DNA of 35,876 nt. Source: Abditibacteriaceae bacterium. GTDB lineage: Bacteria > Armatimonadota > Abditibacteriia > Abditibacteriales > Abditibacteriaceae. The stretch spans positions 1 to 35,876 of the forward strand of contig JANPJS010000235.1 of the NCBI GenBank assembly GCA_031425655.1. The letters run 5' to 3'. Below are positions 1 to 35,876 of the stretch, piece by piece. The notes beneath the pieces were generated by a model, which saw only the letters and a program-made list of their open reading frames with translations, made no database searches and was not told where the DNA came from. How positions within the stretch are numbered: position 1 is the first letter of the stretch; each line of letters opens with the position of its first letter. The translations under genes and the position numbers were made by a program.

Positions 1-80
1 CGCGCAGGCGGACTTTGTAAGCATAGCGCCCCATTTTAATGGGGTGAGCACAGGCGAAATTCCTTAAGTTGATGCGTATG
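1..80. repeat. Right end of a REP-carrying MITE-like element (same family as 30974-31149), truncated by the window edge
   Basis: 1-46 matches 31070-31115 at 40/46 nt. After a 16-nt spacer of the same length, 63-80 (CTTAAGTTGATGCGTATG) matches the right TIR at 31132-31149 at 14/18 nt. Confidence 0.7.
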
Positions 81-122
81 GGGCAGGTAAATCCGTGTCC
101 CATTGAAATTATCGCGGGCCAA

Positions 123-167
123 TCAACTTACCTGAATCAAGCTCAATTTGCCGCCTCAGAAGCGGCG
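123..167 (-). pseudogene. Orphan duplicated 3' tail of recG
   Basis: 38/45 nt identical to 668-712. Translates RRF*GGKLSLIQVS* versus RecG RRFWGDKLSLIQVS*. Confidence 0.85.
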
Positions 168-177
168 GAACAGCATT

Positions 178-438
178 CTAACGCGGTTCATCCGGCGGAT
201 GCGGCGGAGGCAGGCGACGCTCGAATTTTAGCAGTTCGTTTTCGAGTTTCAGCAAAAGTTTTTCGTGTTCGTGGCGCCAATGGTCGCGGTCGCGCTCGAT
301 GGCGAAAAGAAAATGCTCCAACGCACGCGCTTGCTCATCCTGGCGCTGGCGCATCCTTTCAACTTCCTGGCGCAATTCAGAGACTTCTTGAGCCATCGTG
401 AATTGGCCTTTGAACCAGTCCAGCAATTGTTTCCACAT
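178..438 (-). CDS. Small hypothetical coiled-coil protein (86 aa)
   Basis: ORF track. Helical, E/R/L-rich; GGTG SD-like motif upstream; starts 3 nt after the stop of the upstream ORF. Confidence 0.65.
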   Translation of the reverse strand: MWKQLLDWFKGQFTMAQEVSELRQEVERMRQRQDEQARALEHFLFAIERDRDHWRHEHEKLLLKLENELLKFERRLPPPHPPDEPR

Positions 439-441
439 AAG

Positions 442-648
442 TCACCTTGCGCTTTGCAGTCGTGCGATGCCTTCATGCACTCGCGCCATTGTTGCATCAA
501 TGCGAGCATCAAGGCGCCGGCCTTCTTCGCGTTCACGCTTCATTTGAGTGAATAAGCGTTCGATTTCAATTTTCATGCGCTCGACTTCGGCTTTAGCCTG
601 CTCTTCAGTCATGTCGTCGGAATCAAAAGTCAGATTTTCGTTCATCAC
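442..648 (-). CDS. Small hypothetical coiled-coil protein (~68 aa)
   Basis: ORF track. GAGGTG SD right after the recG stop; heptad-like E/K/R-rich sequence. Confidence 0.65.
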   Translation of the reverse strand: MMNENLTFDSDDMTEEQAKAEVERMKIEIERLFTQMKREREEGRRLDARIDATMARVHEGIARLQSAR

Positions 649-667
649 GCCACCTCTAATGCTTATT

Positions 668-3175
668 TTAACTCACTTGAATCAAACTCAATTTATCGCC
701 CCAGAAGCGGCGCAGGGCGCGTTTTAAAGCGTCTTTTTCGTCTTCTAAATGCGGGTCGGACTGGACTAATTGAAAAGCAGCTTCGCGTGCTTGCTGGATG
801 ATTTCCACGTCTGAAATGATGTTGGCAAGGCGAAAATCGGGCATCCCGGATTGGCGCGTGCCGTAGAATTCGCCCGGCCCGCGCAATTGCAAATCGTGTT
901 CGGCGATCTCGAAGCCGTTTTGCGTTTTTACCATGACGCCGAGACGCGCTTTGCCTTCGTCGGTGCGCGGGTCACCCATCAGCACGCAAAACGATTTATG
1001 CACGCCGCGCCCGACGCGACCTCGCAATTGGTGCAATTGCGAAAGCCCGAAACGCTCGGCGTCTTCGATGAGCATAATCGTCGCGTTCGCCACGTCCACG
1101 CCGACTTCGATAACCGTTGTAGACACCAAAACGTCGTGCATTCCGGCGCGGAATAATTCCATTTGCTCGTCGCGTTCGATGACGTTCATCTGGCCGTGAA
1201 CCAGGCCGACACGCAAGTCGTGCAACTCTTCAGCGCGCAGGCGCTCGGCTAAAGCCGTCGCGGCTTTAAGATGCGCGATGGTTTCCGATTCCGATTGTTC
1301 GACAAGCGGGCAAACCACATAAGCCTGTCGCCCGCCTTTGACTTCGTCGCGCACCATTTTATAAGCGCGTTCGCGCGAATTTGGCTTGATGAGAACCGTT
1401 TTAATCGGCTGGCGGCCCGGCGGCAGTTCGTCTAAAACGCTCACGTCTAAATCGCCGTAAATCGTGAGCGCCATCGTGCGCGGAATCGGCGTGGCGGTCA
1501 TCACTAAAACGTCGGGACGCAGGCCGGCGATGCCTTTTTGCTGCAAAGCCGCGCGCTGCATCACGCCGAAACGATGCTGCTCGTCAATCACGCAAATGCC
1601 CAATTTGTTGAACTCGATGCCTTCCTGAATCAGCGCGTGCGTGCCGACGACAATCGAAACGCGACCTTCGCTCAAATCGGCTTGAATCCGCCGCTTGTTT
1701 TTGGCCTTGATACTGCCTTCGAGCAACGCCACCTCAATTCCCATCGGCTTGAACAAACGCGTCAGCACCGAAAAATGCTGCTCGGCTAAAATTTCCGTCG
1801 GCGCCAAAAGCGCGCCCTGATGGCCCGTTTGATGCGCCGTCCATAATGCGTAAGCGGCGACCATCGTTTTGCCGCTGCCGACATCGCCGTGCAGCAATCG
1901 GTTCATCGGACGCGGCGATTTTAAATCTTTGCGGACTTCGTTCATCACGCGCTTTTGCGCGCCGGTCAGCTTGAACGGTAGAAACTTCAAAAACTGCTTG
2001 ATTTTCTCGTCTTCGACGATGTGACGCAGCCCTATTTCTTCGGTGTGCGCGTTGATTTTCTTTTGCGCTAAAGCCACTTGCAAAAGGAACAATTCTTCAA
2101 AAACCAAGCGTTCGCGCGCGGCTTTTTGTTGTTCCCAACTGTCGGGAAAGTGAATCTGGCGCAGCGCCGTTTCGAGGCCGGGAAAGTTGTAATGCGCGAG
2201 AATCGAGTCGGGCAGCATTTCTTCCAAGTTTTCGCCGCACATTTCCAGCGCGTGATGAATCGCGCGGCGAATCGGGCCTTGATTCAAGCCTTCGGTCATC
2301 GGATAAATCGGCACGATGCGCCCGACTTGTAGCGTATCGTTTTCGCCTAAAATCTCAAATTCCGGCGCGTCAATTTGCAAAAGCCCGTTGAATTCGCCGA
2401 TTTTGCCATAAACGAATAATTGCATTCCCGGCTGAAACTGCTTTTCCCGATAAGGCTGATTCCACCATTGCAAATCGGCGCGACCTGAATCGTCGCCGAC
2501 GCGCACGCGCGTGATTTTGCGCCCGCTCATGCGCCCGCCCATGACTTTGGTTTGCGGCGGATACAAAACCGTCACCATGACCGCTTCTTTAGCGCCGACT
2601 TCGACCGAGGCCAGTTCTTTCACCACGCGCCGGTCTTCGTAGCGCATCGGAAAGTAATAAAGCAGATCGTAAACGCTTCGCAGTCCGAGCTTTTCCAACA
2701 GTTTGGCGCGGTTGGGGCCGATGCCTTTGAGATAAGTCAGTTCGGTGGAAAGATCAGGGCGAAAGTTCTTTTTAGGGGCTGGAGGCTGGGGACTGGGGGC
2801 TGGGAATTCGTTGCCGGTTGTCGGTTGCTGGCTACTCAATGCTGATTGCTCGATGCTGGTTGCCGGTTGCGTCTCGCCGTTTCCCAGCCCCCAGCCTCCA
2901 GCCTCCAGCCCCTCTAAAAGCCGCTGCGAATCGGCCACGATTTTCGCGCGCAGGGCGGCGTCGGCATCGACGTAGCGCCTCCACAAATCGCGCAAGCGTT
3001 GCAGCGAAAATTCGGCGTCCTGCGGCAATTCGCCAAGTTGAATCAGTTCGAGGGCGCGCTGTGTTTGCGCCAAAATGTGCGCGTCCAAGCCGCCAATCGC
3101 ACCGGCGTTGGCGTAATCGGATTGGATTTCCGCCGGCAGAGGACGGCGGATTTTGTCGAGGATTTCGTGGAGCAT
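668..3175 (-). CDS. recG: ATP-dependent DNA helicase RecG with N-terminal extension
   Basis: LKGIGP/DLLYYFPMRYED wedge region, MNRLLHGDVGSGKT (Walker A), DEQHRFGV, MTATPIPRT, QLHQLRGRVGRG, GFEIAEHDLQLRGPGE. Confidence 0.97.
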   Translation of the reverse strand: MLHEILDKIRRPLPAEIQSDYANAGAIGGLDAHILAQTQRALELIQLGELPQDAEFSLQRLRDLWRRYVDADAALRAKIVADSQRLLEGLEAGGWGLGNGETQPATSIEQSALSSQQPTTGNEFPAPSPQPPAPKKNFRPDLSTELTYLKGIGPNRAKLLEKLGLRSVYDLLYYFPMRYEDRRVVKELASVEVGAKEAVMVTVLYPPQTKVMGGRMSGRKITRVRVGDDSGRADLQWWNQPYREKQFQPGMQLFVYGKIGEFNGLLQIDAPEFEILGENDTLQVGRIVPIYPMTEGLNQGPIRRAIHHALEMCGENLEEMLPDSILAHYNFPGLETALRQIHFPDSWEQQKAARERLVFEELFLLQVALAQKKINAHTEEIGLRHIVEDEKIKQFLKFLPFKLTGAQKRVMNEVRKDLKSPRPMNRLLHGDVGSGKTMVAAYALWTAHQTGHQGALLAPTEILAEQHFSVLTRLFKPMGIEVALLEGSIKAKNKRRIQADLSEGRVSIVVGTHALIQEGIEFNKLGICVIDEQHRFGVMQRAALQQKGIAGLRPDVLVMTATPIPRTMALTIYGDLDVSVLDELPPGRQPIKTVLIKPNSRERAYKMVRDEVKGGRQAYVVCPLVEQSESETIAHLKAATALAERLRAEELHDLRVGLVHGQMNVIERDEQMELFRAGMHDVLVSTTVIEVGVDVANATIMLIEDAERFGLSQLHQLRGRVGRGVHKSFCVLMGDPRTDEGKARLGVMVKTQNGFEIAEHDLQLRGPGEFYGTRQSGMPDFRLANIISDVEIIQQAREAAFQLVQSDPHLEDEKDALKRALRRFWGDKLSLIQVS
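2774..2913. repeat. Heptamer-based inverted repeat embedded in frame in recG
   Basis: Arms 2774-2806 and 2881-2913 are 31/33 complementary (GGGGCTG/GAGGCTG units). The loop holds further GTTGCCG-like heptamers. Confidence 0.85.
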
Positions 3176-3185
3176 GAGAACCGCA

Positions 3186-3255
3186 GAATATCGAACAAGG
3201 AATGTCGAATGACGAAATTTTCATCGTTCGACATTCTTTGTTCGATATTCGATAT
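3186..3255. repeat. Intergenic hairpin of GAATATC/GAATGTC-like heptamers
   Basis: GAATATCGAACAAGGAATGTCGAA...TTCGACATTCTTTGTTCGATATTC fills the MscS-recG spacer. Confidence 0.85.
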
Positions 3256-3894
3256 TTAGCGAACGCGGCGCGGCATTTCCTGTCCCATGACATCTTGCGG
3301 CGGCGCTTCCTCGCGGCGGCGGTGCATCACCACGTGGCGGATTTCGCGGTTGGCGATGTTGTGCATTTTGCCTTCGCTATCGCGCAGCCACACGCCGCGC
3401 GGTGAAAATCGTTCGACCGCGCCTTGAACCGTTCCTCGCTGTGAATCAATTTCCAGCATATCGCCGACGGCAATCGCGTCCTCCGAGAGCAGCGAATAGC
3501 CTTGCACGGCATCTTGAATCATGCTCATGGCGCCGACGCCGAAGACTAAAATCAGCGCGCCGACCACGATGGCAACCGGCAAAACCGGAATCGAAAACAT
3601 CGGCATCGAACGCTCGAAAATGCTCAGCACGGCGATCATTGCGCCGATGTAACACAGCGTGCGAATCAGAGTTTTGGGCGTTTGGCGCAAATAAGTGCGC
3701 CGTTTCACGCGCCAGCTTTGCTCGCGTCCGGCATCAAGCGTAATCAGCGGCGTTACCAAACCTTCGACTTTGCGCGAAAGCCACCACGCCAGTCCCTCGA
3801 ACAGCGCCGCGATGAAAATCACCTGCACCGCAAGGCTGATGAGATTTTGCAGTTGAAAACTGTTTTTGAGCAGCGTTTGAAAATCGTAGTTCAT
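3256..3894 (-). CDS. Short MscS-family (mechanosensitive channel-like) membrane protein, 212 aa
   Basis: Three hydrophobic segments followed by an MscS beta-domain pattern (IQDAVQG...EDAIAVGDMLEI...GAVERFSPRGVWLRDSEGKMHNIANREI). Start reassigned to ATG 3894 because the longer ORF translates the upstream repeat. Confidence 0.75.
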   Translation of the reverse strand: MNYDFQTLLKNSFQLQNLISLAVQVIFIAALFEGLAWWLSRKVEGLVTPLITLDAGREQSWRVKRRTYLRQTPKTLIRTLCYIGAMIAVLSIFERSMPMFSIPVLPVAIVVGALILVFGVGAMSMIQDAVQGYSLLSEDAIAVGDMLEIDSQRGTVQGAVERFSPRGVWLRDSEGKMHNIANREIRHVVMHRRREEAPPQDVMGQEMPRRVR

Positions 3895-4033
3895 GGTGGT
3901 TGGTTGGGTTGTTGGTTGGGTGGTTGGGTGGTTGGGTGGTTCGGTGGTTCGGTGGTTGGGTGGTTCGGTGGTTCGGTGGTTCGGTGGTTTTGCGTTCTCA
4001 ACCACCCAACTACCTAACAACCCAACTACCTAA
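3895..4033. repeat. Octamer tandem repeat hairpin (GGTGGTTG/GGTGGTTC versus CAACTACC)
   Basis: About 11 G-rich octamers, a short loop, then about 4 complementary C-rich units. Ends directly at the MscS ATG. Confidence 0.85.
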
Positions 4034-4041
4034 CGCCCCAC

Positions 4042-4632
4042 TCAATCCGTCGTGCCCGCGATGGTTAATTTGCCCTGCTCAATGTTCAATTCTTCAACTT
4101 TGAGCGGCGCTTCCGTCAATCCCTGACTGAGGCGCTGATTGATGTCGCTTTCGACTTTATCTTTGATTGCGCCCGGCGCCGGCAAATGGCTGATGCTCAG
4201 CGAATCGGCCTGAAAAGTCACTTTTCCGTTTTGCGCTTTGAGCGTGCCGCTGAGCGAAGCGGGCAGGCTGGTGCCTTTGTAATCTACGGTTCCGGTGACG
4301 TTGACTACGCCGGGCGAAAGCGTCGCTTGCACGTTGTGAATCGGCGCGTTGCCGGGTTTCAAGCGCTCTTGCAGCATGGTATTAAGCTGCTCTTCGCTAA
4401 CCGTGACGCGAAAACGCACGTTTTTCTTCTGTTTGGCCGCTTCGCCGATGCCTTTCGCTTCTTCTTCAAGCTTTTGCACGTCGGCGCGGCGCCGCTCCTG
4501 TTCTCCGGCGGGCAACTGCGATAATGGAACCGGGCCGGAGCGCGGGCGGAGAAAAAGCAGCAGCAAAAGGGCGCAAGTGCCAAGCGCGATGATGCCGAAC
4601 TTGGATATTTTACCGTCGCGGCGATGATTCAT
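4042..4632 (-). CDS. Membrane-anchored protein, LmeA/DUF2993-like (YpmS-like) fold
   Basis: N-terminal TM helix. VTVSEEQLNTML and LKVEELNIEQGKLTIAG motifs typical of this beta-rich family. Start uncertain. Confidence 0.55.
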   Translation of the reverse strand: MNHRRDGKISKFGIIALGTCALLLLLFLRPRSGPVPLSQLPAGEQERRRADVQKLEEEAKGIGEAAKQKKNVRFRVTVSEEQLNTMLQERLKPGNAPIHNVQATLSPGVVNVTGTVDYKGTSLPASLSGTLKAQNGKVTFQADSLSISHLPAPGAIKDKVESDINQRLSQGLTEAPLKVEELNIEQGKLTIAGTTD

Positions 4633-4731
4633 AAGATAAGGGGATTTTAGCAAATGTGCGTTCTATAAAGACTGTTTCTGGCCGCGAGAGAATCTACGCT
4701 CGTTCTTCGATTTGGTAAATACTGGCTTCTT

Positions 4732-5649
4732 GTGATGCGCGTTCCCGCAAATGTTCTCGTCGCTTTGTGGACTTCAACCCTTATGGCACCTTCTTTCGCC
4801 GAGCCTTTGCAGCGCCTCGTTGACGATGCCGCACAAAGCGTTTTGCAGCGCTTCGCCGATAAAGGTCTCAAGCCGGAAAATCTGGCGATTTCGCTGATTA
4901 ATTTGAGCGATCCTCAACGTCAAAGCTCCGCTCATTATCGCGGCGAAGCGCCGATTTATCCGGCCAGCGTCGTCAAGTTGTTTTATCTGGCCTGCGCGCA
5001 GCGTCAACTGCAAGACGGCATCTTGAAAGATTCGCCCGAACTGCAACGCGGTTTACGGGACATGATTGTGGAATCAAGCAACGACGCGACGGGCTATGTT
5101 CTCGATTGCATCACTGATACGGTCAGCGGCCCCGAACTTTCGCCGGACGAATTGAAAATGTGGGGCGAAAAGCGCAACGCCGTCAATCGCTTTTTTAGCG
5201 GCCTCGGTCATACCAATTTGAACGTCAACCAAAAGACGTGGAACGAAGGCCCGTATGGCCGCGAACGCCAATTTTTGGGGCCAAACTACGAAAACCGTAA
5301 CAAGCTCACAACCGACGCGACCGCGCAGTTGCTCGCTAAGATTGCCCTGAGCCAATGTGTTTCGCCGGAGCGCAGCCTTCAGATGATGGAATTGCTAAAG
5401 CGCGATTTAACCAGCAATAACGATTCGCAGTCCACCGATTTCAGTGGCATCGCGCTCAAAGAAATTCCCGGCGCCAAACTGTGGTCGAAAGCCGGTTGGA
5501 CAAGCACCGCGCGCCACGACGCGGCTTATATCGAAACGCCGGACGGCAAACGCTTTGTGCTGGTGGTTTTCACAACCGGCGTAGCCAACGAAAAAGATAT
5601 TATTCCATTTGTGGTGCGCGCGGTAGTTAAAGGATTGTCCGAAAATTGA
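4732..5649 (+). CDS. Serine hydrolase, class A beta-lactamase-like family
   Basis: YPASVVK (SxxK), ESSNDA (SDN-like), SKAGW...HDAA (KTG-like), signal-like N-terminus. Confidence 0.85.
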   Translation: MMRVPANVLVALWTSTLMAPSFAEPLQRLVDDAAQSVLQRFADKGLKPENLAISLINLSDPQRQSSAHYRGEAPIYPASVVKLFYLACAQRQLQDGILKDSPELQRGLRDMIVESSNDATGYVLDCITDTVSGPELSPDELKMWGEKRNAVNRFFSGLGHTNLNVNQKTWNEGPYGRERQFLGPNYENRNKLTTDATAQLLAKIALSQCVSPERSLQMMELLKRDLTSNNDSQSTDFSGIALKEIPGAKLWSKAGWTSTARHDAAYIETPDGKRFVLVVFTTGVANEKDIIPFVVRAVVKGLSEN

Positions 5650-5674
5650 AGCACGCCATTATTTGCCAGTATCG

Positions 5675-5709
5675 AAAAAGCAAAGGCCCGGCTGACTTCA
5701 GCCGGGCCT
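5675..5709 (-). terminator. Intrinsic terminator hairpin, probably the original pyr operon terminator (may act bidirectionally)
   Basis: AGGCCCGGCTGA-CT-TCAGCCGGGCCT stem followed by a T-rich tract on the minus strand, 5 nt after the orphan carB stop. Confidence 0.75.
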
Positions 5710-5714
5710 CTTCG

Positions 5715-5811
5715 TTATTCGCTTTCGCTTTCGTAGCACGAATAATAATACGGCGTTTGTGCCTCGAATTCGCCGGCGCAGGTGTCCACCATTTTGTAAA
5801 CCGGCGCGATG
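5715..5811 (-). pseudogene. Orphan duplicated 3' tail of carB
   Basis: 87/97 nt identical to 7736-7832. Encodes [31 protein letters not shown] versus ...YEKESE*. Confidence 0.95.
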
Positions 5812-5844
5812 CAAGATTACTTACTGCGGGCCTGCCAACAATAT

Positions 5845-6507
5845 TTAAACAGTGCCTTCACTCAATAGAGCTTGAGCTTTATACAACCTATCATTACCTG
5901 CGTTGAATTCGTATTTCAAGTCAACCAACAAACCGTGCAAAGTGTAGATATGCCAACTCACAGGACGAAAGGCCAGAGTAGCACCGCGATCTCGCTGTGA
6001 ATCGCGTTCTAACTCAAAAGCGATGAGCAAATGATGTCCGTCGCGGGTGATCTTGGAATCTGCAGAAGGCGAAAGGAAAAACGAGCGATTCGTTGAAGTT
6101 CTACTTTTTGCGCTATAGGTTTTGCATTCCAGATAACACGTTTTCTCTTGGTCATAAACCACTTCAACGTCAGGATAGCCGGTGCTCTTACCTTTACCGC
6201 TTTTGGTTTTGGGCTTTGCAGCCTTTAAACCAGAATCGATTAAGGCTTGAAGCACAAAAGGCTCAATGGCGTTTCCCGCTTCGTTGGGGCGTCCGGCGTA
6301 AATGCCGATTTCATTGGCTGTGTGGGCAGCTTTATCTATCGCTTGCTCTAATTGCTGCAAAAGCGTGGCATCTGCCAGATTATTTTTGTCGAAACGAACA
6401 ACTTCATGCCCAGACAAAGCTTTAATGATGACCGCGAACGGCTGATTCTTAATGGGACGCAGAAATTCACGCACCATCGTTTCCAACTGCACTTTCTCTT
6501 GATCCAT
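5845..6507 (-). CDS. Putative type II restriction endonuclease (PD-(D/E)xK)
   Basis: GYPDVEV...YLECKT catalytic motif; 2 nt downstream of a DNA MTase; lower GC than flanks. Confidence 0.7.
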   Translation of the reverse strand: MDQEKVQLETMVREFLRPIKNQPFAVIIKALSGHEVVRFDKNNLADATLLQQLEQAIDKAAHTANEIGIYAGRPNEAGNAIEPFVLQALIDSGLKAAKPKTKSGKGKSTGYPDVEVVYDQEKTCYLECKTYSAKSRTSTNRSFFLSPSADSKITRDGHHLLIAFELERDSQRDRGATLAFRPVSWHIYTLHGLLVDLKYEFNAGNDRLYKAQALLSEGTV

Positions 6508-6509
6508 TT

Positions 6510-7739
6510 TTACCCTTTGCGAAAAACCATGATGCTCTCGCTTTGCATGATGTTGTAAAGACCAAAAATGGTCTTTTCAATTTGGCGAATGGGAGTTAGT
6601 CCCAATTTTCGGCAAGCTGCGTCGGCAAATTTCACGGTCGGCACTTCACAGGTTTGATAAACCGCGTTGCCTAAAATCAAAACGCAGTGCCCGCCGGGTT
6701 TCAAAACGCGCTCAATCTCCGACAACACCTGCAACATATCCTCATTAAAAAGTTGAATGCGTTCTTTTGGAGCACCACGTAAGCCGATAAAAGAAGACCG
6801 AGCCTCGTCCAAGTTACAGCCCAGCACCGAAAGTGCGTGCGCGTCGTTGGCAATATAATCCAGTGCGATGGAATAAGGTGGTGATGTAATAACCGCGTCT
6901 ACAGAATGGTTTTTCAGAGGCAAAGCACGCGCATCATCTTGAGAAATCTGTGCCGTCTTAGTTTGCAAACCAAGTTCTGCGCTTACCTCCGCATAATCTT
7001 TAGCTGAAGCTATCATGGCTTCCACATTGCGCGCAAAAGAGGCAACAAAGTCGCGGCCCCGCCGCGCCTTATCGCTGTGAGAAAGAAGTTCGGCTACCTG
7101 AAAAAAATCGCGTGCTGCGACATCGGGAATCCGACTGATAACCTCGTTCAACGTGCCCGTTTTTGAAGCATGAAACAGCGACGGCTCAACAGCCGTAACT
7201 ACCTCTTCTTTAACCGCCTCAATAGCTGGCAGCGCGGTATGCGATTGTGTTTTGACGCGGCCAAGCAGCGTGCAAACTGGTGAAATATCAAAACCAATGA
7301 AATCAGCGCCAATCAATTGAGTTTCCAGAGCAGCCGTGCCACTGCCCATGAACGGGTCTAAAACAGTATGTTCTGGCTTCACCCCAATTATATTGAGCAA
7401 GGCGCGAATCATTTGCGGGTGGAATTTGCCTTTGTAGGGATAAATCCAGTGTGTTAAAAATTGGTTGGGTGAGCGCGTGCGGTTGCGCGCAGTCAAAATT
7501 GCATAGTCGCTGCGCTCTCCATTTACCTTCGCAAAATAAGCGGTGCGTTGTCTCAGCAACAGTTCCTTCGAGCGACCGGATTCGACATCGTCAAAAGAAA
7601 AGTGGCGCAAATCCCCGTTGGTCTCGTAGCCGCCACACAATGTTTGTAATTCCCATTGCGCTAACTCCAACTCATAAATAAATTGCGTGTGACGGAAAAG
7701 TTCCGCTTCTTTACAAACAGAACGTGTTACTGCTGTCAT
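6510..7739 (-). CDS. Amino (probably N4-cytosine) DNA methyltransferase
   Basis: [20 protein letters not shown] (motif I), ITSPPY (motif IV, SPPY typical of m4C MTases), RVLKPGG. ATG overlaps the carB stop (ATGA). Confidence 0.85.
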
Positions 7740-9382
7740 TCACTTTCCTTTTCGTAGCACGAATAATAATAGGGCGTCTGCGCCTCGAATTCCCCCGCAC
7801 AGGTGTCCACCATTTTGTAAACCGGCGCGATGTTCCACGCTTTGCGCCGTTCGCGGATGGCATTTTCCCCAACGCCCATCAACTCGGCCAAATTGCGGTC
7901 GCTGAAGCCGTTTTTCTTGGCGTTGAGCAAGGTTTCTTTGGTCAAATCGTCGAACGGCTTGCCGCGCAGACTGGTTTCCAGCGCGACGAGCTTTTCAAGC
8001 TTGTGCAGAAACCAGCGATCCACGCGCGTCAGATCATGAATTTCGTCCAACATCATGCCGCGCCGCAGCGCTTCGGTGATTACAAAAAGGCGCTCGTCGG
8101 TGGGAGTTCGCAGCTTTTCTTCGATTTCCATTTCCGACAGGCGGCTCAAACCTTTGCCGCGCAAGCCGTAAACGCCGATTTCGAGCGAGCGAATCGCTTT
8201 CATCAAAGCGCCCTCGAAGCTGCGGTCAATGCTCATTACTTCGCCGGTCGCTTTCATTTGCGTAGTAATGCGCCGGTCGCTGCCGCCGAATTTATCGAAG
8301 GGCCAGCGCGGAATCTTAACTACGCAATAATCCAAAGCCGGCTCGAAACAAGCCAGCGTTTTTTTCGTGACGGCGTTGGGGATTTCGTCGAGATGCAAGC
8401 CAATAGCGATTTTGGCCGACACGCGCGCAATCGGATAGCCCGTCGCTTTGGAAGCCAGCGCCGAGCTGCGACTCACGCGCGGATTGACTTCGATGACGTA
8501 ATAGCGGCTCGAATGCGGGTCAAGCGCAAGCTGCACATTGCAGCCGCCTTCAATGCCCAACTCGCGGATGATCTCCAAGCTCGCGGTGCGTAGCATTTGA
8601 TATTCTTTGTCCGAAAGCGTTTGCGAGGGCGCGACCACGATGGAATCGCCGGTGTGAACGCCCATCGGATCGAAGTTTTCCATGTTGCAAATGGTGATCG
8701 CGGTGTCGTTGGCATCGCGCATCACTTCGTATTCGACTTCTTTCCAGCCGCGCAAATAACGCTCAAGCAGAATCTGGTGAATCATCGAGCGGTCAATGCC
8801 ACTGCGCACAAATTGCTCGAATTGCGCGTCGTTCCACGCGATGCCGCCGCCGGTTCCGCCCAATGTATACGCCGGGCGAATAATCAGCGGATAGCCGATT
8901 TCGTCGCGGAAAGTGCGCGCTTGTTCGGCGGTTTCGCAAATGGCGCTTTCGGGCACCGGCTGGCCGATGGCGATCATCGTTTCCTTGAACAAATCGCGGT
9001 CTTCGGCCTTTTTGATGGATTGCAGCGGCGTGCCGAGCAGCGTCACGTTGTATTTGTCCAAAATGCCCGCTTCGGCTAATTGATAGGCCATATTAAGCCC
9101 GGTTTGCCCGCCCAGCGACGGCAAAAGCCCGTCGGGGCGTTCGCGCGCGATGACTTGCTCAATGAAGCCGACCGTCAGCGGTTCGATGTAAACCGCGTCG
9201 GCGGTTTCGGCATCGGTCATAATCGTGGCCGGATTCGAGTTGACGAGCACAACCGACACGCCTTCCTCGCGCAACGAAGCGCAAGCCTGCGTGCCGGCGT
9301 AATCAAACTCGGCGGCCTGTCCGATGACAATCGGCCCGGAGCCGATGACCATCACTTTTTTGATGTTGGGATTTTTAGGCAT
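7736..9382 (-). CDS. carB: Carbamoyl-phosphate synthase large subunit, N-terminal half only (548 aa, split CarB)
   Basis: [63 protein letters not shown], ending [23 protein letters not shown]. No second ATP-grasp or MGS domain. Confidence 0.93.
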
Positions 9383-9387
9383 GGGTG

Positions 9388-9957
9388 TCAAAAATTGGAA
9401 GGGGCAATGACCTTGCTGACAGTAACGGTTCGGGATTTTGTGCCGTCGAACGCACTCAGTTCGGCTGAAAACTTTACCTGCTTGCATTTTCTCATCGCGG
9501 ATAAATCGAAAATTTCTTCATGCACAGATTGGTTGCCCTCAAAACGGCGATGCACCCCTACGCCAAAGAACATTTGCCCTGTTTTTAAATCCGTTGCCTG
9601 TGCACGCAGGTTGGTGTAGCCGCATGGCGAATAAAATTTAGCCCGAAAGAGAATGCCATTTTGGGGCGCAATTTTCGGTGTAGGCCAGCCGGAAAGTTGC
9701 TTTAAGCCACTGACAGTCCCACCTTGAAGAAGGCGTCTCTGGGTTTCGCCTTCTTCATCGCGCCATTTTTGAATCGTTGTGGTGGCTGCCGGTTCATGGA
9801 CGACGACACATTCCACCACCCGCACGTTTTTTACGTCGTTCTGCGCTTTAATGGCGTCGAGTCGCCGTTGACGCCAACTCCAAGCACCGGCGAAAACAAT
9901 CACGGCCAACACAGGCAGCGTGAGCATCAAAAATGTTTTTGCCTCAACTCGTTTCAT
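9388..9957 (-). CDS. Hypothetical protein with N-terminal TM anchor
   Basis: ORF track. TM helix followed by WRQRR; ATGA overlap with the vapC stop. Confidence 0.6.
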
Positions 9958-10391
9958 AGTGCGCCTCGCAGAAGCGCGATGAAGCCTTCCTGTTCAAAAT
10001 GGTTGTCGTGCGTGAGAATCTCGAAGATGCCGAGTTCGCGCATGATCTGCATCGAAATGCAGTCGGTGAGCGAGTAATTTTTGTCGGGGCGTTGCGCGTG
10101 CAGGCTTAAGCCGGACATCAGCATTTCACGACTGGGGGGCAACACGAGCATCTCTGGTGACACAATCACCTGTCGCACGAAGTGATTGGCCTTTTGGCGC
10201 ATCCAATCGCCGCTCCGCGAGAAGAAATTGACGACTTCGATCAAGACCGCATCTGTCGTAAAAATCTGCGCGCCTTCAGTTTCCATCGAAGCAAACTGCG
10301 CGGCTTGGTGCAATTCATCGGTGCTATCAATAATGGCAACCCAATACGACGTATCGGCAAAAACCTGCCGCCTCGCTTGTTGCCCTATCAT
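9954..10391 (-). CDS. vapC: PIN-domain (VapC-family) toxin
   Basis: VFADTSYWVA...VLIEV...YSLTDCISMQIM...ILTHDNHFEQEGF acidic PIN motifs. Start set at ATG 10391, overlapping the antitoxin stop. Confidence 0.88.
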   Translation of the reverse strand: MIGQQARRQVFADTSYWVAIIDSTDELHQAAQFASMETEGAQIFTTDAVLIEVVNFFSRSGDWMRQKANHFVRQVIVSPEMLVLPPSREMLMSGLSLHAQRPDKNYSLTDCISMQIMRELGIFEILTHDNHFEQEGFIALLRGAL

Positions 10392-10594
10392 TTGTTGCCT
10401 TTCTCGCTTCGTTTGGGCCAGCCGTAGAGATAATGGTCGTGGTTTTCTGCACCATCGGTTGGCAACTGCGCCAAAACTTCCTCCGGTGCGTCGGCCATTT
10501 CCTCTATAATGCGCCTCCAAATCGGCACAAAGCCTTCAGGACGCGGCTTGTTGCTCTGCTCAGTCACGTAATCCAGCAAACTCTTCTCTTGCAT
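10388..10594 (-). CDS. Putative antitoxin of the PIN toxin
   Basis: 68 aa, directly upstream and overlapping vapC. C-terminal LPTDGAENHDHYLYGWPK motif recalled from small partners of PIN toxins. Confidence 0.75.
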   Translation of the reverse strand: MQEKSLLDYVTEQSNKPRPEGFVPIWRRIIEEMADAPEEVLAQLPTDGAENHDHYLYGWPKRSEKGNK

Positions 10595-10603
10595 GGTTTG
10601 TTC

Positions 10604-10696
10604 TTACCCCCAACCTCCTCCAACGGAGCGAATTACCTCAACGTTCCTCTTCGGCGTTCCGTAGAGATAGTGGTCATGTAAACTTTTTTCCTGCAT
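10604..10696 (-). pseudogene. Internally deleted relic copy of the antitoxin (30 aa ORF)
   Basis: MQEKSL-HDHYLYGTPKR... joins the N-terminal MQEKSL and C-terminal HDHYLYGWPKR of 10388-10594. Confidence 0.8.
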
Positions 10697-10707
10697 AGCT
10701 TTTCGCC

Positions 10708-11832
10708 TCACTTCCTCTCCTTCACCATCGCCGCAAAATCATCGAACAAATGCGCGTTATCCTTCGGGCCGGGGCACGCTTCAGGATGATATTGGACGGA
10801 AAACAGCGGTTTTTCGCGGTGGCGCAGGCCCTCGATGGTGTTGTCGTTGAGGTTGATATGCGTGATTTGCACGTCGTCGGGCAAACTTTCGGGCACGAGC
10901 GCGTAACCGTGATTTTGCGTCGTGATGTGAACTTTGCCCGTGATTAAATCCTTGACCGGATGATTGGCGCCTCTGTGGCCGAATTTCAGTTTGAAGGTTT
11001 CGCCGCCCAACGCGCGGCCCAAAAGCTGATGGCCCAAACAAATGCCGAACATCGGCATTTCGGGCTGCTGCGCTTGGATTTCCCTTATGACGCCCACTTC
11101 GTCGTCTAAAGAGCGCGGATCGCCGGGGCCGTTACTCAGCATCAAGCCGTCCGGCTGCCACGCCATAATTTCTTCGGCGCTGGCCGTGCAAGGCAAAACC
11201 ACGACTTCCAAGCCGCGCTCGCTCAAACTCCGCAAAATGTTGTATTTCGTGCCATAATCAAGCACGACCACGCGCGCTTCGGCATCCAACGGCATTTCCC
11301 ACTGGCCGGGCGGCGCGTTCGACTCGCCTTTTTGCCATTGATAGGCCTTGCTCGTCGTGACTTCGCGCACGTAAGTTCCGGCGTCGTAAGGCGGCAGATT
11401 TTTTAAGGTTTCAAGACCTTCTTCTGCCGTGTGTTCCGTGGTTATCATGCCCAGCATCACGCCGTAATCGCGCAGCTTTTTCACTAAGGCGCGCACGTCT
11501 ACGCCGCTGATGCCGGTGAGATTATTCTTCGTGAGATAATCGTCGCCGCTTTGCTGGCTGCGATAATTGGACGGCATATCGCACATTTCCTTGACGATAA
11601 AGCCCGCTACCTGCGGCCCGATGCTTTCGCCGTCTTCGGAGTTGAGACCGTAGTTGCCGATCAGCGGATAAGTCAGCGCCACCAACTGCCCGGCGTAACT
11701 GGGGTCGGTGAGAATCTCCTGATAACCCGTCATCGAAGTGTTGAAAACCACTTCGCCGGTCACCGTGCCCGGCGCGCCGGTCAGCGCGCCTTCGTAAATC
11801 GTGCCGTCAATAAGAATGAGTAATGCTTTCAT
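10708..11832 (-). CDS. carA: Carbamoyl-phosphate synthase small subunit
   Basis: GEVVFNTSMTGYQEILTDPSY, LSNGPGDP, FGICLGHQ, FGHRGANHPV, SVQYHPEACPGP. Start moved to ATG 11832. Confidence 0.96.
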   Translation of the reverse strand: MKALLILIDGTIYEGALTGAPGTVTGEVVFNTSMTGYQEILTDPSYAGQLVALTYPLIGNYGLNSEDGESIGPQVAGFIVKEMCDMPSNYRSQQSGDDYLTKNNLTGISGVDVRALVKKLRDYGVMLGMITTEHTAEEGLETLKNLPPYDAGTYVREVTTSKAYQWQKGESNAPPGQWEMPLDAEARVVVLDYGTKYNILRSLSERGLEVVVLPCTASAEEIMAWQPDGLMLSNGPGDPRSLDDEVGVIREIQAQQPEMPMFGICLGHQLLGRALGGETFKLKFGHRGANHPVKDLITGKVHITTQNHGYALVPESLPDDVQITHINLNDNTIEGLRHREKPLFSVQYHPEACPGPKDNAHLFDDFAAMVKERK

Positions 11833-11910
11833 TTTGGGTGGTTGGGTAGTTGGGTAGTTGGGTAGTTGGGTGGAGTAAAACCACCTAACCACCCAACTAC
11901 CTAACCACCT
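11833..11910. repeat. Octamer tandem repeat hairpin (GGTAGTTG / CAACTACC)
   Basis: Fills the whole DUF4139-carA spacer; same unit family as 3895-4033. Confidence 0.85.
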
Positions 11911-13537
11911 ACTCTGTCAGTCCCGTCAAAGTCATTTCGCGTGGGCATTCCACGACGTAATCGGAGTGCAATTCGCGTTTGGCACCGGCAGGTAAGGTCA
12001 ATTTCCACGTCATCACGCCTAAATCGTCGGTTTCGGGCTGCGGTTCGGCGCGATGTGGCTTGACTTTGATTTGCTCGTGGCGTGAAACCGGAATCTGATC
12101 GAGAATCGTCAGTTCCACGCGATGCGGTTTCAGGTTTTCGACTTCGATTTTGAAATCGTAACTTTGCCGCCGCACGTTGCCGATGAAATTTTTATCCACT
12201 TCGCGCCGTGCCAATTCTCGCTTGGCGCGCACCTGTTCGTCGGGGCCGAGAAAGAGCTTGAATTCCTGACCCGGCGCGGTTGCGTCGAGGTAAGCGGCAC
12301 CGACAAACGCGCCGTCGCGGAAGATGTTGGCCTGGCCGGCCAGCAGCGACAAACCGCTGTCGTTAAGAGCCGTGGCGCGCAAATAAGCCAGCGCGGCGCG
12401 GCGCGGAACCGCCTGATAATCAAGGCGAACCGGAAACTCGTGCTGCGCGATGGTCGCGCGGTGCGATTCGCCGTCGGCGGGAATGCTGTGGCGGCGCGGC
12501 AGATTGAAACTCACGGTCGCACCGCTGCTTTCGACTTGCGCGGTTTCGTATTCGGCTTCGACGGTCTGTTCCATGTAATCCACAGTCTGCATGGCTAAGA
12601 CGGCCTCTTCCGGTTCAGCGAGGCGTGGTTTTATGCGGCCCACCCTCGGCCTTTCCATCGCAGGCGCGGGCACTCCCGCGTAAAACGGACGCACAATATC
12701 TACGTAACGCGGCTCCAACTTCGGCGGCAGCGTGCCCATGCTGGGCCGCGCCGTCGAAAGCGTCAGTGCCACATCGTTCCAGTCTTCGCCGGTGTTTTGT
12801 CCGATTTTCGCTAAATACGTCAGCTCCAATTTGCCTTCCAAAACGCCGTCGGGCGAAGCGGGCGGCGAAAGCTGCACGCGCGCATCGTAAAGCGGCGCCC
12901 AACTCGCCTCAGGCACGGTGTAACTGATTTCCAAATCGAATTCGCCCGGCGCGGCGCTTTCCAGCGCGACGGTCACGCACTGTTCGCCGGCTTTGCGGGC
13001 GCCGGAAAACTGCTTGAGGCGCTGGCCGAGCATGACTTGCTTTTCGCCATTGGCGCGCTTTTGGGCTTCCAACGCAGCGCGCTGCTCGTTGATGCTTTCC
13101 ATTTGCGATTGCACGAAATCGAGCAGTTGCGCGGCGCTTTCCAGCGAAGTCGTGCCTTCGGCCAGGCCGCGCGCGAAGCGTTTGGCGGCGCTGTCGGCAA
13201 GCTCGCGCACGGTCGAAGCGCGGCGCTCTAAAATCTCGTCGCGCTTTTGCAGTTTTGCGCCTTCGTCTTGCGCCGCTTCGAGTTCGCTTTGCGCGGTGCG
13301 GGCTTCAGCGTGCGGCGTTTTTTCCAAAGGCCGAAAATGGCTTTCGACGCCGAGAATCTTCACCGCGACGGCGCCTTTACCTCCGGCGCGCAGCGAGTTT
13401 TCGTCGAGTCCGAGGGGCAAAGCGGCGATTGTGAACTCCTGCGCGCCACCTTCGAGCTGAAGCGAGGCGCGCCGCGTAATTTGCGCGCGGTCGGTGAAAA
13501 CCGTGACTTGTGAAATAGGCGCTTCGATATCGGGCAT
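11909..13537 (-). CDS. DUF4140/DUF4139 (MuiA-like) protein
   Basis: ISQVTVFTDRAQITR N-terminus, coiled coil, ASWAPLYDAR, QNTGEDWNDVALTLSTARP, ILDQIPVS. Confidence 0.85.
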   Translation of the reverse strand: MPDIEAPISQVTVFTDRAQITRRASLQLEGGAQEFTIAALPLGLDENSLRAGGKGAVAVKILGVESHFRPLEKTPHAEARTAQSELEAAQDEGAKLQKRDEILERRASTVRELADSAAKRFARGLAEGTTSLESAAQLLDFVQSQMESINEQRAALEAQKRANGEKQVMLGQRLKQFSGARKAGEQCVTVALESAAPGEFDLEISYTVPEASWAPLYDARVQLSPPASPDGVLEGKLELTYLAKIGQNTGEDWNDVALTLSTARPSMGTLPPKLEPRYVDIVRPFYAGVPAPAMERPRVGRIKPRLAEPEEAVLAMQTVDYMEQTVEAEYETAQVESSGATVSFNLPRRHSIPADGESHRATIAQHEFPVRLDYQAVPRRAALAYLRATALNDSGLSLLAGQANIFRDGAFVGAAYLDATAPGQEFKLFLGPDEQVRAKRELARREVDKNFIGNVRRQSYDFKIEVENLKPHRVELTILDQIPVSRHEQIKVKPHRAEPQPETDDLGVMTWKLTLPAGAKRELHSDYVVECPREMTLTGLTE

Positions 13538-13540
13538 GAT

Positions 13541-13612
13541 GGTTGGGTTTTGGGTGTTGGGTTTTGGGTGTTAGGGTCGTTTCCAGAACCCAGCACCTAA
13601 AACCTAATACCT
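13541..13612. repeat. Heptamer tandem repeat hairpin (TTGGGTT/TTGGGTG versus ACCTAAA)
   Basis: Fills the pyrC-DUF4139 spacer. Confidence 0.8.
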
Positions 13613-13613
13613 A

Positions 13614-14924
13614 TCACCTTTCAAAAACGATTTTTCCGTCCACAATCGTCGTCACGACGCGGCCTGTCATTTCGTGGCCGTCGTAAGGAGTGTTCTTCGA
13701 TTTGCTCGCTAAATCCGCTTTGTTCAGCGTCCAGCGCGTGTCGGGGTTGAAAATCACCACGTCGGCGGGCGCGCCGATTTTCAGTGTGCCAGTCGGTAGA
13801 TTGAGAATTTTTGCGGGCGCGACGGTCATCTTTTCGATGACCTGCGAAAGCGTCAAATGGCCGGGTTCGACCAGATATTTCAGCGCGACGCTGAGCATGG
13901 TTTCGAGACCGATGATGCCGAACGGCGCGTTGTCGAATTCACGCTCTTTTTCGTAAGCGGCGTGCGGCGCGTGGTCGGTGGCGATGGCGTCAATCGTGCC
14001 GTCACGCAAGCCTTCAATCAAGGCTTCGATGTCTTCGGGCGTGCGCAGCGGCGGGTTCATCTTGGCGTCGGTGTTGTAATTTCGGCACGCTTCGTCGGTG
14101 AGAGAAAAGTGGTGCGGGCCGACTTCGGCAGTCACCAAAACGCCGTCGGCTTTGGCGCGGCGAATCGTCTCGACCGCGCCTTTGGTCGTGTTGTGCAAAA
14201 TGTGAATACGGTTGCCGACTTCGCGCGCAATGGCGCAGGCTTTGAAAACCGCGATTTCTTCGGCCACGCGCGGCATTCCGCGCAAGCCGAGTTCATTCGA
14301 GGCCATGCCTTCGTTCATCACGCCGCCGCCTTTGCCGACTCCGGCATGGCCGCCGCCCGTCAGCGCGGTGTCTTCGCAGTGCAGCATCGTCACCAAATCG
14401 CAGGTTTTGGCGTATTGAAAACAGCGGCGCATGAAACCGGCATCCTGAATCGGAAAAGCGTCGTCGGAAACGGCAATCGCGCCCGCCGTTTTGAGTTCGG
14501 CCATCTCCGACAACTGCTCATTTTTCGCGGCCACTGAAACGCTGGCAATCGGCAAAATCTTCACGCCGTTGCCTTCCAATCGGGCGCGTTCGAGAATGTC
14601 GGAAACCACGCTGCGCGTATCAATCGGCGGATTGGTATTGGGCATCACGCCGATTGTGGTCACGCCGCCGCGCGCCGCCGCAAGCGTAACGCTCTGCGTG
14701 TCTTCCTTATATTCCTGACCGGGCGTGCGTCCGTGAACGTGAATATCAATCAGGCCCGGCGCGACGATGCAGCCGCTTGCGTCAATGATCTGCGTGTCTT
14801 TGCCGACCGCCGACCGCCGACCGCCGACCGCCGACACGCGCCCGTTTTCGATGAAAACATCGCACACGGCATCCAAGTTTTGCGACGGGTCAATCACGCG
14901 CCCGCCTTGAATAAGAATCGTCAT
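13614..14924 (-). CDS. pyrC: Dihydroorotase (type I)
   Basis: PGLIDIHVHGRTPG, MPNTNPPID, KMNPPLR, IATDHAPH, SKSKNTPY; pyr operon context. Confidence 0.95.
   Translation of the reverse strand: MTILIQGGRVIDPSQNLDAVCDVFIENGRVSAVGGRRSAVGKDTQIIDASGCIVAPGLIDIHVHGRTPGQEYKEDTQSVTLAAARGGVTTIGVMPNTNPPIDTRSVVSDILERARLEGNGVKILPIASVSVAAKNEQLSEMAELKTAGAIAVSDDAFPIQDAGFMRRCFQYAKTCDLVTMLHCEDTALTGGGHAGVGKGGGVMNEGMASNELGLRGMPRVAEEIAVFKACAIAREVGNRIHILHNTTKGAVETIRRAKADGVLVTAEVGPHHFSLTDEACRNYNTDAKMNPPLRTPEDIEALIEGLRDGTIDAIATDHAPHAAYEKEREFDNAPFGIIGLETMLSVALKYLVEPGHLTLSQVIEKMTVAPAKILNLPTGTLKIGAPADVVIFNPDTRWTLNKADLASKSKNTPYDGHEMTGRVVTTIVDGKIVFER
14802..14835. repeat. GCCGACC heptamer tandem repeat (~5 units) inside pyrC
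   Basis: Read directly; encodes VSAVGGRRSAVG. Confidence 0.85.
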
Positions 14925-15460
14925 TAAGAAAGTCCGCCCGATTTGGGTTTCATGCCGAAAGCGGCTTTGGCATCCGGCATTAGCAGCAAGATCACCGCAA
15001 GCAGCATCGCTACGCCCGCCGCGCCAATGAGCAGCGGCGAAAACGAATGATCGTCCTCAATGACGCCGCCGGCCCGATACAGCGAAAAGGCCACCACTTT
15101 CATCAAGTTAAAAATCCCAATCATGCCGCCGAAAATGGTGACCAGCCACCATGCCCACGCCTGCCGTTCGCACAATGCGCCGCACACCACGATCATCACG
15201 CCCAACCAGATTACGGCATACGGCACGCCGCTCATGTTGCCGGTTTGCCGCCAACCGTAAAGCGCGTTCAGCGTGATGCCGACGCCGTGCGCAACCAGAA
15301 ATAGCGCCGCGATTTTCACCGAAGCCGGTGTCATGCTCGTTTTTTCCTGCGCTTTGGGCGCGATGTCTTCCCAAACAGGCACGACCGGCGCGGGCGAATC
15401 AATCTGCGGCGGAATTTCTCCGTCGCGTGCTTCTTCGGATTGCGATGCTTCGTTGTCCAT
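14924..15460 (-). CDS. Hypothetical 4-TM membrane protein
   Basis: Four hydrophobic segments; AAGGAGG SD before ATG 15460; its stop overlaps the pyrC ATG. Confidence 0.7.
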   Translation of the reverse strand: MDNEASQSEEARDGEIPPQIDSPAPVVPVWEDIAPKAQEKTSMTPASVKIAALFLVAHGVGITLNALYGWRQTGNMSGVPYAVIWLGVMIVVCGALCERQAWAWWLVTIFGGMIGIFNLMKVVAFSLYRAGGVIEDDHSFSPLLIGAAGVAMLLAVILLLMPDAKAAFGMKPKSGGLS

Positions 15461-15476
15461 GTCGTGCCTCCTTAGC

Positions 15477-16403
15477 CTAATCTTCGTCGCCGCCAAGCAG
15501 CAAATACAGCAGCGCCATGCGCACGGCGACGCCGTTGGTCACCTGCGGCAAGATCACGCTTTGCGCGCCGTCGGCGATGTCGTCCGCGATTTCCACGCCC
15601 CGATTCATCGGGCCGGGATGCATCACGATGGCGTCCGGCTTCGCTTTCGCCAAACGCCGCGCGTTCAGGCCGTAAAGTGCTGAATATTCGCGCACGCCGG
15701 GCAAATATACGCCGTCCATGCGCTCTTGCTGAAGTCGCAGCATCATCACGACATCGGCGTCCGCGACGGCTTTGTCGCAATCGGTTTCCAAACGCGCGCG
15801 GCCTGCAAACTCCTGCGGCAAAAGCGTGTCGGGGCCGCACAAAGTCACCTTCGCGCCCATCGTCGTCAGGCCGTAAAGATTGGAGCGCGCCACCCGCGAA
15901 TGCAGCAAATCGCCGACGATAGTGATGTTCAAGCCTTCGATCTGACCTTTGTTTTCCCGAATCGTCAGCATATCGAGCAAACCTTGCGACGGATGCTCGT
16001 GAAAGCCGTCGCCGGCGTTGATAATCTGGCCTTTGAGATAGCGGGAGGCGATTTCGGGCGCTCCGGCGTTGGGATGGCGAATAATCACGCAATCGGCGGT
16101 CAGCGCATCTAACGTGAGTAGCGTGTCTTTGAGGCTTTCGCCTTTGGCCGCCGAACTTTGCGCGACGGCGATGTTAATCGCTTCGGCGCTCATAATTTTG
16201 GCGGCAAGCTCGAAACTGGTGCGCGTGCGCGTCGAATTTTCAAAGAACAGCGTGATGACACTGCGACCGCGCAGCGTCGGCACTTTTTTCACGGGCCGCG
16301 CGAGAATTTCCTTGAAACGCGCCGCCGTATCGAGAACAAGTTCGATTTCCCCGGCGCCCATATCGCGCAGGCCCAAAATGTGTTTCCGTTGCAGCTTCTT
16401 CAT
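15477..16403 (-). CDS. pyrB: Aspartate carbamoyltransferase catalytic subunit
   Basis: [54 protein letters not shown]. Confidence 0.97.
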
Positions 16404-16473
16404 AGGGATGAGGGATGAGGGATGAGGGATGAGGGGCTGAAAATTTCATCCCTCATCCTTCCGCCCTCATCCC
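16404..16473. repeat. AGGGATG heptamer hairpin between pyrR and pyrB
   Basis: (AGGGATG)x4 ... (CATCCCT)n. The pyrR stop lies in the outer unit and the pyrB ATG abuts the other arm. Confidence 0.85.
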
Positions 16474-17033
16474 TTTTCGATCCTCACGATGTCTTCGCTA
16501 TCGAGTTCGCTGAGTGAAACCGTGACTTCTTCGTCGCGCGCCGTGGGCAGATTTTTGCCGACGAAATCGGCGCGAATCGGCAGTTCCCGATGGCCGCGAT
16601 CTACCAAAACTGCGAGTTGCACCATCGCGGGCCGTCCGTGGTCGTTGAGAGCGTCCAACGCGGCGCGCACGGTGCGTCCGGTAAAAAGCACGTCGTCCAC
16701 GATCACCACGATTTTGCCCCCCACCGAGAATTCGATTTTCGTTTGCTGCGGCGCGACGAGCCGCTTGCTGTAATCGTCGCGGTAAAGCGCCACATCGAGG
16801 GCGCCGACCGGCACATCCTGCTCTTCGATGTGCGCCAAATGCCCGGCGATACGCTCGGCGAGCGGCACGCCATGTCGGGGAATGCCGATCAGCACCACGT
16901 TTTCGATACCGCGATTGCGCTCGGCGATTTCGTGCGCCACGCGCTTCAAAGCCCGCGCGATGTCGCCGGCATCCATCAAAACCCCCGGCGGACGCTTATC
17001 TTCCGATTTTCGTTTGTCGTTGTGTGCCGTCAT
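16467..17033 (-). CDS. pyrR: Pyrimidine attenuation regulator / uracil PRTase PyrR
   Basis: [58 protein letters not shown]. Start at ATG 17033 or slightly downstream. Confidence 0.95.
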
Positions 17034-17053
17034 GCGTGCCGCCGCCCGACAAT

Positions 17054-17100
17054 AAAAAAGCCCTGTCGCGCCGAAATTTGACATTTCAGACGCGCAGGGC
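17054..17100 (-). terminator. Attenuator terminator in the pyr leader
   Basis: Minus strand GCCCTGCGCG...CGCGACAGGGC followed by TTTTTT. Confidence 0.8.
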
Positions 17101-17139
17101 CGCTAATAAAAATTGAATTTTCGAGTTGTATCATAGCCG

Positions 17140-17171
17140 CCCTTGCGCGCCTCTCAGGACGCGCTTAAAAG
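17140..17171 (-). promoter_or_regulatory. PyrR-binding RNA loop (anti-antiterminator)
   Basis: Minus strand CTTTTAAGCGCGTCCTGAGAGGCGCGCAAGGG fits the PyrR consensus (UUUAA...GUCCnGnGAGGY...AAGG), upstream of pyrR. Confidence 0.88.
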
Positions 17172-17186
17172 TGCGAAATCGCAGCC

Positions 17187-17216
17187 AGTATAGCGTTTTC
17201 GACGGCCCAAAGTCAA
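17187..17216 (-). promoter_or_regulatory. Sigma70-type promoter of the pyr operon
   Basis: TTGACT-N18-TATACT on the minus strand, just upstream of the PyrR loop. Confidence 0.7.
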
Positions 17217-17258
17217 CGCGACCGATCCGGTTCGGGGCTTTGTCAAACGCCTCCATAC

Positions 17259-17381
17259 AATGGAACACGGGCTTCGCACACGGAAACGACACAGATTCAC
17301 ACGGATTTCTTTGGATTGATCCGTGAAAACCCGTGGCGTTTCGGGCGCCCTCTGGGCAGGATGCGAAGCCCGTGTTCCATT
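17259..17381. repeat. Long palindromic element with ACACGGA-type inner repeats
   Basis: 20-bp perfect outer IR AATGGAACACGGGCTTCGCA / TGCGAAGCCCGTGTTCCATT, with inner CACGGAT/ATCCGTG arms. Confidence 0.8.
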
Positions 17382-17514
17382 TGAAACTTGAACGGAGATA
17401 TGCCGCACGGCATCGAAGTGGCGTTCGACGGCATGATGATCGAGGTTTAGCCTTTTTGCGCCCCGTTTTGGCACTTGGGGAATCAAATAAAAGAACTTTC
17501 AGGGAGAAACTTTT

Positions 17515-18948
17515 ATGAGTGCGAAATTTAGTCGTCGGGAACTACTCAAAGGCGCGACGATTGGGGCGGCGGCTGTGGCGGGCGCCCGCGTTTTTAACAC
17601 GCCTTACATCATGGCCGCCGAACCGGGCAAAAAGCTGCGCACAGCAGTCATCGGCTGCGGCGGGCGCGGCACGGGGTTTCATGTGCCGCTCGCGGCACGC
17701 GAAAATCTGGTGGCTCTGGTGGACATGGACGACAGCAAAATCGCGGGCGCCATCAAAGAGGGCAAGGCGAAGCAAAAGGATTTCAACGCCGAAGCCGTCA
17801 AGGGTTTCAACGATTACCGCAAGTTTTTCGACGTGATGGCTAAAGAAGTGGACGCGGTTTTCATTGCCACGCCGAACCATCATCACGCCCTGCCGGCGAT
17901 GCTGGCGATGGAGCGTGGCATTGCCTGTTACGTGGAAAAGCCGATAGCTTACAACGTCCACGAATCGCGCCTTTTGGCCGAAGCCTCCAAAAAATACAAA
18001 GTCGCCACGCAAATGGGCAATCAGGGCCATTCGCAAGAAGGCTATCGCCGCTTAGTGGAATATATTCAGGCGGGCGCGATTGGCAACGTCACGCAGGTTT
18101 ATCATTGGAGCGATTGCGAAAACGGCGGCGTTGGGCCGCGTCCAGCGGCGGCTCCGGTGCCCGCCGGCCTCAACTGGGATAGCTTTATCGGCCCGGCGCC
18201 TTATCGTGAATTTCACGCGCAACTGCATCCGCATTCGTGGCACGGCTGGCACGATTTCGGTGGCGGCGCTCTGGGCAACCGGGGCTGTCATATCATGGAC
18301 GGCGCGCATTGGGCGCTTAACCTCAACGGCGCCTGCGCGATTGAAATGGAGGATGCCACCGGCGGCACCGATGAACGCTTTCCTCTGGCAGCGCGCATTC
18401 GCTGGGACTTCCCGCAGCGCGGCGCGATGCCGCCGGTTAAAGTCTGGTGGTATGATGGCCGTCGGAAAGGCGCGACGAGTAAAGAAACCGGCGCCACCGC
18501 CGACAGCGTAGTGGATGCCGACCGCAATCGCCCGCCCATTCTGATCGAACTGGAAAAGAAATACGGCAAAGAGCGTTTCGAGGGCAACGCCACGATTTAT
18601 GTCGGCGATAAAGGCATGATGTATACCGGCTTTTATGGTGGCGGCGCCCGCATTCTTCCTGAAGAATTGCATAAAGCCACGCCGGTGCCCGAAATGAAGT
18701 TCGAGCGCATCAAAGGCAGCCACACCGACGACTTTTTGCGCGGCGTGCGCGACCCGACTCACAAGCCGTGCGCCAATTTTGAAGTCTCGGCGCCCCTGAC
18801 CGAACTGACTTTGCTCGGCGTTTTAGCGGCGCGGCAGGGCGTCGGCAAGAAAATCGAGTGGGACGGCAACAAATGCACGAATATGCCCGCCGTCAACGCC
18901 GATTTGCAGCGCGAAGGCCGCGAAGGCTGGAAACTGCCGAAGATTTAA
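17515..18948 (+). CDS. Gfo/Idh/MocA-family oxidoreductase with Tat signal
   Basis: SRRELLK twin-arginine motif, VIGCGGRG, DAVFIATPNHHH, YVEKP, QMGNQGHS, GGGALGNRGCHIMD. Confidence 0.92.
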   Translation: MSAKFSRRELLKGATIGAAAVAGARVFNTPYIMAAEPGKKLRTAVIGCGGRGTGFHVPLAARENLVALVDMDDSKIAGAIKEGKAKQKDFNAEAVKGFNDYRKFFDVMAKEVDAVFIATPNHHHALPAMLAMERGIACYVEKPIAYNVHESRLLAEASKKYKVATQMGNQGHSQEGYRRLVEYIQAGAIGNVTQVYHWSDCENGGVGPRPAAAPVPAGLNWDSFIGPAPYREFHAQLHPHSWHGWHDFGGGALGNRGCHIMDGAHWALNLNGACAIEMEDATGGTDERFPLAARIRWDFPQRGAMPPVKVWWYDGRRKGATSKETGATADSVVDADRNRPPILIELEKKYGKERFEGNATIYVGDKGMMYTGFYGGGARILPEELHKATPVPEMKFERIKGSHTDDFLRGVRDPTHKPCANFEVSAPLTELTLLGVLAARQGVGKKIEWDGNKCTNMPAVNADLQREGREGWKLPKI

Positions 18949-18962
18949 AGATTCGGGGCAGC

Positions 18963-18998
18963 AAAAAGGGCGCAGTGCAAATTGCACTGTGCCCTTTT
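18963..18998 (+). terminator. Intrinsic terminator
   Basis: AAAAAGGGCGCAGTGCAA-A-TTGCACTGTGCCCTTTT. Confidence 0.8.
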
Positions 18999-19042
18999 GT
19001 TTTGGTGGTTAAAAAGTGCATCGCGCGGCTAAAATAATCGGT

Positions 19043-19276
19043 ATGGCAAAAGTTTACGAAGAAATCGTGGATTTTATCGCGGGCGGCACTACGCCGGGCA
19101 GCGTGATTGCCTTTCAGCCCTCGGCGGAAGCCAAAGCGCGGCTGGAAACGCTGGTGCAACGCCACAAAAACGCGACTCTCACATCTGACGAAGCAGCGGA
19201 GTTAGAGCATTTTCTCCACGTTGAACACTTGATGCGCTTAGCCAAAGCGCGAGCACGGCAACGTCTGGCGCAATGA
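19043..19276 (+). CDS. Small helical protein, putative antitoxin-like partner of the HNH nuclease
   Basis: 77 aa, ATGA overlap with the HNH gene; TAAAAT -10-like box 7 nt before the ATG. Confidence 0.7.
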   Translation: MAKVYEEIVDFIAGGTTPGSVIAFQPSAEAKARLETLVQRHKNATLTSDEAAELEHFLHVEHLMRLAKARARQRLAQ

Positions 19277-19689
19277 GTGAAACCTACATCAGCGCCGTAT
19301 TGCGCCGTTTAGTCGCCCAGCGTGCCAACAGGCGCTGCGAATACTGCCTGATTCACGAAGACGACACGTTTTTCGGCTGCCACATAGACCACATCGTCAG
19401 CGAAAAGCACGGTGGCGCGACTGTGGCGGAGAATTTAGCTTATGCCTGCGCGTTTTGCAATTTGCATAAAGGCAGCGATTTAGGATCGTTGACTGCTGAA
19501 GGCGAATTGTGCCGTTTTTTCAATCCGCGTGCGGACGTCTGGACCGAACATTTCGCGCTCGAAGAAGCCATTATTCAACCTCTGACAGCAATCGGAGAAG
19601 TCACGGCGCGCATTTTTCAGTTCAATCATCTCGACCGCTTATTGGAACGCGAAACGCTGATTGAAGCCAGACTTTATCCACGATTATAA
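19273..19689 (+). CDS. HNH endonuclease
   Basis: RCEYC...HIDHIVSEKHGG...NLAYACAFCNLHKG, FFNPR. Confidence 0.9.
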   Translation: MSETYISAVLRRLVAQRANRRCEYCLIHEDDTFFGCHIDHIVSEKHGGATVAENLAYACAFCNLHKGSDLGSLTAEGELCRFFNPRADVWTEHFALEEAIIQPLTAIGEVTARIFQFNHLDRLLERETLIEARLYPRL

Positions 19690-19711
19690 GCCTGTGACTG
19701 CACAATAAACC

Positions 19712-19787
19712 CACAAATATGCCCGCCGTCAACAACGATTTGCAGCGCGAAGGCCGCGAAGGCTGGAAACTGCCGAAGTTGGGCTGA
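19712..19787 (+). pseudogene. Orphan duplicated 3' tail of the Gfo/Idh/MocA gene
   Basis: 19712-19778 is 64/67 identical to 18876-18942. TNMPAVNNDLQREGREGWKLPKLG* versus TNMPAVNADLQREGREGWKLPKI*. Confidence 0.95.
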
Positions 19788-19813
19788 GTAGGACTGAATG
19801 TAAACGGGCGCGG

Positions 19814-20806
19814 CTATTTGGCCGTGCCCGTTTCATGTGATTCAACTGGAGCTGGCTGTAAGGTTACTGTTTGAATCTGTTCCGGTGGCGATGGAGGAAT
19901 GGTAACAGCCTGACCGCGCGCATTGCGAATAGGAAATTCAACGAGCAGCGGCCAATTGTCGTTGAGAATGAGTTTGCCACGCACGAAAAGTGGCCCTCGC
20001 TCAAAAGGAATGTCTTTCCATTGCACAGAAACTCGCACTTGCTGCGGAACTGTGAAAAGCGACTCGGAAGAAGCCCGACAATAAGTTTCGACTTTTTGAC
20101 CTTTGGCATCCCACAAATCGAATTTCCTCATATCCCAAACGGGCTGCTTCGCAGCATCTCCGCTTTCTACAGTTAGTAAAGCTACGGTATCAATGGGCTT
20201 ACTACGATGAGTCTCGCCGGTGGTTGCTAAACGGCTCTGGATGGTCGTTACGCGAATTTTAGGATCGCGGGAGATTTGAGGCGGTGGTGCTGCACCTGCT
20301 GGGCGAACGACCATATCAATTAATAGCGGTTTGCCGGTCTTTTCCTCTTTGGTAGGCCGTGACCAGTAGGGTGTCACCTGCTCCCAGTGAGTTACTGTTA
20401 GTTGCAGTTCATCTTGCAATCTCACCTTTCCTTCCGGGATTTCGGCCAGTTTAAGGCGGTATTTTACTTTGAAATCTTGCGTGTCTCTCTCGTAGGAGGC
20501 GAAGATAAATTGTTTTAAAGGGTATGATTCATCTTGCCCGTTGCGCTCAACAGTTAACTTTGTTTTTCGAGGTAAAATCTGGCTAAGGTGACAATGAATT
20601 CCCTCCGGCCACCGCGAGCCTCGTCCTTTCGGCTTCACCGTAATGGTAACAATAGTATCACTGCCTCTGGATGCCTCTTTTGGTGTTGGAGGTGCTATTT
20701 TCGTTTCCACGATGACAAGACGAAATGTCGAAAAGTAAAGCGTAGCTCCAATTAAAACAGAGCCGCCTACAAGGGCGAGAATAAGTTTCTGCGACGGACG
20801 GAACAT
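19814..20806 (-). CDS. Hypothetical protein with N-terminal TM anchor, beta-rich
   Basis: 330-aa ORF, N-terminal hydrophobic helix, lower GC than neighbours. Confidence 0.65.
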   Translation of the reverse strand: MFRPSQKLILALVGGSVLIGATLYFSTFRLVIVETKIAPPTPKEASRGSDTIVTITVKPKGRGSRWPEGIHCHLSQILPRKTKLTVERNGQDESYPLKQFIFASYERDTQDFKVKYRLKLAEIPEGKVRLQDELQLTVTHWEQVTPYWSRPTKEEKTGKPLLIDMVVRPAGAAPPPQISRDPKIRVTTIQSRLATTGETHRSKPIDTVALLTVESGDAAKQPVWDMRKFDLWDAKGQKVETYCRASSESLFTVPQQVRVSVQWKDIPFERGPLFVRGKLILNDNWPLLVEFPIRNARGQAVTIPPSPPEQIQTVTLQPAPVESHETGTAK

Positions 20807-20854
20807 GATTTTAAAGATTACTTGTTATTTGCTGTTGCGCCCCGGCTCAGATTT

Positions 20855-22228
20855 TCATCCGCGTTTCGCCCGCAACGCCTTCACATCAACATCCAGCAAT
20901 TTTGCGGCGGCGGCTTCGTCGTTAGCGGTGCGTTCGAGAGCTTGCGCAATGAGCTTTTGCTCGGCTTCGCGCAGCGTCGGCAGCGGCGCTGGTTCGGGCG
21001 CGTTTTGCGTGCGGCCTCCGATAGCGAAGGTTTGCGCGGCTTGCACGTTGCCGCTGTGCGACAAAAGCAAGTGACGCGCTTCGATGAGGTCGTCTTCGGC
21101 CAAAATCACGGCGCGTTCGATGCAGTTTTCCAATTCGCGGATGTTGCCGCGCCATTTGTAATCGCGCAGTAAATCGAGAGCGCCGTCGTCCACGCGCGTG
21201 ATCATGCGCCCGGTTTCCTCGGAGTATTTTTTGACGAAGTGCGCCACCAAAAGCGGAATATCTTCCTGCCTTTCGCGCAGAGGCGGCAGTTCAATCGGCA
21301 CCACATTCAGGCGATAATACAAGTCTTCGCGGAAGGTGCCTTCATCAATGGCTTTTTTCAAGTCTTTATTGGTCGCGGCCACTAAGCGCACGTCCACGCG
21401 GATGGTTTTGGAACTTCCAATGCGCTCGAATTCGCGTTCTTGCAAAACGCGCAGCAGTTTCACCTGCACGCCGGGCGTGACTTCGCCGATCTCATCGAGA
21501 AACAGCGTGCCGGTATGCGCCCACTCGAAACGACCGATGCGCTGCGTGTGCGCGTCGGTGAAAGCGCCTTTTTCGTGGCCGAAAAGCTCGTCTTCGAGCA
21601 AATGTTCGGGCAAAGCCGCGCAGTTGACTTTCACGAACGGCTTGTCGGCGCGCTTGCTTTGATAGTGAATGGTGCGCGCCAAAACTTCTTTGCCCGTGCC
21701 GCTTTCGCCGGTAATCAGCACCGTCACGTTCTGGTTGGCGACTTTGGCCGCCAAAACGTAGGCGGCCTGCATTTTCTCGGACGTGCCAACGATGTTGTCG
21801 AAGTTGTAGCGCGTAATCAGCTCGTCGCGCAGATAGCGATTCTCGTCAATCAGGCGATTCCGTTCGGTGGCGCGGCGCGCGACATTGACGACATCCACGA
21901 CGTTGAACGGCTTCGACAGATAATCGTAAGCGCCCAATCGCATCGCTTCGACGGCGGTTTCTTTGCTGGCGTGACCGGTCACCATCACCACCGGCATTTG
22001 CGGACGGCGGCGCTTGATTTCTTTCAGCACTTCGATGCCGTTCATGTCGGGCAGCTTGACATCAGAAAACACTACGCCGAATTCGTTGGCTTCGTCGGCC
22101 AAAATGGCGAGACCGGCTTTCGCCGTATTGGCGCTTTTCACCACGATGTTCTCGCGCGCCAAAATGTCGGCAAACAGTTCGCAAATATGCTTTTCGTCAT
22201 CAATGATGAGAACGGGAAGGTCGGACAT
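20855..22228 (-). CDS. Sigma-54-dependent (NtrC-family) response regulator
   Basis: Receiver domain (IIDDE, SDVKLP, YLSKPF), ITGESGTGKE, ELFGHEKGAFTDA, LFLDEIGE, WRGNIRELEN, C-terminal Fis-like HTH. Confidence 0.93.
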   Translation of the reverse strand: MSDLPVLIIDDEKHICELFADILARENIVVKSANTAKAGLAILADEANEFGVVFSDVKLPDMNGIEVLKEIKRRRPQMPVVMVTGHASKETAVEAMRLGAYDYLSKPFNVVDVVNVARRATERNRLIDENRYLRDELITRYNFDNIVGTSEKMQAAYVLAAKVANQNVTVLITGESGTGKEVLARTIHYQSKRADKPFVKVNCAALPEHLLEDELFGHEKGAFTDAHTQRIGRFEWAHTGTLFLDEIGEVTPGVQVKLLRVLQEREFERIGSSKTIRVDVRLVAATNKDLKKAIDEGTFREDLYYRLNVVPIELPPLRERQEDIPLLVAHFVKKYSEETGRMITRVDDGALDLLRDYKWRGNIRELENCIERAVILAEDDLIEARHLLLSHSGNVQAAQTFAIGGRTQNAPEPAPLPTLREAEQKLIAQALERTANDEAAAAKLLDVDVKALRAKRG

Positions 22229-22256
22229 AAAATTTCCTTTAATTTACGGCATTTAA

Positions 22257-22371
22257 TTCACCGCCGAGACGCGGAGGGGCAGAGAAGATTGAGAGATTTG
22301 AGAACAATCAAGTGCAGAATACTTTAAGAGACTCTTTTTCTTCTCTGCGCCTCCGCGTCTCGGCGGTGAAA
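22257..22371. repeat. Long palindromic element
   Basis: TTCACCGCCGAGACGCGGAGG(G)GCAGAGAAGA ... TCTTCTCTGCGCCTCCGCGTCTCGGCGGTGAA, starting right after the dienelactone hydrolase stop. Confidence 0.85.
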
Positions 22372-23241
22372 TTACAAAAGATACTTTTTGAAAAACGTTG
22401 TCATTTCGCTCCACGCATCTTTGGCGGCGCCTACGTTAAACGACGGGCGCGTGTCGTTGAAAAAAGCGTGCCCGGCGCCGGGATAAATGTTGATTTTCCA
22501 CGGTTGCGCACTCTGTTTCAGTTTTTCTTTCAATTGTTCGACGTGCGCGACAGGAATCGCAGCGTCGGTTTCTCCGAAATTCGCCAAAAACGGGCATTTG
22601 AGATTTAGCGCTAAATCCAGCGGCGATTCGGGCTTGTTTTCCGAATTTTCCGCGTAAACGATGCGACCATAAAAATCTACGGCAGCCGATAATTGCGTGC
22701 TTTTGGTCGCCAACAAATACGAATACAAGCCGCCCATGCAAAAGCCGACGCTGCCGACTTTTTGCGCGCCGGATGCCTTTAAAAACGTGATGGCAGCGTC
22801 GGCATCGGCGACCATGCGGCGGTCGGGAATCGAGCCGAGAAATTTCATCAGCGCTTCGCGGTTGGTCGGGTCAAGCGTCGGCGCGCCTTCGCGCGTGAAT
22901 AAATCCGGCGCCAGGGCGAGATAACCTTGCGCGGCAAAGCGCCGCGTCACGTCGCGGACATGTTCGCTTAAACCCCAGATTTCGTGAATCACTAAAATTG
23001 CGGCGCGCGGCGCGCCTTGTGTTGGCTGCGCGAAATAGGCTTTCAGCGTCGTGTCGCCGCTTTGGAAAGTGATGTCTTTGCCGGTCACGCTGCCGGGCGC
23101 GGCAGTTCCGGGCGGCAATGTCGGTGGTTGGGTGGTTGGGTTGGTGGGTTGGTTTTGCGCGGCGGCGGTTTTCATCATGGCACCGGCACTTAAAGCAGCA
23201 CCGGCGGCGATGGCTTCGCGGCGGGAAATTTTATCGGACAT
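22372..23241 (-). CDS. Dienelactone hydrolase family protein with Tat-like signal
   Basis: SRREAI, VIHEIWGL, APDLF, VGFCMGG nucleophile elbow, YPGAGHAFFND. Confidence 0.9.
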   Translation of the reverse strand: MSDKISRREAIAAGAALSAGAMMKTAAAQNQPTNPTTQPPTLPPGTAAPGSVTGKDITFQSGDTTLKAYFAQPTQGAPRAAILVIHEIWGLSEHVRDVTRRFAAQGYLALAPDLFTREGAPTLDPTNREALMKFLGSIPDRRMVADADAAITFLKASGAQKVGSVGFCMGGLYSYLLATKSTQLSAAVDFYGRIVYAENSENKPESPLDLALNLKCPFLANFGETDAAIPVAHVEQLKEKLKQSAQPWKINIYPGAGHAFFNDTRPSFNVGAAKDAWSEMTTFFKKYLL

Positions 23242-23259
23242 GATTCTCCTGAAATGCTG

Positions 23260-24321
23260 TTATTCGCCGGCTGCTTCGGCAGTGGGCGCAGTGGTTTTGG
23301 CGCCGTCGAAGTTCAAATACAAGCGCGCGTTGGCGTTTTGTCCCAATTGGCGCAGCGTTTCCAGTTCGCGCATCCGCAAAAGCGTCGGATGCACAGCGTA
23401 AAGCGCGGCGGCTTCGGCTTCCTCGCGCAAGGCGCGGATTTGCGCGGCGGTCTGAATTTCCTGCGCTTCGGCGTCGGCTTGGGCATTCAGGCGCACGCTT
23501 TCGGCGCGGCTTTGCGCTTCGATACGCTGCGATTCGGCCTTTACGCCGCTTTCAATGCGCTGCGTTTCGGCTTTGGTGCGCGCTTCGACGAGTTGCGCTT
23601 CGCTCAGTCGCTCGGCGGTCAGCACGCGGTTCATGATTTCCTGCAAATTGCCGGGGAAAATCAAATCTTTTACGTCGGCGCGCATAATTGCCACGCCGTA
23701 GCCAGCCGCCGCGCCTTGCACATCGCGCAAAATGTCCTCGCTGAGTTGGTTGCGATTCGTCAGAATTTCTTCCAGCGTCATCGAAGCCAAACTGCGCCGC
23801 GCGGCTAATTGCACATCGGAATAAAGGCGGTCTTCATAATTTTCGACTTTGTGCAGCGCCGCGCGCGGATCGGTGACTTGAAACTGCACGATAATGCTGA
23901 CGCGAATCGCCACTTTGTCAGCGGTGAGAATCTCCTGACCTTTGATGGTCAGGTCGCGTTCGCGCACGTCCACGAGCACGATTTCCACTTTGGGCGTGCG
24001 ATAAAAGCCCCAGTTAATGTAAGCGGGAATTTCGTAGCGCCCGGCTTCGAGAACGCTTTGAAGCACGCCGTCGCGGTAGCGCAAGCCGCGATGCGTGTCC
24101 TTGATGATAATTTCGCGCGATGCCATTTGGGTGCTTCTCCGACCGAAAAATGCCGCTGCTATTTCAACCGCGACGATTAAAACGACACCAAGCAGCGCCG
24201 CCAGCGAAAGCAACGCTTGAAACTTCGCCAGCGGCAAATTACCGAGCTTTTCGGCCCACGCGGCCAAACCGCCAAAGAGTAAAAAAGCGGCGGTCAGGGC
24301 CAGACGCAGGCGCGTAAACAT
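23260..24321 (-). CDS. SPFH/Band 7 (slipin-type) protein
   Basis: Two N-terminal TM helices, GQEILTADKVAIRV, IMRADVKDLIFPG, AE/QA-rich coiled coil, PTLLRMRELETL. Start moved to ATG 24321. Confidence 0.85.
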   Translation of the reverse strand: MFTRLRLALTAAFLLFGGLAAWAEKLGNLPLAKFQALLSLAALLGVVLIVAVEIAAAFFGRRSTQMASREIIIKDTHRGLRYRDGVLQSVLEAGRYEIPAYINWGFYRTPKVEIVLVDVRERDLTIKGQEILTADKVAIRVSIIVQFQVTDPRAALHKVENYEDRLYSDVQLAARRSLASMTLEEILTNRNQLSEDILRDVQGAAAGYGVAIMRADVKDLIFPGNLQEIMNRVLTAERLSEAQLVEARTKAETQRIESGVKAESQRIEAQSRAESVRLNAQADAEAQEIQTAAQIRALREEAEAAALYAVHPTLLRMRELETLRQLGQNANARLYLNFDGAKTTAPTAEAAGE

Positions 24322-24327
24322 GAAAAA

Positions 24328-24444
24328 CGTCCCGTAGCAGGGCCGATATGAAGGACGAATTTTCAGATGAGTAGCTGGTAAGCCACAATCGCAATGTGTG
24401 GAAACGCCACCTGATGGCCATTCGCTCCTGGCCCTGCCGGGACG
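24328..24444 (-). ncRNA. Candidate structured RNA upstream of the slipin gene
   Basis: 15-bp closing stem with a 2-nt bulge (CGTCCCG-GCAGGGCC / GGCCCTGC-TA-CGGGACG) enclosing smaller hairpins; ends 6 nt before the ATG. Confidence 0.45.
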
Positions 24445-24498
24445 GGGCAAAGTTTAGCGCACAGGGCGGCCACAGAACCGCGCTTGTTCCATTTACCA

Positions 24499-24643
24499 CA
24501 GGGCGAATAGCCACGAAAAATAGGGTTTTGGGTGTTGGGTGTTGGGTAGTGGGTGCGGACATGATCGTCTCGGTTCAGAATCCACAACCTAACACCCAAA
24601 ACCCAAAACCCTATTTTTCGCGGCTATTCCTTGTCTTGCCCTG
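24499..24643. mobile_element. 145-bp MITE-like element with CAGGGC...GCCCTG ends and a perfect 10-bp target duplication
   Basis: CCATTTACCA at 24489-24498 and 24644-24653. Internal IR 24505-24629 with TTGGGTG heptamer arms. Confidence 0.8.
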
Positions 24644-24647
24644 CCAT

Positions 24648-25265
24648 TTACCAGTCGGGAGCGGCGGGAGTGTCTTGCGGCGGGTTGGCGCGTAGCCATG
24701 CTGTGTGAGCCTCTTCGCATTGCCCCACACAGTAGGACACATCGTCGCCGTAACCCCAGCCAATGTGTCGCGTGTCGTGTTGTAGTTGACGCATCCTGTC
24801 GCGGAAACGCGCATATAAGGCGGCGCCTTCCGGGGAAGCGAATTGCTTTTCCATCTCGTTCAAAACCGACGACAGGCTATCGTAAAAAGCTTCGTCAATG
24901 TCGCCAAACTCGTTGGTGTAAGACGTGCCGCTTTCGACGTAAGTCAACATGAGTTCCAGTATGCCGGGCAGGTCGGAAGTAGCCTTCTGATATTGCCGGA
25001 GCGCCGCACGCGCCTCGCGCAGTTTGGGGCTGCTGTAGCCGCGCAACGGAAAGCATTTAATGATGCGCTGCCGATAACTTTCCAGCGCCGCCGAAGGTTC
25101 CGCCGCCGATTCGCTTCCGGCAAATCGTGCCGCTAAGAAATCGCGGTTTTGCGTCGAATAGTCATGCAAATCTTTGATGAGCGCCAGTAATTGCTCCCGA
25201 TTGAATTCTTTGAGCGGCTCTTTGATCTGGCTCCAGTTGGCGGCTTTGGCAGGTTTTTGTGTCAC
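24648..25265 (-). CDS. Hypothetical helical protein (DUF6155-like)
   Basis: WSQIK..L....[38 protein letters not shown] pattern recalled for this family. GTG start assumed. Confidence 0.6.
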
Positions 25266-25313
25266 GGTTCTTATTTTATCCGGCCAATTACACAAACGGA
25301 AACCGCGTTTGCC

Positions 25314-25343
25314 TTGCCAAAAAACGCCGCGCGTCCCTAAAAT
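25314..25343 (+). promoter_or_regulatory. Putative sigma70 promoter for purEK (near-leaderless)
   Basis: TTGCCA-N18-TAAAAT, 8 nt before the purE ATG, with no SD. Confidence 0.5.
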
Positions 25344-25351
25344 TCTCTGGC

Positions 25352-25852
25352 ATGACTGAACATCAAGATCAACCGCTCGTGGCCGTCATCATGGGCAGCA
25401 AAAGCGACTGGGAAACCATGCGCGGCGCCTCGGAAACGCTCGCGCGCTTCGACGTGGCGCACGAATGCCACATCGTTTCGGCGCACCGCACGCCGTTGTG
25501 GCTGGCCGAATTTGCAGCCACGGCGGAAGCCAAAGGCTACGAAGTGATTATCGCGGGCGCGGGCGGCGCGGCGCATTTGCCGGGCATGGCGGCGGCGCAA
25601 ACGCTGCTGCCGGTTCTCGGCGTGCCGGTGCAAAGCAAAGCATTGAACGGCATGGATTCGCTGCTTTCGATTGCCCAAATGCCCGCCGGAATCCCCGTCG
25701 GCACCTTAGCCATCGGCAACGCCGGCGCGACGAATGCTGCGCTTTTAGCCGTCGCCATTTTAGCCAACTCGCGCCCCGAACTGCGTGAAAAACTGCGCGC
25801 TTTCCGCGACGAGCAAACCCAGAAAGTTATGAACGACAGTATCGAATTATGA
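25352..25852 (+). CDS. purE: N5-CAIR mutase
   Basis: [53 protein letters not shown]. Confidence 0.97.
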
Positions 25853-25920
25853 GTTTTGAGTTTTGAATTTTGAGTTGCAGACTTTCCAACTCAAAACTCA
25901 AAACTCAAAACTCAAAACTC
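25850..25920. repeat. TGAGTTT/AAACTCA heptamer hairpin between purE and purK
   Basis: The purE stop TGA is the first unit; the purK ATG is 2 nt after the last unit. Confidence 0.85.
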
Positions 25921-25922
25921 CT

Positions 25923-27059
25923 ATGAATCCTATTCTTCCCGGTTCAACCGTCGGCGTTTTGGGCAGCGGACAGCTTGGACGTATGTTCGCCATCGCGGCG
26001 CGGCGCATGGGCTACCGCGTGCATACCTACTCCTCGAAAAGCGACACGCCAACCGGCCAACTTTGCGACCGCGAAGTCTGCGCGCCTTACGATGATTTGG
26101 ACGCGGTGCGCGATTTCGCGCGCGGCGTGGATGTCGTGACTTTCGAGTTTGAAAACGTGCCTGCCGCGACCGTCGAAGCCTGCGCGCAGTTCGGCCCGGT
26201 GCGCCCCGGCTGGAACGTGCTTTATATCGCGCAAAATCGCCTGCGCGAGAAGAATTTTCTGTTAGAAAACGGTTTTCCCGTCGCGCCGTTTCGCGCGGTC
26301 AATTCGCGCCATGATTTACAGAATGCACTCGCCGCAATCGGCACGCCGAGCGTGCTGAAAACCGCCGGCTTTGGCTACGACGGCAAAGGCCAAACGAAAA
26401 TCGCCTCGCTCGCCGATGCCGAAAGCGCATGGACAAATCTCGGTGGTCAGGAAGGCGTTTTGGAAGGTTGGATTCCGTTCGAGCGCGAAGTTTCGGTTGT
26501 CGCGGCGCGCGGCGTGGACGGCGCGTTTTCGCATTGGGGCGTGCTTGAAAACGAGCATGAAAATCATATTTTAGATGTGACGACTTCACCGGCCAACATT
26601 TCGCCGCAAATCGCGCAAAGAGCCGTTGAAATCGCGCGCGGCGTGCTCGAAAAGTTGGATGTCGTCGGAGTGCTGTGCGTGGAATTTTTTCTGAAGGCGG
26701 ACGGCGATTTAATCATCAACGAATTGGCGCCGCGCCCGCATAATTCCGGGCATTTCACCTTCGATGCCTGCGTGACCAGTCAATTTGAGCAGCAGTTGCG
26801 CGCCGTGTGCGCGCTGCCGCTTGGCTCGACCGAACAAATTCGCCCGGCTGCGATGGCGAATTTATTAGGCGACTTGTGGCAAAACGGCGAGCCGAACTGG
26901 GCCGCCGCGTTGCGCTTTCCCGACGTAAAACTACATCTCTACGGCAAAAGTCGCGCGCTTCCGGGCCGCAAAATGGGCCATCTCACGGCGTTTGCGAATT
27001 CGCCCATCGAAGCCGCCGAACTCGTGCGTCAAGCGCGGGCGGCGCTGAGGAAGGGATGA
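25923..27059 (+). CDS. purK: N5-CAIR synthetase
   Basis: GVLGSGQLGRM, VTFEFENV, GYDGKGQ, NELAPRPHNSGH, LHLYGK...GRKMGH. Confidence 0.96.
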   Translation: MNPILPGSTVGVLGSGQLGRMFAIAARRMGYRVHTYSSKSDTPTGQLCDREVCAPYDDLDAVRDFARGVDVVTFEFENVPAATVEACAQFGPVRPGWNVLYIAQNRLREKNFLLENGFPVAPFRAVNSRHDLQNALAAIGTPSVLKTAGFGYDGKGQTKIASLADAESAWTNLGGQEGVLEGWIPFEREVSVVAARGVDGAFSHWGVLENEHENHILDVTTSPANISPQIAQRAVEIARGVLEKLDVVGVLCVEFFLKADGDLIINELAPRPHNSGHFTFDACVTSQFEQQLRAVCALPLGSTEQIRPAAMANLLGDLWQNGEPNWAAALRFPDVKLHLYGKSRALPGRKMGHLTAFANSPIEAAELVRQARAALRKG

Positions 27060-27217
27060 AGGCGGAGGGATGAAGGATGAAGGCGGAGGGATGAAGGATG
27101 AAGGCGGAGGGATGAAGGATGAAGGCGGAGGGATGAGGGATGAAAAAGCGCCTGCGGCGCAGAGTCCAACGGCGCGCCGCGCCGAATTTCATCCCTCATC
27201 CCTCCGCCTTCATTCCT
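27052..27217. repeat. GGATGAA/GGCGGAG heptamer array with an inverted partner arm
   Basis: 21-nt super-unit GGATGAAGGATGAAGGCGGAG repeated about 3 times, then TTCATCCCTCATCCCTCCGCCTTCAT; lies between convergent purK and rnpB. Confidence 0.85.
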
Positions 27218-27224
27218 TGTCTGT

Positions 27225-27668
27225 GGAGCGTGCCTGTAAGCCGGATTCTGTGCGCCTCTCCGGCGCCGATGGTCATTTCTCTGCCGCGACGCTTGCGCGC
27301 CGCGTGACGCTAAAAGTTGCCTCGTAGCGCAGCAGCCAACCCGAAAACTCGCCGGGCCGGGTTCTTCGCGTCAGCTTTCGCCTTCGCGTTTTTCGTTTTC
27401 TGCTTGGCCTTGCACCGGACGGGGGTTACCGCAGCACGACTCGCGCCGCACTGGTGCTTTCTTGCTCAAAGGCACGCCTTTGCGCACGAAAAACACCGTT
27501 TCATTTCCACGCCGCCAGCCCGAAGGCTGACGCCGTTTCTTCGTCTCTGTGGCCCTGTCCCGCCGCGCGACTCGCGCCGCGCGTGATCGCCGTTAGCGAC
27601 CGTCCTGCCCTGTGGTGTCCGGACTTTCCTCACGATGAATCTCACCGCGCGACCATCCAGCACGCCCC
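27225..27668 (-). ncRNA. rnpB: RNase P RNA (bacterial type A-like)
   Basis: Minus strand GAGGAAAGTCCGGACAC near the 5' end and AGAAATGACC...ACAGAATCCGGCTTA near the 3' end; ends pair as P1 (GGGGCGTGC / GCACGCTCC). Confidence 0.95.
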
Positions 27669-27685
27669 GTTTCATTTTAAACGAC

Positions 27686-27815
27686 TTTAAACACAAAGGC
27701 ACAAAGACACAGAGGAAACACAAAGAAAGCGATAGAGAGCAAGTGAGACATTACGCCATTCTAATCCTTCAAAATCTTTGTGTTTCCTCTGTGTCTTTGT
27801 GCCTTTGTGTTTAAA
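27686..27815. repeat. 41-bp perfect inverted repeat of ACACAAAG-type units
   Basis: 27686-27726 is the exact reverse complement of 27775-27815, with a 48-nt loop; lies between the PhyH stop and the rnpB 5' end. Confidence 0.9.
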
Positions 27816-27829
27816 AATGTGTTTAAAAA

Positions 27830-28612
27830 TCAGAAAATCTGCGTGTATTTTTCGCCGTTGGTGGCGACGGTGCGCGCGTCCATGTAGCACACGCTGAAAG
27901 CGCGGCGCGAAACGTCGGTGGCGTTGGTGTCGCTGCGGTGGAGCAGCCAGTTGTGCAAAAACACGGCTTCGCCGGGTTCAAGTTCGAGATATTCCACTTC
28001 GTCGTCCGGCGCGAATTCCTGCGCCTGCGCTTCGGTGAGAAAAGCCGACGGATGCGACGGGTTAATCAGGCCGAATTTGTGGCTGCCGCGAATGATTTGC
28101 ACGCAGCCGTTGGCCATCGTGGCCGGATCGAGCGCCGTCCACAGCGTAATCAGCGGATCGCGGTCGAGATGTGTCCAGCGGTCTTGATGCCACGGCAAAA
28201 GCGTGCCCTTATGCGCCGGTTTGTTCATGAACATAGCGCGAAAAGCGGCAATGGGAATCTCGCCGTAAACCTGCTCACAAATCTCGCGGAACAGCGGACG
28301 CTGCATGAATTCAAGAAATAGCGGGTCGAATTCCAAATCCTGAATCTTGCGATAATCGAGCGTGGCGCCTTTCCAGCCGCGCGACTGCGCTCCGGCATTT
28401 TCATATTTGCCGTCCTCGCTATCGAGCTGCATCAAAATGCGGTAGTAATCGAGGCGCGCCTTGCCCAACATGATGTCGTTGATGCGCGTTTGCAGCGCGG
28501 CTAAATCCTCGTCGTTCAGCACCGGGCCGAGCTTCAAATAACCGTCGCTCTCGTATTGCGCCCATTGCGCGCTCGTCAGATTCGTAGTCAGTTCCATCGC
28601 TTCGATAGCCAT
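27830..28612 (-). CDS. Phytanoyl-CoA dioxygenase (PhyH) family Fe(II)/2OG oxygenase
   Basis: YESDGYL, PWHQD (HxD), LWTALD..T.ANGC...GSH, FLHNWLLHRS.N...RR; AGGAG SD. Confidence 0.9.
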   Translation of the reverse strand: MAIEAMELTTNLTSAQWAQYESDGYLKLGPVLNDEDLAALQTRINDIMLGKARLDYYRILMQLDSEDGKYENAGAQSRGWKGATLDYRKIQDLEFDPLFLEFMQRPLFREICEQVYGEIPIAAFRAMFMNKPAHKGTLLPWHQDRWTHLDRDPLITLWTALDPATMANGCVQIIRGSHKFGLINPSHPSAFLTEAQAQEFAPDDEVEYLELEPGEAVFLHNWLLHRSDTNATDVSRRAFSVCYMDARTVATNGEKYTQIF

Positions 28613-28719
28613 GATAATTTCTCCTTTTGCACAAAACGTGCGTTGCTTTCTACTTTCGCCAGTTGCAATAGCAAGGGCAATAACGAAAATGAGCGATGTT
28701 TTACACTATCTGTGAATTT

Positions 28720-28800
28720 AGGAGGTGGGAGGTAGGAGATGGAAGACAGAAACGACGAGTCTGTCACCTCCTACCTTCCACCTCCTACCTCCCACCTTCT
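28720..28800. repeat. GGAGGTA/GGAGGTG heptamer hairpin upstream of the AraC gene
   Basis: AGGAGGTGGGAGGTAGGAG...CTCCTACCTCCCACCTTCT, 6 nt before ATG 28807. Confidence 0.8.
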
Positions 28801-28806
28801 TCCTTT

Positions 28807-29577
28807 ATGCACGACGATCTGGTTTTTCTCGCCACGTCTCGCACACCGCAGAGCCGTGTTTTTATTGATAAATACCTCGACGGCTATTTCACGATTCAGT
28901 TGATGACCGAAGGCACCGGGCCACTTGAAATCGCTTACGATGAGCGCTATTGGACGCTCGAAGGCGACTGGTTTTGGCCGGCGTTTCCCGGTGTTCGCAC
29001 TCGCTTTCAACCCGCGAGCGAGCAGACGACTTGGTTTCACCGTCACGTTGGTTTTCGCGGGCCGCGCGTGGGGCGCTGGCAGGCGATGGGTTTGTGGCCG
29101 GACGCGCCGCAAATTGCGCCGCCAAACCGCAATTGGGCGGCATTTTTCGACGAAATCATTTTTCTGGTGCGGCGCGGCGATTACTGGGGCAACTTGCGCG
29201 CGATTAATCTGGTCGAGCAGCTTCTTCTCGAACTGGCCGAGGCGCGCTCCGGCTTGCAAAAACAGGATGAATGGCTGCGCGGCGTGCTGGAAAAATTAGA
29301 AGGCGAGGCCGTGCCCGATTATGCGGTTTTAGCGGCGGAGCTTGGCATCAGCGTGGCATCGCTGCGCCGCAAATTTAAAGGCGCGACGGGCGTGCCGTTG
29401 CACACCTGGGTGTTGCAAAATCGCATCACGGCGGCGCGCACGCTGCTGGCCGAAAGCGATTTGCCGATCAAAGCCGTCGCTGCGCGGCTTGGCTATAACA
29501 ACGTGTATTTTTTCGCGCGCCAGTTTCGGCAAATCGCCGGAGTTTCGCCCGGCGTCTATCGCAAAAGCCGGTTGTGA
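28807..29577 (+). CDS. AraC-family transcriptional regulator
   Basis: C-terminal LRRKFKGATG...RITAARTLL..SDLPIKAVAARLGYNNVYFFARQFRQIAGVSPGVYR; divergent from PhyH. Confidence 0.9.
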   Translation: MHDDLVFLATSRTPQSRVFIDKYLDGYFTIQLMTEGTGPLEIAYDERYWTLEGDWFWPAFPGVRTRFQPASEQTTWFHRHVGFRGPRVGRWQAMGLWPDAPQIAPPNRNWAAFFDEIIFLVRRGDYWGNLRAINLVEQLLLELAEARSGLQKQDEWLRGVLEKLEGEAVPDYAVLAAELGISVASLRRKFKGATGVPLHTWVLQNRITAARTLLAESDLPIKAVAARLGYNNVYFFARQFRQIAGVSPGVYRKSRL

Positions 29578-29593
29578 TGGCGGAACCCCCAAG

Positions 29594-29776
29594 CAGGGCA
29601 ATCGCATGAGGATTTTTCGGAGGCTTGCCTGAGTGCCCGGCGAATAAATTCGCGGCAACCAAGCGGCAAAGTCCGCCTGCGCGGACTATTTTCTGAGTTT
29701 TTAGTCGCCGCAGGGCGACTTTGCCGAGTGGTTGCCGCGAATTTATTCGCCGGGCAGTTCTCATGCGATTGCCCTG
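29594..29776. mobile_element. 183-bp MITE with 17-bp perfect TIR (CAGGGCAATCGCATGAG) carrying a REP doublet
   Basis: TIRs at 29594-29610 and 29760-29776. Flanks ACCCCCAAG / ACCCTCAAG (8/9 target duplication). Internal palindrome 29634-29756. Confidence 0.8.
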
Positions 29777-29856
29777 ACCCTCAAGCCCCCTTAACAAGGG
29801 AATTTGGGGGTTCCGCTTATACTCAACGCGTCGTAAATTTCGCAAGGAGCAAGAAT

Positions 29857-30858
29857 ATGAAACGTAGAATTATGCCGGCGCTGTGTGCGCTGGCGATGCT
29901 GGCGCCACTGGCGCGAGCCGACGACAAAGCGGCGTTAACCACGCGCTTTGTTTACGAAGCGAATGTGCCACAGGCCGGCGCGCCGGTGCGTTTGTGGCTG
30001 CCTTTGCCATCGGATAGCCCATGGCAAAGCGTCAACGATGTGGAAATCGTGGGCGTGGAGACGTATCAGGTCACGCGCGAAACGAAGTTCGGCAATCGCA
30101 TGGTTTACCTCGAAAGCGCCAAAACGCCGCTTAAAGTGACCGTGTCGTTTACCGTTGAGCGCCGCGCGGTGCGCGTTTTAACTGCCGCCGAACAGACCTT
30201 TGCAGCGCAGTCGTGGATGAATTTTGCCTTAGCTGCGGATGCCAAAGTGCCGGTTGGCGGGCGCTACGGCGACATGGCGAAGCAAATCGCGGGCAACAAA
30301 GCCACCGCCAGCGATAAAATGCGCGCGTTCTTCGACAATGTCGTGGCGACGATGCAATACGACTACAAAAAGGAATCGCCCAGGCTCGGCGAAGGCGATG
30401 TCGCTTTCGTATGCGACTACAAAAAGGGCAACTGCTCCGATTTGCACTCCTATATTATCTCGCTGGCGCGCAGCGAAGGCATTCCCGCCGTGCTGGAATA
30501 TGGTTTCCCGATTTCGGGCATTCCTCTCGACGAACCGCTGAAAAGCGAAGGCAAAATCGGCGGTTATCACTGCTGGACGTGGTTCAAGGACGAGCGCGGC
30601 TGGGTTCCGCTTGACGCCTCGGATGCGCGCCGCTGGCTCGACAACGAAAAGCCGGCCTTGCGCGATTTCGTGTTCGGCAACTTAATCACAGAGCGCAGCG
30701 CCGTGGCCATGTCGCGGGGCCGCGACATCACGCTCGCGCCGGCGCAGAAAGCCGCGCCGCTGAATTATTTCATTTACCCGTATGCCGAAAGCAACGGCGC
30801 GCCGGTTAAAGCCGAATGGACGCTGAATTACCAAGTGCTGAGCCGCGCCGCGCCGTGA
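29857..30858 (+). CDS. Secreted transglutaminase-like domain protein
   Basis: Signal peptide; GNCSDLH...YHCW...GWVPLDAS Cys-His-Asp triad; AAGGAG SD before ATG 29857. Confidence 0.85.
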   Translation: MKRRIMPALCALAMLAPLARADDKAALTTRFVYEANVPQAGAPVRLWLPLPSDSPWQSVNDVEIVGVETYQVTRETKFGNRMVYLESAKTPLKVTVSFTVERRAVRVLTAAEQTFAAQSWMNFALAADAKVPVGGRYGDMAKQIAGNKATASDKMRAFFDNVVATMQYDYKKESPRLGEGDVAFVCDYKKGNCSDLHSYIISLARSEGIPAVLEYGFPISGIPLDEPLKSEGKIGGYHCWTWFKDERGWVPLDASDARRWLDNEKPALRDFVFGNLITERSAVAMSRGRDITLAPAQKAAPLNYFIYPYAESNGAPVKAEWTLNYQVLSRAAP

Positions 30859-30892
30859 TGTCACTTTGCGGGCCGTGCGCTCGCGCAAATCT

Positions 30893-30926
30893 AAAAGCCG
30901 CTTCGATATTCCGAAGCGGCTTTTTT
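30893..30926 (+). terminator. Intrinsic terminator (possibly bidirectional)
   Basis: AAAAGCCGCTTCG-ATATTC-CGAAGCGGCTTTTTT. Confidence 0.8.
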
Positions 30927-30973
30927 GTCGGCGATTATCGGCTCGTTAATGTGGGGCGCAACCTGTTGCGCCC

Positions 30974-31149
30974 CATAGGTATCAAGCTAAGATTTGGCGC
31001 AGCCTAACGCCCGATTGAAATCGGGCGCTATGATAACAAAGCCGGCCTGCGCCGGCTCGATTCCGAGTCCGCGCAGGCGGACTTCGTATCTTTAGCACCC
31101 CATTTTAATGGGGTGCAAGCGGTTATCAAGGCTTAGCTTGATGACTATG
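30974..31149. mobile_element. 176-bp MITE-like element with 18-bp TIR carrying REP-like palindromes, inserted in a GGGGCGC..GCCCCTAC REP-like site
   Basis: CATAGGTATCAAGCTAAG / CTTAGCTTGATGACTATG (16/18 inverted match); second copy at the window start. Confidence 0.65.
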
Positions 31150-31174
31150 GGGCGCCGGGTGCCCCTACATTATC

Positions 31175-34100
31175 TCAGCGAATACTGCGTGGGCCGTAAT
31201 GCGGCAGTTCGTCGCCGGCTTCATAAGCTCCCAAGTCCGGCGCTTTGCCGGCGAAACCGGTGTTAATTCCGGGCAGCGCGGCGCCGGAATCTATCGCGGC
31301 GCTGCCAAGTTTGAGGCGCAAATCGAAAGTGTTAGGAAACTGCGTTTTTTCATCGGCGGGCGTTTGGGTGCCGTTGGCGAAAGCTGTTGCTGCGTCCACT
31401 TGGACGACGTGCTTGTAAACCGGCGCTTTGTCGCGGGCTTCCTGCATCGTGGCGTAGCGCGTGCCGTTCCACTTGAGGAATTTTTCGTATGGGCCGCCGC
31501 CAAAGCCGTCGTAATCGAAGTCGCATTCCTGCATCGGCGCGGTAGATTCATAAGCGTAGCCGCCATTGCTGCCGACGAACAAATTATTGCGAGACACACA
31601 ATTTTTCACCGGCTCGTTGCTCCACAAAACCAAAGGCACGCCTTTTTTGACGACCGTATTGTGCAGAATTAGCACGCCCGACGGCGCGTTGTGCATCTTG
31701 AACGGCTCCACGCCGACGTTGTAAAGCGCGTTGCGAAAAATATAAATCGGGCCGCCGAAAACCGGCTGCGTGGAAATGCCCTGAAACACGTTGGTGAAGC
31801 GGTTGAAAAAGACGCGCACGTTGCGTTCGGAGTAATCGGTTTCCAGCCCATCGTCGGTCATTTCGCTGATTTCGTTGTGATGAATGTCAATCGCAGCACA
31901 ACGCAGCGAGCCGAAGGTATCAATGGCATCGGCGAAGCCGCGAATGCGGTTGTAGCAGATTTCGTGGCCGCTTCCGGTCACTTGAATGGCACGCGCGTTT
32001 TCGATGCCTTTGGTGCGCGGCCAAGTTGCCGGCCCTTCCAGCACATTGTCGGCAATGAACCAGCCTGTAACCGTGTCTTTGTCGTTGTTGGTGCAGGTGA
32101 TGCCGTATTCGACGTTGTTGATTTTGCAGCGGCGAATGACAATGCGCGCCGCGTTGTGGCCCACAAACGCATAATCGGCGTTGCGAATTGTGAGATTTTC
32201 AAACCACACGTCGTGCGTGTCGTTGGCGCTGACGCCGCGACCGGGACGCTTTTCGGCTGTGCCCTGCCCGTCCAAAATCGCTTCGCCATCGCCCGCACCG
32301 CGCCACAGAATCGGGTTGCCCGGCTCGCCGCTTTTGGTAACCGTGAAGGTGCCTTCGTAAATGCCGGCGCGCAGCAAGAAAATAGCGCCGGGTTTGGCCG
32401 CCGCCTGCGCTGCTTCCAAACCTCGAAACGGCTCGGCAGCGGTGCCTTTTCCGCCGCCTTTGCCGGGCGCGACGTGAAAACGCGGTGCGTTCGCGGCGAT
32501 TTGCGGCTCGGCGCGCGTGCGGCTGGGCAAGATATTCTCGACATTGCCGCCATCCGGGTCGCTCAGGCTGAGTTTCAATTCGTAATCGGTGTCTGGTTGC
32601 AACAAAAGCGCGCTACCCGCGAAAAGCCAGGCGTCATTTGGCACCTGAAGCGTGCTTTTGCCGGCCTCATTTTTGTGGTCGCCTTTACGCACGCGCAGTA
32701 ATGGCATCGCGCTTTGCCACGCCGCGCCGGGCTTGCGAAAAGACAGTTCCACTTTCGCGTTTTTGTTGTCGTCGCCGCTGATAATCCAATATGCGCCCAG
32801 TGAATGCAGCGCGGCGGGTTCCAGTGTTGGCTCGCCGTTTGGTTGGGCGTCGTTACGCATCGGCAAAGCGATGGGTTTTGGAGGAACCGGCGTTTGCGCC
32901 ACGCGCGTGCCGGAAATTACTACGGGTTTGGCATTCGTTGCCACACGCGCAGGACGCGGATTTTCATCCGGTAAGGCGATGCCCAAATCGTAAGGAGCGA
33001 AGTTGATGGCATCCAAAACTTCGATTTCGGTCACGTCGAAGAAGCGCTTGTTGGCGATTTTGAATTGCACCCAGCGCGTGTTTACGGGCTTGTCGGGAAT
33101 CAGGCGCGCCGTCAGGCCGTTGAGCGTTTCGTTGTCCGGCAGCATGAAATTAATCGGCACGTCTTTGCGGCGCAGCGCGGTTTGCAAAAAGCCCTGCGGC
33201 GTGAAATTTTGCCCGTCCTGCGAAGTCAGCACTTCGATTTTGTCTTCAATCTGACCAAGCAAGGCATTTTTGGCCTCATAACCATGAAAATTAAGGCCAA
33301 AACTGGCGCATGGCTGCGCGCCACCGAGATCGAGCGTGATAACCGGATTTTTGTTGGCCGTCCACAGGGCGCCCAAAGCATACGAAGTGCCGCCCGAAAA
33401 ACTGGGGCCGACCACGCCATCGGTCAGCTTTTTGCCGTCGGGGTCGCCGGCCTCCCATTGCGTGGCCGAAGGAACTGAAAGCGTGTAGCTCTTACCGACC
33501 GCAAGGTTTTTCCCGTAAGTCGCCCAGCGCGGCACAAACTTTTCGCCGCCTGCATCGCGGCCATCGGAGTAGCCGGATTTTGCGTCCGCGACGGCGCTTT
33601 GCAAATTCACGCGCAGCGAGTTCACGACGGGATGATCTTCGCCGCCGACATTAATGGTGTATTTAAACGGCAGCTTCGAGACCGCCTGCGTGTGGCTGCG
33701 CTCGATTAACGAGTAATCTTTCTGGCGCTCGCTCCAATTGAAAGTGACTTCGAGCGGCTTAAAGGTCGCGTCCGCCGGCTTGTGGTTGGCTTCCATGCGC
33801 ACCGCGTAAATACTGCACGCCGAGGTTCCCGCCGCCGAAGCGTTCAGCAGATATTTGAACAGGACGGAGCGCGTGCCGGCGGGAATATCGGTCACGGTTT
33901 CGTAGTGAATCACGTCCCAGGGCTGCTCCGTGTTGGCTAACGAATAGGTTTGCCGCCATGTTTTGCCGCCGTCGAACGAATGCAAAAAGTCAATGTGCGC
34001 TTTGTCAGCGCGGTTATACAGTCGCCCGCCGTAATTGAGCTTGGTGATGTCGCCCGGTGCGTCCATCTTGAAAACGACCCACGCTTCTTCGTTGGCGTTG

Positions 34101-35488
34101 ATCGCGTGCATGGTGCCCATATAACCGGGATTTTGCTTTGCGAAAGCCACGTTTTTCTGCTCGAAGATGAACGGTTTGGCGCGGTCGTTTTGCAACTCCG
34201 GCCAGTAAACGATGCTGCCGGTTTGCTCTCCGGCGCCGACGTAAATCGTGTTTTTGCCCCAGTTCAGCTTCGGCTGCGTTTTGGCGTTGAGCATGGTGCG
34301 CGTTTCAAACTCAACACTCGTCAGCGCCGCCTGCCCCGTCAGCGTGATTTTTATCAGCACTTCATAAGCGCCGCTGACTTCATTTAGCAAGGTTAAATTC
34401 GCTGCGGCGGCGCCGTTTGGCTCGCTTTTCCAGACTTCGCTCCATTGCAAGCCGTTGGTGGTGCTGAAAGCAATCGCGGCGTTGTTGGCGCGGGCCAACG
34501 CGGCGTTGATTTTCAGACTGGTAATGACATTGGCGCCCTCGATTTTGAACACGACTTCGCCGGGCGCATCGGCTTTTGCCGTCGTCACGCCATCGGCAGC
34601 GGCGCGCACGTTGTTCAGGCTGTGCGCGACTTTGGCAAGCTGCGCCAGATTGGGCTTGAAAGTGCACACGCCGTTGCCGCGAATTTTGAAATCGCTGACT
34701 TTTTCGGGGTCTTTGCCGTTATTGGGCACGAAATACTCCGCTCCATCGCCCAAACTTTTATAAAAGCGCGTATAAACCTCGCCGTCGCGCAAGTTCAAAA
34801 TATAACGATGGCCGCGATCCCAGTCGTGATAATACGAGCGGAATTTGAGCGCGTTGGGGTTGAAACAGCGCACTTCTTCATCGAGCGAGCGAATCGTGTC
34901 GGAGCCGGTCAGAAAGCCGTTCGGACTCGTCGCGGTCAGACAATGGTAGCGGGCGATGTGGCCTTTTTCGACTTTGCCCGCCGATACTTTGCAGCCGCCT
35001 TCTTTGCCGATGTCCTCCACGCCCGCCAAAGTTTTGCCGTCGCACAGCGTATAAAGCGCCGAAAGGCTGCTGTCATACATATGCCAGCGACCTTCGTAAA
35101 AGACTTCGGCTACGGTGTGATTGGAAATATCCCAATACTTGGTTTGGAAGCCCATCGCATCCCAAATCGAGTTATTAATGCCCGAAACGGTGCTGCACAT
35201 GGTGAAACCGTAATCGTTGAACTGACGAATCGGGTCGGTAAGCGCAGTGCCATGAACGCTCATCGGACTGGTCTGGCGCCGCGCGATGTGATTCCAGTAA
35301 AACAGCGCCCACAGCTTGTCGGCGGGCTTTTCGTGCTTGCTCGCAATGCTGTGAATCAGACTGTCCATGTCCGAATAATCCGGCGAGGCATCGGTGACGA
35401 TCTTGAGATTATTCACCTCAGCCCGCGCAGATGCGGACAACAACGCCGCGATACCGGCGATCAATACAAGCCTGAATAATAGCTTCAC
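31175..35488 (-). CDS. Large secreted multidomain protein: transglutaminase-like core, discoidin-like module and right-handed beta-helix
   Basis: Signal peptide; MCS...NHTVAEVFYEGRWHMYD triad; NLAVGKSY...KLTDG; C-terminal parallel beta-helix repeats and SAAIDSG...PDLGAYE tail. GTG start after a GAGGAG SD. Confidence 0.8.
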   Translation of the reverse strand: MKLLFRLVLIAGIAALLSASARAEVNNLKIVTDASPDYSDMDSLIHSIASKHEKPADKLWALFYWNHIARRQTSPMSVHGTALTDPIRQFNDYGFTMCSTVSGINNSIWDAMGFQTKYWDISNHTVAEVFYEGRWHMYDSSLSALYTLCDGKTLAGVEDIGKEGGCKVSAGKVEKGHIARYHCLTATSPNGFLTGSDTIRSLDEEVRCFNPNALKFRSYYHDWDRGHRYILNLRDGEVYTRFYKSLGDGAEYFVPNNGKDPEKVSDFKIRGNGVCTFKPNLAQLAKVAHSLNNVRAAADGVTTAKADAPGEVVFKIEGANVITSLKINAALARANNAAIAFSTTNGLQWSEVWKSEPNGAAAANLTLLNEVSGAYEVLIKITLTGQAALTSVEFETRTMLNAKTQPKLNWGKNTIYVGAGEQTGSIVYWPELQNDRAKPFIFEQKNVAFAKQNPGYMGTMHAINANEEAWVVFKMDAPGDITKLNYGGRLYNRADKAHIDFLHSFDGGKTWRQTYSLANTEQPWDVIHYETVTDIPAGTRSVLFKYLLNASAAGTSACSIYAVRMEANHKPADATFKPLEVTFNWSERQKDYSLIERSHTQAVSKLPFKYTINVGGEDHPVVNSLRVNLQSAVADAKSGYSDGRDAGGEKFVPRWATYGKNLAVGKSYTLSVPSATQWEAGDPDGKKLTDGVVGPSFSGGTSYALGALWTANKNPVITLDLGGAQPCASFGLNFHGYEAKNALLGQIEDKIEVLTSQDGQNFTPQGFLQTALRRKDVPINFMLPDNETLNGLTARLIPDKPVNTRWVQFKIANKRFFDVTEIEVLDAINFAPYDLGIALPDENPRPARVATNAKPVVISGTRVAQTPVPPKPIALPMRNDAQPNGEPTLEPAALHSLGAYWIISGDDNKNAKVELSFRKPGAAWQSAMPLLRVRKGDHKNEAGKSTLQVPNDAWLFAGSALLLQPDTDYELKLSLSDPDGGNVENILPSRTRAEPQIAANAPRFHVAPGKGGGKGTAAEPFRGLEAAQAAAKPGAIFLLRAGIYEGTFTVTKSGEPGNPILWRGAGDGEAILDGQGTAEKRPGRGVSANDTHDVWFENLTIRNADYAFVGHNAARIVIRRCKINNVEYGITCTNNDKDTVTGWFIADNVLEGPATWPRTKGIENARAIQVTGSGHEICYNRIRGFADAIDTFGSLRCAAIDIHHNEISEMTDDGLETDYSERNVRVFFNRFTNVFQGISTQPVFGGPIYIFRNALYNVGVEPFKMHNAPSGVLILHNTVVKKGVPLVLWSNEPVKNCVSRNNLFVGSNGGYAYESTAPMQECDFDYDGFGGGPYEKFLKWNGTRYATMQEARDKAPVYKHVVQVDAATAFANGTQTPADEKTQFPNTFDLRLKLGSAAIDSGAALPGINTGFAGKAPDLGAYEAGDELPHYGPRSIR

Positions 35489-35540
35489 GAATTCTCTCCT
35501 CAACGACGTGGCAGAGAAATTTGACCAATGGCGATAGACA

Positions 35541-35876
35541 CCGTTGCCGTGGTTTCAACCACCCCAGGGCAATCGCATGAGAATTTTCAAAAGCAAAAGC
35601 GGTTGTCATTGCGAGCGAGCGCCATCTTTGGCCTCCCAATTTTTTAAGAAGCTGTCTGAAAAGTGGCGGCGACTCCCTTCCCCTTTGCCGTATCAAGGGG
35701 AAGGGCTGGCGGGTGCCCTCTGGGCAGGGGGTTACAAAGCCGCAGAACCCCCACCCTAACCCTCTTTCCGGTATGGGTTTTTGAAAAACAGGCGTCAAAA
35801 AGCCCCGAAATGTGAAAAACAGAAGCGATGTCATCCTGAGCTTGCGAAGGATCTCTGCGTAATACGAGCTATTTTG
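35541..35876. repeat. Mosaic of repeat fragments including the left TIR of a CAGGGCAATCGCATGAG MITE
   Basis: 35565-35581 is identical to the TIR at 29594-29610. Further palindromes: CCCTTCCCCTT..AAGGGGAAGGG, TGTCATTGCGAGC, TGTCATCCTGAGC..GAAGGATCT. Confidence 0.65.

Follow-up and report, generated by a model that had tools for sequence, protein, structure and literature searches.

The window analysed here, the whole stretch of 35,876 nt of contig JANPJS010000235.1 from an Abditibacteriaceae bacterium, contains three host genes, recG, carB and a Gfo/Idh/MocA oxidoreductase gene, which are each followed by a co-oriented cargo (500 nt, 1924 nt and 754 nt, respectively) and then by an orphaned second copy of their own 3′ end. 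This layout of intact tail, cargo and orphan tail was present at all three genes where the original prediction had placed it, and the host and cargo identities agreed with matches to the Pfam families RecG, CPSase_L, GFO_IDH_MocA, N6_N4_Mtase and HNH and with a type II restriction endonuclease hit in PADLOC. The distance from the last cargo stop to the orphan, predicted as 10–33 nt, was measured as 10 nt (recG), 33 nt (carB) and 13 nt (Gfo).

Intact recG (668..3175, minus strand; Pfam RecG_wedge, DEAD, Helicase_C and RecG_dom3_C) ends in a working tail (F) at 668..712 on the minus strand, the translation of which is RRFWGDKLSLIQVS followed by the stop. Repeat D18 aligns 670–712 with 125–167 (minus strand) over 43 nt at 86% identity, or 45 nt counting the stop. 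The cargo is a gene pair. Its first ORF (68 aa, no family; 442..648, minus strand) begins 19 nt beyond the recG stop, while the second (86 aa; 178..438, minus strand) matched no named family and belongs to an unnamed one with members in 10 of 30 relatives and at four further places in the same genome. The orphan tail (O; 123..167, minus strand) carries a premature TGA plus its own in-register TGA.

The second host gene is the intact N-terminal half of carB (about 548 aa; 7736..9382, minus strand; Pfam CPSase_L_D1/D2/D3), which has the same extent in family genomes. Its working tail (7736..7832, minus strand) and the orphan (5715..5811, minus strand, with its own stop TAA) lie in a repeat of 98 nt with 90% identity (7735–7832 versus 5714–5811, minus strand), and the two copies differ by 7 silent and 1 non-silent codon differences. 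The cargo consists of a type II DNA methyltransferase (6510..7739, minus strand; N6_N4_Mtase), the start of which overlaps the working carB stop (ATGA) and which was not found in 26 other family genomes, and of a type II restriction endonuclease (5845..6507, minus strand; PADLOC PDLC03511, E 5.8e-28). Directly past the orphan, a hairpin at 5682..5711 is terminator-like by consensus match.

The third host, the intact Gfo/Idh/MocA oxidoreductase gene (17575..18948, plus strand; an alternative start at 17515 is possible), ends in a working tail at 18867..18948 (plus strand). It is followed by a hairpin, again terminator-like by consensus match (18964..18998, plus strand), by a gene for a 77-aa protein (19043..19276, plus strand) whose position next to its partner suggests an antitoxin-like function, and by that partner, an HNH nuclease of 138 aa (19273..19689, plus strand; Pfam HNH E 5.8e-11) with homologs in 9 of 30 relatives. 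Repeat D6 (plus strand) aligns 18867–18942 with 19703–19778 over 76 nt at 92% identity, and the orphan ends in KLPKLG where the working copy ends in KLPKI. The length predicted for Gfo was 67 bp, but the orphan (19703..19787, plus strand) extends over 85 nt up to its own stop at 19787.

A k-mer scan of the genome for tail copies downstream of their own gene, with the mirror position as control, yielded 50 pairs of tail and downstream orphan versus 3 in the mirror position. Five pairs were dropped before divergence and joints were counted (C48 and C319, repeat elements in doubtful ORFs; C193, with 0 silent and 5 non-silent differences; C326, whose host is itself a small mobile-looking gene; and C92, of 22 nt), leaving a curated set of 45 pairs at 38 unrelated hosts, e.g. 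pyrG, glnA, secA, prfA, pyc and hflX. The direct repeat exceeded 30 nt in 44 of these 45 pairs (43–98 nt in the window). Three cases in 20 kb were correct as a count but not as a typical density, as among 157 tiles of 20 kb, 130 had no case, 26 had one and a single tile had three. Orphans can be stacked, with four at aglA (110, 64, 83 and 85 nt long) and two each at mrp, glnA, pyc and prfA. Gene heads were found duplicated upstream as well, with 16 instances versus 6 in the mirror position. Because of this mirror class of 16 duplicated gene starts, with a silent bias like that of the tails, the process is not tail-specific, and the presumed specificity for 3′ ends is not supported.

The divergence between working and orphan copies was mostly silent. 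Over the 45 curated tail pairs there were 146 silent versus 83 non-silent codon differences, corresponding to a pN/pS of 0.167 (p = 2e-16 against the 0.5 expected if one copy had merely decayed), or 0.19 when all 50 pairs were counted. Values were 0.20–0.21 for the duplicated heads and 0.15 over 12 pairs in relatives, including two false hits to repeat elements. Tail identities ranged from 79 to 100%, some pairs reaching 98–100%, and the silent bias was equally strong in pairs at least 93% identical (pN/pS 0.18). The stop codon marked the end of similarity (median −2 nt), and 20 of 32 in-register stops differed, a pattern as between orthologues. Hence the copies diverged as working alleles in different lineages, as had been proposed. 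Orphans also bear nonsense and frameshift changes. It was not supported that in every case the working tail came in with the donor, as three congeners, outgroups to both copies, gave no polarity (site counts 45 for F, 27 for O and 34 ties) and flanks point both ways. Decay was not stronger at the orphan 5′ end, though an old arm refreshed from the 3′ side might show this.

The joints between cargo and orphan lay close to stop codons: 30 of 45 fell within −30 to +50 nt of a co-oriented cargo stop (null 17%), and 20 of 45 within 15 nt of one (null 7%). In the pyrG cassette, the first base of the orphan falls within the HicA stop, and the cargo pair begins 13 nt past the host stop. HNH pairs end 13 nt (window) and 9 nt (genome G009) ahead of orphans of different genes, the gap is 5 nt in a G017 pair with 100% identity, and 5 of 12 pairs in relatives have tight joints. 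Neither inspection of the 45 joints by eye nor BLAST of their flanks revealed a shared motif or element. Palindromic repeats are confined to a few cassettes, and the site on contig C130 holds little besides a duplicated palindrome. Only one joint of 45, on contig C267, still contains part of the donor's next gene in recognisable form. There the orphan tail is joined across 4 shared bases to the head of that gene (GH53), which has a different signal peptide, the single instance in which microhomology was read; congeners carry both parental arrangements. Terminators were equally strong past the working stop and past the last orphan (17 versus 17 of 38).

The inserts measured 202–6249 nt. No integrase or transposase domain was detected in 97 of the 109 cargo ORFs plus the six window ORFs, the domain scan covering all but six cargo ORFs of at most 50 aa. 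Together with the excess over the mirror position, the lack of a recombinase among the cargo ORFs scanned upholds a genome-wide process free of integrases. That the cargo would be mainly defence or toxin–antitoxin genes was not confirmed, with a recognisable toxin–antitoxin, restriction–modification (RM) or nuclease gene in just 11 of 45 cassettes; the others contain glycoside hydrolases, TPR proteins, genes of no known family or almost nothing. RM genes occur in three cassettes: the carB pair, NotI with a methylase, and a methylase in the third. Several cassettes are anti-oriented to their host. Cargo families of the window reappear behind other genes in relatives. Elsewhere the genome encodes 6 tyrosine and 6 resolvase-domain recombinases, the nearest tyrosine recombinases lying about 22 kb from the sites and one large serine recombinase 3.4 kb beyond the last aglA orphan. 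Neither Ku nor, in this 97% complete genome, a match to the reverse transcriptase family RVT_1 was found. The genes comEC and dprA are present, as both also are in most control genomes.

Among relatives, 4 of 21 carry independent recG orphans with other cargo, and recG orphans across genomes measure 45, 51, 56, 80, 92 and 28 nt. Independent orphans with other cargo were also seen at 3 of 41 congener loci and at secA in G001, and near-complete relatives such as G016 (8 contigs) show the same pattern. No orphan was found within 1.5 kb of carB in 23 relatives, nor at glnA (0 of 23), pyc (0 of 18) or prfA (0 of 26). Loci around methylase homologs gave 2 tail-type versus 1 mirror repeat in 94 loci. 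The interval from recG to the adjacent gene, which from its motif we take to be rsmD-like, differs in gene content across most of the family. At each of the three window genes, congeners carry one tail only, with unrelated flanks. Empty-like flanks were recognised in congeners at secA, aglA, an ABC transporter and, weakly, pyrG, and at secA the DNA past the orphan matches what follows the single copy in the congener. Of 16 sites, 10 matched neither flank. A search for a conspecific strain found none; the best metagenome RecG was 83% identical, and other runs held at most 9% of the words, in short pieces. Metagenome recG loci gave one real orphan in 68, repeating the G005 locus, and three false AT-rich matches.

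We consider it probable that these scars arose by one-sided homologous recombination with a microhomology joint, followed by spread in which the orphan serves as short arm. In the population, the slot next to a conserved gene would exist as alternative alleles, i.e. gene A with block 1 and gene A with block 2. DNA of a close relative (about 80–100% coding identity) would recombine homologously at one side only, and the donor's other end would be joined via a few shared bases, 27–200 nt inside the gene end. Both blocks would stay, and the gene end would be present as a working and as an orphaned copy. The donor could be a linear transforming strand, as in homology-facilitated illegitimate recombination (HFIR), or a recircularised fragment entering by single crossover, with the same product. 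Later, the bracketed block may be lost through crossover between the two copies, or may pass on by ordinary recombination, for which the gene body would provide the long arm and the orphan the short one, and repeated events would lead to up to four orphans stacked at one gene. The route by natural transformation, the order of steps and the spread via the orphan arm are what we infer here; comEC and dprA indicate a capacity for competence only. Toxin–antitoxin and RM blocks may in addition be protected by addiction.

The mechanism originally proposed, one-sided homologous recombination or integration of a small circle by single crossover, is favoured by the C267 joint and by work in E. coli (PMC3240628). 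According to the available portions of that study, HFIR and recircularised-fragment crossover involve one homologous anchor and one joint with 3–10 bp of microhomology, and DNA with one-sided homology gave anchor duplications of 109–950 bp in 56 of 60 clones, the main product. The fit to HFIR is weakened because HFIR classically deletes resident DNA of a size similar to what it inserts, whereas here the gene end is duplicated without visible deletion; nor do these portions report a bias of joints to stop codons. This clustering at stops counts against our preferred explanation, since random joints should usually cut a gene, and would need trimming, selection or cutting at the homology border.

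The displacement described for rhs and T6SS genes is similar in part. There, a new 3′ end with the following genes enters by homology, and the old end is displaced downstream as an orphan that starts with a conserved fragment of variable length, with arrays accumulating (PMC2935791, PMC5361080); a circular intermediate was proposed for rhs (PMC2935791) and HFIR for T6SS (PMC5361080). Variable orphan lengths and the arrays at aglA, mrp, glnA, pyc and prfA resemble rhs displacement (PMC2935791). However, the payload in those accounts is a non-homologous toxin tip in one gene family (PMC2935791, PMC5361080), whereas here homologous tails (79–100%) of housekeeping and metabolic hosts bracket an unrelated passenger block. 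The variable recG–rsmD interval recalls the minimal mobile elements of Neisseria, variable genes between conserved genes that are swapped by homologous recombination of the flanks, but these, as described, are double-crossover replacements with no duplicated gene end, while the present events are additive and defined by the duplication (PMC3787668). Literature searches for C-terminal displacement in housekeeping genes returned toxin papers only, and those for integrase-free gene-end duplication with toxin–antitoxin or RM genes or at hotspots found none in main texts; further cases at gene ends may be contained in the supplementary figures of PMC2853133.

The closest precedent is insertion with long target duplication, in which integrase-free inserts below 20 kb are flanked by unique direct repeats above 30 bp (PMC2853133). 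These repeats often extend across a start or stop codon, the target gene staying intact; most of the species are naturally competent, the cargo comprises RM and HNH genes, and the insertions are ascribed to RM-made breaks (PMC2853133). The original claim to novelty is not supported in this respect. The architecture and the size range match (repeats of 45–47 bp in Table 2 and up to about 400 bp in Table 3 of PMC2853133), the near-identical pairs and the three cassettes with RM genes would suit such a process, and the carB cassette fits it. Yet as a general explanation it appears improbable: most cassettes lack a nuclease, the silent bias is undiminished in the most similar pairs, similarity does not end randomly in the 3′ flank but at the stop codon, and the C267 joint holds the head of a next gene with a different signal peptide. 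Unlike in the RM-centred account of PMC2853133, most cargo here is non-RM, this one genome has about 38 tail sites and as many as 16 head sites, with stacks, and the copies are diverged working alleles. We rate a dedicated gene-boundary-aware capture, in which an unrecognised trans-acting recombinase, a flap nuclease/ligase or an RNA-templated step cuts cargo at stops and docks it on gene ends, integron-like without att sites, as equally doubtful. The tight joints at cargo stops, above all those at pyrG, of the HNH pairs and in G017, speak for it, but there is no joint motif and no Ku, several cassettes are anti-oriented, heads are duplicated too, C130 holds little but its palindrome, and fewer than half of the relatives' pairs are tight. 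An RNA-templated origin was rejected for the absence of an RVT_1 match. A little less unlikely is a recombinase-free cassette system, in which a boundary-aware step would join cargo at its stop to a short piece of any conserved gene end as built-in homology arm, so that promoter-poor toxin–antitoxin, RM and metabolic cassettes would move between core genes and stack like integron cassettes. If true, many bacterial phyla would gain genes by a general route that has been overlooked.

Integrative elements restore the ends of their target genes, and the scars might accordingly be decayed integrase-bearing islands. The recombinases of this genome, including the serine recombinase near aglA, would be in keeping with this idea, which is nevertheless very unlikely and already largely refuted by the recombinase-free cargo, the 38 targets, the varying repeat length at one gene, the head class, the young near-identical pairs with cargo of just 0.4–0.7 kb, and the distance to the nearest tyrosine recombinases. 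In contrast to an integrative element at a gene 3′ end, the crossover position is not fixed, as at aglA and recG. Least credible, to the point of being nearly negligible, are assembly chimeras of two co-occurring strains. The assembly is a metagenome assembly of 327 contigs and related strains occur in the runs, but in the probable source run, which is not independent, a single unitig (55–1504, depth 13.5) spans both recG copies and another (5782–7772, depth 10.2; neighbours 10–13) spans both carB joints; the check covers recG and carB, no listed piece lying over the Gfo cargo. The nonsense and frameshift changes in orphans and the recurrence in G016 likewise argue against chimeras.

The pattern is thus real and frequent, but it extends a known kind of insertion, the general architecture having been published for RM systems and rhs loci. 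Added here are the scale (at least 38 genes), the pN/pS proof of working alleles, the symmetry of heads and tails and the closeness of joints to stops. The scars most likely stem from DNA of related strains added by recombination anchored at one side. For gene gain at sites without a mobile element, so far explained only in part, replacement between conserved flanks is well described and additive gain less so. Each scar can be assigned to a gene end and dated by its silent divergence, and one genome suffices to count them, so that they offer a direct measure of additive recombination and a test between HFIR and the integration of circles. A further warning is that an orphan gene end is not necessarily the trace of a lost prophage or of a misassembly.

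All three tail repeats noted beforehand were confirmed in the window, and each site follows the order working tail, cargo, orphan tail, an orphan being a spare, diverged copy of the end of its host gene. The repeats measure 43 nt at recG (86% identity), 98 nt at carB (90%) and 76 nt at the Gfo/Idh/MocA gene (92%); the co-oriented cargoes of 500, 1924 and 754 nt are separated from the orphan by 10, 33 and 13 nt, respectively. They consist of a pair of genes for 68 and 86 aa of no named family, of a type II methylase with a type II endonuclease, and of a gene for 77 aa paired with one for an HNH nuclease. The source assembly comprises 5.98 Mb in 327 contigs (97% complete, 0.45% contaminated), one of which (C235) is the window in its entirety. 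In the probable source run, single unitigs span the pair of recG copies and the two joints at carB at a depth equal to that of the neighbours, which argues against an assembly chimera, although the source run is not independent evidence.

The carB gene in the window (7736-9382) stops after the oligomerisation domain, at approximately 548 aa, and its C-terminal half lies outside the window. Relatives with a readable carB tail end at the same point; hence, the large subunit seems to be split in the family. The interval between carA and carB (9954-10594) holds genes for a 68-aa protein and a PIN-domain protein, without a duplicated gene end, and a DNA query of five relatives with this stretch gave no match. 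In intergenic DNA, inverted arrays built from short 7- and 8-mer tandem repeats are located at 3884-4045, 11826-11922, 16392-16483, 23112-23167, 25838-25923 and 27040-27221, some of them flanking small ORFs. REP-like palindromes were found at 1-46, 29634-29756 and 31010-31115; one such family is present in many copies genome-wide, and a few cassettes begin with a copy.

For the genome-wide scan, 4439 genes were called with a purpose-built dicodon model, and direct repeats up to 15 kb apart were collected, comparing each gene tail with downstream non-genic copies and using the mirror position as control. The whole genome yielded 50 pairs of a tail followed by an orphan, at 43 genes, versus 3 in the mirror position. 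The proposal of a genome-wide process was borne out by these numbers, and the tail-cargo-orphan pattern is a real and frequent feature of this genome. Three cases in 20 kb, as noted for the window, overstate the density approximately sixteen-fold, the window being the densest of 157 tiles and the genome mean 29 genes per 3.1 Mb. Removal of five doubtful pairs left a curated set of 45 pairs at 38 genes. Repeats are 27-199 nt long (median 70) with a median identity of 92%, and they end at the stop codon (median offset -2, range -37 to +23). The hosts are unrelated and include pyrG, hflX, glnA, prfA, secA, fucI, mrp and the genes for pyruvate carboxylase, the proteasome ATPase, a SUF protein, a penicillin-binding protein and Rsr, among others. 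Stacks of two to four orphans occur at five genes.

Gene starts were duplicated upstream in 16 cases versus 6 in the mirror position, with pN/pS of 0.20-0.21, and a few of these 16 may be heads of adjacent paralogues missed by the gene caller. The original restriction to 3′ tails was therefore too narrow: with heads as well as tails duplicated, the process acts on whichever gene end borders a variable slot, tail duplications being about three times as common.

Several loci of the genome showed further features. The alpha-galactosidase gene (L064:1454-4431, contig C70) carries four stacked orphan tails, each with different cargo; 3.4 kb past this stack, outside the brackets, is a gene for a large serine recombinase. 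SecA (L079:101-6874, contig C306) reads as 2257 aa and is matched in three stretches apart from each other, a sign of inteins or of insertions of another kind. Loci L059, L073 and L085 (contigs C34, C249 and C48) encode a pupylation-type proteasome ATPase, an Rsr (Ro60) protein and a proteasome-subunit/AAA pair.

Mismatches in all 50 pairs were distributed over codon positions 1, 2 and 3 as 61, 45 and 175. In the curated pairs, pN/pS was 0.167 against 0.5 expected from the decay of one exact copy (p = 2e-16), and it was still 0.18 among pairs of at least 93% identity; in-register stop codons differed in 20 of 32. The substitution pattern shows that both tail copies were once working alleles and that lineages exchanged them. 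Silent bias alone does not reveal how a cassette originally formed, since later allele exchange could give the same bias. Five orphans have acquired premature stops and are thus now decaying.

Domain searches of 97 of the 109 cargo ORFs and of the six window ORFs revealed no integrase, transposase or recombinase, in agreement with the integrase-free process originally proposed; the cargo ORFs outside this search include six of at most 50 aa. A recognisable toxin-antitoxin, restriction-modification (RM) or nuclease gene is present in 11 of the 45 cassettes (four PIN, HicA, HicB, PemK, HNH and three RM-type), while the cargo of the others comprises carbohydrate enzymes, genes of TPR or two-component type, or genes of no known kind. 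The window methylase had no match among 26 other genomes of the family and was matched in 14 of 300 sampled genomes of the phylum; on a Dehalococcoidales contig (L173:3385-5745), one of its homologs is bracketed by a 54-nt, 91% identical copy of another gene's tail. Among loci from relatives, 3 of 16 for the 86-aa family and 1 of 11 for the HNH pair are bracketed by ends of other genes, which, by motifs only, we take to be fusA-, truA- and alkyltransferase-like. In two congeners, the HicAB pair found behind pyrG occupies other positions, and the stretches available there show no tail bracket. Capture of these cargo families has thus taken place repeatedly and at different genes, and the majority of their copies are without a bracket.

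In congener G002, a HicAB pair downstream of the same alpha-galactosidase gene is surrounded by a non-coding-looking repeat of 96 nt and 92% identity (L574:808-904 and 1767-1862). A -10-like hexamer approximately 7 nt before the first ATG of HNH and HicAB pairs (window 19028-19045, L501, L503, L504, L574 and L575) suggests leaderless transcripts; it is absent from the pyrG HicAB copy.

At recG, 4 of 21 relatives possess an orphan of their own, with different cargo and lengths, while carB, glnA, pyc and prfA in relatives had no orphan within 1.5 kb. Sampled stretches of four relatives gave 0, 1, 0 and 1 real cases per 200 kb, and G002 gave 2 cases in 318 kb of non-randomly chosen contigs. Across 530 non-self loci (3.5 Mb with overlaps), the distinct tail cases number 12, including two false ones, versus 1 mirror case. 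By these counts, the source genome is richer than most relatives sampled, yet the pattern also occurs outside it. At 75-90% identity, congeners are outgroups to both working and orphan copies. At secA, the alpha-galactosidase gene aglA, an ABC transporter gene and pyrG, the congeners' 3′ flank is similar to what follows the orphan; at the proteasome ATPase gene and glnA, it is similar to what follows the working stop. One site showed similarity to both, and ten sites to neither. The predicted replacement of the resident tail by an incoming one is plausible at the first four genes but not general.

The most direct evidence for the mechanism is one joint on contig C267 (L076:191-2960). The order there is GDSL gene, 344-aa ORF, truncated GH53 head, GDSL orphan tail, 115-aa ORF and, last, a complete GH53 gene whose signal peptide differs; GH53 orphan head and GDSL orphan tail share 4 bases at their overlap. 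In G002, GDSL gene, 344-aa ORF and GH53 head are consecutive, while congener G003 has GDSL, another gene and GH53. With these parental arrangements, C267 combines two alleles of one slot through one illegitimate joint, with homology on the other side. Linear and circular donors are not distinguished by this joint.

Joints tend to spare genes. An open coding-like frame borders only 6 of 45, versus 55-79% in two nulls; 30 of 45 lie -30 to +50 nt from a co-oriented stop (null 17%) and 20 of 45 within 15 nt (null 7%). Of the 12 pairs found in relatives, only 5 are tight. Where the second side offers longer homology, fragments might end as plain replacements without a scar, or strand exchange might stall and be cut at the homology border. 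Alternatively, junk may be trimmed while cassettes with a usable arm go on spreading; the older-looking orphan 5′ ends predicted by such trimming and spread were not seen in the curated pairs. A bolder reading, a boundary-aware cassette system free of recombinases, appears rather improbable to us. The source genome contains comEC and dprA; a search for Ku and reverse transcriptase found neither, and none of its six tyrosine and six resolvase-domain recombinases lies inside a bracket.

Furuta et al. (2010; PMC2853133) describe RM inserts that lack an integrase and are flanked by long target duplications, mostly from naturally competent species. The repeats often include a start or stop codon, which leaves the target gene intact. 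The carB cassette matches this description, short of a conspecific empty site. Jackson et al. (2009; PMC2935791) and Kirchberger et al. (2017; PMC5361080) report incoming ends that push orphan 3′ ends downstream, via circles or homology-facilitated illegitimate recombination. According to further work, one-sided homology gave duplications of 109-950 bp (Amarir-Bouhram et al. 2011; PMC3240628) and replacement occurs between conserved flanks (PMC3787668), with PMC2884548 and PMC3784515 as background. Measured against these cases, the cassettes resemble rhs displacement in working and long target duplication in appearance, while as a set they belong neither to rhs loci nor to integrative elements. 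A literature search short of most subscription journals found no paper that treats these cassettes as a genome-wide pattern at housekeeping genes. The finding is a variant of an already known kind of insertion.

Follow-up and report, generated by a model that had tools for sequence, protein, structure and literature searches.

The restriction-modification (RM) pair located behind carB1 in the window (the whole stretch of DNA that was analysed, 35,876 nt) is an insertion, and we consider it probable that homologous recombination of a one-sided, additive kind, with carB1-end DNA of a close relative, brought this cassette in. This reading is favored because the two carB1 tails that bound the cassette are two selected alleles, the cargo is bound to the functional tail by its translation start, there is no accompanying integrase, and breakpoints vary at 25 genes of this genome. 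The carB1 locus taken singly is ordinary, and the kind of scar is already known, as insertion with long target duplication and as C-terminal displacement.

Table 1 Features of the carB1 locus, with positions in the window
Feature	Position	Strand	Remarks
carB1	7736..9382	-	anchor gene; 548 aa; N-terminal half of the naturally split carbamoyl-phosphate synthase large subunit
Functional carB1 tail	7736..7832	-	32 codons including TGA; probably arrived with the cassette
Identical 33-nt stretch of both tails	7800..7832	-	likely crossover or duplicated tract
AGGA Shine-Dalgarno-like motif	7746..7749	-	inside the functional tail, 6 nt 5' of the MTase ATG; orphan without it
DNA methyltransferase (MTase)	6510..7739	-	409 aa; Pfam N6_N4_Mtase, PADLOC MTase_II
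Type II restriction endonuclease (REase)	5845..6507	-	220 aa; PADLOC PDLC03511 E 6e-28, weak RE_ScaI
33-nt spacer 3' of the REase stop	5812..5844	-	borders the non-homologous joint with the orphan tail; unique in the genome
Orphan carB1 tail	5715..5811	-	in register, own TAA; probable resident end
Intrinsic terminator-like hairpin 3' of the orphan	5682..5711	-	scores on both strands
Beta-lactamase2 (serine hydrolase) family gene	4732..5649	+	convergent flank; resident neighbour, not cargo

As shown in Table 1, the functional and the orphan tail form a direct repeat of 97 nt with 87 identical positions, as an earlier note on this DNA had described. The spacing is 2021 nt, and neither tail had a further copy across the 5.98-Mb genome. 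Counted from the gene-proximal end, the differences lie at nt 34, 37, 40, 52, 55, 61, 84, 85, 91 and 96. By codon they comprise seven synonymous changes, one K/S replacement (2 nt) and the stop (TGA/TAA), which confirmed the claim that all but one codon differ synonymously or stop-to-stop. The gene-proximal 33 nt, spanning 10 identical codons, are identical (P about 0.017, 0.016-0.018, for such a run at this end; P 0.21 for a run anywhere). The earlier note had also called them att-core-like, which did not hold, as there is no integrase, fixed breakpoint or shared motif. Recombination within this stretch would, judging by the reading frame, yield an intact carB1 frame whose last residues are the orphan peptide, in line with the clean excision proposed earlier.

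The insert between the tails measures 1924 nt and contains only the ORFs of the MTase and the REase, without any mobility gene, and no recombinase was found in or beside the cassette. Several defining features of insertion with long target duplication are present: M and R homologues, less than 20 kb of DNA, repeats longer than 30 bp that are unique in the genome, and no mobility gene. The cassette is of lower GC, as previously stated (0.47; GC3 0.45-0.48, versus 0.70 for carB1/carA), and promoter-like sites were no more frequent than expected (2 found, 2.4 expected). The terminator reported after the orphan was recovered as a 13-pair GC stem with a T-run, and the Beta-lactamase2 neighbour is syntenic with the recG-MscS block in the same-genus genome G002.

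The anchor gene, named carB in the earlier note, was correctly recognized but is only carB1, half of a gene that is split family-wide. It matched positions 2-549 of the 1052-position CarB model TIGR01369; positions 546-1052 were found on contig C130, and family relatives have frames of ~548 aa with the same terminal residue. On this sequence evidence the whole family shares the carB split. The tail is accordingly a true gene end, and truncation of carB by the cassette was ruled out. Windows slid along carB1 to look for a longer stretch of donor origin gave no signal, the drop at nt 1300-1550 being common to all pairs.

We simulated an in-situ duplication followed by neutral drift of the orphan. 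At most one amino-acid difference remained in at most 0.2% of runs, and at most 2 nt fell in amino-acid-changing codons in 0.2-0.8%, giving a range of P 0.0001-0.008 for the locus. The sole amino-acid change (K/S) lies at the most variable residue among relatives. Because the differences are synonymous-biased relative to the in-situ duplication null, both tails are, as far as their sequences tell, two alleles that evolved under selection (P < 0.01 for in-situ duplication and drift). Beyond the inner 33 nt, this synonymous-biased divergence also contradicts the expectation that both copies derive from the target.

The functional tail also serves the cassette. Its stop overlaps the MTase ATG (ATGA), as noted before, and ahead of the conserved region this ATG has no canonical alternative: an in-frame stop lies 5' of it, and codons 2-14 contain no further start. 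Three of the ten tail differences (nt 84, 85 and 96) create the MTase Shine-Dalgarno sequence and ATG, and the genome does use Shine-Dalgarno sequences (245 of 1015 starts versus 31 of 1015 control positions). The tail is therefore tied to the cassette, because it supplies the only start codon and Shine-Dalgarno sequence of the MTase. The carB1 end of the cassette-free genome G002 likewise carries a Shine-Dalgarno sequence and ATGA. The earlier proposal that the cassette brought this tail is the likeliest one, but an origin of the tail in the low-GC DNA that supplied the RM genes was not supported: the tail stops at the family-specific split point and shares 90% identity with the orphan, which points to a close relative.

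In a stop-anchored scan of the genome, 29 orphan tails, the carB1 pair being one of them, were found downstream of 25 of 3499 genes, and none upstream. The pooled pairs showed 104 synonymous versus 53 non-synonymous nt, with 26, 26 and 105 differences at the three codon positions (P 2e-8 versus the in-situ null). The anchors are unrelated housekeeping genes (prfA, hflX, argG, ahcY, lepA, glnA, pyc, secA and recG among others), and the cargo comprises RM genes, PIN/DUF3368 toxin-antitoxin genes and unknowns, with no integrase among the 69 cargo ORFs scanned. Repeat lengths vary from 35 to 175 nt without a shared junction motif, and the inner identical run is shorter than 10 nt in 9 of the 29 pairs. 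A melA-like gene is followed by four serial orphans of 108, 60, 87 and 87 nt, i.e., three lengths at one gene. The orphan ends are thus downstream, in the same orientation, variable in length and diverged at the level of alleles, as in displacement. The recG orphan has an internal stop, indicating decay, and at least one of the 29, the C70 case with IS200 cargo, probably belongs to another class of repeat. An orphan of lepA was found in none of 26 relatives within the available flank. Sampled relatives had orphans at 2 of 507 genes (G009, 0.8 Mb), 0 of 243 (G011, 0.4 Mb) and 0 of 329 (G002, 0.53 Mb), and G000 cut in the same way had them at 23 of 3487 genes (P 0.09 versus the relatives' samples).

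That the orphan is the resident end and the functional tail arrived with the cassette is the likeliest direction, and we hold it with fair confidence. Comparison of both tails with relatives' carB1, suggested earlier, gave a tie within the genus (85 versus 84 and 83 versus 84 identical nt of 97; sites 4:4 and 4:4). Same-genus relatives carry K, as the functional tail does, and 23 of 26 relatives, mostly distant, are nearer to the orphan. In the sibling case at argG, the orphan matched three same-genus genomes by 7:2, 6:3 and 7:1. In G009 the carB1 head is duplicated, and its orphan copy agrees with G018, the closest relative of G009, at 8 of 8 diagnostic sites; G016 split 4:4 between the G009 heads. 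At prfA, recG and lepA, same-genus relatives lean slightly to the functional copy. Downstream synteny went with the orphan at 3 of 9 anchors and with the functional copy at 0 of 9. A single tail without such an RM pair was seen in 25 relatives, none of which is conspecific and in which the downstream neighbour differs; none has a second carB1 tail. A search for a conspecific empty site returned only two distant matches, and no 2021-nt joint occurred among the pieces listed (15 of 21). The donor state was not seen among 26 family genomes (no REase) or 80 related MTase loci (none beside carB1).

The earlier note had read the direction from codon usage. The orphan does use the GC-ending codons it named, but these were a selection, and the implied contrast is absent, since GC3 is 0.645 in both tails. 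Among the eight differing sense codons, two gain G/C in the orphan, two in the functional tail, and four end in G/C in both. As a general test, codon usage was rejected: across the 29 pairs, the codon of the orphan was the more host-like one in just 44 of 100 synonymous comparisons (44 versus 56; sum lnLR -5.6). The host end is likeliest the orphan but cannot be read from codons. At carB1 itself the host-codon lnLR is 3.7 for the orphan and the RM-codon lnLR also favors the orphan (1.5). The functional tail stands at the 9th percentile of carB1, inside the range of that gene, and none of the 29 is more extreme than this locus. A terminator after the orphan is no general marker either, because, among the 25 genes, a terminator-like hairpin comes after the functional copy in 10 and after the final orphan in 7.

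Under additive recombination, the donor would be a close relative that already had the RM pair directly behind carB1. A fragment consisting of the carB1 end, MTase and REase would undergo one crossover with the resident carB1 end, within the 33 identical nt or close to them. Its other end would be joined without homology, either because the molecule had been trimmed and recircularised or by a join across sister arms. The incoming end would then be the functional one, and the resident end would move downstream, together with its terminator, as the orphan. The carB1 transcript would serve to express the MTase before the nuclease, and a crossover in reverse between the two tails would remove the cassette unless the cells that lose it are killed by restriction. 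We assume recombination of the housekeeping RecA type, and uptake by transformation would be likely; comEC and dprA are present, but they do not show transformation because their profiles also match E. coli and 9-10 other controls. With incoming DNA homologous at one end, 56 of 60 E. coli recombinants were reported to carry a duplication, of 109-950 bp in the 14 sequenced (PMC3240628).

It is unlikely, in our estimate, that a target-duplication insertion occurred in an ancestor and that allelic exchange with a cassette-free strain then refreshed the orphan, which would still be the end of a cassette-free allele, possibly an immigrant, while the functional tail may represent the resident lineage. 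Such a history accounts for two selected alleles and for identity only at the inner end, and it agrees with the K of same-genus relatives and the carB1 end of G002. However, it calls for two events at each of 25 loci, and the serial four-tail array and the polarities at argG and in G009 are simpler with one additive event each. We find it very improbable that the cassette is a relic or cis-mobilised cargo of an integrase element, with an attP that restores the carB1 3' end and the 33 nt as att core. The anatomy resembles icd/icdC around e14 as described (PMC13626634), six tyrosine-recombinase genes lie elsewhere in the genome, and the inner-end identity would fit. Against this stand the absence of a recombinase in or beside the cassette, 25 unrelated targets without a shared motif, breakpoints that vary within one gene, the short inner runs, carB1 copies in G009 whose differences reach to within 7 nt of the inner end, the lack of a second tail in 25 relatives, and a REase absent from phage and plasmid collections.

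There is little chance that the assembly joined an empty chromosome and a separate circle or second strain through the 33-nt identity. The 31-mer graph of a possible source run breaks at these 33 nt, and on the carB1 side none of the pieces listed bridges 7773-7832. On the orphan side, a contig from another study (5697-5851, no differences) bridges cassette, 33 nt and orphan, a join of the integrated state only, together with the terminator stem, so that these pieces span one of the two junctions named earlier. The cassette has the depth of carB1 (in the possible source run, one unitig at 5782-7772 without differences, depth 10.2 versus 10.5-11.9 in the flanks), and the anatomy recurs in 28 other pairs. 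Plain insertion with long target duplication and a neutrally drifting orphan, the standing description of such structures (PMC2853133) and in keeping with decayed orphans such as that of recG, is hardly credible given the simulations, the pooled pairs and the position of the sole amino-acid change.

In the MTase, motif I (residue 128) precedes motif IV SPPY (residue 285), the alpha-order, and the enzyme is likely of m4C type. The PD-(D/E)XK motif of the REase (P112-D113...E127-x-K129) is intact and invariant in the 13 aligned of 68 homologues, and its PADLOC family also matches M. jannaschii. With a separate SPPY MTase and a PD-(D/E)XK REase of the MjaV-matching family both present, the pair is likely an intact-looking, MjaV-like Type II system with a predicted GTAC site. 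The ScaI site, AGTACT, contains GTAC. This tetramer is absent from the cassette and occurs 53 times in the genome versus 5795 expected, so the predicted GTAC-cutting system sits in a genome that lost 99% of such sites. Depletion of GTAC near M and R loci of other taxa (0.58 versus 0.85) was not specific, as CTAG behaved the same (0.43 versus 0.83). A REase homologue adjoins 56 of 80 related MTases, and the REase had no match in PDB. The search for the pair behind carB in other genomes, proposed earlier, came out negative at all 80 related loci. Flanking repeats occurred at 2 of 48 M and R loci and in 3 of 522 control windows, which does not mark this RM family as particularly prone to them (P 0.06; 7 too-short loci excluded). 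MjaV of Methanocaldococcus jannaschii (GTAC, m4C) is described as an m4C-type MTase with a REase, as predicted here (PMC11033074). The likeness is one of family matches, and because M. jannaschii has several REases the GTAC site is a prediction. The split CPS.A/CPS.B of Aquifex aeolicus likewise places the two synthetase halves in separate genes, but in an independent lineage, and the family halves here lie on different contigs or far apart (PMC6022934).

The two selected alleles, at this locus and over the 29 pooled pairs, point to ordinary additive recombination between relatives, which would explain how RM genes enter chromosomes without an integrase; the locus also shows a probably incoming tail doubling as methylase start, and protein-coding, diverged flanking copies make their origin testable. 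Tentatively, we suggest that "target duplication" is allele displacement: in this lineage any conserved gene end may be an integrase-free landing pad, tails may ferry defence cargo among relatives and at carB1 even bring its ribosome-binding site and start codon, and repeated rounds may build integron-like arrays, excisable by their bounding tails. Our literature search found no account uniting target duplication, restriction-modification, homologous recombination, synonymous divergence and donor.

As in described insertions with long target duplication, M and R genes within 20 kb are flanked here by direct repeats of more than 30 bp without a mobility gene, and the repeats, as often there, span the stop of a gene left intact. 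Repeats listed for H. influenzae, Thermus and Xylella measure 44-47 bp, with near-identical copies and the mechanism left open; here they differ by 10% at selected synonymous sites, and non-RM cargo also occurs, at two dozen genes. For RM insertion with long flanking duplications, a DNA-break hypothesis is the only one offered in the source consulted (PMC2853133). The restriction cargo of e14 is mcrA. At icd/icdC, e14 has the functional 3' end on one side and a synonymous-diverged C-terminal pseudogene on the other, but it is a prophage of 15 kb that brings its own excision machinery and uses a fixed att site, both of which the cassette lacks (PMC13626634). In the E. coli single crossovers, a trimmed, recircularised donor integrates once and doubles the end of the anchor gene; that was a laboratory plasmid with identical homology, whereas here the event is natural and the allele diverged (PMC3240628). 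In rhs C-terminal displacement, a single circle crossover is described to shunt the incumbent end and leave serial orphans (Jackson et al. 2009, PMC2935791; T6SS arrays, PMC5361080). The exchanged tip there is a variable toxin domain, whereas here a conserved housekeeping tail is the homology handle for unrelated cargo.

A recount confirmed the 97-nt direct repeat at carB1 (87 identities, first 33 nt identical) described in an earlier note. On the minus strand, it comprises the final 32 codons of carB1 (the functional tail) and an in-register second copy with its own stop (the orphan tail), with a methyltransferase (MTase) and a restriction endonuclease (REase) gene between them. The ten differences are seven synonymous changes, two changes in one K/S codon and one change of stop (TGA to TAA). 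A terminator-like hairpin lies past the orphan, as the note had described, and the cassette genes have lower GC3 (0.48 and 0.45 vs 0.70 in carB1 and carA). An identical run of 33 nt is somewhat unexpected at the start of the repeat (P about 0.017) but not if it may fall anywhere (P 0.21). Whole-genome search found no further copy of either tail.

Coordinates of the repeats, cassettes and arrays (window positions unless a locus is named)
Feature	Position	Strand	Remarks
Direct repeat, 97 nt	5715-5811 and 7736-7832	-	87 identical, spacing 2021
PIN toxin-antitoxin pair and 189-aa gene of unassigned family	9388-10594	-	between carA and carB1
RM pair of G014 (N6_N4 MTase, MjaI-family REase)	L049:4515-6328		differs from the window's pair; convergent on carB1 3' end, no repeat
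recG tail repeat	123-167 vs 668-712	-	past ~500 nt cargo; orphan has internal stop
recG cargo, two small coiled-coil-like ORFs	178-438 and 442-648
GFO/IDH oxidoreductase tail repeat	~18871-18948 vs 19707-19784	+	past small gene pair; orphan longer by two codons, thus missed by strict filter
GFO/IDH gene pair	19016-19276 and 19273-19689		second is HNH-like
8-nt tandem repeats (GGTTGGGT-type) and reverse complements	3884-4040 and 11826-11912		long inverted repeats, two intergenic sites
Similar inverted arrays of 7-nt units	2769-2918 and 3186-3250
melA-like gene with serial orphans (L194)	G000:C70:19600-25500

The earlier note took the orphan as the original carB1 end. This direction is probable, but the codon usage it was argued from does not support it: GC3 was 0.645 in both tails, and across the genome's 29 orphan pairs the orphan codon was more host-like in 44 of 100 cases. 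The comparison with carB of relatives, which the note had proposed, was divided, since 23 of 26 were closer to the orphan, these being mostly distant and related to one another, whereas two same-genus tails tied between the copies and carry K as the functional copy does. The gene layout gives a better argument for this direction. The MTase begins at an ATG that shares bases with the carB1 stop; an in-frame stop lies ahead of this ATG, codons 2-14 offer no other start, and AGGA lies 6 nt upstream of it in a genome that uses Shine-Dalgarno sequences (245 vs 31 of 1015). Differences 84, 85 and 96 create this AGGA and ATG, which the orphan lacks. The functional tail is thus coupled to the MTase as a single unit; the argument must not be over-read, because the cassette-free relative G002 has the same tail end, so such tails pre-exist.

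After duplication in place, the orphan would gather amino-acid changes. When in-place duplication was simulated, only 0-0.2% of runs ended with one amino-acid difference or none, and 0.2-0.8% with no more than 2 nt in changed codons; the sole amino-acid change here falls at the residue most variable among 26 relatives. The tails are therefore two alleles, both of which once ended functional genes. An older true duplication, with the orphan refreshed later, is an unlikely origin. We consider it likely that a relative's carB1 end and the RM pair entered by one-sided recombination. A donor fragment with the carB1 end followed by the RM pair would recombine once through that end, its far end being joined without homology; the donor end would take over as the functional one and displace the resident end together with its terminator. 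Excision between the repeats would be in frame in silico. The comEC and dprA genes are present, which permits transformation but does not show it.

carB1 matches CarB model positions 2-549 only, and positions 546-1052 lie on another contig (C130). Damage to carB by the insertion was ruled out, since family genomes have open frames of ~548 aa stopping at the same residue. Because the split is family-wide, whichever relative donated either tail must share it; it occurs at one and the same residue across the whole family and in part of the class. Within the family the two halves are unlinked, but they adjoin each other in G019, G020, G027 and G028, and several further members of the phylum have them fused; split CPS.A/CPS.B genes are described for Aquifex (PMC6022934). 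In relatives the carA-carB1 gap holds other cargo: DUF4268 (G013, G006), PDDEXK_3 (G007), an MTase with GIY-YIG (L167) or a GNAT toxin-antitoxin (genus g2).

The cargo encodes a 409-aa methyltransferase, with motif I ahead of SPPY, and a 220-aa nuclease (PADLOC MTase_II and REase_II) whose PD...ExK residues do not vary among the 13 sequences aligned, out of 68 homologues. An REase homologue adjoins 56/80 related MTases in many phyla (MTase identity 43-59%), and the REase family also matches M. jannaschii, whose MjaV system is given as GTAC/m4C (PMC11033074); GTAC is thus quite likely the recognition site, as predicted from homology. The REase was found in 3/400 phylum genomes, in 0/26 family genomes and not in phage and plasmid collections. 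GTAC occurs 53 times vs 5795 expected (O/E 0.009), and CTAG is also nearly missing (0.032). Within the family, GTAC loss varies from genome to genome in a patchy way (G002 0.011, G009 0.12, G011 1.16), although all three lack this REase; its avoidance is older than the cassette, because G002 and G009 are also depleted. MTase relatives in three unrelated hosts (L111, L122, L134) are likewise flanked by a gene end and a second copy of it (127, 54 and 46 nt), the L122 end being an AMMECR1 tail.

Self-comparison of the genome and a stop-anchored scan with fixed filters revealed 29 orphan tails downstream of 25/3499 genes and 0 upstream. Anchors, the genes with duplicated ends, include prfA, hflX, argG, ahcY, lepA, glnA, pyc, secA and recG; among the cargo are more methylases, a nuclease of the NotI family, toxin-antitoxin genes (PIN and DUF3368) and many genes of unassigned family. 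glnA has two serial orphans. The melA-like gene has four; each marks the end of a cassette of one or two genes, and several are followed by a terminator hairpin of their own. This locus is an integrase-free cassette array. Repeat length (35-175 nt) and breakpoints vary, no motif is common to the junctions, and in 9/29 pairs fewer than 10 nt are identical at the inner end; the insertions are therefore not site-specific, and the note's att-core reading of the 33 nt is not supported. No recombinase lies within the carB1 insert or next to it, and the 69 cargo ORFs include no integrase (an IS200 transposase in one cargo is a doubtful case); an integrase relic is very improbable. Drift of a copy is scarcely credible: pooled orphan differences were 104 synonymous and 53 non-synonymous, at codon positions 26/26/105 (P 2e-8 vs the in-situ null). 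Comparison of nine anchors with genomes of the same genus gave clear polarity to the orphan for argG (7:2, 6:3, 7:1), a tie for carB1, mixed results for pyc, glnA, secA and melA, and a slight lean to the functional copy for prfA, recG and lepA. Synteny downstream went with the orphan at 3/9 anchors and with the functional copy at none. In the relatives G009 and G014 it is the 5' head of carB1 that is duplicated (119 and 85 nt), with toxin-antitoxin cargo between the copies, and the G009 orphan head equals its closest relative G018 at 8/8 diagnostic sites, while G016 splits 4:4. Samples of three relatives had orphans at 2/1079 genes vs 23/3487 in this genome cut the same way (P 0.09, samples only).

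An assembly artefact is hardly believable, with cassette depth 10.2 vs 10.5-11.9 in the flanks (contigs of the possible source run) and a contig from another study spanning cassette, orphan and terminator stem without difference; no piece among those listed bridges the carB1-side joint.

Our literature search found no paper that used synonymous divergence to link duplications of this kind to donor alleles, and the genome-wide orphan count makes an old mechanistic question testable. For E. coli given one-end-homologous DNA, 56/60 recombinants are reported to carry the anchor duplication (PMC3240628), and rhs C-terminal displacement is modelled with the same outcome, the resident end displaced (PMC2935791). 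PMC5635113 describes hotspots free of mobile elements in which recombination at the core genes on either side acts by double crossover and not by displacement. The carB1 locus is a real, clean case of an already known structure.
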